NCBI GenBank assembly: GCA_950097015.1
Contig: CATNEN010000039.1
Location: 12,462,001-12,526,000 of the forward strand
Direction: 5' to 3'
Origin: Macrostomum hystrix
Taxonomy: Eukaryota > Animalia > Platyhelminthes
DNA: 64,000 bases
The position numbers were made by a program, and so were the translations under genes. Shown piece by piece: positions 1 through 64,000 of the stretch (its first letter is position 1; every line of letters begins with the position of its first letter). The notes beneath the pieces were generated by a model. It saw only the letters and a list, made by a program, of their open reading frames with translations. It was not told where the DNA came from and made no database searches.

Positions 1-25
1 TAACTCTGTCTAGTAAAGCGCTTAC

Positions 26-128
26 CACTTGTCTTTCCCTCCGAGATGAGTCCTCTTCTTCTTAAAGCTGTTTTGCTGCGGCAGCTTTGACTGTAGATTT
101 CTTTGATGCCCCGAGCTTGATAGCCCAT
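26..128 (-). CDS. Exon of a second BCL11-like zinc-finger paralog; gene continues off the left edge
   Basis: About 50 bp at 78-128 closely match 3961-4010. The minus frame reads [33 protein letters not shown](C), followed by a GTAAGC donor at 25, where the paralog continues into CEFCGK. Confidence 0.55.
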
Positions 129-129
129 C

Positions 130-507
130 GCCCTCTGCTTTTGTCTATGGTCGAATTCCATCGATAAGCACAGCGGGCGGGCCGTGAAATATACCAATAT
201 TGTCAGGCTGCAGAGGGCTGAACCGAGGTAAAACGTTGAGGCGCGTAGCGCCGTGGCTTTTCACCTCGTTTCAGCTCGAGCAGCCTATCGATATCGGTGT
301 TGTAGTTAGCGCACGTTTCACGGCCCGCCCGCAGTACATATCTATGGAATTCGACCATAGACAACAGCAGAGGTCAGGCTGCCGTTAGTTTTAACATCGT
401 TTCAACACGCGTAGGCTAACTACAACGTGAAACTAGCACCAAACGCGTTTCACGGCCCACCCGCTGTGCATATCGATGGAATTCGACCATAGACAACAGC
501 AGAGGGC
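130..507. mobile_element. Foldback/MITE-like element with ~60-bp inverted repeats
   Basis: 130-189 is the near-perfect reverse complement of 448-507. A second, direct copy of the right arm lies at ~316-375, as part of a ~130-bp tandem duplication spanning 316-556. Confidence 0.55.
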
Positions 508-606
508 GGGCTGCCGTTAGTTTCAGCCTCGTTTCAACACGCGTAGGCTGACTACAATATATCAGTTTTTTCGCTTGTCACTCTTGCTAGGTTCGATTGA
601 GTTAAA

Positions 607-1537
607 ATGGCAACCGTCTCGTTTCACCACATCTGCATCACTATGCTGTGCATGGGTCTCACCTTTGGCATTTTGGCCTGCGCCACGAGTCGTTGGAGTG
701 GCGGCGGACTGTTTGACTTACACAACGACGGTACGATCTTGTTGAGTTGAAACATAATATATAAATTTTTTACACTTAAAATATAATAGCTCCGTTAAAC
801 TTTTACGCTTCCTTTTGCAGGTTACGGCAATAGTGTGAAAGCCATGACCATCATCGGCGTCGCTTTTATGGCGTTCGGCCTGCTGCTCGAGATCCTCATG
901 ATTGTGTCCAACACGTTCAAGCAGAGCAAGGCTATCAACTTATTGTGCCTAGTATGCTGCATTATCAGCAGTGAGTACAAATCCATGTTCCGCTTAATTT
1001 GCCACCCGAGTAAAAGCTTCAGCGTGATTCTTTCTCTCCCAGATTTTATAGCTGGCTCAAACCATCCCTCAAACCAAACCTCGCTCAAACCAAACCAAAC
1101 CAATGCTACGTCCAGCACCCACCACCCGAATTCTACGTCCAGCACCCACCACCCCAATTCTACGTCCAGCACCCACCACCCCAATTCTACATCCAGCACC
1201 CACCACCCCAATTCTACGTCCAGCACCCACCACCCCAACTCTACAGACGGCGCCCACCACCCCACAAATAGCCCGCAATCACCACCTAAATTCTAATGTC
1301 AGGGCCGACGACCCGAAGTCTATTTAAATGCTCTATTTATGTCAACAAGTCTCGAAGCATTTGTATTAAGCGCTCTCCTTGTATGTGCACCCCGCAGTTG
1401 CGGCGCTGATAATTGGCCTCTTCGTGTACGCCTCGCAGTACGCAGTAGGCGGCTACAGCGTCTGGCTGCTGACTGCCAGCACTGTGTTCGCTGCGGAAGC
1501 TCTGTTTTTCTACATCATCCAGTGGCGTTGCGCTTAA
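607..1537 (+). CDS. Small four-transmembrane claudin/PMP22-like protein, ~137 aa; exons 607-730, 821-970, 1398-1537
   Basis: GT-AG introns in matching phase give MATVSFHHICITMLCMGLTFGILACATSRWSGGGLFDL...AMTIIGVAFMAFGLLLEILM...LLCLVCCIISIAALIIGLFVYA...GYSVWLLTASTVFAAEALFFYIIQWRCA*. It has four hydrophobic segments, W..GLF after TM1 and GYS.WL before TM4. Confidence 0.75.
1107..1262. repeat. 30-bp minisatellite (~5 copies) in intron 2 of the 4-TM gene
   Basis: Unit TCTACGTCCAGCACCCACCACCCCAAT-like; it generates the spurious ORFs 822-1327. Confidence 0.9.
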
Positions 1538-3612
1538 GTTTTTTCTGGTTTGAACACGCGCGAAATATTGGCAATTCTACTAGTATTAGAAAGACAATTT
1601 AAATCGACAGGATAAATACCGAAAGATATTGACTTATTATACTTGCTGCTTAAAAAAGTGGATATTTTGTTCGTTTAATACGCTAGCTTATAAACATTTT
1701 AATAATTGCTTAGACGAATTGTTAAAAGGCAATTGTTGGCGCCAATTCAAAATTTGGATTAGTGGCAATGATGCTATCACCGCTTGAAATGTGCAATCTT
1801 TTCACCCAAACTCACTATTGGCGAATACTCATAGTGAGTTTTTCAACGTTGAAGTTGTTAGAATTGATTTTTGTGTTACAACTTTCTCAGTTAGTCTGAG
1901 TACATTGTTAGCTGCTGCATGCCTTAGACCTGCTTCAAATATTTATGCTTGTGTAGAAAAAAGTGTTGAACTTTACCTTTATATTAGACGTGGCGGATAT
2001 ATTACAATTGATCTTCTAAATTGATTAAATTGATTTACAATTGATTAAACTATATAACTTTTTGCGCACTTTTTATAACAAATATTTATTAGAATTAAGT
2101 AAGTCTCAAATGCAGCTCTTTTCTATCATAATATATGCCAATTAACAAAGTACTAAATGTTTATTACGCAGCCCTAAGAATTAAACTCAATCAAATCAAA
2201 GTTCTTACTTACAAAAGTTTAATCGTCAATAAAAAACTCAACTGTGCCGCAACTAGATCTCATTCATTCGTTTGAGCTGCTAATCGGTTTCAATTGCTGT
2301 TCTATACAGCATATCAAATTATTAAGACGTCTGAGGGGAAGATTTGTCTGAGGGGTAGTGAAGAGTATTGTGTTTTGATCAGGCACACAAAACTCCCACA
2401 TCTAGACGATGGGGAACAATTGCCTGGGAATTCATAACAGTCACGTGACCTTACTGCAGTTGCTTCGTCCACCTTGGTAGTGAGTAGTTTGTCGTCTTCT
2501 GGGTCTTTGTAAGCCGACGGTTCTTCCTCGTTTTATTGGTCGACCGTGTCTTTCTGGAGTTATGAGCCAGTAGGACCTTGTCTCCTGAATCTTCTTGTCT
2601 TCTTGGTCTTATTGGCAGCTGCTAGTCGATCCTGTCTGTTGCGCTTGACTTCATCTGTTGGCCAACAAAGGTCGAGAGCGAATCAGATTACTTGTCGGTT
2701 TCCTCGAGCTTATAATTAACAATAGAAACTTGCGCCCTAGTGAACAATTGAAATCTCTCTAGAGTCTCTCTAATAGGTCCTCCTGAAGGGTGTCTTCTTA
2801 TAGTTACCTCCGACAGATAACGGATAACTCAAATCAATCAATCAATAATAATCTAGGAATGTATCCTTAGGAAACAAGGAGGCCTTTCTCGAATGTATCG
2901 ACGATATGTCGCTTGCGTAAACTTAGTTCAATTCAACAACGATTGCTAGCAATAAATAACTCTTTTTTGAGTCCTCTTTTTCTTCAACCGGACTTCTTGA
3001 AGTCAATGTTCTGCGAATCCGCTTGGAGTCAGAATTTTCAGCTAGGATTTTAAATTGTACGCATTTATAGTAAATTTTAGGGGAAAACCGGTTTATGCCC
3101 TGGTATTTACTTAGGGCATACAATTTGCACAGCGGGGTCAAACTTGTTCGTTCAGCTGCGTTTTGGGAGTTTTTCAAGTGGGCATTATCATGAATGGGAG
3201 TATGAGCAATACAACTGTCGAGAGCCGTTTCTCCGGTTTAAAGTCACATGACTTTGTTTCTAAAAATAGCATAAAAGTCACTATGACTCATTCCTTAAAT
3301 AGATTTACAATTATAGCTTAAGTTTCCTTGTAATATTACTTGAGTTGAGTTAATGCGTTTAAAATATGTGAATATTAAGCCCATAAGCTGCATATTGTTG
3401 GATCAGACAGCACCAGATACTCATAAAAAATGTCAGCATCAGAAAATCGATAGTCTAGACTGAAGAAAAAACAACTGTTCAATAAAAGGCGCGATGTACA
3501 TGTCTACGACTAGTACCCGCCGCCCCTTATGCTCAGATTGATGTACAATACTATGTAGATATCTAGTGACTTTAGTTAGGCTGAAACAGAACTACTACAG
3601 TCTAAGTAGTTG

Positions 3613-4967
3613 CTAATTGTCCGAGCCGGTGTCTCTCTGCGGCTGCTGACGTCGCAGACCGCACCTCCTGACGTGTTTCTCCAAGGTACTGGCCACGGTG
3701 TAGGGCGTGCCGCAGTACCGGCAGCGAAGAGCCACCCGTCCTTCGCTGCCATGGGTCTTCATGTGTCGAGTGAGCTTGCTGCTCTGAGCACAGGCGTAAC
3801 TGCACAGCCGACAGCGGTACGGCTTCTCGCCAGTGTGACTGCGACGGTGCACCGTCAGGTTTGAACAGTTCTTGAATGTCTTGCCGCAGAACTCGCAACA
3901 GTCTTGACGCTCTGTTGAAGTCTGCATTGGCGGCTGCGGCGGCTGTGCCGGCGGCGGCGGCGGCGGCTTTGACTTTAGATTTTTTTGATGCCCCGAGCTT
4001 GATAGCCCCATGCAGTTAGAGGAACTGATCAAGAACGGCTGCTGCTGCTGCTGGATGCCATTGCTTGGTATCGCTTGATATCTAGAATTGGTATTGAAGC
4101 CTATGTATAATTAATTGGGACCAAACGAAAAAAATGAATTAACTCATGCGTCCACAGCCTGTACGATGTCTGCCCGGTGACGCTTGCCGAACGAAGTTTC
4201 TGAAGACAAGTTTCATTGCTGGTTCCGACACTGATTTGACATGTACAACCTACGATCAGCATAAATCCTGAAGTTAATTTTCATTAAATACATTTATTAA
4301 TTTCAGCCCAATAATACCTTTATTTGGATATAAATAATAATTAATCATTGCAGGAGCGCTGCGGGCAATGGCACATCCTTTGATGACACTAGACCCGTAG
4401 CCAGCGAGGAGGCAATTCTGTTCATTTTGCTGACTCCTGAGCACACACGCACACAGATACAAGTACGTATACACACACTTGATGTTGAATCGAGCTCATG
4501 GACCTTGGTGCAAAAAGCAGACACGTTACCCCCATTTTGAGTACAGGAAACGCTTAAGTTCTTACTATTTTTCAATTATACTAACTTACCCAAAAATGTA
4601 AGCTGGTCAAGTGTCACTAGGAAAACATCGCCGTGCAAAAGTCACCAAACTATATCTTTAAAAGTTGACAGTTATGCAACACAATTGGATTAACGAACCC
4701 CAATCGTGATTGCTGCTTCCACTGCTGCATTAGCCAAACTGGTGACACAGGTGGGGCACAATACACCGCCGACATAGCCAGAGTACCAGTCGACAATCCG
4801 ATTGGTGGTGACAAAGCAGCAGCCGCCGCTGCCGCAGCCGCCGCCGCCGCTGCTGTCGCAGCCTCATTGAATATTCTCAATCTGTGCTCAAATTGAGCAT
4901 GACTCATGAGATCCCACGCTGAGTTGAAAGCTGGAATTATGGAATTCCAATATTGTCGTCGACTCAT
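3613..4967 (-). CDS. BCL11 (CTIP)-like C2H2 zinc-finger transcription factor; last exon 4100-3613, upstream exon around 4967-4750 with uncertain boundaries
   Basis: [49 protein letters not shown] is the BCL11 C-terminal finger array, followed by a third finger CRYC...LEKHVRRC. Upstream [20 protein letters not shown] resembles BCL11 ZF1. Acceptor ATAG at 4101-4104. Confidence 0.8.
4347..4533 (-). mobile_element. tRNA-derived SINE family A, internally deleted copy
   Basis: Reverse complement of the family-A 3' body (GCTCAGGAGTCAGC...GAATTGCCTCCTCGCTGGCT...CTCCTGCAAT). Confidence 0.8.
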
Positions 4968-5882
4968 GGACTCAGGTATACGAAACTTACCTGTGACATC
5001 CGTGCTGCAACTGGCGTTCCTGCCGATTGCTAAAGTCCAAGCGGATAAATTCATTTTAGGCGAGCTTCCTGCTCAAACAGTAAAGTGCAAAATGATCCAC
5101 TTAAAAATACTTGAAACAAATTGATTAAATAGCCCCGTCTTTTCTATATAGTCGTAACACAATGAAATGCGTGCTGCACATTGGTCAGTTTTGTCTTTTA
5201 TATGGCATATAGTCTGCACTATAGACACTATATTGGTCCTATAATTATATTTTAGGAGACGCAGACTGGCTGACTGGTCTGGTTTCTGGCAATTGTACCT
5301 GGCAAACTTTTGAATTTGTATTAAAATTGTCTTAATTTTTTTTCGCATCGCTGACCAAATCTTTTCTGCATCTATAAAAATTTCGTAGAGTCGTCTGTCC
5401 AACTGCGTAACTAACTGTTTAAAAAACAAATAGAGAACAAGTTGAGCACTGTAGTGTCTGCACCATACAGCTGTCTGGGTTCGGTACGGCCAAGTCTCAA
5501 ATTCGTTCTCTACCTGTGGCGTGCAGTCTGTTGAGGTGGGGTTTTGGTAGCACTATGATATAAAGAGCTGGCCCATGGTAGCCGGTTCGTAGTATTTTTC
5601 TCGTCTGAAAAAAACACTAATACGAGTAGAATATACAACTGTAACAAGGATTAAATTTTTGTGATAATATACATTCGAAATTAAAAAACCGAAAAGTTTA
5701 TATATGGTTTCAGTATTCTCTGTAGTGGAATTTCTGTGTTGTGAAATTTCGGGTTTGTGAAAGCGCCCCTGCTTAAACATTTTGTTTGCTTCAGAAAAAA
5801 ACTTCTCGAAGGATATTTTCTTGGAAGAGAATTTTAAGAGAATGTTGCTTTCTCGGAAAATATAAACTCGATAAAAGAGAAG

Positions 5883-6131
5883 GTGGGTCGGTGGCAGAGC
5901 GGTTATCGCGTTTACCTCTCGCACCACGGTCCCTAAGTTCGATTCCGCGGCGAGGCCACATTCATTTGGGGCCGTCAATGATGTGAACGTCAGGGCAGAT
6001 GTACACACCTGCGTGATTGCGTGCCTGCGTACGTTATCTGTGTGCGTGTGTGCTCAGGAGTCTGTTGTCTAGTGTCACCGAATGATGTGTCACTGCCCGC
6101 AGCCCTCCTGCAATTATTATTATTATTATTA
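5883..6131 (+). mobile_element. tRNA-derived SINE family A
   Basis: A box TGGCAGAGCGG, B box GTTCGATTCC, shared body, (ATT)n tail. Confidence 0.85.
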
Positions 6132-7207
6132 ATATTAATATCCGAGAAGAGTCTCTTCTAAAAACTTTTCTAGGAAATGTAACTTCTAACAAAAGCTTCA
6201 GCTCAGGTTTCAAAAACTTCTCGTCGGCGCAATTTTTATTTTTTTTGTTTTATCGAATATCGAAGCCGAATGACATTAAGTTTTTAATATTGGTTCTATT
6301 GGTGCCGATGCCTTTGAGACCTCTTCGGTTTGAGAGAGAGAAAAACTGAGAAAAAGACTGTACCTGGCGTTTGTAGAAATAACTTGCTTTCATTTGAAAC
6401 TCGAATATCGATTTTTAAGCACCAATCTGCTTTAGTCCCTGAAAAAACTTTTGTAATCGATTGGAACTGGTGAATTTTGGCTTTAAGTATTCCATTGCCA
6501 GAAAATCAATTCTTCAAACTAGAAGAGTAGAGTAGAGACGGATTATAATTTTACAGCATACTACTTATTGAACTTGTAGAAGTAGCAGTTATCAAATATC
6601 TAAGGTTGTGCTTGTACTGGGGGTTATAGTAGCAGTTAAAGCCACTGGAGGGAAGGCAGAGGGTTTATCGTGCTATTTAGGTCCCTTTTCTCGACAAGAG
6701 ATGAAGTGTTCTCTATTTGATGAAGTTTGGCCAAAGACAGCCATTTCAGCAACGAAGTAAACTATCGCCAATGGAAATCTTTCCGCAGGTTTTCGGCCGT
6801 AGAAAAAATAGTTAGAAAGCAGCTGAGGTCGAGGAACCCCCTGAGTGTATTTTTAACATTCGGTCCTAAATGTAATGGGGAACGCAGTAATAGAATATTT
6901 CAAATGAACCGATCTAATAGTCCAACATTTTTCACGAAACTTCAACTAGACTGTAAACTCGACCGTACAATGTGAAGCATTTGGTGCAGTGTGCCGCAAT
7001 ATACCCTCTGTATGTGTACACTCTTGTGCAAACTATAGAGTGGATGGAAAGCCAACAACCCCCTCCACACCTGCATAGCAACAAGACTGCAAGCCGAAAA
7101 AATAAAAGAAATAAGAGAAGAGAGCTAAGCATGTAGCCTCCAGCTTGTTAAGCGTTCTCGTATTTTCAAAATTGCCATTCGAGTTTACATCGGCTAGCAA
7201 ACAAAAA

Positions 7208-10200
7208 ATGGACTCGGAAGCTGCTGAAGATGACGAAGGCGTCAGTGAGACAGTCATCATCGGGTCATATCAACTGCTGGCGATACGCAGCCGATTAGCC
7301 AACTGTCAGACCTGGACTGCTCTACACCGACCCACAGAGATGGAGGTCAGTGAGTGTGAATGAGAAATCTAGCCCTGTGACCGATACATAGAGACCAATT
7401 ACCAATCGCACACATTTTTATGACTATTACTGCATTCTATGACCTGTTCAAAATCAATATCCTATGAATAGTAATCCATCTACAATGCATTCTGAATTTC
7501 TTAAGCTTTCAATAACAATTTGTAACTTGTAATTTGTAAAATTTGATCAATACCATTGACATGTCCAAGAGATGAGAGATAGGGAGTAAGAGAAGTTAGA
7601 GAGGGGGAAGCAAAGAGATGGGATAAAATGGGGGAGAGAAGAGATAAGAGAAAAGGGAGTGATAGAAGGGAGAGACGGAAGTGGGAGACAGATGGTGGAG
7701 AGATTAGGGGAGAGAGAAGGGGACAGATAAGGGGAGAGATAAGGGGAGAGATAAGGGGAGAGATAAGGGGGGAGATAAGGGGAGAGATAAGGGGAGAGAT
7801 AAGGGGAGAGATAAGGGGAGAGATAAGGGGGGAGAGAAGGGGAGAGATAAGGGGAGAGAGAAGGGGACAGATAAGGGGAGAGATAAGGGGAGAGATAAGG
7901 GGAGAGATAAGGGGGGAGAGAAGGGGAGAGATAAGGGGAGAGAAAAGGGGGGGAGAGAAACGCATTATTCAATTTACAGATACTAAAACTAGACTAACCC
8001 AATGCCCCGCCCAAACCAGGTAATTGTTGAGGTGTACCCAAAGACAGGCGATGACAAAGCCCTAATCGAGTCCATTGTGCTCAAAATCAACCGCTTCGCC
8101 CAGCTAGCCGAATGTCGAGTGCTTCGCCTATTGGAGGCCATCGACCTGGATAGTGCTATCCTGCTGGTTCATGAGTACTACAACTCACAGTCTCTGATGC
8201 AGTACGCCATGAATTGGTGAGCTAAATGCTTTATAGTTCATCCAGTTGTAACATTAGAAGCAGCATCAGCTAAGGTTGAAGTTTAAATGAACTAAACATT
8301 GCGTCATTTCTATCGATAAACGAGCATCTTATCAATCTTTCGTTGCCCGCAGTCCGGTGAACGGCTCCGAGTTCCGGCGACTTGTTAGAAGCCTGATCAG
8401 AATTGTGCAGCGGCTGCACAGCAAATTCTTCTTTCACGGGTGAGCGACGCAACTAGCTAGTAGTTTTATTTTATTGCCTCATTGTCTCTGAACTCTAATC
8501 TATTATCTTTATTGATTGCCATTCGCAGAACATTGAGTTTAGACTCGTTTGTGCTGACAAAGCAGAAGAAGATCAAGTTTAAAGGTAGGTTTTAAGTATT
8601 TACCAATAAGTGGTTCGGAGTTCGTAAATTGTATGATAAGCCTCCAAGCCTTCGCTCAGGGGCTGCGCCCTAAAAATAATGTGGCCTCGCCGCGGATTCA
8701 GGCTCAGGGATCCTGGACATCGAGTAATAGACCCTGGACCCTAGACCCTAGACCCTAGACCCTGGACCCTGGACCGAACCCTGGACCCTAGACCCTGGAC
8801 CATAGACAATAGACCCTACACCCTTGATCCTGGACCTTAGACCCTAGAACCTAGACCCTAGACCCCTGGACCCTAGGCCCTGCACCCTAAACACTAGTCC
8901 CTAGACCCGAGACCTTAGACCCTGGACCCCTAGACCCGAGACCCACACTGGACCCTATACCCAAGACCCTGGACCCTTGACCCTAGACCGAAGACCCTGA
9001 ATCCTTGACCCTTGACCCTTGACCCAAGACCCAAGACCAGAGACCCTAGACCCTAGACCCACACTGGAACCAGACCCAGGAACCTGGACTCTGGACACTA
9101 TACTTTAGAGTTTAGATCCTAGGCCCTAGACCCTGGACGCTGGACGCTGGACCCTTCTCACTGATCCTGTAGTTCAAAGAGTTGAATTTTAAAGCCAAGC
9201 AAACAGTTGCTTTTAAAAATACAGGCTGAATGGCGAAATTCCAGTGCTCTAGCCCATAGCCAAGCCATATTACGAGCCTACTCGTTATCACCAGTCCAAC
9301 TGTGCGCAAAATGAACTGTTCATTTTTCCCAAAGATGTTCATGGGTAGTTTTCTTCACTCATATAATATTTTTTGGGAAAACTACAAGATCACAGCATCA
9401 TTTTTAAGACGCTGCAAGCTGTCACCTGTTCGTCCGTAGCGACGTCGAGCCATCGCGTTTCGACGCCATTTTGTCGAAATCTACCGACATTTGGAGTCTG
9501 TGAGTTTTTCGCGTAACGAAATAATTATTTCCGCACTGAGAAAGTTGCTGGTACCCAAATTGTGTTCACGTTCTACTCCTCGCATTGCAGCGGAACACTC
9601 ATCTACCGCCTGATCTCGCATCAGCTGGACACCGCTGGCACCCACCTGCCATCTCTGATGGACGAACTGCGCGCCGGTCAAACTGGGGTGGCTCGCGTGG
9701 TTCGCGCGATGAATTCTGGTGAGTGAGCTGCGCTTGAATGACAATGCGCAACGTTTTCTGCTTGACTAAGTCTATGGACATTTAAAGTAATCGAGGTGTG
9801 GCAGCCTAAACCCCAGTCCATGGACTGAACAGCTGTACAACCACAAAAATACAACTTATACTCTGCAGATCTATCAGACCTACTCACCCGGATGACGGAC
9901 CAGAACCCGGCCGCAAGAATCAGCACCACTGATTGTCTGCGACATCCCTACCTGACTCAGGGCGACCCACTGGCTGCTGCCGCTGCAGCGAGGCTCAACG
10001 CGCCATCCTCGACACTATCGGTGAATCGCGACGTGCTCAGATTTTTGAGTCGAGCAACAGGAGCCCCGGAAGAGGAGCTGGCCGCCTCCGCTGTTGCCAA
10101 CGATCTGAGCGGCTGGTGTGCCGCGTACTGGCTGCTCAGACAGCGGTTCCTGGCTGGCAGAGGCTTTCCAGAGCTGGCCCAAGAGGATGAGACGAGCGAA

Positions 10201-12171
10201 CTGCTGAAAAATGCGGATGAAGATAAAGAAATTGGCGAACCTCAGAATGAGAGTTCGTCACAAAGCGCTGATGCAAGGTTTGGACTTAAAACGACTATGT
10301 TTAACAAAACATGGAGATGAAGAGGAATTGAGTGGCAGAGCGGTTAAAGCGTTTGCCGCTAGCACCAAGGTACAGTGAGAGTGTACACTGCCTGACGATG
10401 AGAAAGTGAGGGGCAGATTTACAAACCTGTGTGTGTGCTCAGGAGGCAGCAGAATCGGCAGAATTGCCTGCAGGTCTAGTGTTATCAAATAATGTGCGAT
10501 CGGCAACAACTCTTCTGCAATTACGAGTACTATTATTATTATTATTATAGCGATGAAGAAAAATACGCATTGAATTTGTGTTGCTTACAACAGAAATTAT
10601 TTTGCATTAAAATTGTACAGGTATTAAGATCTGCCTTTCATTTTTTCTTCTTCAAGGTCAGATAAAAAGGGTCTGAATTCTTCCATTAGGTCGTCGCCGC
10701 AGAGCAAGCCGCAGTCTCAGAAGCATCATCAGCAGCATCACCGGAGCACAATCCAGGTGCTGCGAACGCGTCGTTTGGGCCTACAATCGCCGCAGCCTTC
10801 GTCGAGACCTCTAGCAGCGGTATCTCAAGGCGCAGCCGCGGTCGCTGCCACATTTCGAACAACAGGGCGCAGTCGAGACGAGCCGCTGCCGCCTATAGGG
10901 GTTCGATCGGCCTCGCAAAGTCAGCGATCTTCGCAAGGTCAGCAGCAGCAGCAGCAGACCCTTATCAAGGTACCTTTTCATATAGCGCTAAAAATGAGAG
11001 CTGTTTTTTAATTACATTTATTGGCCAAAGACAGATGGATAGATTTAAAATTTAGCATTGTTGGGCCAGATGTTCAGTCTTCGGGCTAGAGGGTGTCCAC
11101 CGAAACCAACACACAATGTCTTTCTACAACAGATGAATATTGTACAGCTGGGTACACTAAAACGTTTCGGAATTGAGCGTCTTAGTCAAGTTACTTCAAT
11201 TTAAAATTGTTAAATTATAATTTCAAGTTACACGATTTGGGCGAGTGGCAGAACCGATGACGCGTTTGCCTCTCGCACTAATGCCCTGAACTCGATTCCG
11301 CGGCCGAGGAGAGAAGGTTTGGGGACTTGTCCTGCAATTTACGCCCTTGAGGGCTAATCTTATAGGCTTAGTGCGAGTGTACACTGCCTGACGATGAGAA
11401 AGTCGGAGCGGATGTACACACCTGTGTGAGTGTGTGCTCAGGAGTCAGCGAAACAGGACAGAACTGCCGATGCGCCATTGTTCGCAGCCCTCCTGCAGTT
11501 ATACATTATTAATAATATTATGATTACTATTATAACCACTGAGTTGCTAGCTCCCAATTACCTTAACAAAGACAGTTACCTTGATGTGCCAATTACACAA
11601 ACTCGCATGACAGCAAGCTACTGACGCGACAACGCGTCGATATCTGGTGTACATGCGAAACAACGAGGTGATTCCTGTGAGCCAGTCTGCGGCTAAGCCC
11701 GGAAAGACGGATTTGCCGCCGATTTCGCCGCGAGTCGAGGCAAACGCGAGCTCGGCGATTAGAGTTCGCGTGCAGACTCGCAGCACCCAGGAGCGACCTG
11801 CGCGACCGTGGCCCAATGAAGACTTTCAGCAGCAACAGCAGCAGACTCGACAAGCTATTCCGATGCCTTCGCCGCGAGATGCTGAACCTCAGCAGCAGCA
11901 GCCACCGCGTCAATCAACCATGCTTTCTCCGCGCCAGCCGCCAAATAGTCGAGTGGACGTTGGTCGTCCCGGCGAGATTCGCAGAATCGCTGCTGATAAA
12001 GCGGCTGCGGATAGTGCCGCCGCCGCCGCGGCTGTTGGTCCGGTTGTTGCTCCAGAGCTTCCTGAAGCAGATCATGCTGCAGTGGCTGGAACGGACGAAC
12101 ATCCGCCCCCGTTTGTCTGGCACAATGCCGTTGTACGATGGCCACAATGGATGCAGTCTAGAGTGGCCTAA
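7208..12171 (+). CDS. CAMK/AMPK-related pseudokinase with UBA-like domain and Q/P-rich tail; exons ~7208-7345, 8020-8216, 8353-8439, 8529-8584, 9409-9499, 9591-9718, 9869-10277, 10690-10969, 11614-12171
   Basis: Phase-consistent GT-AG splicing gives IGSYQLL...ALHRPTEMEVIVEVY...RLLEAID...LLVHEYY...RLHSKFFFHGTLSLDSFVL...IKFKDAA...TDIWSLGTLIYRL...DLLTRMTDQNPAARISTTDCLRHPYL, then UBA-like NRDVLRFL...AAYWLL. The last two exons are less certain. Confidence 0.7.
7690..7960. repeat. 12-bp purine minisatellite (GGGGAGAGATAA)n in pseudokinase intron 1
   Basis: About 20 copies seen directly. Confidence 0.92.
8730..9155. repeat. Degenerate 7-bp repeat (GACCCTA/GACCCTG)n in a pseudokinase intron
   Basis: Seen directly; preceded by a SINE-A fragment at ~8636-8720. 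Confidence 0.85.
10331..10548 (+). mobile_element. SINE family A, internally deleted
   Basis: TGGCAGAGCGGTT head, CTGCCTGACGATGAGAAAGT body, ATT tail. Confidence 0.8.
11239..11500 (+). mobile_element. SINE family A
   Basis: Same head, body and tail as 40893-41255. Confidence 0.8.
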
Positions 12172-12667
12172 GTAAAACTTTTGGTAGAGATTCCGCCTGG
12201 GCTTTGTTTTTCCCCTGTCTGTTCAAGCATATAATTTTATTCGATGAAAACTCCTCGCTTTCTTCTTCGAGTAGTCGTTACTTTTTTTACAAGGAAAGGT
12301 AGTTTTAATTATTCCGGAAAATCTCAAATATTTTAAAGTCGGAACTTATAAATGAAATAAACAAAAGCCTCGAGAGAAGTAATTCAACGATATGAAATGA
12401 AGATTTTATGCGCGTTTGTCACTCTCGAATTCTCCATAATATATTTTTTATTGGAAAACGTTTGTTAATTAACAGTAAAAAAAGTGTGTTATTGACTATA
12501 TTTTTTAATGCGACATTGTCGTAGGATGGCTAGTTGGATACCAATTTAACTTATATTTATCACTATAAATCACAGAGGAAATTTATTTAACCAAATCAAA
12601 TCGTTCTGAGACAAATTAAATAGTTAGTTTAAAGTACTTGCTCCTGACAGTAACCTAGCTGGCAAAG

Positions 12668-14558
12668 TTAGTATCCGGGCGTGCGCCAGATGCAGAAGAT
12701 GTACTTTCCTAGGCGGAAGATGAACGAGTAGCCAGGTTCGTGTGAGTACCAGCACCAGAACTGGCCATTGATGATCACAACGTGCCAAAGGCGCTCCATC
12801 TTCGTGTCGCACTGTTGCTTGATGTACTTGGCAATGTCCTGCGGGAGTAGGACAGACTCAAACAGTTTATAATCACATAAGGACCAGAGGACCGAAGGAC
12901 CAGAGGACCGAAGGACCAGAGGACCGAAGGACCAGAGGACCGAAGGACCAGAGGACCGAAGGACCAGAGGACCGAAGGACCAGAGGACCGAAGGACCAGA
13001 GGACCGAAGGACCAGAGGACCGAAGGACCAGAGGACCGAAGGACCAGAGGACCGAAGGACCAGAGGACCGAAGGACCAGAGGACCGAAGGACCAGAGGAC
13101 CGAAGGACCAGAGGACCGAAGGACCAGAGGACCGAAGGACCAGAGGACCGAAGGACCAGAGGACCGAAGGACCAGAGGACCGAAGGACCAGAGGACCGAA
13201 GGACCAGAGGACCGAAGGACCAGAGGACCGAAGGACCAGAGGACCGAAGGACCAGAGGACCGAAGGACCAGAGGACCGAAGGACCAGAGGACCGAAGGAC
13301 CAGAGGACCGAAGGACCAGAGGACCGAAGGACCAGAGGACCGAAGGACCAGAGGACCGAAGGACCAGAGGACCGAAGGACCAGAGGACCGAAGGACCAGA
13401 GGACCGAAGGACCAGAGGACCGAAGGACCAGAGGACCGAAGGACCAGAGGACCGAAGGACCAGAGGACCGAAGGACCAGAGGACCGAAGGACCAGAGGAC
13501 CGAAGGACCAGAGGACCGAAGGACCAGAGGACCGAAGGACCAGAGGACCGAAGGACAAAGTGGAAAATAGTCAGCACACTCTCAGACTCGCCTTTTCCAT
13601 TGAGTGCAGCCGATTCGCCTCGCGCACAATCTCAATGATGCGCAACTGCAGATCCAGGGTCATGTCAGATGAGATGACAGTGACGTCACTGGGAAGGCCG
13701 CCGGCGCGCACCTTAGACGCATACTCGGCTTTGACCTTCTTGGCCTCCAGACCAAGAGTCTGGCAGTACTCCTCCAGGGTGATGGTGCCAGAGTTGTCCG
13801 AGTCGAACAGATGCAGCCATTTCTGGAACGTTGGACCATAAAGTAAAATACAGTTGAGACAATGCATGCCCTGTGATAACCTTTATATCCTTTATTATAA
13901 CGAACGATACAGACGAATCGATATCCTAAGTGACACAAGAGAAGGAGAAGGCGCTCGATGATATCCTACGATTAAGACGCTCGATGATATCCTACGATTA
14001 AGACGCTCGATGATATCCTACGATTAAGACGCTCGATGATATCCTACGATTAAGACGCTCGATGATATCCTACGATTAAGACGCTCGATGATATCCTACG
14101 ATTAAGACGCTCGATGATATCCTACGATTAAGACGCTCGATGATATCCTACGATTAAGACGCTCGATGATATCCTACGATTAAGACGCTCGATGATATCC
14201 TACGATTAAGACGCTCGATGATATCCTACGATTAAGACGCTCGATGATATCCTACGATTAAGACGCTCGTTGATATGCTACGATTTGGGCGTTCGATTAT
14301 AAGTCCCTGCAGTGATATATACTACGAGCTCGTACTTAGGATATCATGATATCCTTAAGTAGTGACAGATCTGGCTAAAAAATTACTACCGAAGTAATTT
14401 CAAAGATTTAAACCGGACGTCCCACACTCTGGACTCACTCGGACGAAGGCCTCATCGTAGTTCTTCTCGCGCATGTAGCGGGTCAACTGGGCGACGGTGA
14501 TCTCACCCTTGCCATCGGTGTCGATGGCGAAGAAAGCCTCTGTGAATCTGTCCGCCAT
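12668..14558 (-). CDS. Tegument-allergen-like (TAL) protein: two EF-hands plus dynein light chain-like domain, ~173 aa; exons 14558-14439, 13822-13592, 12838-12668
   Basis: MADRFTEAFFAIDTDGKGEITVAQL...KWLHLFDSDNSGTITLEEYC...SSDMTLDLQ...EK|DIAKYIKQQCDTKMERLWHVVIINGQFWCWYSHEPGYSFIFRLGKYIFCIWRTPGY*. EF loops are DTDGKGEI and DSDNSGTI. All junctions are phase 0. Confidence 0.9.
12879..13556. repeat. Perfect 16-bp minisatellite (GGACCAGAGGACCGAA)n, ~42 copies, in TAL intron 2
   Basis: Seen directly; essentially invariant units. Confidence 0.95.
13951..14285. repeat. 26-bp minisatellite (GACGCTCGATGATATCCTACGATTAA)n, ~12 copies, in TAL intron 1
   Basis: Seen directly; head-to-tail with no spacers. 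Confidence 0.95.
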
Positions 14559-15924
14559 GCTGCCCTTCAGCAGAATTCTTTGATTTCTGAAAGAAGATAC
14601 AGGTACAGAAGATTCGGCAGACTCGCTGATGGGATCCTAAAATGCTGCAGAGAGTCGCTGAGCAATTCGAAAGTAGTGCGCATACCAAAAAGGGGTTCAA
14701 AGCAAAGGCGTTTACTCACCAACAGTAAAATGGCTTCGGGCGGTGTTCTCAATCTCAGACAGCCTGACTAAGAGGGTCCCTGTCTTGTCTGTGCGTTTCG
14801 GTCAGCCTTTTGAGGTCGAATATAGCGTCCCCACCTGTGCTTAAGACGATCGAGACTGAAAGGAATTGAAGAGCTTTTGTTAAAACAGAAAAGAACTATA
14901 CTCTGAAAAGGAAAGAAAAAGAGAGGAAGAGAGAGAGAAAAGCAAAATGCTTGCTGACGAAGTAAAGCTTCGCAAACCAGTAAACGCCCTACAATGGATC
15001 TTCGAACCTATTGTGTTCTGTACATGCCATGAGAGCGCTCTGGGGCGAAACAAAAGCGCTTCTACTAAAAGCTCAGTCAGAAATTATTTAGTTTGTGCTC
15101 TACTCAACATCAGATGTGTGTGCGTGCGTGTTTTCCTCAGGGGTGACACAGCAAATGAAATGCTGCACACACGCACTGCGTATTGATGAAGAGGGAAACT
15201 TTATGAAAAGAATTCCAATATTAGCAAAGAGCGGAAGCGTTTGTAGCACTGAGAAGTGGCCAAGTATAGTTTTACGACTTCATTGCGAACTCAAACTCAG
15301 TGCTGACACATAACTGACCCTCATGCTGCATCAGAACACAAACATAATTTAATGCAACACACTGTGCAATATCTGCTGCAAATTCTACATTTTACATGTG
15401 TATCAGTAATCTGTATCAGTTGCATGAGTTATCTGACAGTTTTTCAACAGTTGTCTGACAGGCATTCCATGAGTTGTCTGACCGTTTTCTAGATGACAAG
15501 TTTTTCTTCTGCATTTCCTGTTCTGTCGCTGCGTCGCATTCATCTCCGTAGAGGTGTTAGCGCCCCATTAAAAAGAATTTCGGTTTTTTAAGATTAACCT
15601 GACGAACGGGATTTTAGACCAGCATTTCTACGTATGAAAAGGTGTTCGATTGCCAAAGAAGATTTTTTGCCGATTTCTTTAAGCTTGAGGCGGCTCGTCG
15701 TAGAGCTTAAGGCGTTAACCTGAGCACAGCATTTCGCGGCCACCTGTCCCACAAAACCCTAGGGAAATGACAGAGCAACGAAAAGAAATGAATTTCATGA
15801 ATAAATTTCAACAGCAGTAGTCACGCCATGCCATGCCTTTAAAGACTTACTTTGAAACATGTGACAATATCTTGCTAGTCAGGAAGTCAGTGGTTAAATC
15901 GAATTTGTTTGTTAGACCAAAAAA

Positions 15925-16240
15925 TAATTGTTGCAGGAGGGCTGCGGGAAATGGCACATCATTTGGTGACATTAGACCCGCAGCCAGCGAGGAGGCAATT
16001 CTGCCCATTTCTCTGACTCCTGAGCACACACGCACACACTTGCTCAGGAGTCTACCGCATACGCAGGCATACGCTCATAAACTTTCTCATCGACTTTCAT
16101 GAGACATCGACGTAAATTGCACGACAAGCCTCGAAGCCTTCTCTCCGCGGCTGCGTCCCAAATATATGTTGCTACGCCGCGGAATCGAACATAGGGACCT
16201 TGGCGCAAGAGGCAAACGCGTTAACTGCTCTGACACCGCT
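15925..16240 (-). mobile_element. SINE family A
   Basis: Reverse complement of the family consensus, including the tRNA-like head (GGAATCGAAC...TTAACTGCTCTGACAC). Confidence 0.82.
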
Positions 16241-16555
16241 CTGTTAATAAATTTTGTTTATTTGTCTTCTTACATTTGTCCACGGACGCGATCAATTTAA
16301 CTACGAGTATAGATTAGACCAACTAAGTATCCATAGAGTGCAATTACTAATTAACGTCTTTCCCTAAATGACTGACGATGATGATGTTTGAATTCATGTG
16401 ACATTTTCTGACGAATCAGAATTGAGCAACATTTGAGAGCAGCTCGCAAATGTGCGAAAGCCACGCCAATTGTAAAATTTAACAAAAAATTGACGGCCTG
16501 GACTCGTATTGAAATTTTTGTAGGAAAAAACCTTAGTTGCTTGTACGTAATATAC

Positions 16556-18139
16556 ATGGCGCAGTCGTCCGTACCTCGTGAACTTCGGCTTAGAGCCAGA
16601 TCGTCTTCGCCTCGATTCCTGGCTCCGCCAGAGCCTCAACACCCGGCGAGTCCGAAGGCGCGTCATCCGCTGAACATCGGCTGCCTGCTCGTGCCGCCGC
16701 AGCCGGAACATTCGACGTCGCCGAAGGCGCGGCATCCCTTGGCCGGCTCGGTCATGCCTTCGAATCGACAGCTTTACGCCAACTTGCAGCTGCGCAATAC
16801 TCGACGACTCCCCCGCATTGTGATCTCCTTCTCGTCGGCGAGAAACCGAAACTCCTCTCGGGCGGCAAGGCGCATCGCCAGTCAGGATGATGCTGATCGT
16901 CCAGACTCGGTTCCGAGTTTGTACCTGATGGCAACCGGTGGTACCCGACTGCGGGCTGGCTTCCTAGCCGACCCTGGCGAGTCGGTGTTGACGCGCAGCT
17001 CGCCAGACAATCTGGCGCTGCGAACTCTCCTCGCTTGTGTGCTCTGCCAGTCAGACGGCATGCCGCAGCTCTGGTCCCCTGTCTTCTTCGAGTCCGTGTG
17101 CCACGCCACTCGCAGGGGCAAGAAAGTCTCAACCTGTGCGAGCATCGCCATCCAGAGAGGCTCGCTAGTATACGAAGCATCGCACACCCTAGGATCCGGC
17201 TGTGCTGGTAGCGTGCACTTCTGCTTGACCAAGAGACAGCCAGGCGGAACCAGCTCGACCAGCTTTCGTCTGACCAGTTCGCCAAGAGCGATGAAGTTTT
17301 TCAACGATTTGGACGCCTTCTGCAAAGAGCGCGAGGTTTATCTCACTCTGCAGTCGGATCACACCGAGGACACTTACAGCTCTAGATTCGTCCTGTGGTT
17401 GGCCGACTTTGTCCTGTGCGCCCAGCCAGGCAGCAGGGACGGCACTGGCTGTCTTCTGCTGGAGCTAGCCCCCGGAGGCACTCTGCAAAGCCTGGTCCGC
17501 GGCCTGACGCAGTCGGACAGACAGCTCACAGAGCCGCAGGCAATCTTCTACCTGGCTGAGATTGGCTGCGCCCTGGACTTTGTCCACTCGCGCGGCATTC
17601 TTCATCTGGATCTGAAGTCCGACAATGTCGTTATCTCGGCCACTGGACACAGCCGCATTTGCGACTTCAGCCACTCGCAGACAGCGCACAGCTGCTGGCG
17701 GGAAAGGCACCCGCCGGCTGGCATTCACTCGTGCCACCTGCCGCCGGAAATGATGCGAGGCATCGAGTCGGTCAACCAAAGCGCCGACTGGTTTAGCTAC
17801 GGAGGCCTGGCCTTCTGGCTGCTCCACCGGCGCTACCCGATCCAGGCGCCGGGCTTTGTGCGGTCCGGGCAGGACTTCGCCGACTACTTGACCGAACGCG
17901 GCTACAGCAACTTGCTCACGGCATTCGACCCGGACGTTAGTGAGGTCTATAAGGAACTAGTGCTGGTTCTGCTGCAGCCGCAGCCGGAGCGTCGACCAAC
18001 CGGATTCTGTGGATTCGACGAGCATCGACGCCTGCTATCTTCCAGCGGCCTGTTTCCTCGTGACGCGGCGGTGTCAAGCTATCGGGACATTGTTGAGAGC
18101 AACCGGCTGCTGCCACCCTATTTGCCGATGCCATTGTAA
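16556..18139 (+). CDS. Intronless Ser/Thr protein kinase (AGC-like, atypical motifs); likely start MAQSSVP at 16556
   Basis: LGSGCAGSV G-loop, AMK, EREVY, LELAPGGTL, IFYLAEIGCALDFVHSRGILHLDLKSDNVV, ICDFS, LPPE, ADWFSYG, LLQPQPERR, LLPPYLP tail. GC-rich coding stretch from 16556. Confidence 0.85.
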   Translation: MAQSSVPRELRLRARSSSPRFLAPPEPQHPASPKARHPLNIGCLLVPPQPEHSTSPKARHPLAGSVMPSNRQLYANLQLRNTRRLPRIVISFSSARNRNSSRAARRIASQDDADRPDSVPSLYLMATGGTRLRAGFLADPGESVLTRSSPDNLALRTLLACVLCQSDGMPQLWSPVFFESVCHATRRGKKVSTCASIAIQRGSLVYEASHTLGSGCAGSVHFCLTKRQPGGTSSTSFRLTSSPRAMKFFNDLDAFCKEREVYLTLQSDHTEDTYSSRFVLWLADFVLCAQPGSRDGTGCLLLELAPGGTLQSLVRGLTQSDRQLTEPQAIFYLAEIGCALDFVHSRGILHLDLKSDNVVISATGHSRICDFSHSQTAHSCWRERHPPAGIHSCHLPPEMMRGIESVNQSADWFSYGGLAFWLLHRRYPIQAPGFVRSGQDFADYLTERGYSNLLTAFDPDVSEVYKELVLVLLQPQPERRPTGFCGFDEHRRLLSSSGLFPRDAAVSSYRDIVESNRLLPPYLPMPL

Positions 18140-18928
18140 CTGACGAAATCTATAACTTTAATTCGCGTCGGCTATGAATCTACCTTACTTGCAATCAATT
18201 TTTAGCAGAGTTAAGACATCAACTTTTAAATTCGGACATTCTGAAAATCTGAAGACTACTTGATTCCCCCTGGCTTTGCTTTGACGTTTTTATGTTCCCC
18301 CTAATTAAATTACACACTAACTAGACACTAGCTAGAACTTGGAGAGGTCTGGAGTTCGTATCTCAGCCCAGCGTGAAGAATTAACAGTTAAAGCCCTTGA
18401 GCATTAGACACTGAATTCCATTGGCCTACAAGCTCCCAGTGGCCTACAAGTTAACCGGGGAACTTTGACGTAACGGTTAAGAATTCATACCTCAGGCCAA
18501 GCAAATAAGTAAGTAGTAAGTAGGTAAAGTAGCTAGGCTACTGTTTTACTCTGGAGGCACGTAAAACATAAAGTATTAACACGTGTCATACTTATCTTCT
18601 CTGGAGAAGATTAAGCGAATAAGACTCCCATCACAGGTCCATATATAAAAGAATTCAATAACATATTATTCAGTACTTTATGATACAAGCAAAATTTGCT
18701 TTTTTTCTTTATGCACTTCCTGATTTTATTAATTAATTAAGCAACAAGGTAGGACTCGAAACGAGCATGTTTTTAAAGAAATTGCTTACCACTAAGAACT
18801 CAGCATGTAAACTGCAAAGACTATACCCAAAACGTCGAGTGCACTGTGTGTAGGAATAACTGCGTCTGTAGATCATTACTTTTACTATTGTAGAGGTTGT
18901 GGTTGCAGGTAGAGGTAGAGGTTGCAGA

Positions 18929-19230
18929 GGTTGTAGCCTAGTGGTTAGGGCGTCGGACTCACGACTTGAAGGTCGGGGGTTCGATTCCCGACTCCACTGG
19001 AACAATTTGCATCCTTTAGCAAGACACTTAACTCTGCATTGCTTCAGTTCACCCAGCTGTTAAATGGGTACCAGCATCAGCTGGGATAATTGAAGGTGGG
19101 TGTGGCGTCCCCCCAGTCCATGGACTGAACAGCTGTACGCAGCCTTCAGATGCGCCGCGCATTAGCTGCGGCTGTGCTGTCGGCTGCACATCTGACCCAA
19201 TTGGGGCAGGTGTATTATTATAATTATTTT
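18929..19230 (+). mobile_element. tRNA-derived CORE-type SINE family B
   Basis: A box TAGCCTAGTGG, B box GTTCGATTCC, CORE-like CCTTTAGCAAGACACTTAAC...TGCTTCAGTTCACCCAGCTGTTAAATGGGTACC, AT tail. Confidence 0.85.
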
Positions 19231-20179
19231 TTTACTATGATGGACTGTATATAGTTTTATCTGTTAATGTAAAAAATAAATATAGGCAGCACTAAATTCT
19301 CATAATTTTATTTTACATAATTCCTCAGGTGTTCAAGATTTTCAAGAGAAACCGTTAAACACGGTACTAAAATATTGAACCGTGAAAAAAGTAAGCTATA
19401 AAACTAATCGATAAAGAATAGTACAAAAAGCCGGTAGAAAATCGCTTTTTGTGAACAGTCTTCTATTATGAAAATAAAATAAACAAGCTTTATTAATGAC
19501 AATAACATAATTTACATAAAAAGGAACGATTGTTGTACAAGTTTTTAAGTTGGCTATAGAAAATCGAAATGTTTTATTCGTAGCTTTTATCTATTTTTTT
19601 ACCAACCAGTTTATTGTTTATTTCCAGGTAGGCCCTACTGTTTATTTTCAGTTTGATCGACACTACCAAGCGGTTGGTTACATTGTAAATCGATTCTATA
19701 GGAGTTATAGTTTGATTAATATTTAACTGAATACATTAACTGAACTGAATACATTTGCCTCCAGTATAAGTCTAGTGAGGCAAACTTATATGAACGGTTT
19801 TGGTATGCTAGCTAACTGGTTGAAGTCAGCTGCAGAAACAGTCATTGTGTGTAAGTTACCCGCAGATAAGTTGATGCTGCCAGACGACCAACTAGATTGG
19901 CAAGGACTGATACTAAATATGGTCATACAAATTTATATCATATTTATGATATAGATAAAATTTAGATCCTGCCATAAATCATAGAACTGTTGTGTTCAAA
20001 ATTTTCTAGAGCTGAGTGTAGTAATTATCCAGTTTTAGATGCCAATGCAAAATTGAAGCAGATGGTTTATATTTTTGGAACTTGCTAATGGCATTTGTAT
20101 TATTTTCTTTTCAGTGACAACAATTTATGTGTAATTTTAGAAAGTTTTAATTTTTGTAATAATTAATATATATATCATA

Positions 20180-20828
20180 GGGTAATGTATCATCAACCAA
20201 ACAGTGTATCTTCAAAACCGAACAAGAATTTTGACTTCTTCCTTGGTCTCGTGCAAGACAGAAACAAGCTATTGTGTTTCACAGAACAACTAATTTGAAT
20301 GTTAAAGAACTTATCTACAAGCTGAGGCATGATGTGCAATGAAGCATTAAGAGGAAACAAAGATATTGATGTTTCAGTAGAAATTTTTATTGCAAAAACA
20401 TACTTTTTAACACCATTTTTTCTGTATGTACTTTAGACGAAGATTGTATGTGGTTGCTTACCAATTAAATGACCATAAATGTAGTTAGGCCTATTTATAG
20501 AGCATGAAAAATGCTTTCAAATTACATAATTCATGTTAGTTCACTCCTTAAAATAAGATTAAACCACTCACTCAAATTTTAAAACCAAACATCAAATTCT
20601 CTGTTTGGTTAGAAGATACATGAAAATCATTGTTCGGTTTTAGATAAAAAGCAGGAATAACTTTTTTCTATTTGATAAAATAGCAAAAGCAGATACTTTT
20701 TAGAAAGATGTAACTGTTTTCTATAACTTGGCTTTTGATTTATCATCATATCTTAAATAGAAAATCTGTAGCTTAGGTTTGAAGTAAAAAAAAATACATA
20801 TTCTTGTTTGGTTGATGATACATTACCC
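20180..20828. mobile_element. MITE with perfect 24-bp TIRs (GGGTAATGTATCATCAACCAAACA) and TA flanks
   Basis: 20180-20203 is the exact reverse complement of 20805-20828. TA on both sides; AT-rich non-coding interior. Confidence 0.85.
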
Positions 20829-21824
20829 TATATTTTATTGACTGAACAATTCCTAGAACTTTGCTAGTAGCCCTATTGGAACAAGTGGTAATTGCATCTG
20901 ATTGTATGTCACAATTTTTCGACATTTTTTGTGTCATGTTGTTGAGTCAATGCTTGTGTTAAATAAAGTGATGAGCACTATAAAAGCACAAATTCATTCA
21001 AAATCAAAATTGAAATAAAAAATTTCCAAAATGGAAACTTAAAAACAGTTTAGGAAAAAATATATTTGTGGATAATTATCTTTGCAGCTACTAAGTGTTC
21101 ATTAACTTCATTCATATTATTGTTTGTTTAACTGGCTGTAGAAAACAAAATTTATTTGAAAACAAAAGCAACTGTAGTTGAATGAAGTCACAAGAGTGTT
21201 GTCGTGTGGTTTGACTGCTGAGTAAAACTCTCTCCACCAGCGCCTTACTACAGCTCATGTTTATTAAAGGTCCAGAGGACTGAATTCAGAGGCTTTACTT
21301 AAGAGACAAATTGCATGCACATTTGGAGGAGGGAGGCGAGACGAGTCCATGCACATAAGTTAGAGCCGTGCAGCAAAGAAAACATAAGCGTACATTAGAT
21401 AATGGTCTGAGAATTCAAGCTAAATTTAGTAAAGAAAATAGACATTAAATTACAAGTAAATGTAGCATATAGACATCAAAATTTGCACTTTCCACCATAG
21501 CAACTTCAACAGTTTTGACAACTTTGGCAATGTTGGCTTTGAAATTATTTACAATTTCATTAGTCTAAAATGCAAACATTTTATATTATCATATATTTAT
21601 GAGACTGTTAGATTATATTTTAGACTATTTATAAAACAGGCTATTTAACCCAATTCAACTATAAACTAGCCAACACAAGTAATATGTAGGCCTACTGTAT
21701 GAATTTATGAATTGTGTAGTACCTTTGAGAAGTAATTTAGATGATTAAACAATGTGTGCAATGCGCACACAGCACTGAACCAAGACAGTAAGTGAGCTGA
21801 CAAGTGCAAGCTTAACATTTAAGT

Positions 21825-22030
21825 TGTTGTTAATAAAAAGAAGCATTTGAACTGCCTAGTGTGACAGCCTATTTCTTTTGTTTCTAACAATGAGGGTCTC
21901 AGAGCTGAAAAGTTGCTCAGAATTGGAACCTGATAGTGTAATGGCAAGGTACTTCCAAGCTTTAGCCAGCTGTGGGTAAGTCAGAATACTTGTCTAGGTA
22001 CTTGTTTTGATTTACCAACCACTAGCATAG
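21825..22030 (-). pseudogene. Relic of a hAT transposase C-terminal dimerisation domain
   Basis: The minus frame reads YPQLAKAWKYLAITLSGSNSEQLFSSETLIVRNKRNRLSH*AVQMLL, matching the hAT pattern YP.L...A.KYL.IP.SS..SER.FS...I....RNRL....V..L.F. It has an internal stop. Confidence 0.75.
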
Positions 22031-25000
22031 AGTGTTTGCCATCTGAGTCTTTGCATGTCTAGGTCTAGGCATGGGCCTCTTGGACATAGCAACTGCACAC
22101 CAAGTACACTAAGTGCTCCAATCATAAATGTCCTTAAGGTTGCATGCACTGCATTTTGCACCAGCCACCATTAAGCCACTGTAGGCATTGGCGGCAATGC
22201 TATCGTTGCTTCTGTTCATTTCTTTTGTGCTTCTGTTGCTGCTGGCCATGTTTACTCGCATTGCAACTTCATGAGCATGGACTTTGCTATCTAGATCTCC
22301 CTGGAATCCTCAATCACAATAGTAAGGGTCCAGAATAGTCAAAATGACAAACTTGACAAACAAACAAACAAGATGACAACATAACTTGGGAGAAGGGGAG
22401 GGAGCTAAGGGCCATTTTCTCTCCCAGACATAACAGAGCACACGTGGTGATGAATAACAGTGAGAGAGGTCTCCCAGCCATTGTACAGTAAATCAACCGT
22501 GGGGTGTCACTTGATTACGTAATTTCATAGACAAGTTTGTAGGGAGCCTATTCATCCATTGTTCTAATTCTAATTCACTTTGTGAATTTACAATGCTAAA
22601 AACCCAAATTCAGAATTTTTCTAAGTCAAAACTGAGCAAGAAGGGTTCAGAAATTAAAAAATTAAAATTTTGGAACATCACTAGTTGCATAGCTACTGCT
22701 GTGGTGCTGAATGACATTTTGGGGTTAATGCAAAGAAACTTGTCCATGTCTAAAACATAACCAATTTTCTGTGTCTTGTCACATTTTTTAACTACCATTT
22801 TTGACCCTATGTTGAGTATCCACAGATTTTCTACATTATTCGAATTTTAATAAGGGCTAGTTGCTAATATTCAATATGCATTTATGCTTAAACTTTTATG
22901 ATAGAAAATGATTAGTTAACATGTTGAGCATATCAATGGAATTCATGGAAACACACTTTTGCTATTTTGCTTTTGCTGCAGTTTGTTTTTGCAACAAGCC
23001 AATTGTGGTGCCTTAGAAAATTTGCCCATTGACCTTCTTGAAACAGAATACTGTAGGTGCTAAAATTACAGGCAGTGCTGTAATATTAAGTTTAGATTGA
23101 TTTATATCAACAGTTTTCACAACTTCTTGACAAAAACATAAATATAAAAAATCTACACAATGGCTAACAATAAAACAAACGAACAAGCCACTCAGATGGT
23201 ATACTAGTGTGTCACCTAGTTCAAATGATTGTTGCCTAAGGAAACAAGGTAAGGCAAGAATGTAATCATCTTTCTTTTGTAGTTCTTCCAACCCTTTCTC
23301 TTCTCTTCTTTGTTATGGTTTTGGCTGGCCAAACTGGCTTTGCCACATCATTCAAATACTTTGCGCTTGAGTTTAAGTCTTTACTTGTGGTAGCTAAGAA
23401 AGTTGTTATCTTTCATAAAATAATCAAATGTGCAAAACTTTAGGATTGCCAAATTATGTCATGACCAAGTAAAATGCATATTAACTGTTTTTATCTGGCC
23501 ACACCCCAACTCCAAGTTTCAAAGATTATATCCACTTTGTGTATAGGTCCAGTGTATATTGTTTAGTATTCAAGAAAGGCCGTATGCATGTTATGGGGGT
23601 CATGTGGCTGAGTGTGTTTTACCATAAACCTGTTCAGTCCTAGGAAGTGTATTAAATTTTAATTATGTACCTTTCTCTGAGCTATTAGGTATTAGGCTAT
23701 CAAATGTAATCAAAGGCATTGTAGAAGTTTAACTTACTTATAGGCTGTGCATCTTCATGCATGGTATCAAGATGTTCAGAGCAATGATAAATTTGGTACC
23801 TAGGTTACAGCCAGTTTTTAGCTAAAAAGTGCTTGAAATAATTTATCTTAAGTAATCAAAGCATTGCCTATGTAGGCCCTATATAGTAATAAAATCACAA
23901 ATCATTTTTGAAGAAAGTTATTATATGGTATTATAACAGGGCTTATGACTCTACTTTTCTCTTTCTTGGTAGCGTATTCTTCTGGCCTCCTTTGTTACTT
24001 ATTTGTCTCTCTAACTCTTTGTATTCTCCCTTAAATCTTATCTTGGTGATCCTTTAGTTAAAAGGGCCGTTTTAACTCCACAACTCTTACATTGTGAGCT
24101 TCCCTTAAGGTAGCGCTTTTGCACTGGCACAAGCGGTTTATCCTTCTAAGGCACTAGGTCTCTTATTCTCCAGTCTCAGCTGGGCGTTTCTCCAGGATTA
24201 GAGGGTCACAGCCTCAACCTCTGTCTTATATCCACACTGGACAATATCTTCTTATTATATTGAATGACACAACAATTTCACTTATTCAAAAGGTGATACT
24301 CAGTTATTGCCTTTCTTTGGCTCACTGGCGAGGTATATTTTTAACAGCAAGATTTCCTCCTTTATATAGTGTTCTTAAAATTAGTTTTAATACAGTATTT
24401 TCCTATAATATAAAAAGTATTTATAATAGTATATGGCATATAAAATATATAGCGCAGAAATAAAAAAATAATTGAGATATACTGTATAGTGCAAAAATAT
24501 TGAACTGTTACAGTATTCAGAAAGCTTAGTAAGCACAGTGAAGAGAGCTAAATTCTCCACATAACTTGCCACTTTAGCTACATAGGCTGGGATTTTTTAG
24601 AATATAAATTAACTTTACAAAAATTGGCAATACTGATACTGAATACAGTTAGCATATTTACTGCATTAGAATAAAAAAAGTTATCAGAAATGAAAACACC
24701 AGATCCTGGAGATTGGCAAAAAGCAGAAAACTCTAAGCATGTTTCTATCCTAAAACTATTTAAAGTGAACATATCTATGTCTATTCCATGATTAGACAAA
24801 ATATCTTTACAAATTCTAAAAACACAAGTGTAAAGAAACAGTGCTTATAGATAAACATAAGCTATAAACTTGAACTTAAACTAATTCTCTTTAACAGTAG
24901 GAAAGTAGTTCCTAAAGTAACAATAGGAAGCAAGTTATTTTGGTACAAGGTAGGAAGCTTTTAGTAACACGGCTTTGGTATTATATTATTCGCTTAGTAT

Positions 25001-25318
25001 TACTTTTAATAAGTGATAAAAGCTTAGTTCCAAAAACTAACAACTATGTTAGGAGCTTTTTAAGTGAAGCATTAACTATCATTGCAACATATTCATTTTA
25101 AGAGATCTTAGGTACACTTGTTTGTATACTTCAGAAATCTACTTATAAAATATTTTTCAACTTCCAAATTATTGTTTGTGAGTTTACTATGTAGAAAAAT
25201 GTTAACTTTCAGCTTGAAGTGAAGATAAAAGTTTTGCTTAATCGACAATCAGCTAAACACTGGGCTAGGTACTAAACTTCTATCACCCTGCTCAACCTGT
25301 GGCTTAGCGCACAGATCA

Positions 25319-28300
25319 ATGACTGGTGCAACAAATCAGCAGCGCATGGTGCAGGTTTCAGTAGCCAATGCACGCAATGTATTAATTAGAATTGTTAAGA
25401 ATGAGCGTCGGCTACCGCATCCAGTCGAAATGGCCGAATTAATCAGCATTGAATGCGATTTGGAGTACAAATACAAGCCACTCAGTGTGGCCGTACTAAT
25501 TCAGAATATTAATGGGCAGCTTAGTAATGTGCGCTCCGCTTGCGTTGTGTTGCGCAACAAATTTAAGCAGCTACTACTGCCGCGTGAGGAGCGCAGCACG
25601 GATTGGTCAGTGCTAAAGGTTAGCTACTTGCGCTCGCTGCCCGAGGCGGCCCGACTGCTTGAAACCATCGGATTTGTACAGCGTGACGAGAATTTCATAG
25701 CCAATGAAGACCGAATCACTACAGAAGCTGTTGTCAATTTTCTGGTGGACATTTCTATGGTTGTTGAAGAATTGAATCTGTATTTAAGTGGCCAACACCC
25801 GCATATGGATGTCATCAAAGCTTATCTGTCTTCCACTCAGCAACAAAAGCGCGATGACCAGAAATTTAATAACTCCTTGCTAGAAGTGAAAAGTAATGAG
25901 TTGCCAGATCAGGTTGCTCTTCGCGGGATTGCTCGAAAAACTCAAGGTGCACAGCCTCCACTGCCGCCACCGAAACCAACGAAGCCGATTTCTCTGCGGT
26001 CATCGTCGCCGCCGCCGCCTACTACATCAGCTTCGGCTCCAGTTGAGCAGTCTCCACTGAAGAGGCCGGCTCAAGAACAGGTACAAAATTCGTCATCAGC
26101 GCCAATAGATTTATTGTGTGATCTGTGCGGCGATGAGCCAGTTGCTCTCGTATGCAACCACGAGGCCTGTCCCAGGCGCCACCTGTGCCTCGGCTGTGAC
26201 CAGCGCTGGCACGGCCACCCAAGCCGGCGCAGTCACAAACGCGTGGGCGCCGATACCGTTACTCTGCGACGCGAAGTTCCCATACCAGCAGTACAAGCAG
26301 CTACTCTTCCGCGGCTCAAGACCGCCTTGGAGCCCTTGGCTTCCGGTATTGGGCCGCGTCTGATCATGGCTCCCAGTGGAAAGAATTCCGTCAGCTATAT
26401 GTCTCAGTTGGGCTTATCAACGACGCATCAGCAAGAGGAGAAGCCGCAGCCGCAAAAAAGCGCAAATGATTGCGAGACAAAAACTTTAGAAGAAGAGAAG
26501 CAGAATAGTGATCAGCAGCCGAGAAAAGAAGCGATGGAAGAAACAGAAAAATGCCAAAATGAAGAACAGCAGATAAAAACGGCAGATCAAGACAGACAAG
26601 AACAAGAGAGAACACTAACTGAGATCGACGAGCAACTCGAAGAGCAGAGCCAGATAGAAGAGATAGCAACGGAGTTGACTGAGCAAACTCCAGTCTCCAG
26701 TCTCCAGTTTAAGGCGATGGACATTGCGGGAGATATTTACAATACCGGCTGCATAGCAAGCGGCAATTGGGACACGTCCGGCTTTGCCACAATGCCATCG
26801 CACAGAACTGCACCTGGCAGCTTCGGCGACAGAACCAGTCCAGGTGAGACGAGTCAAATCTTTAGGCCGCCAGTGCAGCAGCAGCAGCACCAGACTCTTT
26901 CTGCAGAAATGCGTGGTGGAGGCCACAATCTAGAGCACAATCGCAATGGGTTAAGTCGCCTCTCTCGAGTTGAAGCTAGCCTAGACTTGCGTCAAGAGGA
27001 GCTCTTGAACTACATGCAGTCTCTAAGCGTGCGTCCATGCCCGGATGTTCAGCTAGCTGCTGCGCCTTTATCAACAAGCTCTCCTACGCCGCCCGTCTCC
27101 GCATCGCCGCGGCCTGCAGCCCAGGCTGTCGCATCGACTATTATGGTACAAGTTAGTGAGGAAGAGAACGAGTCCGGGCGGGAGGATACATTTCACACGC
27201 CTACAGCTTCGCCGCCTCTTATTCGGCCTCGCCAATTGTTCACTTCAGTTGCCGCTGGCCAACCATCAGACCATGAAATGGCTGGGCCTATCTGGACATG
27301 CCCCAAATGCACTGTCAGAATACAACGCAGCGAGCTCAAGATAATCGCCAACAACCGCGCCATCTGTCCAGTGTGCAGCATGTCGTCGGATATTGATACC
27401 GTGAATGTAGATTTTGTGAATGTAGACCAAATCGTTACCAGCTTTGAGCAGAGCGAGCCGACTGCTACGTCTAGTTCTGTTTGGACTTGCCCAAATTGCA
27501 CCTTTATGAATGAAAGCAACGATTGCTGCCAGATCTGCGACTATCGTCAATCTTCATCTAAAACTGTGCTGCCGTCGGCTCCTCCTGCCGATTCCGTCGA
27601 TCTCGCCAATCGGACTGCCCGCCTGCTCGACCGACTACGCCGGGCGGATAGCAATACTGGCGACGAAATCGCCGATGCTCGCCACATAGCCGCGGCTCTA
27701 GCAGCCGATTCAAATATGTCGGACGCACAATTGACGGCCTGGGTGCGCTACGAATGGCCGCGTCGAGCTGAGCGCGTTCGCTTGGCCATCACTCGTGACT
27801 ATCTAGCGGACCGGCTCGACCTGTTGCCGCACTCAGACCAGTTGGCCTTCTCGCATCGCGAAGTATCCGAAGCCATGGCGGACTATCCGCACCTGTCCGA
27901 AATCGATTGCCAGCCAGTCGTGCAGGACCAGTGTATCCGGAGGCGCGAGCGGGTAGTCCTGGAGTTGGCTAGGCTTTATCCTAAAATGAGTAGCAGAGAT
28001 CATCACGCTGCGGCAGCCAAGGCTGATGGCAATCTGGAGCTTGCTCTCGACCATCTAAATGGTCTAGTGATGAATGACTACCTTGGTCAGTTGGCCGAAG
28101 TCAGTGACGGAGCTGACGCTGCGAGCAGCGTGACCTTCGACGGTACAGAGTTCTCATTGCACACCCTCATGGCTGAGCACGGCCTGCGCAGCGAAGCTGT
28201 TGCTAGGCGACTCACGATGCTGCACAACCACGAAGACTTCGGCCATCATCAGCTGGAGGATCTGGTTGAAGCTGTGAAGAATACGAACGCCATGCTAGAC

Positions 28301-30905
28301 GATGATAGCTGGTTAAACGAGGTTGGCGATTATCTAAACAAGGAGTGCCCAATCTGCGCCGAGCAGTACCCGCGCCATCGCTTCCTGGCCATGGTCTGCT
28401 GCGGCTGCGAGCTCTGCCAGGAGTGTTTCTACGGCTTTATCACCACCAACATGAAAGACATGCACATCACGCACCTGAACTGTCCGGTCTGCCGCTTTCC
28501 TAAAGCCAATGATGTTGAGAATCTGCAGCTGCACTTTCAGCACGTGCTGGCTCAGATTGCTCATTTTCAGCATCCGACATTGCGATTCGATCCGATGGAA
28601 GTTTTGCGAATGCAGGTGAGAAGTGCCTGTAAAAATAGTCATGGGTTACTCAGTCGTTTACTTCGTATGTAATAACGAGTTACTAATTGGGTGAAGAGCC
28701 ATTGGGATCTCAAAAAACAACAATTGTATCTCTGTCGCATGTAGCCCATCGTTGAGGGGTATCTTATCGTTAAAGTAGCCTATCGTTAATAAAGCGATAC
28801 CGTTAGCAAATCGTTCATATAGCATATCGTTCATGCTGCATATAATTACTTTAGAATATCGGTAATGTAGCATATCGTTACTTTAGAATATCGGTAATGT
28901 AGCATATCGTTAATTCAGAATATCGGTAATGTAGCCCATCGCTACTTCAGCATGTCGGTAATGTAGCATATCGTTACTTCAGAATAACAGTAATGTAGCA
29001 TATCGTTACTTCAGAATATCGGTAATGTAGCATATCGTTACTTCAGAATATCGGTAATGTAGCATATCGTTACTTTAGAATATCGGTAATGTAGCATATC
29101 GTTACTTCAGAATATCGGTAATGTAGCATATCGTTACTTTAGAATATCGGTAATGTAGCATATCGTTACTTCAGAATATCGGTAATGTAGCATATCGTTA
29201 CTTTAGAATATCGGTAATGTAGCATATCGTTAATTCAGAATATCGGTAATGTAGCATATCGTTACTTCAGAATATCGGTAATGAAGCATATCGTTAATTT
29301 AGAATATCGGTAATGTAGCATATCGTTAATTCAGAATATCGGTAATGTAGCATATCGTTACTTCAGAATATCGGTAATGTAGCATATCGTTACTTCAGAA
29401 TATCGGTAATGTAGCATATCGTTACTTCAGAATATCGGTAATGAAGCATATCGTTAATTTAGAATATCGGTAATGTAGCATATCGTTACTTCAGAATATC
29501 GGTAATGAAGCATATCGTTAATTTAGAATATCGGTAATGTAGCCCATCGCTACTTCAGCATGTCGTTAACTCAGCGCCGCATTTTTCTAATCCCAGGATC
29601 GCTTATTCGACTGGCAAGCAATGCGCAATCCAGAATTTGTGTGGTGCAGCCACTGCGGCACGGGCTTCGAGTTAGTCGCCGATAACGAAGAGCAGATGAG
29701 ATTCGCCTGCCATAATTGTCGTCGGGAAACCTGTCGCAAGTGTCGCAAGCCGTGGGAGAAGCAGCACAAGGGCCTCAACTGCGAGGACTTCGAGCGTTGG
29801 AAGCAAGACAACGATCCGGAATTCCAGACTAGAGGTGTGGCCTTCTACCTGCAGCAGAATGGCATCGAGTGCCCGGCTTGCCACTTCAAGTACGCTCTGG
29901 CCGGCGGCGGCTGCTTGCACTTCGTCTGCCGAATGTGCCGGGCCAACTTCTGCTCCGGCTGCGGCGGACTGTTCCAGCAGAACGGCAGCCAGGGCCTCGC
30001 CTGCCAGCATCCGCGCAGCTGCCTGTACTATTTGAGAGACTTCGAGATTGAAAGGTTGGAATTTCGTAATGGGTTAAAGCCTGTTTTTAACTCTTCTCAT
30101 GTTGTACTGTCCACTGTCTTGTGGTCCTTTATCAAACTGCAAACGCATAGTCCTTTAATTGGTCTCCGGTAACCCTCTGGTCCTTCAATTGTTCTTTAGT
30201 AATCCCTTGGTCCTTCAATTGGTCAGCAGTAACTCCCTGGTCCATCAATTGGTCAGCAGTAACTCCCTGGTCCTTCAATTGGTGAGCAGTAACTCCCTGG
30301 TCCTTCAATTGGTGAGCAGTAACTCCCTGGTCCTTCAATTGGTCAGCAGTAACCCTCTGGTCCTCCAATTGTTCTTCAGTAACCCTCTGGTCCTTCAATT
30401 GGTCAGCAGTAACTCCCTGGTCCTTCAATTGGTCTACAATGGTCCTTGGTCTTTCAATTGGTCAGCAGTAACTCCCTGGTCCTTCAATTGGTCAGCAGTA
30501 ACCCCATAGTCTCTAAATTGGTCCCTAGTAAGCACCGTTGTCTATGCATTCAATACCCTCAGACTCCAAAAGCTTCTTCAACTGCACAAAGTGGATTTTC
30601 GCTCCATTGTGCCCGACAACGAGGAGATTACTGAGTGCAAAGTCATGGAACAGAAGGAGACCACCGAGGGCCTGGTTGACGAGGCCTGCAGCCGTAAAGT
30701 CTCGCCAGGCCGGGCTAACCTGTGCGACAAGCACTACTCCGAGTATCTGGTGACGCTTATCAATAGGAACCGGTTGGATCCGGTTGAGATCATGACTCAG
30801 GCTGAGCTGGCCAATGTCTGCAGGCGACATAACATTGTCGTTGGTTCAACTGAGGCCAGCGAGGCTAGTTTGCGCCAAGCCATCTTGGCTAGGTGTCCAC
30901 TGTGA
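25319..30905 (+). CDS. RNF31: HOIP/RNF31-like RBR E3 ligase (LUBAC catalytic subunit), ~1365 aa; exons 25319-28615, 29597-30054, 30563-30905
   Basis: PUB-like N-terminus (...RLLETIGF); B-box CDLC..C...C...LCLGCDQRWHGHPSRRSH; NZF WTCPKC..CPVC and WTCPNCTFMN..CQICD; UBA-like AAAKADGNLELAL; RING1 ECPIC...CCGCELCQECF...CPVC; IBR FVWCSHCG...CHNC..TCRKCRKPWEKQHKGLNC; RING2 CPACHFKYALAGGGCLHFVCRMCRANFCSGC; LDD HPRSCLYYLRD...LQKLLQ...CKVMEQKE...DEAC...LCDKHYSEYLVTLIN...LDP. Splice phases are consistent. Confidence 0.92.
28845..29570. repeat. 32-bp minisatellite (TTCAGAATATCGGTAATGTAGCATATCGTTAC)n, ~22 copies, in HOIP intron 1
   Basis: Seen directly. Confidence 0.93.
30148..30525. repeat. 30-bp minisatellite (GGTCAGCAGTAACTCCCTGGTCCTTCAATT)n, ~12 copies, in HOIP intron 2
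   Basis: Seen directly. Confidence 0.92.
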
Positions 30906-31175
30906 CATTAAACACTCCATGCATACTACTCAGTAGTAGAAATGCTTCTCTTTAAAACGCTACGAGTCCTTCATGAAAATTGTATACTTTTCTACAGTTT
31001 AGAAACTAAAAACACACTTATTTCTGTTAACTCGAAAGATATAAAAACAATTATTATTGGAATTCCTTTGATTGGCAGATTCTTTTAACTTAGCGTTTAT
31101 ACGCTTCATTCTAACGCTGCCATTTTCAAATAATAAAAACAAGTTTAACCAAGTAACTACTCGAATATATACATT

Positions 31176-31830
31176 ACTGGTCGGCAAACTCTGGCCCGCG
31201 GGCCAGTTGCGGCCCTCGAAGCTCCTAAACCCGGCCCATTGCCCCTTCAAACACCTACAGTACACCTCCTGTATCTCGTCTCTCCCGTGTCTCATCTCCC
31301 CGTGTCTCATCTCTCCCGTGTCTCATCTCCCCGTGTCTCATCTCTCCCGTGTCTCATCTCTGCCGTGTCTCATCTCTCCCGTGTCTCATCTCTCCCGTGT
31401 CTCATCTCCCCGTGTCTCATCTCTCCCGTGTCTCATCTCCCCGTGTCTCATCTCTCCCGTGTCTCATCTCCCCGTGTCTCATCTCCCCGTTTCTCATCTC
31501 TCCTGTGTCTCATCTCTCCCGTGTCTCATCTCTCCCGTGTCTCATCTCTCCCGTGTCTCATCTCCCCGTGTCTCATCTCCCCGTTTCTCATCTCTCCCGT
31601 GTCTCATCTCTCCCGTGTCTCATCTCTCCCGTGTCTCATCTCCCCGTTTCTCATCTCTCCCGTGTCTCATCTCTCCCGTGTCTCATCTCTGCTGTGTCTC
31701 ATCCCTCCCGTGTCTCATCTCTCCCGTGTCTTATCTCTCCCCTATCACATATTTCTATAGTAAATGCGGCCCGCTATCGTATTATCGATTCTCTCTTTGG
31801 CCCGCTAGTAAGTAAGTTTGCCGGCCCCCG
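31176..31830. mobile_element. hAT (Charlie-like) non-autonomous element enclosing a minisatellite
   Basis: Left end GGTCGGCAAACTCTGGCCCGCGGGCCAGTTGCGGCCC; right end GCGGCCC...TGGCCC...AAGTTTGCCGGCCCC. These are imperfect TIRs with GGCCC subterminal motifs typical of hAT-Charlie MITEs. Confidence 0.65.
31270..31742. repeat. 15/16-bp pyrimidine minisatellite (TCTCATCTCTCCCGTG)n
   Basis: Seen directly; about 30 copies. Confidence 0.92.
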
Positions 31831-32184
31831 ATATATATGGTAAAATTTGTCTTACTCATTAATCGTACAATTATGTGATCATATTTTCGTTTATAAAATA
31901 GTTTCATTAAGTCATCGTTACTTCAAAATTACGTAAAAAGTGTTTTTTACTGCAATGTTTTTACTCCTGTTCCATGATTAATCATTTGTTTTACATTTTA
32001 AACGACAAAATTGTTTAGATAATAATCTGTATGTTTTTTTCAGCTTTTTATCTTGTAAGGCCATGGTAAAAGAGCTAAAATATTGAATTAGAAAATAGTG
32101 ATCATTGAATTATGATTATAATTTGCTATTTTTCATCGGTAATTTTTCCGCGTTTTTTTATTTTATCTGGCGCAATTTTAGTCA

Positions 32185-34742
32185 ATGTGTGTTCCCCTGT
32201 GTACACAGCCGTGTGTGCTCAAGGTAGGTAGTCTTTTCAATTTCCTTTATATCTCTATAAGGCTGCGGGCACAGTCGCATCCTTTGATGACACTAGACCC
32301 ACAGCCAGCGAGGAGGCAATTCTGCCCATTTCGCTGACTCCTGAGCACACACGCACACAGTTGTGTACATCTGCCTTGACTTTCTCATCGTCAGACAGTG
32401 TACACTCGAACTGTGCCTTGAATTTTGGCCCTTAAGGGCGTAAATTGCACTAGAAGACTTATCTCCGCGGCTGCGCCCTAAATAAATGTGGCCTCGTATC
32501 GGAATCGAACTCAGGGACGTTGGTGCGAGAGTTAGACCACTCTGCCCCTACAGTTAAGTTAACTCTTCTGAGCCTTTTTAAGCTTATCGAGTCCTTCTGC
32601 CTTCTCGGCCATTTTATTTAAGTATTAGCCTTTTTGACCAGCTTTATTATTATGTTTTTTCAGGCCTACGCTCTGCCACAAGGGCAACCGCTGAGGCATC
32701 TCAGCCCGGCCTCCGCTCATTCAGAGCCGGAGATGTGCAGCTTCTGCGGCGATCATCCTGTCAGGCGCATCTGCAACGAGCCGGGCTGCAGTCGCAACCG
32801 GCTCTGCGTGGGCTGCAGCGACCTGTGGCACGGACATCCGAATCGGCGCAATCATAAAGTAGAAAATGTTGAATACTCCAACGATAAGAACGCGTCTTAC
32901 TATTACTGCGGTCAGGCCGAACGCGGGATAAGTCCCCGTGGTCAGTCAGTTGCTAGGCACCAGTCCCTCATGCAACCGAATCGTCAAACTTTCAATCGAC
33001 AGTCACCAGCTTTTTATGACGGAGAAACTGCCCTGGTGAGGGCCGGAAATTCTGCCGTGGTGCCAGCTTCTGCTGAAGGTGCTGAATGGTGTTGTCCTCA
33101 CTGTACCAGCATAAATTGTCAAGCCGGGCAGACCAGATCAAAAGCCGGAGAGCGCTTAGTCTGCAAGGTTTGTGGTAAGACATCCGACCCGAATACTCTC
33201 GACGCTAGAGGCCAGGTCTCAGCTCCGCAGCTTGTTGGGCAGTATCCAGTTCGTAATCAGCTTGTATTGACTCAGGAGCCGCTGTCTATGGACACTGGGC
33301 TGCAAAGGCAGCAAGCATTGAAACCAAGCCAGGCTGTTGCTGGCAGCAAAGCCGAGCAGCCAAAGCCTCTTGAACAAAGACAGGTGAACCGCTCATACGG
33401 ACTTCAAGTTGACGGGCATCCTAATGGACTAATGCAGCAGAATGCACAGCAGTCGCATATGCAGCAACCTGCACAGAATTACGCTACCGAAGTGTCAGCT
33501 TATAGTGCAGATCTTAAAAATCCTAACAATGTGCTACCTGAGTTACAGTCCGAGCAGGAGATGTCACCACAAAGCAGTTGCGCTGAGGCCGGGCCACGGC
33601 TAGATCTTAAAGAAAAATCTGAAGCAGTTTTGCCACTCAGGCAAGATACATTCCAGAAGATTTGCAGCTTAAACATTTCTGAGACTCACAAAGAACTTCT
33701 GCTGCGGCTTGTGCAGGAAAGAAAATTCAGTGCTTTCCACTTGACTGATTTGGTGAAGGCTGTTGATTCGTGTGGCGATCTCGCATACGATGATGAGTAC
33801 TTGATTGCCTACTTGTCTAACAAGTGTGAAAAGTGCAACAAGTCGGAACCCAGACACAAGCAGGTCTGCATGTCGCAGTGCTCGTGCCAGCTGTGCCTGG
33901 ATTGTTTTCATCAGTTTGTGCTGCAGTGCATTGGGTCGAGTCAAATCGCAGACCCGATTATTTTCGCCTGCCCAGGCTGTCATCTGCCGAAGCCGGAGGA
34001 ATTCGAAAAGTTTGCTACTCACATAAACTTTCTGAACTTGCAGTTGGAAGAAATAGGTAAAATTTGTAATTGGGCTGGCCCGGGTGTCGTTGAAGAATTC
34101 GACAGAGTGAGTGCCGAATGCTGTCGAGATATGCATATCAAGACAAAGAAGTACGCTAACTCACTCACTCCAACTCAGCCAGCGTTTGAGAAGCTTAATG
34201 GTCAAGGCTTTTCTTGTCCTGGATGTAGGACGCCATACTTCAGCTCGAAATCCATTGCAGATTCAATTTCGTGTTGCAGCTGCGAACTCAAATTCTGTCC
34301 CTGTTGCAATTTTGAGCGTTCGTTGTTAACTCAAAGCCACAGTGATAATTGTTTCTTCAGTTTGAAATCGATTAGCGTCTCTGTGTTGACCTTCGCATTG
34401 AAGGAGTCCAATATCCCTTTCGAAAAGATCGCCAGTCGCAAGAGCCATAAAAATGCAGCTGAAAAAAGTGGAACAAGACCTACTGATCAAAATGATCTGT
34501 GTAAAGCCATTGACTTCAAACAAGGGATCACTAAGGGTGGCGGCTTCCTTCGATGCATGGACCGAGTCTACAGGCGTACCAGTCTATGCGAGCGGCACTA
34601 CAAAGAGTATCTTGTGGATTTGATTAACGAGAACAAAATAAATGTTCAAAATGTTGATGTCTCCAACACGTGGCGTCTTAAGAACTATTTTGCTAAAAGG
34701 GTTCACGGCGTTAAAGATTTTCTTATGAAATGGGTTGCTTAG
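32185..34742 (+). CDS. HOIP paralog 2: B-box, NZF, RING1, no IBR, catalytically dead RING2, LDD; probable exons 32185-32223 and 32664-34742
   Basis: B-box CSFCGD...LCVGCSDLWHGHPNRRNH; NZF WCCPHCTSIN..CKVC; RING1 KCEKC...CSCQLCLDCF...CPGC; RING2-like CPGCRTPYFSSKSIADSISCCSCELKFCPCC; LDD HSDNCFFSLKS...CKAIDFK...LCERHYKEYLVDLIN. The first exon is tentative. Confidence 0.82.
32260..32548 (-). mobile_element. SINE family A in the putative first intron of paralog 2
   Basis: Reverse complement of the family consensus. Confidence 0.83.
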
Positions 34743-36514
34743 AAAAAAGAATTGTGACTTTCTGACTTACTGACACTGAACTTTTGAGTGATCCAGTAAA
34801 TAGTGGCCATTTTTTATAACCAATTTACAAAATCTTCTTTTATAAAAAGTTATGATAAGCATACTGTACTATAAGATTTAGGCCAGACCAACACCCGTGT
34901 GCCATCTGCTGCTCACAGAGTCCAATATATTCTGGTACGTAGCGTTGATTGTTTAAATAGAGACTAACCAAGCCAAGCTCGGTGGAACTGGGCGTCCTTT
35001 TACATTGCGATACGAGTAAGCTACGAAGCAGTGCACTTAACAGTCGTAAAGTCGGAACCAGTACTCGTATCGTCTGAAGTTGATCCATTCAATGCTTGTC
35101 CATCATTTTTCTGGCTGTGCGGCTCCTTGAGTGGCCCGTGTGTTCCCACGGTTGCATAGTGCAATCAGTTATGAAATTCTCAGTTTCCACTACTATGGTT
35201 TAAGGGCTCCCTTTTAATCGCGCGAGATTTTCTCTCCGGCATGGGATTTATCACCATACCAATTATTGTTTGTTGTGCCTCCCTTGAGTCCTCTTCTTTG
35301 TTGTTAAACATTTTCGAGCTGGATTTAATCATGACTTATGTCATGCCACATCTCTAAAACGGCATATGGAAGTATTATTTATGTATTATGTACTATATTT
35401 ACACGCCCATCGTTAAAGTAACAGTATAGAAAGACAACGCCATTTTTCCACTTGGAGAAAGATAATAGGTAGTATTTTAACTACCCACTACCTATTTCAC
35501 AATAGCTCTCTAACCGAATGATCGATTTTTGCGAAATAGCACCCTCTGAATCAAAATTTTCCACCCTTCACGATGAACTGACTTTCAACGTCGTACGAGC
35601 CAGCATAGACGAGATATTCAGCGATGTAATTTGTCAAACAGTATTTCATTTTATTTTTGAACAGTATTATAAATACAATATAGTCAACAAAATGTAGTAG
35701 CCGACATGATTACATGATAAGATTTTGTGAGCAGACTATATTTGCCGATACTTGTGGTTCTTGCCACCAGACACCCGAACAAGAATCGTTGAATATCTCG
35801 ACGATGCCAATGTTTTGTGATTCTGGCAGTTGTCTCATCGGATAGAGCGGAAAATTTTTGGCCGTATTCTGGATTTTCATAGCGATTGGTACTACTACTA
35901 ATCAAGTTTTCTACTACTAATCAAGGTAATTTTTTCCATATACCCATTATTGCTTTGCTAAAATATGCTATCATTAATCAGGATTTTGTATCATCTTTTT
36001 CACTATCTGTGACATGTACAAAAACCTTGCTGAGTCTGGTTATTTTGCTATTTTTGTAGGACAGGTTCTATCAAGAGTATAAATTGACAAAGAATATGCG
36101 ATATGCAAAAGTTGCCATAAACTTAGAAATATCTTCGCCCTGTCTAAATTCATGCAGTGCTTTCTCTCTGATTTACTCCGGACCGGAGGGAAGTAGTACT
36201 TCGCGGCCTCGGTATCCATTTTAAGCCCCAACCAATGCGATTTTCCAACGATTTCGGATCCAATATTCGAGGATCTAATTCCGAAACACAAAATTCCTAT
36301 AGTTTTTGCACCAACAGATTTCGAGATATAAAAATGTTTCTTTTTATTCAGCTATTTTCTTTTAAATACAAGATGGATCAACTGCGGCATCTGCTTATTG
36401 CGATAAAGTTTCTTACGATCATTTTTTAAATCATTGACTGCTTGTCATACGTATGCAATTAGGCTAGGTCTTCGGAATAAGTCATTGTTATTCTAATGAT
36501 TTAGATACATGAGT

Positions 36515-36910
36515 ATAATAATAATAATAATTGAAACTAGACCCAAGGGCAAGTGCAGGTGTTGTGTGTCAAGCACACTAGCAGGTGGGGACTGCACACC
36601 TAATCTACTCCCCGGCTCTCTCGGACACCGGTTGACAGCCGCGTGTCAGCAATGGAATTTATTTTTTCCAAACATATCGGCAGCATCCAAACCCTACTTA
36701 ATTGCTGCACAGAACTGCTTTATTCCACCCTAGCCAGAACTATTATTACCCGACGAAATGTCGGTACTCATTTGCAGCTGAGTAGACTGTGTGCACATCA
36801 GGGCAAAGCAGCTTGCCAAAGGCTGCACGAATGGTTCTAGACTAGGTCGGGAGTCGAACCCAGGACCATCTGATCCAAAGTCGGACACCTTACTGACTGA
36901 GCTATCCGCC
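36515..36910 (-). mobile_element. tRNA-derived CORE-type SINE family C
   Basis: Minus strand reads GGCGGATAGCTCAGTCAGTAAG...GGTTCGACTCCCG, then CCTTTGGCAAG...CAGTCTACTCAGCTGCAAATGAGTACC, with an (ATT)n tail at ~36515-36530. Confidence 0.75.
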
Positions 36911-37518
36911 CTTAAAGATACACGAGTATCTTCAAGTAAACTTTCCGTCTGTTTTACCATAGACAATACCATCAATGCAGTTGATATGCTTTCTGAATTC
37001 AATAAAAAAATAGCAGTCTAAGCCTTTCTCATGGCCAAAAATTATATGTCTATGGCACTAAATCCTTCACTTTTGCACAAAATTTAAGAATTTTTGCATC
37101 CAGTTCAAGAGCTTTTAATTTCAGAGCGGGCAAAAAGGATTTGTTGACACAAAAAGGTGCTGATTTTTTTGATTAATTGACATCATTAAAAGCTAGGTCA
37201 ATTTTGTTGTATTATTGAGAGACTGATATTTACCGAATAGCTGTTCACTTATTATAGATATCCCTGTGCTTTGCAAGTTCCAAGCTTTCACCAATACGCT
37301 ACACTTTAAGTATTTAAGGATAAAATCATTAAGTGAGATTAGCTTGTTAGCTGGCGGATCTTTTATCAATTGAGGTTTTTAAATCTTACAAAGAAACATT
37401 TTTAACGATTTTCAGCCATTCCAAGCTCAGAGTTGGGAGAAAATCCTCACCCGGAGTCTCAGTCTTCAATAGATTTATTTCCGTTTCACGGCGCTTTAGA
37501 ATCGTCGATTTCCCGGTC

Positions 37519-40263
37519 ATGGCCGCCGGGAACTCAGTCGATGAGGCGGACATGTGCAGGTTCTGCGGAGACGAGCCGGTAGCCCGCATCTGCTCGGCTT
37601 TGGCCTGCGCCCGCAAGCACCTCTGCGTCAACTGCGACAACATCTGGCACGGCCATCCGGACCGAAAAAATCACCGCCGGGATCCAGTTGATCCGCCGAT
37701 TAAAAATGGTCACAATGAGCCGAACCGCCCGGCCTCAGGTTCTGTCTGGTCCTGTCCGCACTGCACATTTGAAAATGTCTCCCAGGTGCTTTGGCAGCCG
37801 GAAGATAGGCTAATGTGCGACATGTGCTGCAAAACCATCGTCGGCCGGGAAGTATTGAAACCGGCGCCAGCTGGAATCAACGGAAATAGTTCTAAATCGC
37901 ATGTAAGCGAATCGGCCAATGATTTCATTGGAATTCCTTGTCCCATCTGCACTTTTCTGAACACATTAAAACATGCTAGGAGATGCGAAGTATGCGATGC
38001 CGAATTATCTGCAACGCCAAAGAAAAAGAAGCATGATCAGGCAAGTGAGACGGCTGTGTCTGGCACAAAGCGGCAGGTTCAGACCGAAAATTTTGAAGTC
38101 GGACAGCGCCACGTGAGACCGAAGGAAATTGATCGACAGCTTGCTGAACACTTGGGTCACAGAGAGCAGCAAATGATCGATGACCAGAAACATGAATACC
38201 AAAGCCTGCCATCTCATGCGTCTGAAGTGCGCGCTCGAGTGGAAGAGAAGCGGCCTAGAAGGGAATCGAACTCTGGCCTATCAGGCGATTCTCCAAGCGG
38301 GACGAATCGACGAGGCAGGGATCCGGAAGGAAAACATTCAAGAGTCGGGCCGGATTCATCAGAAGCAGTGAGTCTACCCTTGCAGCAGAAGCATGATCCC
38401 GAACAGTTGTATCTGCAGCAGTTGTCAGAGAAAGAGATGCAGGCACAGAGAGCTGAGTTGCTGGCCGTTGAGGAGGTTCTGAGGCGGCAAGAAGCCCAGG
38501 CTCAGCTGCGGCAGGCGGAGCAGCAGAGGCAGGAGCTTCAGGCGCGGCTGGTGGAGCAGGAGAGGCGAAGGTTTGAGATCGAAAAGCTTTTGCAGCGAGA
38601 GGCCAGAGAGAAGCAGCTGCTGCAGTCCATTGTGAAAGAGCAGGAGCGAGCGGAGAATGAGCAAAGGAGACGCGAGCAGCAGGCGAGAATTGAGGAAGAG
38701 AAACTTAAGAGAGCGGAAGAAGACAGACTGCAGAAGGAGAAAGAAGAAGCTGAGCAGAGTAGGCTGGAGAGAGAAGCGGCTGAGCAGAGGCGGCTGGTGA
38801 GAGAAGAGGCTAAGCAAAGGAGACGAGAGAAAGAAGAGGCTGAGCAAAGGAGGCGAGAGAAAGAAGAGGCTGAGCAAAGGAGGCGAGAGAAAGAAGAGGC
38901 TGAGCAGAGGAGGCTAGAGAAAGAAGACGCTGAGCAAAGGAGGCGAGAGAAAGAAGAGGCTGAGCAAAGGAGGCGAGAGAAAGAAGAGTCTAAGCAAAGG
39001 AGGCGAGAGAAAGAAGAGTCTAAGCAAAGGAGGCTAGAGAAAGAAGAGGCTGAGCAGAGGAGGCAGCAGAAAGAAGAGGCTGAGCGAAGGAGGCAGCAGA
39101 AAGAAGAGGCTGAGCAAAAGAGGCAGCAGAAAGAAGAGGCTGAGCGAAGGAGGCAGCAGAAAGAAGAGGCTGAGCAAAAGAGGCAGCAGAAAGAAGAGGC
39201 TGAGCGAAGGAGGCAGCAGAAAGAAGAGGCTGAGCAAAAGAGGCAGCAGAAAGAAGAGGCTGAGCGAAGGAGGCAGCAGAAAGAAGAGGCTGAGCAAAAG
39301 AGGCAGCAGAAAGAAGAGGCTGAGCGAAGGAGGCGGAAGGAAAAGGAGGTTGAGTTAAGGAGACGGAATGACTTTGCGCCTGAGTGGATGCTACTAGGGA
39401 AAGATGCGCCTGATCTTTGGGAGCTGACGAAAATTGAAACTGAGCGGTTGAGAGGAAAGAGAGAAAATGCTGATCGGATAAAGAGAGAAATAGATGGAGA
39501 CCGATGGAGAGACAATGAAGGATATGAAAGGCAGGCAATAGGGGGCGAACGCAGTTGGCAGATGTCAGCAGTATTATCTGCAGTGTCGGGAGCCAACAGC
39601 TATTCTGCTCGGGGTGGAACAGAGATCTCTACCCGACCGCAACGGACACTCAATTCTGTAACTGATGAAATGGCTATGAACGGAGTGCACGGTCCCGAAA
39701 GAAATTTCCCAGCAACGGACTCACAGCGCAACTACCGAGAGAATGAGCATTTCCACCTTGCATCTAATGCACCAGATGATATAAATGAGACTTACACTTC
39801 GGATGAGTCGGATGGATTTGAAGAACATTTTGATCTTGAGTCTGCGAAGCCAGCTCGAATTCAAGGCAGATCTACTCGGTCTGCTAAATCGAGTTGCTCA
39901 AAATTTCAGTGTGCTCACTGCGGCAAAACTAGAGTAATCAATGGTCGTATTGAAGCTGTTGGATTCGAGTGTTTTGGCTGCAACAAATACACGTGCAAGA
40001 TGTGCGATAGAGCTTGGGAAAATGATCATTGTGGACGATCTTGTTCAGAATTCGATAGCCTGCCAGGCAGGGCCGCTTCCTCGAAAACTTCTCCACCACA
40101 GCGTGTTGGTAGCGCTGCGCCTCGACATGCGAGTAAACAGCAGGCATTGATTCAGTGCACCAGGTGCCGACTAACAGTCGACACAAAGATGGTCAGATCA
40201 GATCAAGCCAATGCTACCTGTCGCAACTGTGGAGCTGTTCTGCATCTGCCAAGACCATACTAA
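37519..40263 (+). CDS. HOIP paralog 3 (914 aa): B-box, two NZFs, coiled coil plus ER/K single-alpha-helix repeat, IBR-like finger, terminal CxxC..CxxC
   Basis: CRFCGDEP...LCVNCDNIWHGHPDRKNH; WSCPHCTFEN..CDMC; CPICTFLN..RCEVCD; ~20 decapeptide repeats EKEEAEQRRR; CAHCG...CFGCNKYTCKMCDRAWENDHCGRSCSEF; CTRC...CRNC. Uninterrupted ORF. Confidence 0.85.
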   Translation: MAAGNSVDEADMCRFCGDEPVARICSALACARKHLCVNCDNIWHGHPDRKNHRRDPVDPPIKNGHNEPNRPASGSVWSCPHCTFENVSQVLWQPEDRLMCDMCCKTIVGREVLKPAPAGINGNSSKSHVSESANDFIGIPCPICTFLNTLKHARRCEVCDAELSATPKKKKHDQASETAVSGTKRQVQTENFEVGQRHVRPKEIDRQLAEHLGHREQQMIDDQKHEYQSLPSHASEVRARVEEKRPRRESNSGLSGDSPSGTNRRGRDPEGKHSRVGPDSSEAVSLPLQQKHDPEQLYLQQLSEKEMQAQRAELLAVEEVLRRQEAQAQLRQAEQQRQELQARLVEQERRRFEIEKLLQREAREKQLLQSIVKEQERAENEQRRREQQARIEEEKLKRAEEDRLQKEKEEAEQSRLEREAAEQRRLVREEAKQRRREKEEAEQRRREKEEAEQRRREKEEAEQRRLEKEDAEQRRREKEEAEQRRREKEESKQRRREKEESKQRRLEKEEAEQRRQQKEEAERRRQQKEEAEQKRQQKEEAERRRQQKEEAEQKRQQKEEAERRRQQKEEAEQKRQQKEEAERRRQQKEEAEQKRQQKEEAERRRRKEKEVELRRRNDFAPEWMLLGKDAPDLWELTKIETERLRGKRENADRIKREIDGDRWRDNEGYERQAIGGERSWQMSAVLSAVSGANSYSARGGTEISTRPQRTLNSVTDEMAMNGVHGPERNFPATDSQRNYRENEHFHLASNAPDDINETYTSDESDGFEEHFDLESAKPARIQGRSTRSAKSSCSKFQCAHCGKTRVINGRIEAVGFECFGCNKYTCKMCDRAWENDHCGRSCSEFDSLPGRAASSKTSPPQRVGSAAPRHASKQQALIQCTRCRLTVDTKMVRSDQANATCRNCGAVLHLPRPY

Positions 40264-40892
40264 TATTCCTAAATAAACTCTTAAATACGACTGACCGTCC
40301 CGTTTTATTTTGCCTTTTTTAAAGTGTCCTTAAGTGATGAATAGTACGAGCGTACTTCTAAGCAATTTTTATCCTTGAGTAACTGCTTTGTTCTCATATT
40401 CTGCTTGGCCCAGACAATGTGTTTGCTTAAATTAGAATATACCAGATAATACCAGAAATAATACCAGAAAATTATTTCTTTATCGATACGTTGGATATCA
40501 TCGTACATGGGCGGGGATAGGGTTAAGAAGTATTTATGACGATTGCTTGGCGTAGCTATCGGCATATCGATTTAGAATTAAATACTTGATATACAGACTC
40601 GTACTTAACTTAACATTTAGTTAACTTGTACTTAACTAACAAGTGAAACTTTTTGAGCTCTTTCGCACTTCTAGACTTTTAACGTGTATGTGTTGCTCGC
40701 CCTAAAGATGAAGGTACGAGTATAATAGTAATGCTACTATTGTCAGTTTTCGATCATTATTTGTTTTTGTTTTGAATCAGAGGAAATATCTAAATGGTAA
40801 TTTTTTTGACATTTAAAAAAATACCTTTTTGTAGTTTTTTGTTTTTTTCTAGAAATATATTATAAAAAGCTAATGTTAGGCAAGACATGAAG

Positions 40893-41255
40893 GGGTTTCG
40901 GTGGCAGAGGGGTTATCGCGTTTGCCTCTCGCACCAAGGTCCCTAAGTTCGATTCCACGGCGAGGCCACTTTCACTTGGGGCGCAGCCGCGGAGAGAAGG
41001 CTTTGTGGGCATGTCGTGCAATTTACGCCTTTCAGGGCCAACCTCCAAGGCACAGTGAAGTGTACACTGCCTGATGATGAGAAAGTCAGGGCAGATGTTC
41101 ACACCTGTGTGAGCGTGTGCCTGCGTTCAGTATCTGTGTGCGTGTGTGCTCAGGATTCAGCGAAATGGGTAGAATTGCCTCCTCGCTGGCTGCGGGTCTG
41201 GTGTCACCAAATGATGTGACATTGCCCACAACCCTCCTGCAATTATTATTGTTAT
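40893..41255 (+). mobile_element. SINE family A, most complete copy
   Basis: A box TGGCAGAGGGG, B box GTTCGATTCC, ~350-bp body, ATT tail. Confidence 0.88.
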
Positions 41256-41659
41256 TAATAGGCTAGCCATGCAACTAACTGAGTTATTAAGCGCTTCTTG
41301 AATGTTTTACTATTTTTCTGCTGACCATAAAGGTGAAAGTGTCATTCTTTTGTTTCTTTATTTGTTTCCCTAATCATTATCTGCAACATTAGGTTTATGA
41401 TACTGATATACCAGGCTAAACAACAGAACTGAAAATCCCTATAACTCAGAATGAACAGTTCGTTCATAATCAGTGATGCATAAAGTGAAATCCGATTTAT
41501 TTGGCTTATATTTGGTTACAATTTTCTAGTTTTCTAGTTTCTAGAGTAATTTCGAGTTTGAGAATTCGTATCTACTTTTATACACTTAGCATTGAATTTA
41601 ACATTCCGCTTGTTTATCTTAGTAACATTAATTTAGACCTTCCGTAAAATTTTTTTTAA

Positions 41660-42540
41660 CTTAGCCATGTTTAGATTCTGCCAGCCTTTTTTGCTGCTTT
41701 GCTGTTCCATATGCCTGGATACTGAATGCACATTCCAGTGTTTATCCAGCTGCGCCTTCATTCGCCTGTAATAAAATTATTTCTTCAGTCCAATCGTATC
41801 ATTTGATTGTATCGCTGACTGGTTCAGAGTCCGAAGTTGCTAAATAAAAAGTATATATGTAAGCACTATTTTTTAATAATCTTTAATAACTTACTGTGTT
41901 ATTATTTTTATGTCTTATTTGTTAGCTTCATCGCCAGTTTATGTTACTTCTAGAGGTTTTTTAGGATTAAAATGCTCTTTTTTTCTCACAGTTTTGTACA
42001 TGTTAAGCAGTTTGACAAATATTCTAGGAAAACTATTTATCTATTAATTTTAAATTATTTACTATGATTACCATTTATTCTTCCAACAGAATTCAAGTCG
42101 AGTAATTAGTAAAAAATCGCAGACTAACACAAATGTCTGCTCCGTGTCACTGAAGACCATGCTATCAGCAATCAAACTTCAGCGACTGGGTGACAATTCG
42201 CTTCATTTGCGATAGTTGCTACAGGTGCTCCAAATCGGCCTCTTTAATATTTATCTGCCAGTGTCATCGTAAATTTAGTTTGTCCAAACTGCGGCGTCAG
42301 TGTTGCCAATGACCGACTGCTAATGTACACGCTGAAATGTTCCGGCGTTCTATTTAAAAAATTGCTTAATGAAAAAGCGACGGTCAATTAACTAAAAGGT
42401 GCTAAGCTGTGTACTTCATTCCGACTAGCTGGCAATGGCACTGTGTCTTGTAATGATCAACTTTTCAGATGGACTTTATAGAGAGTACCTTGCCGACTTG
42501 ATTCAATACTGTGGCTTAAGTGTCAGCGCATTGTCTTACC
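41660..42540 (+). pseudogene. Heavily decayed HOIP paralog (RING1/RING2/LDD remnants)
   Basis: Fragments PCLD.., PSFAC.., ICQCHRKF, LLMYTLKCSGVLFKK (cf. VLTFALKESNIPFEK), RC*AVYF (cf. LCKAIDF), YREYLADLIQ (cf. HYKEYLVDLIN). It contains stops and frameshifts. Confidence 0.6.
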
Positions 42541-42628
42541 TGTGGGTGACTATTACCAGAATAAAAAAAGGACTCTATGACTAGATTGTTGTTTCATTAT
42601 TTTATTTCGTTGTCAACGTTGGGTGACG

Positions 42629-42740
42629 CCTGGGTAGACAGTTCACAAAGCTGACGTAAATAACAAGATTGTACACCTGGGTAGACAGTTCACAAAGCTG
42701 ACGTAAATAACAAGATTGTACACCTGGGTAGACAGTTCAC
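42629..42740. repeat. ~47-bp direct tandem repeat, ~2.4 copies
   Basis: CCTGGGTAGACAGTTCACAAAGCTGACGTAAATAACAAGATTGTACA repeated. Confidence 0.85.
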
Positions 42741-44019
42741 AACAGTTCACCTGTTACCTATTACCTGTCACCTAAATAGACAGTTACCTATTGTACGTTT
42801 TTTGGTCTCTTTATATGTCTGTTGTCTGTTGTCTATGATTTTAACAGTCTGCTTTCCGACTCCATTTAATCATTTAATGTTCCCCGGGCAATCAGATTTG
42901 TTATAACATAAACGCCATGTTTAATTCATCATTGTCTTTGATCTATGCATTTAAAGAGACCATTAATTGGAGCCTTTGATTTTGGAACCACAGAATGTGA
43001 ATTAAACGGTATTTATCATATATACTTAGTATACTATAATTAGTTTTTGCTATGTACTTTAACTATTTTATTGTTTTTGGCTATTTAGAGCTCAAATCTT
43101 TACAACCATAAGTGCCATCCCTAGGAGCACAATGATGTTCACCCATGTGTGTGCGTGTGCCTGCGTACAGTATCTGTGCGCGAGTGCTCAAAAGTTGGTG
43201 GAATAAGTATGATTCTCTCTCGCAGCGTGCCGATCATATAATTTCTAGTGCTTACTGGAAAACATTTTGTATTAGATGTGTGAATGACTTGCATGTAATA
43301 AACTGGTTCAAATACCTGACTGTCTCAATCCTTAATCTCAATCAATAAATCACTTCCAGGCTCAGTTCTGTGAACAGCGATAGCGTGACACGACCGATGA
43401 GCTCACAGCCAAGCTGTCGCGGCAGCAGAAGAGGGTGCTGGAGTGCGCGTTATCCAAGCTGAGAGCGACTTAAAGAATGAGGAGCGCAATGAGACACATT
43501 TAGTAGGGCTGCTCAGCCTCAACTCCAGAGCCAGCGATCATCGAATGCAGCAGCAGGATCGGGTTGAGCGTCACGAAGATCGAGTGGCTCGCGAATCGCA
43601 GTTGAAGCAGGAACTGTAGACTCGGCTGCTGGAAATGGAAGCCCGAATGATGGAGCTGAATATGCAGTTGGATCAGACGCTGAACCGGGACGCGAACCGA
43701 GTGAGTTGTGACGCATCCTTTAAATACTATGGACAGTAGAGACAGCATTGATATGACCTAGCTAGTGCTAGGCCAGCTAGTGCTGTTATACAGTTCATAC
43801 AGATTTGAATTACATGAAGCACTAAGGAATCAAGTGTATCGCTCAATGACAAAATTGTTGGTCTTGGCTGCGATTCAAACTACAGATATTTTAAGTCTCA
43901 CATTTTTAACATTACATTTAAGAGTTCCAGTGAATATTTATTGCTTTCGTTTAGGTTAACATGGCTCGTTAACAATTCAACTATTTAAATTCGTAAATAA
44001 ATTTTCGCTTCAATTGTAG

Positions 44020-45280
44020 ATCTACACATCAGATGCATGTGGTTTGGCTTCGTCACAATGTTCAGTTGCTGACGGCATCTGTCTAGACTGTCGCTACAAT
44101 CCTGCTGATGTTGTATGCTCTGAACTTTGCTGTGTTGGCAGACACATGTGCTTTAATTGCTATCGACTGTGGCACTTGCATTCTGGCCTGAGGCGACTCT
44201 TGGCCACCCTTGCTGACTCAACTACCGCTGCTTCGGGTTCTTTGTATGAAAAGTACAGTTTTTGCTCTCGCTATCGCCCTATGAGTCTCGCGATGCCCGA
44301 TTCCGAAAGGCGCCTACGGTATCGCACATTATCAATGACTAGTTTGGAATGCGGTTCTCGGAACCCACAGCATGGTGCTGCTATTCGCCATAAATTTCTC
44401 GCATATGACGATGAAATCCTACTCGCGTACCTCAGTAGCAAGTGTCAGAAGTGTGTTAAATCAGTGCTCAGAAGCAACCAGTTGTGTATGCCTCAGTGTT
44501 CATGCCAGTTGTGCATCGATTGCTTTCGGCAGTTTATTGCCGTGTGCATTGTCGCTTGTGAAGGCGCAGAACCCAGTTGTTTCGCCTGTCCAGCCTGTCA
44601 CCTGCCTAAGTCCGATGATATTAAGCAATTCGTGACTCACATTAACTTTCTGAACCTGCAATTGGAGCACTTGTGCCTGGGCTAATCAGGCCGTTATCAG
44701 ACCATTTCGAATCGCTAGTGATAATTGCTGCAGAAAATTAGGCATTCAGGTAAAATATTTCGTTAACATGTTGACGCCCGTTCAGCCTGCGTTTGAGAGG
44801 CTTAATAGCCTTGGTTTTCGATTTCCTAGGTGTAAGACATATTTTTGCTGCTATTGCAAATGTACACTTTGTCCATACTGTCAACATGAGAGCTCTTTAA
44901 ATGGTATAAGACACGATATGCGATGCTACTTCACTTTAAAGTCAATCAGTGTTTCCGTACTGACTTTCGCACTGCATCAGTCAAACATAAATTTTGAACG
45001 TGGCACAAACAGCAAGAGTTGCGCAAGTTCTAGTGAAGCTCAGCAACCGACTTTATTGGCTCAAAGATGTGTTGCGACAGATTTCAAGCCTTGTAGTTAT
45101 TTTGGCGGTGGTGTTCTTCAATGCCAAAGTCTTGTGTACAATGGTACTAGCGTTTGTGCCCGGCACTTCAAGGAGTACCTACTAGATCTAATTAATACAA
45201 ACAAAGTTTCTTTATACAGCAAGAAAACTTCCAGTTTCACGGCGTTTAAAGAATTTAATGCTTTAACTTGTATTTTTTAA
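44020..45280 (+). pseudogene. Frameshifted HOIP paralog, sister of paralog 2 (B-box, RING1, no IBR, dead RING2, LDD)
   Basis: B-box CLDC...MCFNCYRLWHLH; LAYDDEILLAYLSSKCQKC...CSCQLCIDCF...FACPACHLPK is nearly colinear with paralog 2. A frame change near 44670 leads into WANQAV...CCRKL...LTPVQPAFERLN...LKSISVSVLTFAL...CARHFKEYLLDLIN. Confidence 0.8.
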
Positions 45281-46100
45281 CTACGAGCTTCTTCATTGCA
45301 TGTGGTTACATTGTGTTGCATACGATTGTATGTGGCAATATGCTCGTAATAGTGTATAATTTTCTGCAAGATATCTAGCTGTTCGAGTTCTAGGCCTAGA
45401 AAGTACCATTGCTGATGGTGCGTTTTTGCATTGGTGCTTTAGCAAAATCTAAAAAAGTATTTTGCAATTTTTACAAACTTGATTTTATTTCCAATATTTT
45501 TACTGTTAGAAATGATATTTTTACTAAACTTAGTTGTATGATAGCTCAACGCTGTCTTTTAATATGTCTTTCAGAGTCCTTTGTTTAAAAGACAATAAAT
45601 AAGTAAAAAGAGCTGTGTCGCTAATAATCACAATGCTTTGAACAGATTTGATCGGCGTTCACTGATTGGGTCAAATACCCTAGACACCCACCCCCGCGAC
45701 CTTTTGCTGTGTCGTATTTTAGCCTGCACTCTTAGTTACTCAGTTCACACAGTTTACTAAGGTAATAGGACGTTTGGAGAATCAGTTTTTTTACTGTGTT
45801 TTTGGTCTTAGCCTATTGAAATTTAGGGCTTATGGAATTTCGGTGTTGTGATTTATGTGCAGATGAAGACAGCTTATTATAAACAGTTTTTTAGAAAGTA
45901 TTTTCCACCCATAGCATTTTCCGCCGATAACCGCAAGACTGTAGTCTACAGTCTGGACTCTAAACCCTATCTATCTGCTGTATCTATTTTACTAAATACT
46001 TATATTTTCAAGTCGTGTCATCCTAATCGTCTATCATTCTGATTGTAGCTGATGCCCAAATAGCGAATCTTCAATATCCGTGAAGCATCCTAGCAGAGTC

Positions 46101-47623
46101 ATGTCCGAAGACGACTGCTTCGGCGAAAAGAGCAGCGTTTGTTCAAAGAATCTAGCCATTAAGGAGGACGCGACATCATTTGGACCAGCAGTATTGGTCA
46201 GTTTAGCGATGTTTTGCCTACTTACCCCTCACATATCTAGTCCTTAGATCAGGAGTAAGATCAAAAGTTGATAATAGTGAAAAAATTTCAAGGGCTGTGG
46301 GCAATGCAATCATTTGGTGATACTAGACCTGCAGCCAGCGAAGAGGCAATTCTGCCAATTTCGCTGACTCCTGAGCACACAAACACACAAATACCGTACG
46401 CAGGCACACACCCCTGACTTTCTCATCTTCAGGCAGTGTACACTTTCACTGAGCCTTGGAGGTTAGCCCTAACGGGCGTGAATTGCAATTTAATGGGGCC
46501 TCGCCGCGGAATCGAGCTCAGGGACCTTGGTGCGAGAGGCAAACGCTTTAACCGCTCTGCCACCGAATCCAGCTTTTTGTGCATATTTTTTTTATTTACA
46601 CATTTTCAGCTGTCCCTGCTAGAAGTGCGTCAAATTGCATGGACCTGCACCAGCTGCTCGTTCGCAAACGAGCTCCAATTTTATCAACGCGATCTCAAAG
46701 CCAAAGAAGAACCGACAACTGGGGCCGTGCCGACAGGCGACGATTTTCCAGCCTGCCTGGCCCCGCTGGAGTGCCGTCAGTGCGGCAGCCTGGCTGCGCA
46801 CTGGTTCTCGCCGCGGGGAGTGTTTACCACTGGAACGCCGTCGAACCAACTTGACGACAACGGCGCCTTGTGTGCTCATTCTAAACTGGCTTCCCTTCAG
46901 CTGAAAGCTCAGATTCAACGTGAGCACATTGAAAAACTCACTGAGCAGTTGCGCTCTTTGGAAGCTGCTGTTGAACAGGCTGAGGTTGCTTCGCTGAAGC
47001 CTGTCGTTCCCGACACCTGTTATTACATGCCATCGTCCAGTCGACGTTCCAGTTGGCATCAACGACTTGCTAGCTCTTTCGCCAACCTGGCTCGTCCAAG
47101 TCGCCGGCATTCGGCTTCCGGAGCCTGCAATAGTAGCGCGAGAGGTCACATTGATCACTTGGAGATTTGGAGGTCGGGGGTTCGCGCCCAGATGGCCGCG
47201 GAAGCCGAGGCCGCAAGGCAGCGTCGCGCGTCGGAGACGCCCGAACAGCGTCACGAACGAGTTCGTCAGCAGCGCGACAAACTGCTTCGGCGTCGTCTGA
47301 AGGAGGCCGAAGACGAAGTTGAAGAGCGTCGACGACGTGACGCGGAGGCGTCCGCCAACTCGCCGCCGCTGCCCCGCCATCTTCTGCTGCAGTCCAACGC
47401 GGAGGGTCCCTGGAGCTGCCGACAGTTGCAGTCGGCGCTGCCTGCAGCGGATTACGAGACTCGGCGCTCCAGCGCGCTTCGAAGCTGGAACCTCTCCGAA
47501 GCCGCTCTCGGCCTTGAGGCATGGTCCCGCGGCGGCGGCAGAGGCGGCAGCAGCGATGTTTGGTCTGGGGCTTTCGCACCAGTGATCAACATCTGCGGTG
47601 GCCGTTGTGGCTATCGTAAGTGA
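46101..47623 (+). CDS. NZF-like finger plus coiled-coil protein (reduced family member); exons 46101-46196 and 46610-47623
   Basis: Phase-0 GT-AG intron containing a SINE; WTCTSCSFAN...CRQCG; coiled coil LQLKAQIQREHIEKLTEQLRSLEAAVEQ; ER-rich helix. Exon-2 layout is the same as in the genes at 48548 and 56608. Confidence 0.65.
46289..46568 (-). mobile_element. SINE family A (intronic)
   Basis: Reverse complement of the family consensus. Confidence 0.83.
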
Positions 47624-48184
47624 GAAAATTATTAAAGAGGATAAACGATCGATTCTAAGAAAGAAGCAAACTCGTCAATAAAATAATACATAGGATTATT
47701 GATTTTCAAGAAAATTAACAACAATCAGCTATTTTCGCATACTTAAAAATATAAAATTTAAGATAACTTTGTAACTTTTATTTTTTTGCTATTTTCTTCT
47801 CAGTTATGAGCTAATTACTAATTGACGGTTTTTTTCACCTGTACCGTTCACGTACGTTTTTGAATGTTCGTGTTTTTTTTAAACTTCCAACCTGCTGTCA
47901 GTATTTATAGTTTTTTTTTATTTTTTACTCGCACTAAAAAATGAGACGAAAGCGCTTAACATACTACTATTTGTCATTTCGTATTTTACAGCTTTTATCG
48001 TCAATATTTGTATATTTTTGCCCTATTACGAGCTAAATATGATCTACAGATTTTTTCCTATTTTTTCATTTTCAGAATATGTTGCTTATGACATTTTTTT
48101 GAATATTTCCTACTAAATTTAGTCGCCAGATTACTATAATTACAAAAAACATAAACTTAGTTTCATATTGAGCACAGCTGGCAG

Positions 48185-48425
48185 GGTTGTAGCCTAATGG
48201 TTAGAGTGTTGGACTCAAGGCTTGAAGGTCTGAGGTTCGATTCCCGGCTCCACTGGAGAAATTTGCGTCATTTAGCAAGACACACACTGAGCTGTTAAAT
48301 GGGTACCAGCTGGGGTAATTGAAGGTGGGTGTAACGTCTCCCCAGTCCATGGACTGAACGTCGCGCAATAGCTACGGCTGTGCTGTCGGCTGCACGTCTG
48401 GACTTTTTTGGGCAGCTGTAATTAT
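48185..48425 (+). mobile_element. CORE-type SINE family B
   Basis: Matches 18929-19230. Confidence 0.82.
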
Positions 48426-48547
48426 TAATTTTTCATTTTTAATCTAATTAATTCGCGAGTATAATCTTGTGCATAATGGATTCAATGTTTTTATTTCAGC
48501 GCTAACCAATCTGTCAATATTGGTCAGCACAAATTGAGAACATTCTA

Positions 48548-50295
48548 ATGGCCGCACCAGACCCCAGTCTGTGCACTCAGTGCGGTCACCAGCCAGCTGA
48601 ATTTGTTTGCCAAGAAGCGGCTGAATGCCACGGCAAATTGCTCTGCGACAACTGCGAACTGGACTGGCACAGTGCCTGCCGTGAGAGGCGCGGACACTGG
48701 CCCATTGTGAGATTCGCTTTTTTGGAACAAATGAGAGAATTATGTCAAGCTTGAATCAGATTCTCGAGATGCAGTGGAGATAATTTAAAGTATAATTAAT
48801 CTGAATTGGAAGCTAGATCTGTTATTGAATACCTGCTAGAAAGGAAGTTGTAGCCCTCTTGTTAGAGCGTCTGACTCACGACTTCAAGGTCGTGGGTTCG
48901 ATTCCCGACTCCACTGGAACAATTTGTATCATTTAGAAAGACACTTAACAAGAAACTCTTCATTGCTTCAGCTTGCCCAGCTGTTAAATGGGTGCCAGCA
49001 TAAGCTAAGGTAATTAGCATAAGGTAATTGAGGGTGTGTGTGGCGTCCCCCCAGTCCATGGACTGAACAGCCGTACGCAGCCTTTATATACTCCGCACAA
49101 TAGCTGCGGCTGTGCTGTCGGCTGCACATCTGGCCCTGTTGGGGCAGGTGTAATCAATTATTAGAATTATAACACCTGCTAGAGTATGTGGTTTATTAAT
49201 GAAAGCTTTGGAATTATAATCGGGTAGGTCGCGAGTTCGATTCTCTGCTCAAAGACTAAATAATAATTAATAATTGCTGGAGGGCTGCGGGCAATGGCAC
49301 ATCATTTAGTGACACTAGATCCACAGCCAGCGAGGAGGCAATTCTGTTCATTTCGCTGACTCCTGAGCACACACACACAGATACTGTACGCAGGCACACG
49401 CTCACACAGGTGTGTACATCTGCCCTGACTTTCTCATCGTCAGGCAGTGTACTCGTACACTCTCATTGTGCCTTGGAGGTTGGCCCTCAAGGGCGTAAAT
49501 TGCACGACAAGCCCCCAAGCCTTCTCTCCGCGGCCGCGCCCCAAATGAATGTGGCCTCGCCGCGGAATCGAGCTCATGGACTTTGGTGCGAGAGGCGAAC
49601 GTGTATACCGCTCTGCCACCGACCCCCTTGCTCAAAGAGAGTTCAGTTCGGGCCCTTTAGCAAGACAATTGTTTCGTCCTTGTTTCAGTTTATCAAGCTG
49701 TAAAACCGATACAGGCGTCAGATGGGGGTAGAAATTTACAGTATGTGGTTGTAGAGGACTTCCCAGTCCATGGACTGAACAGCTGAACACAGCGATTGGA
49801 CGCGCTGCTTAATAGCTGCGGCTGGGTACACATTGGCCTACATTGACGCCGCTGCAGGTACACCTGCCAGAGCGCAATCGTCTAGTTTGGAACTGTCCGC
49901 ACTGCACCTTTACTAACGAGGACGTTGTGTCGCCGGCTAGTCGCTTAGGCAATCATCGCCTCGACTGTCGCCTCTGTCTGGCTACCTGCGCCGAGGACGT
50001 CAGCGTCAGCGGCGTCTGGCTGTCGTCACGGCGTGCGGCTGACCATCTGGTCAGCGAAGCTCGACTAGCCAGCGAGCTGCAGTCGATCGTCAGACAGCAG
50101 GAGGACTTCATCGCTGAGCTGACTCGCCGACTTGAGACTGCTCAGAGGCGACTGTCTGCTTCGTCTGTGCAGACTCAAAGTCAGCAACAGCAGCCGCACC
50201 AGCGTGTTCTTCAGCGCAGTCAATCGACCACCGCGCCTACGTTGAGTAAATCGAAGGGATCGCGTCGTTCCAGCGCCCCTACCAATCGTTGCTAG
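48548..50295 (+). CDS. B-box plus NZF plus coiled-coil protein (HOIP N-terminal-like module), ~198 aa; exons 48548-48706 and 49858-50295
   Basis: LCTQCGHQPAEFVC...C..LLCDNCELDWH...RRGH | VHLPERNRLVWNCPHCTFTN...CRLC, then coiled coil. Phase-0 GTGAGA/CTGCAG intron. Confidence 0.78.
48846..49155 (+). mobile_element. CORE-type SINE family B (intronic)
   Basis: Matches 18929-19230. Confidence 0.83.
49271..49627 (-). mobile_element. SINE family A (intronic)
   Basis: Near full-length reverse complement of 40893-41255. Confidence 0.86.
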
Positions 50296-50637
50296 TTAGC
50301 GATGTTGCTACTGACTACTATTCCTTAAAAAGGAAATTCCTTGCCTTGTTTAGTAGGCTGTCTACTAAAACCACGAAATTAATGTATGCAATAGATAATT
50401 TGCAGTCATTTTATTGCAATTAACTGATTTTTTCGATTTTCTACATTATAAATCTCAGTATTTTATTTTTTAGCAGCACTTCTTTTTTAAGCTATTTTTT
50501 GTACTTGTTTTAGATTTAATAAAATACAATTAAAAAAATACTTAAATTCAATGCAAATTCTTATCAATCAGTGCATCTATGTTGGGTTGAATTTATACCT
50601 CCTAGCTTTCCCCAAATTTAGTCTCCATTATCCATCA

Positions 50638-51872
50638 GTTTGGGTCACTGCTCAAGTTGGGTCACTGCTCAGGTTGGGTCACTGCTCAAGTTGGGTCACT
50701 GCTCAGTTTGGGTCACTGCTCACGCTGGGTCACTGCTCAGGTTGGGGCACTGCTCAAGTTGGGTCACTGCTCAGGTTGTGTCTCTACTCAGGTTGAGTCA
50801 CTGCTCAGGTTGGGTCACTGCTCAGGTTGTGTCACTGCTCAGGTTGTGTCACTGCTCAGGTTGGGTCACTGCTCAGGTTGTGTCTCTACTCAGGTTGTGT
50901 CTCTACTCAGGTTGAGTCACTGCTCAGGTTGGGTCACTGCTCAGGTTGTGTCACTGCTCAGGTTGGGTCACTGCCCAGGTTGAGTCTCTACTCAGGTTGG
51001 GTCTCTACTCAGGTTGGGTCACTGCTCAGGTTGGGTCACTGCTCAGGTTGTGTCTCTACTCAGGTTGAGTCACTGCTCAGGTTGGGTCACTGCTCAAGTT
51101 GGGTCACTGCTCAGTTTGGGTCACTGCTCACGCTGGGTCACTGCTCAGGTTGGGGCACTGCTCAAGTTGGGTCACTGCTCAGGTTGTGTCTCTACTCAGG
51201 TTGAGTCACTGCTCAGGTTGGGTCACTGCTCAGGTTGTGTCACTGCTCAGGTTGTGTCACTGCTCAGGTTGGGTCACTGCTCAGGTTGTGTCTCTACTCA
51301 GGTTGTGTCTCTACTCAGGTTGTGTCTCTACTCAGGTTGAGTCACTGCTCAGGTTGGGTCACTGCTCAGGTTGTGTCACTGCTCAGGTTGGGTCACTGCT
51401 CAGGTTGAGTCTCTACTCAGGTTGGGTCTCTACTCAGGTTGGGTCACTGCTCAGGTTGGGTCACTGCTCAGGTTGTGTCTCTACTCAGGTTGAGTCACTG
51501 CTCAGGTTGGGTCACTGCTCAGGTTGTGTCTCTACTCAGGTTGAGTCACTGCTCAGGTTGGGTCACTGCTCAGGTTAGGTCACTGCTCAGGTTGGGTCAC
51601 TGCTCAGGTTGTGTCTCTACTCAGGTTGAGTCACTGCTCAGGTTGGGTCACTGCTCAGGTTAGGTCACTACTCAGGTTGTGTCTCTACTTAGGCTGGGTC
51701 ACTGCTCAGGTTTGGTCACTGCTCAGGTTAGGTCACTGCTCAGGTTGGGTCTCTACTTAGGCTGGGTCACTGCTCAGGTTTGGTCACTGCTCAGGTTAGG
51801 TCACTGCTCAGGTTAGGTCACTGCTCAGGTTGGGTCTCTACTTAGGCTGGGTCACTGGTCAGGTTTGGTCAC
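50638..51872. repeat. 17-bp satellite (GGTCACTGCTCAGGTTG / TGTCTCTACTCAGGTTG variants)
   Basis: Seen directly; about 70 units with two interspersed variants. Confidence 0.95.
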
Positions 51873-51915
51873 CATTGTCCTGAAATTATTAGCCAATCTG
51901 TTATTTGTTTTCCAG

Positions 51916-54541
51916 TCGGAGCACGCGGAACTTGCCAGCAGTGTCGGCAATAATCCGAGCGATCGAAGCTCGTCAGAGAGGATTGCTACCGCTGGCGAGA
52001 GTCTAGACCAAGTTGGAACATCAAGTTCTTAAAGTTTCCATGTTAGTAGCTGCAGTAGCAGCAGAAGCAGCGGATTAGATAGTGACACCCTGCACCTAAG
52101 TAAGCAGCTTGAACAACAGCGGCGCAGAGTTGCTGACTTGGAAGACACTTTAAAGAGCGCTAAGCAACGAGTCGCTTTTGTTGAGAGGAAGCTGATATTC
52201 GAAAAACGAAGAGAAAGACATTTAAATGAGTTGATGCTCAAATGCGTGAATCGATCGAAACGTTCAAGAAGAAAGAAAAAAGCTAAACCAAAGATATTAG
52301 AGGCTGCTGGTTATAAACAAGTATCTTCCGAATTCGGAAACCAACAATTGGTAATTAATGAGAGTTCCGATTCCAGTTCCACTATTGTTGAAGCTGATAT
52401 GATCAGTGAGTTTAAAAGCAGAGGAGAAAACTTCTCTGAAAGTCCGCAAAGCCAGTTTTCGTCAGAAAGAAAAAACTGTATCACTGAGTCGGAGGCTAAA
52501 AAGGGGACGCCTGTGCGACATAACATTGAGAAGGGAAAAAACCGCCAAATATCAAGCAGAGACAGAGGCAGAGGCAGCAAGAAAGAGAAAAACAACAACG
52601 ATTACAGAAAGAGAGGGAGGAGCTAGAACTATTCAAGGAGAGAGAAAAAAAGAGCGATTACAGAACGAGAGACAAGGACAAGAGCGATTGCGGAAGGAGA
52701 GAGAAGAACAAGAACGGTTGCGGAAGGAGAGAGAAGAACAAGAACGGTTGCGGAAGGAGAGAGAAGAACAAGAACGACTGCAGAAAGAGAGAGAAGAACA
52801 AGAACGGTTGCAGAAAGAGAGAGAAGAACAAGAACGGTTGCAGAAAGAGAGAGAAGAACAAGAACGGTTGCAGAAAGAGAGAGAAGAACAAGAACGGTTG
52901 CGGAAGGAGAGAGAAGAACAAGAACGACTGCGGAAGGAGAGAGAAGAACAAGAACGACTGCGGAAGGAGAGAGAAGAACAAGAACGACTGCAGAAAGAGA
53001 GAGAAGAACAAGAACGGTTGCAGAAAGAGAGAGAAGAACAAGAACGGTTGCAGAAAGAGAGAGAAGAACAAGAACGGTTGCGGAAGGAGAGAGAAGAACA
53101 AGAACGACTGCAGAAAGAGCGAGAAGAACAAGAACGGTTGCAGAAAGAGAGAGAAGAACAAGAGCGATCGCAGGAGAGAGAAGAACAAGAACGGTTGCAG
53201 AAAGAGAGAGAAGAAGAACAAGAACGATTATTTAATAATCGGCAATCAGGTTTGAATGCTGTTCAAAAGCAGAAATGTTTCTATGACCAAGGTAAATCTA
53301 TTGTTTCAAGCAGAGCTGCCCAATTTGATTGCAACTCTTCCTTTTGCACCGTACCGGTGAAATGCTCTCACTGTGGCAGAGAACGGAACTATTCTGGTCG
53401 TATCGATGTTGTTCGCATAGAATGCGTATATCGTCTGTGCCTTCAAGCGACCTGTCTCAAATGTCGGAAGCCCTGGGAAGATGCACATGATTGCCAATCA
53501 AGCAAAGAAAATCTAAATAGCCGTATCTCTGGCTTATCCGAATACCAGACGCTCCTTCCTGAAAGCTTTTACAAATGTGCAGCGCACTCAGGATTTGTTT
53601 CGAAAAAAGAATTAAACTGTAACGAGCAGCTATTAAGAAAAGAAGAAAAAACTGAGCCATGGCGAAAGAGTAAAATGGAATCGCATCGACGAATTGATAA
53701 AACACAAGAGCGACTGCAGAATGAGCGAGAAGAACAGGAGCGATTTCAGGAAGAGAGAGAAGAACAAGAACGGTTGCAGAAAGAGCGAGAAGAACAGGAG
53801 CGATTTCAGGAAGAGAGAGAAGAACAAGAACGGTTGCAGAAAGAGCGAGAAGAACAGGAGCGATTTCAGGAAGAGAGAGAAGAACAAGAACGACTGCAGA
53901 AAGAGCGAGAAGAACAAGAACGACTGCAGAAAGAGAGAGAAGAACAAGAACGACTGCAGAAAGAGAGAGAAGAACAAGAACGACTGCAGAAAGAGAGAGA
54001 AGAACAGGAGCGATTTCAGGAAGAGAGAGAAGAACAAGAACGACTGCAGAAAGAGCGAGAAGAACAAGAACGACTGCAGAAAGAGCGAGAAGAACAAGAA
54101 CGACTGCAGAAAGAGCGAGAAGAACAAGAGCGACTTCAGAAAGAGAGAGAAAATCAAGAACGGTTGCAGAAAGAGAGGGAAGAACAAGAGCGATCGCAGA
54201 AAGAGAGAGAAGAAGAACAAGAACGGTTGCAGAAAGAGAGAGAAGAAGAACAAGAACGATTATTTAATAATCGGCAATCAGGTTTGAATGCTGTACACAA
54301 GCAGAAATGTTTCTATGACCAAGGTAAATCTATTGTTTTAAGCAGAGCTGCCCAATTTGATTGCAACTCTTCCTTTTGCACCGTACCGGTGAAATGCTCT
54401 CACTGTGGCAGAGAACGGAACTATTCTGGTCGTATCGATGTTGTTCGCATAGAATGCGTATATCGTCTGTGCCTTCAAGCGACCTGTCTCAAATGTCGGA
54501 AGCCCTGGGACGACGGGCATCGAGTTTCGTGCAGTGGATAA
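51916..54541 (+). pseudogene. Coiled coil-SAH-IBR-SAH-IBR unit, copy 1 (disrupted)
   Basis: Acceptor TTCCAG at 51910-51915; in-frame TAA at 52030 (AAA in copy 2); frame changes at 52533-52542 and at the A-run 52645-52651. (KEREEQERLQ)n blocks are each followed by IBR-like CSHCG...C...C..TCLKCRKPWE..H. Confidence 0.7.
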
Positions 54542-54796
54542 TTTTGTATTGCTATTTCGACTAATGATTATCAGTTTTATATAGAGTATATACGAGTATA
54601 TAATATTTAACTGCCGATTGTAGTTATTGGTGCTTTCTGTAGAATTTTAAATCAGAACAAACCAATTATTCTTCATTTGCTTAGTTTATTTTTTATATGA
54701 AAAGTGTTTTGCTGATCTGAAGTTTGGCTAATGCTACGTACCTCTTCGTATGCTATACTCTAGTTCTTATCTACATTCTGAATGCTACCGCCGAAA

Positions 54797-55060
54797 TCAG
54801 GCCACATGTACAGATGCAGCTGTTGCGCGGCGCATTTGAGGGCTGCGTACGGACTTTCAGTCCATAGAACTGGGGGGACGTCACACCCACTCTCAATTAC
54901 TTCAGCTGGTGCTGGTACCCATTTAACAGCTGTGTAAACTGAAGCAAAGCAGATTTAGTGCCTTGCTTAATGGCACCAATTGTTCCAGTGGACTCCGAAA
55001 ACGAATCCCCGATCTACAAGAGCGTCTAGAGTCGGACGCTCCAACTACTAGACTACAATC
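54797..55060 (-). mobile_element. CORE-type SINE family B
   Basis: Reverse complement of 18929-19230 (GGTACCCATTTAACAGCTG...CCTTGCTTAA...TCGGACGC). Confidence 0.8.
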
Positions 55061-56607
55061 TCCTAAATTTTAATCGATTGGCAAGAAACATTATTGATGA
55101 CTTTAGAAATCCAAGGAACTTCTCAATAAAAATGTGTTAACCACCGGCCCCTTAGAAAGAGCAAGGCGAACGCACAAAGAATGGCAGCGAGCACAAAGCG
55201 GATGGCAGCAAGCACAAAGCGGATGGCAGCGAGCCAGCAGGTCGAGGCGGGGAAAGCGACCCCAGTCAAGCGAGTGTATATTTGCAAGCAATGAATGGCA
55301 AATAAAAAGAAAAAATGAACGGTTAAGATTAACAAAAAAAAATTTGGCGCACGCGTGCAGGGGCAGCGAGATTGAACGGCAGGACAGACAGAGGGGCGGC
55401 TTAAAAACCCCGCGCGCGCGCACAGGCGGAGGAAGGGGTGGGGGGTTAACACACTTTACCCAGAGAGCCCGCAGAGCAGGCCCTGAGTAAAGTACACAGT
55501 AGTCTCAACTCGACGCTCTTGTAGTGAGCCTTCTGGCATAAACTTTTAATTGGTCTCCAGCTTGCGTTTCTAGAGTAGCTCAGATTCGCAGCTTGTTGCT
55601 TCTAAAAGACGTTTTCAGATATTTTTCCGCCTTGCGTTTTTCGGGTGACATTTTTAAAGAGCTTGCAGCTTCAGAGTAGCTTCTACAGATTTTTTTTGTA
55701 AAACGGGCTAGTAATTACATGTTTTTATAAGGCCTAGATGTGATTTTTTGCGAGAAGTTACAAAACTTTTATTTCGCACCTAGATTTCAAGTTGTGCATA
55801 ATGTAGGTGTGCTTTATAACCGAGTACCTTGCAGATAGAGTCTTTATTTTTCATCAGCTTTTAGCCTTGCGTCTCAAAGATAGACTTTGTTGGCGCCAGG
55901 TTTTACTACAAAGTATCGCATAATTTACTCCTATCTGTTTTTGTTCGCAGTTTTCAATCCGTCTTCCCCTGACAACTTTATTCTGTTTCAGATAGTTTTT
56001 TATGACGTAATTTTTTGTTTTATCCTTTTTTCAGCTCAATCTTCCCTTTCCAGATGTATTCTAGCTTTTGCTTGGTTTAAAAAAAATAAAAATGTCGTTT
56101 TGACTTGCACGCAAATTTAGACTTTCGTTTTTTCTTAACATTTGATAGAAAATTAAACATTCAGAAAATTAATCAGCACCTCTGTAGCACTACAACGCAA
56201 CCACTTTGGTTTTCTGAGCGGGTCAATTCAATACTACTCGTATTTATTCCTCATTTTATATTATTGAACCCAGTATTGATTTGCCAAAGAGGTTTATACA
56301 GAACAGTGGTAGTTGTCCTTGTCACCAGGGTTCTTTGACAGGAGTCGCTGAATATCTAGACGACGCTGACGTCAGACGGCTTTGAAAGTCAGTTCATTGT
56401 AAAAAGTGGAAAATTTTGATTCATATGGTTGAGTTTCACAAACTCGGTCATTCGGTTTGGGAGCTATCGTGAAGTAGACAGCGTGTATTTGAAATACCCC
56501 CGTGGTTTTTCTACTGTTATTAGAATCGATTGTACTCGTATTAATCCGAGTATATTGTTTCATTAAAAATTTCAGCTCTTTCTGAACTGCCAATATCAGA
56601 CAGAATT

Positions 56608-59036
56608 ATGTCAGACGGTCAGCACTGTCTCCAGCTGTGCCACCTCTGTGGCAGCCAGCCAGCCGTGTTCTCCTGCTCATCCGTGGACTGTCCCGATCGT
56701 CAGCTGCTGTGCGAAGCCTGCGACATCGACTGGCACGGACGCACAGAAGAGCGACGGCGGCATCGAAGGCAGGTGAGCCAGATTCTAGTATTTGTGCGGC
56801 TAGATTGTCCTAAATGCCATTTGTCTCTAGCGTCATTTTGTCAGATGCCATTATCTCAAATTCCATTGTGTTAACTGCTATAGTCTCTAGGACCATTATC
56901 TTCAGTGTCAGTATGTGAAATGCCATTGTCTCAAACTGAATTGTCGCAATGTCTCTGCTGTCTAACAATGAATCTAAGTCAGCAATTTAACTTTCAGATA
57001 CACCTGGCGGAGGCGGCCATGGTCTCGTGGAGCTGCACCCACTGCACATTCTCCACCAACCAGCGGGTGTTAGTTGCAACAGATCTACCTCAAACTCTAA
57101 TTTGCCAGCTGTGCGATGCTCATTGCGCAGAGATTCAAAGCGTTGGCGGCCTTCTCTGCTCAGTCAGAGTTGCCGGGCAGATCAGAAGTGACGCGGCTAA
57201 AATCGACCAACTGACTGCTCAGTTGAATGAGCTGAGACAGCAGCTGGCTGATAAGGAGGCTCAAGTGCAGAGAGCTGAGCTGGTTGCTGTTCAAGAGGCC
57301 GGTAGAAGGCTGGAGGCGCTGGCACTGCTGAAGAAGTTTGAGCATGAAAAAATCATGATAATGGCAGATGTTGACAAAGAGAGAACGCTGAAACAGGAAA
57401 CAGAGAACAGGCAGAGAGAGTTGCCGCAGAAGCTGGAATCGAACTCTGGCATATCAGGCGATTCTCCAAGCGGGACGAATCGACGAGGCAGGGATCCGCA
57501 AGGAAAGCATTCAAGAGTCGGGCCGGATTCATCAGAAGCAGTGAGTCTACCATTGCAGCAGAAGCATGATCCCGAACAGTTGTACCTGCAACAGTTGTCA
57601 GAGAAAGAGATGCAGGCGCAGAGAGCTGAGTTGCTGGCCGTTGAGGAGGTTCTGAGGCGGCAAGAAGCCCAGGCTCAGCTGCGGCAGGCGGAGCAGCAGA
57701 GTCAGGAGCTTCAAGCGCGGCTGGTGGAGCAGGAGAGGCAAAGGTTGGAGATCGAAAAGCGTTTGCAGCGAGAGGCCAGAGAGAAGCAGCTGCTGCAGTC
57801 CATTGTGAAAGAGCAGGAGCGAGCGGAGAATGAGCGAAGGAGACGCGAGCAGCAGGCGAGAATTGAGGAAGAGAAGCTTAAGAGAGCGGAAGAAGACAGA
57901 CTGCAGAAGGAGAAAGAAGAAGCTGAGCAGAGTAGGCTGGAGAGAGAAGCGGCTGAGCAGAGGCAGCTGAGCGGAGGCGGCTGGAGAGAGAAGCGGCTGA
58001 GCGGAGGCGGCTGGAGAGAGAAGTGGCTGAGCGGAAGCGGCTGGTGAGAGAAGAGGCTGAGCGGAGGCGGCTGGAGAGAGAAGAGGCTGAGCGGAGGCGG
58101 CTGGAGAGAGAAGAGGCTGAGCGGAGGCGGCTGGTGAGAGAAGAGGCTGAGCGGAGGCGGCTGGAGAGAGAAGAGGCTGAGCGGAGGCGGCTGGTGAGAG
58201 AAGCGGCTGAGCGGAGGCGGCTGGTGAGAGAAGAGACTGAGCGGAGGCGGCTGGAGAGAGAAGCGGCTGAGCGGAGGCGGCTGGTGAGAGAAGAGGCTGA
58301 GCGGAGGCGGCTGGAGAGAGAAGAGGCTGAGCGGAGGCGGCTGGTGAGAGAAGCGGCTGAGCGGAGGCGGCTGGTGAGAGAAGAGGCTGAGCAAAGGAGG
58401 CGAGAGAAAGAAGAGGCTGAGCAAAGGAGGCGAGAAAAAGAAGAGGCTGAGCAAAGGAGGCGAGAGGAAGAAGAGGCTGAGCAAAGGAGGCGAGAGAAAG
58501 AAGAGGCTGAGCAAAGGAGGCAGAATGACGTTGCGGCTGAGTGGATGCGACTAGAGAAAAATCAGCCTGATCTTTGGGAGCTGACGAATGTCGAAGCTGA
58601 GCGGTTGAGAGGAAAGAGAGAAAATGCTGATCGGATAAAGAGAGAAATAGATAAAGACCGATGGAGAGACAATGAAGGATATGAAAGGCAGGCAATAGGG
58701 GGCGAACGCAGTTGGCAGATGTCAGCAGTATTATCTGCAGTGTCGGGAGCCAACAGCTATTCTGCTCGGGGTGGAACAGAGATCTCTACCCGACCGCAAC
58801 GGACACTCAATTCTGTAGCTGATGAAATGGCTATCAACGGAGTGCAAGGTCCCGAACGACATTTCCCAGTAACGGACTCACAGCGCAACTACCGACAGAC
58901 TGAGCATTTCCACCTTGCATCTAATGCACCAGATAATATAAATGAGACTTACACTTCAGAGAAATCTGACGAGTTTGAAGACTTTTTGTCTTCAAAGCCA
59001 GCTCGAATTAAAGGCAGATCTTTAAAAGATCTTTAA
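56608..59036 (+). CDS. Chimeric B-box | NZF-coiled coil-ER/K SAH gene; exons 56608-56772 and 56998-59036, frameshift at ~57965
   Basis: LCHLCGSQPA...LLCEACDIDWHG...RRRH | IHLAEAAMVSWSCTHCTF...CQLC. From 57435 it is nearly identical to paralog 3 (38262-39873). The frame breaks within the repeat, so it may be a pseudogene or an assembly error. Confidence 0.7.
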
Positions 59037-59237
59037 TTAAAAGCTATTTTTTGTACTCGTTTTAGTTTTAATAAAATACAATTGAAAAAAAACTTAAATT
59101 CAATGCAAATTCTTATCAATTTGTTGATAAGATCTTGATAAGATTCTTGATTCTTGATAAGATAAGATTCTTATCATCTATGTTGGGTTGAATTTATACC
59201 TCCTAGCTTTCCCCAAATTTAGTCTCCATTATCCATC

Positions 59238-60715
59238 AGTTTGGGTCACTGCTCACGCTGGGGCACTGCTCAAGTTGGGTCACTGCTCAGGTTAGGTCAC
59301 TGCTCAGGTTGTGTCTCTACTCAGGTTGAGTCACTGCTCAGGTTGTGTCTCTACTCAGGTTGGGTCACTGCTCAGGTTGGGTCACTGCTCAGGTTGTGTC
59401 TCTACTCAGGTTGAGTCACTGCTCAGGTTGTGTCTCTACTCAGGTTGAGTCACTGCTCAGGTTGTGTCTCTACTCAGGTTGAGTCACTGCTCAGGTTGTG
59501 TCTCTACTCAGGTTGAGTCACTGCTCAGGTTGTGTCTCTCCTCAGGTTGAGTCACTGCTCAGGTTGTGTCTCTACTCAGGTTGAGTCACTGCTCAGGTTG
59601 TGTCTCTACTCAGATTGGGTCACTGCTCAGGTTAATTGGGTCACTGCTCAGGTTGAGTCTCTACTCAGGTTGTGTCTCTACTCAGGTTGGGTCACTGCTC
59701 AGGTTGGGTCACTGCTCAGGTTGTGTCTCTACTCAGGTTGTGTCTCTACTCAGGTTGGGTCACTGCTCAGGTTGAGTCTCTACTCAGGTTGTGTCTCTAC
59801 TCAGGTTGGGTCACTGCTCAGGTTGTGTCACTGCTCAGGTTGTGTCTCTACTCAGGTTGGTTCACTGCTCAGGTTGTGTCTCTACTCAGGTTGTGTCTCT
59901 ACTCAGGTTGGGTCACTGCTCAGGTTGAGTCTCTACTCAGGTTGTGTCTCTACTCAGGTTGGGTCACTGCTCAGGTTGGGTCACTGCTCAGGTTGTGTCT
60001 CTACTCAGGTTGGGTCACTGCTCAGGTTGTGTCTCTACTCAGGTTGAGTCACTGCTCAGGTTGTGTCTCTACTCAGGTTGGGTCACTGCTCAGGTTGGGT
60101 CACTGCTCAGGTTGGGTCACTGCTCAGGTTGGGTCACTGCTCAGGTTGTGTCTCTACTCAGGTTGGGTCACTGCTCAGGTTGTGTCTCTACTCAGGTTGG
60201 GTCACTGCTCAGGTTGGGTCACTGCTCAGGTTGGGTCACTGCTCAGGTTGGGTCACTGCTCAGGTTGGGTCACTGCTCAGGTTGGGTCACTGCTCAGGTT
60301 GAGTCTCTACTCAGGTTGTGTCTCTACTCAGGTTGGGTCACTGCTCAGGTTGGGTCACTGCTCAGGTTGGGTCACTGCTCAGGTTGAGTCTCTACTCAGG
60401 TTGTGTCTCTACTCAGGTTGGGTCACTGCTCAGGTTGGGTCTCTACTCAGGTTGAGTCACTGCTCAGGTTGGGTCACTGCTCAGGTTGTGTCTCTACTCA
60501 GGTTGTGTCACTGCTCAGGTTGTGTTTCTACTCAGGTTGGGTCACTGCTCAGGTTGTGTCTCTACTCAGGCTGTGTCTCTACTCAGGTTGTGTCACTGCT
60601 CAGGTTGGGTCACTGCTCAGGTTGGGTCTCTACTTAGGCTGGGTCACTGCTCAGGTTGTGTCTCTACTCAGGTTGAGTCACTGCTCAGGTTGGGTCACTG
60701 CTCAGGTTTGGTCAC
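59238..60715. repeat. 17-bp satellite, second array
   Basis: Same units as 50638-51872, longer and in a different variant order. Confidence 0.95.
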
Positions 60716-60758
60716 CATTGTCCTGAAATTATTAGCCAATCTGTTATTTGTTTTCCAG

Positions 60759-63700
60759 TCGCAGCACGCGGAACTTGCCAGCAGTGTCGGCAATAATCCG
60801 AGCGATCGAAGCTCGTCAGAGAGGATTGCTACCGCTGGCGTGAGTCTAGACCAAGTTGGAACATCAAGTTCTAAAAGTTTCCATGTTAGTAGCTGCAGTA
60901 GCAGCTGCAGTAGCAGCAGAAGCAGCGGATTAGATAGTGACACCCTGCACCTAAGTAAGCAGCTTGAACAACAGCGGCGCAGAGTTGCTGACTTGGAAGA
61001 CACTTTAAAGAGCGCTAAGCAACGAGTCGCTTTTGTTGAGAGGAAGCTGATATTCGAAAAACGAAGAGAAAGACATTTAAATGAGTTGATGCTCAAATGC
61101 GTGAATCGATCGAAACGTTCAAGAAGAAAGAAAAAAGCTAAACCAAAGATATTAGAGGCTGCTGGTTATAAACACGTATCTTCCGAATTCGGAAACCAAC
61201 AATTGGTAATTAATGAGAGTTCCGATTCCAGTTCCACTATTGTTGAAGCTGATATGATCAGTGAGTTTAAAAGCAGAGGAGAAAATTTCTCTGAAAGTCC
61301 GCAAAGCCAGTTTTCGTCAGAAAGAAAAAACTGTATCATTGAGTCGGAGGCTAAAAAGGGGACGCCTGTGCGACATAACATTGAGAAGGGAAAAAACCGC
61401 CAAATATCAAGCAGAGACAGAGGCAGAGGCAGCAAGAAAGAGAAAAACAACAACGATTACAGAAAGAGAGGGAGGAGCTAGAACTATTCAAGGAGAGAGA
61501 AAAAAAAGAGCGATTACAGAACGAGAGACAAGGACAAGAGCGATTGCGGAAGGAGAGAGAAGAACAAGAGCGATTGCGGAAGGAGAGAGAAGAACAAGAG
61601 CGATTGCGGAAGGAGAGAGAAGAACAAGAACGGTTGCGGAAGGAGAGAGAAGAACAAGAACGGTTGCAGAAAGAGAGAGAAGAACAAGAACGGTTGCAGA
61701 AAGAGAGAGAAGAACAAGAGCGGTTGCGGAAGGAGAGAGAAGAACAAGAACGATTGCGGAAGGAGAGAGAAGAACAAGAACGGTTGCAGAAAGAGAGAGA
61801 AGAACAAGAACGGTTACAGAAAGAGAGAGAAGAACAAGAGCGATTGCGGAAGGAGAGAGAAGAACAAGAACAATTGCGGAAGGAGAGAGAAGAACAAGAA
61901 CGGTTGCAGAAAGAGAGAGAAGAACAAGAGCGATCGCAGGAGAGAGAAGAACAAGAACGGTTGCAGAAAGAGAGAGAAGAACAAGAGCGATCGCAGGAGA
62001 GAGAAGAACAAGAACGGTTGCAGAAAGAGAGAGAAGAACAGGAGCGATTGCGGAAAGAGAGAGAAGAACAAGAGCGATTGCGGAAGGAGAGAGAAGAACA
62101 AGAACGGTTGCAGAAAGAGAGAGAAGAACAAGAACGGTTGCAGAAAGAGAGAGAAGAACAAGAACGGTTGCAGAAAGAGAGAGAAGAACAAGAACGGTTA
62201 CAGAAAGAGAGAGAAGAACAAGAACGGTTGCAGAAAGAGAGAGAAGAACAAGAACGGTTACAGAAGGAGAGAGAAGAACAAGAGCGATTGCGGAAGGAGA
62301 GAGAAGAACAAGAGCGATTGCGGAAGGAGAGAGAAGAACAAGAGCGATTGCGGAAGGAGAGAGAAGAACAAGAACGGTTGCGGAAGGAGAGAGAAGAACA
62401 AGAACGATTGCGGAAGGAGAGAGAAGAACAAGAACGGTTGCAGAAAGAGAGAGAAGAACAAGAACGGTTGCAGAAAGAGAGAGAAGAACAAGAACGGTTG
62501 CGGATAGAGAGAGAAGAACAAGAACGGTTGCAGAAAGAGAGAGAAGAACAAGAACGGTTGCGGAAAGAGAGAGAAGAACAAGAACGGTTACGGAAAGAGA
62601 GAGAAGAACAAGAGCGATTGCGGAAGGAGAGAGAAGAACAAGAACGGTTGCAGAAAGAGAGAGAAGAACAAGAACGGTTGCAGAAAGAGAGAGAAGAACA
62701 AGAACGGTTGCAGAAAGAGAGAGAAGAACAAGAACGGTTGCAGAAAGAGAGAGAAGAACAAGAACGGTTGCAGAAAGAGAGAGAAGAACAAGAGCGATCG
62801 CAGGAGAGAGAAGAACAAGAACGGTTGCAGAAAGAGAGAGAAGAACAAGAGCGATCGCAGGAGAGAGAAGAACAAGAACGGTTGCAGAAAGAGAGAGAAG
62901 AAGAACAAGAACGATTATTTAATAATCGGCAATCAGGTTTGAATGCTGTTCAAAAGCAGAAATGTTTCTATGACCAAGGTAAATCTATTGTTTCAAGCAG
63001 AGCTGCCCAATTTGATTGCAACTCTTCCTTTTGCACCGTACCGGTGAAATGCTCTCACTGTGGCAGAGAACGGAACTATTCTGGTCGTATCGATGTTGTT
63101 CGCATAGAATGCGTATATCGTCTGTGCCTTCAAGCGACCTGTCTCAAATGTCGGAAGCCCTGGGAAGATGCACATGATTGCCAATCAAGCAAAGAAAATC
63201 TAAATAGTCGTATCTCTGGCTTATCCGAATACCAGACGCTCCTTCCTGAAAGCTTTTACAAATGTGCAGCGCACTCAGGATTTGTTTCGAAAAAAGATTT
63301 AAACTGTAACGAGCAGCTATTAAGAAAAGAAGAAAAAACTGAGCCATGGCGAAAGAGTAAAATGGAATCGCATCGACGAATTGATAAAACACAAGAGCGA
63401 CTGCAGAATGAGCGAGAAGAACAGGAGCGATTTCAGAAAGAGCGAGAAGAACAAGAACGACTGCAGAAAGAGCGAGAAGAACAAGAACGACTGCAGAAAG
63501 AGAGAGAAGAACAAGAACGACTGCAGAAAGAGAGAGAAGAACAAGAACGACTGCAGAAAGAGCGAGAAGAACAAGAACGACTGCAGAAAGAGCGAGAAGA
63601 ACAAGAACGACTGCAGAAAGGGCGAGAAGAACAAGAACGACTGCAGAAAGAGCGAGAAGAACAAGAACGACTGCAGAAAGAGAGAGAAGAACAAGAACGA

Positions 63701-64000
63701 CTGCAGAAAGAGAGAAGAACAAGAACGACTGCAGAAAGAGAGAGAAGAACAAGAACGGTTGCAGAAAGAGCGAGAAGAACAAGAGCGACTTCAGAAAGAG
63801 CAAGAAGAAGAACAAGAACTGTTGCAGAAAGAGAGAGAAGAACAAGAACGACTGCAGAAAGAGCGAGAAGAACAAGAACGACTGCAGAAAGAGCGAGAAG
63901 AACAAGAACGACTGCAGAAAGAGAGAGAAGAACAAGAACGACTGCAGAAAGAGCGAGAAGAACAAGAACGGTTGCAGAAAGAGCGAGAAGAACAAGAGCG
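60759..64000 (+). CDS. Coiled coil-SAH-IBR-SAH unit, copy 2 (runs off the window)
   Basis: Acceptor at 60757-60758; no premature stop at the site equivalent to 52030. After one -1 frame change at 61388-61397 the frame reads KQRQRQRQQEREKQQRLQKEREE...(KEREEQERLQ)~47-LFNNRQ...CSHCG...TCLKCRKPWEDAH. A 2-nt slip occurs near 63712. The upstream exon is not identified. Confidence 0.55.

Follow-up and report, generated by a model that had tools for sequence, protein, structure and literature searches.

A probable tandem cluster of HOIP-derived genes, with non-catalytic members, in the flatworm Macrostomum hystrix

An array of units derived from HOIP, all on the + strand and all recognised by matches to HOIP-specific profiles, runs from position 25319 to about 4.5 kb beyond the end of the window, that is, the 64,000-nucleotide stretch of Macrostomum hystrix DNA that was analysed. 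In our view the array is probably genuine, a tandem cluster of genes derived from HOIP in which three genes (A, B and C) are old products of duplication and domain loss and units D to I arose later; B and C, both non-catalytic, may act as partners of the HOIP enzymes. To our knowledge HOIP is the only enzyme that makes head-to-tail ubiquitin chains, and where it has been studied in animals it is encoded by one gene and controlled via partner proteins.

Extent of the array and the full-length gene A

Generic Pfam scans of the large ORFs and the cut-out zinc modules were nearly empty, with the LDD (linear ubiquitin chain determining domain) of gene B alone above cut-off; such models miss most small zinc modules, including those of gene A, which fall below the cut-offs. 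We therefore built profiles for eight HOIP domains (PUB, B-box, NZF, UBA, RING1, IBR, RING2 and LDD) from domain slices of Macrostomum lignano HOIP and homologues among 152 proteins, and searched the six-frame translations of the window and 20 kb downstream, so that all profile E-values given here are relative to a small database. In this range matches were found from 25364 onward and on the + strand only, with none in the 25 kb upstream of the array or on the - strand, while off-array matches were weak and confined to an unrelated Ariadne-type RBR gene downstream. No minus-strand genes were recognised within the array, and Rfam and tRNA scans returned one tRNA-like element upstream and nothing else. 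The profile matches and motifs bear out the description, in an earlier note made from the sequence, of head-to-tail + strand units that reuse HOIP modules, and the domain profiles of the individual units agree with its division of HOIP into heads, pseudo-ligases and IBR rods. Within the array RING1 and LDD are restricted to A, B and D, and the catalytic RING2 motif GGCxHF occurs once, at 29906-29923 in gene A, just as that note had said in assigning it to the first gene only.

Gene A has three exons and is the ortholog of M. lignano HOIP (P0001). Exon 1 (25319..28615, +), identified by profile matches and by tblastn with P0001 (55-58% identity), encodes a PUB domain (25364-25813), a B-box (26111-26242), NZF1 and NZF2 (27275-27571), a UBA region (27617-28288) and a RING1 (28325-28558) that matches RNF31 in the PDB with an E-value of 4.5e-10. 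Its donor, CAG/GTGAGA, is at 28616, the junctions having been placed by homology to P0001. Exon 2 (29597..30054, +) encodes the IBR (29603-29821) and RING2 (29819-30049), the latter with GGCLHF at the position that aligns with GGCMHF of other HOIPs; this exon is 84% identical to P0001 and matches the RNF31 RBR in the PDB with an E-value of 1.2e-43. Exon 3 (30563..30905, +, stop at 30903-30905) encodes the LDD, which directly follows RING2 and scores 99.3 bits with PF18091 against a cut-off of 23 (profile E-value 1e-38). Tandem Repeats Finder identified a 32-bp minisatellite of 23 copies in intron 1 (28824..29569) and a 30-bp minisatellite in intron 2 (30150-30523).

All eight domain profiles match gene A, with E-values from 1e-14 to 2e-85 (in the N-terminal part, PUB 2e-48, B-box 1e-14, NZF 8e-25 and UBA 2e-85). 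Based on the fact that gene A has kept the Cys/His motif in RING2 and the Arg-Asp pair in the LDD, its product most likely builds Met1-linked ubiquitin chains. It has the same full architecture and catalytic Cys/His motif as HOIP/RNF31 of vertebrates and LUBEL of Drosophila, although the Macrostomum-type copies are without the Cys-bearing insert of about nine residues between RING2 and LDD that is seen in the two non-Macrostomum HOIP-family proteins aligned.

Genes B and C and their orthologs in M. lignano

Gene B (32652..34742, +) is an intact ORF of 702 codons, of which 32652 is the first ATG, the true start being uncertain. Profiles identified a B-box (32730-32858, E-value 3e-12), an NZF (33081-33203, 2e-4) and a RING1 (33804-34046, 1e-14), and profiles and alignment a dead RING2 (34191-34373, 4e-5) and an LDD remnant (34551-34643, 3e-7), the last of which also exceeds the PF18091 cut-off (26.9-31.8 bits). 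There was no IBR profile match at 34046-34191, and the PDB alignment skips from RING1 to RING2. Both the catalytic Cys and His of RING2 are replaced: where other HOIPs have GGCMHF, B has SIADSI, and its full-length ortholog in M. lignano, P0003 (43% identity, 99% coverage), has STADHI. In the alignment the LDD of B is without the Arg-Asp pair, which in human HOIP positions the acceptor ubiquitin. Since these residues and the IBR are all missing, gene B is classed as a HOIP-derived pseudo-ligase that is predicted to be unable to form a ubiquitin thioester.

The HOIP fold of the C-terminal half of B was shown by structure prediction. The AF2 model of residues 380-702 has a mean pLDDT of 74, with HOIP homologues contained in the alignment used for folding, and its significant Foldseek matches were nearly all HOIP chains. 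The best PDB matches were the HOIP RBR (E-value 2e-10), RING2-LDD (TM 0.52-0.57) and RING1 (TM 0.79).

Gene C (37519..40263, +) is a single ORF of 914 codons. Its head comprises a B-box (37549-37680, profile E-value 3e-14) and two NZFs recognised by motif (NZF1 at 37747-37827 and NZF2 at 37933-37995). Behind the head, as delimited by profiles and repeats, a coiled coil and an ER/K rod lead to an IBR-like domain (39904-40059, profile E-value 5e-8) and a C-terminal CxxC...CxxC knuckle. The rod is encoded by 21 copies of a 30-bp repeat (38735-39362, Tandem Repeats Finder), and its residues 395-615 are 69% E+R+K. The IBR has the C6HC zinc pattern, is closest to Macrostomum HOIP-family IBRs and aligns to the HOIP IBR profile with an hhalign probability of 97.9%; its sole credible PDB match is 2CT7, the human RNF31 IBR (E-value 1.6e-4), and the Pfam IBR models remained under their cut-offs. 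No RING1 or RING2 profile matches were found in C, or in units F, G and H. To see a RING2 remnant in the C-terminal knuckle of C is speculative, its RING2-like scores being non-significant.

The putative NZFs in the heads of B, C, F and G have the motif W-x-C-x2-C ... C-x2-C with the T-F ubiquitin-contact pair, which is kept in the M. lignano orthologs; in several copies the loop exceeds that of a canonical NZF. With PF00641, whose cut-off is 27 bits, they score 11-16 bits, as do the NZFs of gene A, and the assignments in C, F and G are based on motif and orthology. In C, F and G the rods have an E+R+K content of 64-70% and regular 10-residue repeats, a composition that makes them candidate single alpha-helices (SAHs).

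Each of genes A, B and C has a full-length ortholog in M. lignano, that of C (P0156) aligning end to end. The HOIP, B and C orthologs, PAA67417, PAA67416 and PAA67415, have consecutive accessions and lie on one 343-kb contig, while a second M. lignano contig has HOIP and a B-like gene (PAA73088 and PAA73089). The A-B-C trio is older than the divergence from M. lignano, and its order is conserved. B and C have an overall identity to their orthologs of about 41-43%, with zinc domains 50-73% and linkers 21-38% identical. The corresponding domains are more conserved in gene A, RING1 being 84% identical to M. lignano in A vs 62% in B, and the B-box 85% in A vs 71-73% in the paralogs. The M. lignano gene models were built from RNA-seq assemblies (PMC5730564). 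The models for the three orthologs (Mlig012393 g1, g2 and g3) share a transcriptional-unit prefix and have consecutive accessions, and as a more speculative possibility A-B-C in M. lignano may even start as a single precursor transcript that spliced-leader trans-splicing divides into three.

Units D to I and related loci elsewhere in the genome

Unit D (44020..45277, +) is a decayed copy of B with a RING1 (44422-44664, profile E-value 5e-13), an LDD remnant (45122-45208, 2e-4) and a degenerate B-box that is not preceded by an ATG. DNA and RING2 alignments with B, to which its amino-acid identity is 63% and 45%, revealed an 11-nt deletion with a frameshift near 44666, and the loss of the RING2 core in an internal deletion. 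For the RING1 of B and D, dN is 0.25 and dS is saturated.

In unit E (46418..47623, +) a divergent NZF-like motif (46640-46669) precedes a coiled coil, and the unit is 24% identical to the NZF exon of G over 189 residues. No B-box exon and no Pfam family was found for it, and its 5' end adjoins a copy of an interspersed repeat; it may be a fragment or pseudogene. The head of unit F (48548..50295, +) comprises a B-box exon (48548-48706, B-box 48569-48697, profile E-value 5e-7) and an NZF and coiled-coil exon (49858-50295, NZF motif at 49888), separated by a candidate intron (48707-49857) that contains an interspersed repeat and has in-frame GT..AG borders in silico. The F tail (52403..54541, +) is a 712-codon open frame in which ER/K rods alternate with IBR-like domains at 53360-53494 and 54389-54532 (profile E-values 2e-5 and 6e-5). 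Since its first Met is at codon 425, the tail is either a downstream exon of F or no independent gene.

Unit G (56608..59036, +) is a chimera. Its B-box exon (56608-56772, profile E-value 8e-10), candidate intron (56773-56997) and NZF and coiled-coil exon (from 56998) form a head that is 95% identical to unit I, whereas its body (57428-59021) is 88% identical to 38257-39873 of gene C. The frame shifts within the ER/K repeat (56884-58047 vs 57957-59036), and the stop lies ahead of the point that matches the IBR in C. Unit H (61258..64000, + strand, continuing to 64466 beyond the window) is a duplicate of the F tail, with ER/K, an IBR-like domain (63044-63181, profile E-value 4e-4), further ER/K and a second IBR-like domain beyond the window; it spans three frames vs the single frame of F. 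The frame changes in G and H sit in 30-bp repeats and could be real frameshifts or assembly indel errors. The IBR-like domains of the F and H tails have altered ligand spacing, profile E-values of 2e-5 to 4e-4 in the small database and 14.6 bits with Pfam IBR_1 against a cut-off of 27, and the top, though weak, PDB match of the F tail is the RNF31 IBR 2CT7 (E-value 0.15). Unit I (66488-68450 in extended coordinates, +) lies beyond the end of the window, and its tail is broken by stops and frameshifts.

The pairs F-tail/H and G-head/I-head were produced by a tandem segmental duplication of about 9 kb (50489..64000 in the window), in which self-blastn matches 50489-57438 to 59041-67366 (extended) with 90-95% identity. 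Within it lie both copies of a non-coding 17-bp minisatellite (50635..51872, 73 copies, and 59236-60715, Tandem Repeats Finder). Units E to I are young, partly decayed or chimeric copies, and F-head with F-tail, and G with H, may each be one gene. The young paralogue pairs differ by 2-25 substitutions only, too few for dN/dS to inform; none exceeded 1, and the sole value near 1 was in a linker.

These units are of HOIP origin, as the earlier note had it, but its figure of about nine derivatives counts ORF blocks, and the number of genes is lower if F-head/F-tail and G/H are one gene each. Its picture of intact, decayed and chimeric members side by side describes the array well, given the frameshifted D, the broken tail of I and the chimeric G. 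The expansion that it proposed needs one correction, in that the A-B-C trio is no recent local burst, being older than the M. lignano split and syntenic in that species.

HOIP, which the same note took to be typically single-copy and which is so elsewhere, has several copies in this genome: another contig (C11) has a second array with a second full-length HOIP, four RBR-LDD genes with GGC[LM]H and two dead copies. The M. hystrix genome thus has at least six HOIP-family copies with the catalytic motif, gene A included. This flatworm and its laboratory relative M. lignano have about 20 HOIP-derived loci in at least three places, among them two enzymes of full length, short ones limited to RBR-LDD, dead enzymes that have been conserved, and proteins with a head-rod-IBR layout. 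Profile searches of the genome for OTULIN and the SHARPIN PH domain (PF16764) returned nothing, a blank that is not proof of absence, and a UBAN search returned weak, sub-threshold matches.

The RBR-LDD tree places all Macrostomum-type copies on one side of a branch (SH-aLRT 92), which speaks for the interpretation in the earlier note. Within this group B joins the dead C11 copies rather than A, in a dead clade of four members (B, D and the two C11 copies), although a clade of B and A was not rejected (p-AU 0.33). B has a long branch, and its sisterhood with the dead C11 copies could be a product of long-branch attraction. The B-box tree (51 columns) has no resolution, with D and F on very long branches, and is compatible with one origin.

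Origin, alternative explanations and significance

In the explanation we favour, A, B and C would have arisen by tandem duplication and domain loss before M. hystrix and M. lignano split, with their order retained and their zinc modules under selection, and D to I would have followed as repeat-rich copies underwent unequal crossing-over and gene conversion, several of these units now being in decay. B keeps a head (B-box and NZF) predicted to recognise ubiquitin-marked sites, an intact RING1 and the RING2-LDD zinc scaffold, and C joins its head (B-box, NZF1 and NZF2) to an IBR through a coiled coil followed by a candidate ER/K helix, about 220 residues long, with no RING. We tentatively suggest, at somewhat less than even probability, that B and C are non-catalytic companions which share the HOIP head and modulate or scaffold chain building at the same sites, B by occupying E2 or recruitment sites and C as a bridge between two ubiquitin-binding ends. 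In vertebrate LUBAC, HOIL-1L and SHARPIN hold regulatory and scaffolding places. That A, B and C form a flatworm-specific linear-ubiquitin machine in which B and C take those places, with the other HOIP-derived genes as variants of the machine, is a more speculative extension that we regard as rather unlikely.

The decay seen in the array raises the question of whether the units other than A are mostly neutral pseudogenes and fragments, with long ORFs that are a by-product of stop-free ER/K-coding repeats, which can be read through in several frames of either strand. This would fit D (frameshifted and without a start), H and I (a frame change and a broken tail, respectively), and perhaps also G, with its own frame change, and E, which has no B-box exon; the F tail, without a Met for 424 codons, likewise counts in its favour. 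It does not fit B or C, whose ORFs of 702 and 914 codons are intact and whose full-length orthologs, 41-43% identical, have domain-biased conservation and RNA-seq-derived models, and as an account of the array as a whole it is improbable. We give as little credence to the idea that part of the array, units F to I, is an assembly artefact, for instance a haplotype duplicated in error or wrongly joined near the minisatellites and 30-bp repeats. Blocks 50489-57438 and 59041-67366 do follow one another in tandem with 90-95% identity, repeat arrays border them, and the frame changes lie inside repeats; however, a divergence of 5-10% with unequal repeat lengths is high for alleles, each copy is found just once elsewhere in the 220-Mb assembly, and synteny in M. 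lignano independently confirms the A-B-C core.

Two further alternatives concern function. If the non-catalytic copies were immune decoys, mimicking the HOIP surfaces that effectors attack (such as RING1 and the NZF head) so as to soak up effectors or guard the pathway, arms-race birth and death would be expected. Consistent with this are the faster change of the same domains in the paralogs than in the HOIP of gene A, the continuing duplication, decay and chimerism in the array, and PDB 7V8G, in which the LRR of the bacterial effector IpaH1.4 is seen with human HOIP RING1. However, dN/dS values above 1 were not found among the young pairs, and the orthology of B and C between two species is one-to-one, stable and syntenic, with conserved domains, a pattern closer to that of a housekeeping partner than to that of a gene in an arms race; we therefore consider decoys unlikely, if somewhat less so than the other alternatives. 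A fast-evolving germline or reproductive family outside linear-ubiquitin immunity would have a parallel in Ariadne-1 (ARI-1) of Caenorhabditis, for which a lineage-specific RBR expansion with germline roles has reportedly been described (PMC6288150). Reproduction-related genes of Macrostomum reportedly evolve fast (PMC7336406). Against this, the M. lignano ids are absent from the supplements of a three-species flatworm RNA-seq study of reproduction and of a neoblast/germline re-analysis, and the retained NZF, IBR and LDD scaffold consists of ubiquitin-handling parts; we give this reading a low probability.

Non-catalytic paralogues are familiar in the ubiquitin system, for example OTULINL/FAM105A beside OTULIN and the UEV proteins beside E2s. 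Like these pseudoenzymes, B keeps the parent fold and zinc scaffold without the catalytic residues, adjoins an active gene and is conserved between species; it differs in having further lost the whole IBR and the acceptor-binding pair, and in being part of a four-member dead clade. We know of no described HOIP-derived pseudo-RBR. The ARI-1 expansion is likewise a lineage-specific tandem expansion of one RBR subfamily, but its copies are said to stay RBR ligases, whereas those of Macrostomum were dismantled into heads, pseudo-ligases and IBR rods. SAH spacers occur in myosin VI/X and caldesmon, which the rods of C, F and G resemble, at the sequence level, in composition and 10-residue repeats; we found no described case of an SAH between a B-box/NZF head and an IBR. 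Our literature search returned no paper linking HOIP, RNF31 or LUBEL to flatworms or treating HOIP paralogue expansions, and the M. lignano gene ids were absent from the main texts and two supplement sets.

The HOIP-derived loci of Macrostomum amount to a natural experiment in which HOIP has been taken apart. Since M. lignano permits RNAi and transgenesis, the roles of a lone HOIP head, RING1 or IBR, and the possible tuning of linear-chain signals by pseudo-ligases, are directly testable. If the copies are indeed regulators or decoys, they would represent a new layer of control for the linear-ubiquitin pathway.

Extent of the array and its full-length HOIP gene

The M. hystrix assembly comprises 220 Mb in 42 contigs, and proteins of the window have their best matches in M. 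lignano, at identities of only 41-84%. The genes of the window have few introns and minisatellites are abundant. For the domain searches, P0001, the M. lignano ortholog of the HOIP gene A (1455 aa), was divided into eight slices that served as profile seeds, with slice homologues drawn from 152 HOIP-family proteins retrieved by a full-library HMMER search using the IBR-RING2 exon as query. These HOIP-specific profiles were run against six-frame translations of the window and 20 kb downstream. All significant matches were on the + strand at 25364-68380, the sole exception being an unrelated Ariadne-type RBR gene farther downstream. The earlier note had placed an array of HOIP units at 25319-64000, and a motif check and the domain profiles both recovered the HOIP motifs at the places it had named, all on the + strand; the array, however, extends some 4.5 kb beyond the window end. 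Its count of about nine derivatives holds for blocks of open reading frame, whereas the number of genes is about six to nine, of which D, H, and I, at a minimum, seem to be non-functional. The mixture of intact, decayed, and chimeric members that it described is seen in the open frames of A, B, and C, the broken units D and I, and the chimeric G.

Upstream of the array is a gene with a protein kinase domain (window 16433-18136, +; Pfam Pkinase, E 2e-23). Some 10 kb beyond the window end is the Ariadne-type RBR ligase gene (L002:13-2997, +; IBR, IBR_1, and Ariadne domains), preceded by a RagA/Gtr1 GTPase gene (L001:6631-7641); it is on the same strand as the array and, by profile score, unrelated to the HOIP family.

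The coding sequence of A (25319-28615, 29597-30054, and 30563-30905, +) was defined by homology to P0001 and has good GT/AG sites, with splice junctions between LRMQ and DRLFDW and between FEIER and LQKLL, the second intron dividing an Arg codon. The exons were searched singly, and candidate junctions were checked in silico for a compatible frame. An open reading frame of 1117 codons encodes PUB, B-box, two NZFs, UBA, and RING1; exon 2 matches the RBR of human RNF31 (E 1e-43) and exon 3 is the LDD (99 bits). The catalytic GGCxHF motif occurs a single time in the array, in A, as had been claimed. Judged from sequence, A lacks none of the parts and residues that are known to be important in Met1-chain synthesis. 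A Cys-containing insert of about nine residues between RING2 and the LDD helices is missing in A (window 29819-30054) and in every Macrostomum-type copy, whereas two non-Macrostomum HOIP-family proteins in the alignment possess it.

Structure and conservation of genes B and C

Gene B is a HOIP-derived pseudo-ligase. In its single open reading frame, a B-box and one NZF are joined by a low-complexity linker to conserved pre-RING1 helices and a RING1 that keeps all eight zinc ligands; immediately after RING1 come a RING2-like zinc scaffold and the core helix of the LDD, and no IBR was found with HOIP-specific profiles and PDB alignment. The catalytic position reads SIADSI versus GGCMHF in HOIPs, and in the "...YLRD..." segment of the LDD the Arg-Asp pair, which positions the acceptor ubiquitin in human HOIP, is replaced by Lys-Ser. 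An AF2 model of residues 380-702 had a mean pLDDT of 74, biased by an input alignment that included HOIP homologues, and its significant solved-structure matches were, with one exception, HOIP RBR, RING2-LDD, or RING1 chains; the exception was a weak match to another RBR, RNF216 (E 7e-3). From these residues, thioester formation would be impossible for B, which also lacks the IBR and the acceptor pair.

Gene C is a single open reading frame of 914 codons that opens with the same B-box type as A (57% identity to the M. lignano HOIP B-box and 55-58% to that of A). After it come two NZF motifs, one long-looped and one short-looped as in NZF1 and NZF2 of A, and then a coiled coil and ER/K rod, the rod encoded by a 30-bp repeat × 21 (69% E+R+K). 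The sole credible solved-structure match of the tail, after a linker, was the human RNF31 IBR (E 1.6e-4); the tail also aligned to the HOIP IBR profile (hhalign, 97.9%), and its nearest IBRs belong to HOIP-family genes of Macrostomum. A terminal CxxC-x17-CxxC knuckle is conserved and has no family assignment. C has no RING. Its B-box (window 37555-37698) gave a weak, non-significant match to the B-box of human CYLD (E 0.37), another enzyme of the linear-ubiquitin pathway.

Both genes are conserved in M. lignano, where B has a full-length ortholog (P0003; 43% identity, 99% coverage) and C an end-to-end ortholog including the IBR and knuckle (P0156; 41% identity). Most of this identity is held by the zinc domains (for B, B-box 73%, RING1 62%, dead RING2 50%, and LDD 53%; for C, B-box 71%, NZF1 64%, IBR 53%, and knuckle 59%), with linkers at 21-38%. 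The same comparison for A gave 84% for RING1 and 85% for the B-box, indicating that the derivatives B and C evolve faster than A. The consecutive M. lignano accessions PAA67417 (a partial HOIP-A copy, 720 aa), PAA67416 (B ortholog), and PAA67415 (C ortholog) lie on one 343-kb contig, and a second contig carries a HOIP and a B-like gene (PAA73088 and PAA73089). This synteny indicates that the A-B-C order is ancestral and that the array core is not an assembly artefact. Since the GenBank models of the M. lignano assembly were built from a genome-guided RNA-seq transcriptome (PMC5730564), the orthologs are transcribed. The common name stem of the three models, Mlig012393 (g1, g2, g3), hints at one precursor transcript, which is only a lead as the g-numbers are undefined in PMC5730564.

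Decayed and chimeric units and associated repeats

Unit D is a B-type copy whose degenerate B-box lacks a preceding ATG; loss of 11 nt puts it out of frame after RING1, and the RING2 core is deleted. Between B and D, RING1 dN is 0.25 and synonymous sites are saturated, so that D is an old duplicate whose inactivation was probably late. E, an open reading frame with a divergent NZF-like motif and a coiled coil, yielded no B-box exon. The units that follow include a tandem segmental duplication (50489-57438 versus 59041-67366 in extended coordinates; 90-95% identity) whose four elements are, in order, a non-coding minisatellite with a 17-bp unit, an open frame reading ER/K-IBR-ER/K-IBR, intergenic sequence, and a B-box exon with an NZF exon behind it. 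The tail of F (52403-54541) stays open in a single frame, with no Met in its first 424 codons, while H, its copy, is spread over three frames. The head of G is 95% identical to I, and from 57428 onward G is 88% identical to C, this C-like part being a conversion or recombination tract; G also has a frame change within the repeat and a stop ahead of the site matching the C IBR. In I, beyond the window, the head is intact and the tail is broken by stops and frameshifts. In silico, in-frame GT..AG junctions could be placed for the introns in the heads of F, G, and I.

An interspersed repeat of about 370 bp (copies 70-87% identical) occurs at window 32232-32547, 40880-41263 (-), 46259-46605, and 49259-49700, with further copies at 4334-4537, 5777-6157, 10261-10584, 11226-11444, and 15821-16297. 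Some copies separate array units or lie within them, for example in the candidate intron of F and at the 5' edge of E, and the repeat may have helped the rearrangements. A tRNA-like element (window 18927-18996; Rfam tRNA, 31.8 bits), at which ARAGORN called no tRNA, lies in a repeat with related copies at 48842-49113, 54810-55064 (-), and 64738-64992 (-, extended coordinates), and this array-recurring repeat is possibly a tRNA-derived SINE. The very regular minisatellites of the window, at 12879-13556 (16-bp × 42, 100% identity), 13948-14285 (26-bp × 13), 7697-7950 (12-bp × 21), and 31266-31741 (16-bp × 30), produce long spurious open reading frames in all frames.

The HOIP family in the genome and a possible role for B and C

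HOIP is typically single-copy, but not in this genome. Searching with the IBR-RING2 exon revealed a tandem array on contig C11 (G000:C11:5371155-5404589, loci L003-L006) with five more copies. No fewer than nine genes make up this second HOIP-derived array: another full-length HOIP, four short RBR-LDD genes carrying GGC[LM]H, two genes resembling B (RING2 dead, IBR missing), and two that bear a head. Across the whole genome the Pfam LDD model detected nine loci, namely A, B, and seven on C11, and a lone B-box/NZF gene is present on contig C41 (G000:C41:3272677-3273405, -; L008). Syntenic M. lignano orthologs of C11 genes are PAA90424, PAA90426, and PAA90427. In a concatenated RBR-LDD tree (69 proteins, with P0001 in place of A), 14/14 Macrostomum-type rows fell on one side of a branch (SH-aLRT 92), P0001 grouped with the other full-length HOIP, and the two dead C11 copies were the sister group of B and P0003 (support 100); a sister relationship of B to HOIP-A was not rejected by the AU test (p 0.33).

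The top match of the library search was a sponge protein (P0004, Ephydatia muelleri, KAL5514972.1), with five stretches matched by the IBR-RING2 query. It contains the HOIP RING1-IBR segment several times and then a single RING2, reflecting either a tandem duplication of exons or an artefact of annotation or assembly. Genome searches for partner genes gave no match for OTULIN or the SHARPIN PH domain (PF16764) and weak, sub-threshold ones for UBAN; a blank in such searches does not imply absence. A literature search across 8 million papers returned nothing on flatworm HOIP paralogues or HOIP-derived pseudo-ligases; the nearest precedent is an expansion of Ariadne-1 reported from Caenorhabditis (PMC6288150).

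The non-catalytic copies might serve as decoys for pathogens, as the faster evolution and turnover of the derivatives would fit, and a Shigella effector is known to attack HOIP RING1 (PDB 7V8G, among the structure matches); the stable orthology argues against such a role, which we regard as unlikely. We tentatively prefer to view B and C as non-catalytic companions of HOIP, while considering this somewhat less than an even prospect. As such companions, B and C would be brought with A to the same ubiquitin-marked sites by the shared B-box/NZF head. B could bind an E2 via its RING1 without passing ubiquitin on, and so act as a brake, competitor, or allosteric partner, and C could link two ubiquitin-binding ends kept apart by a predicted stiff helix.
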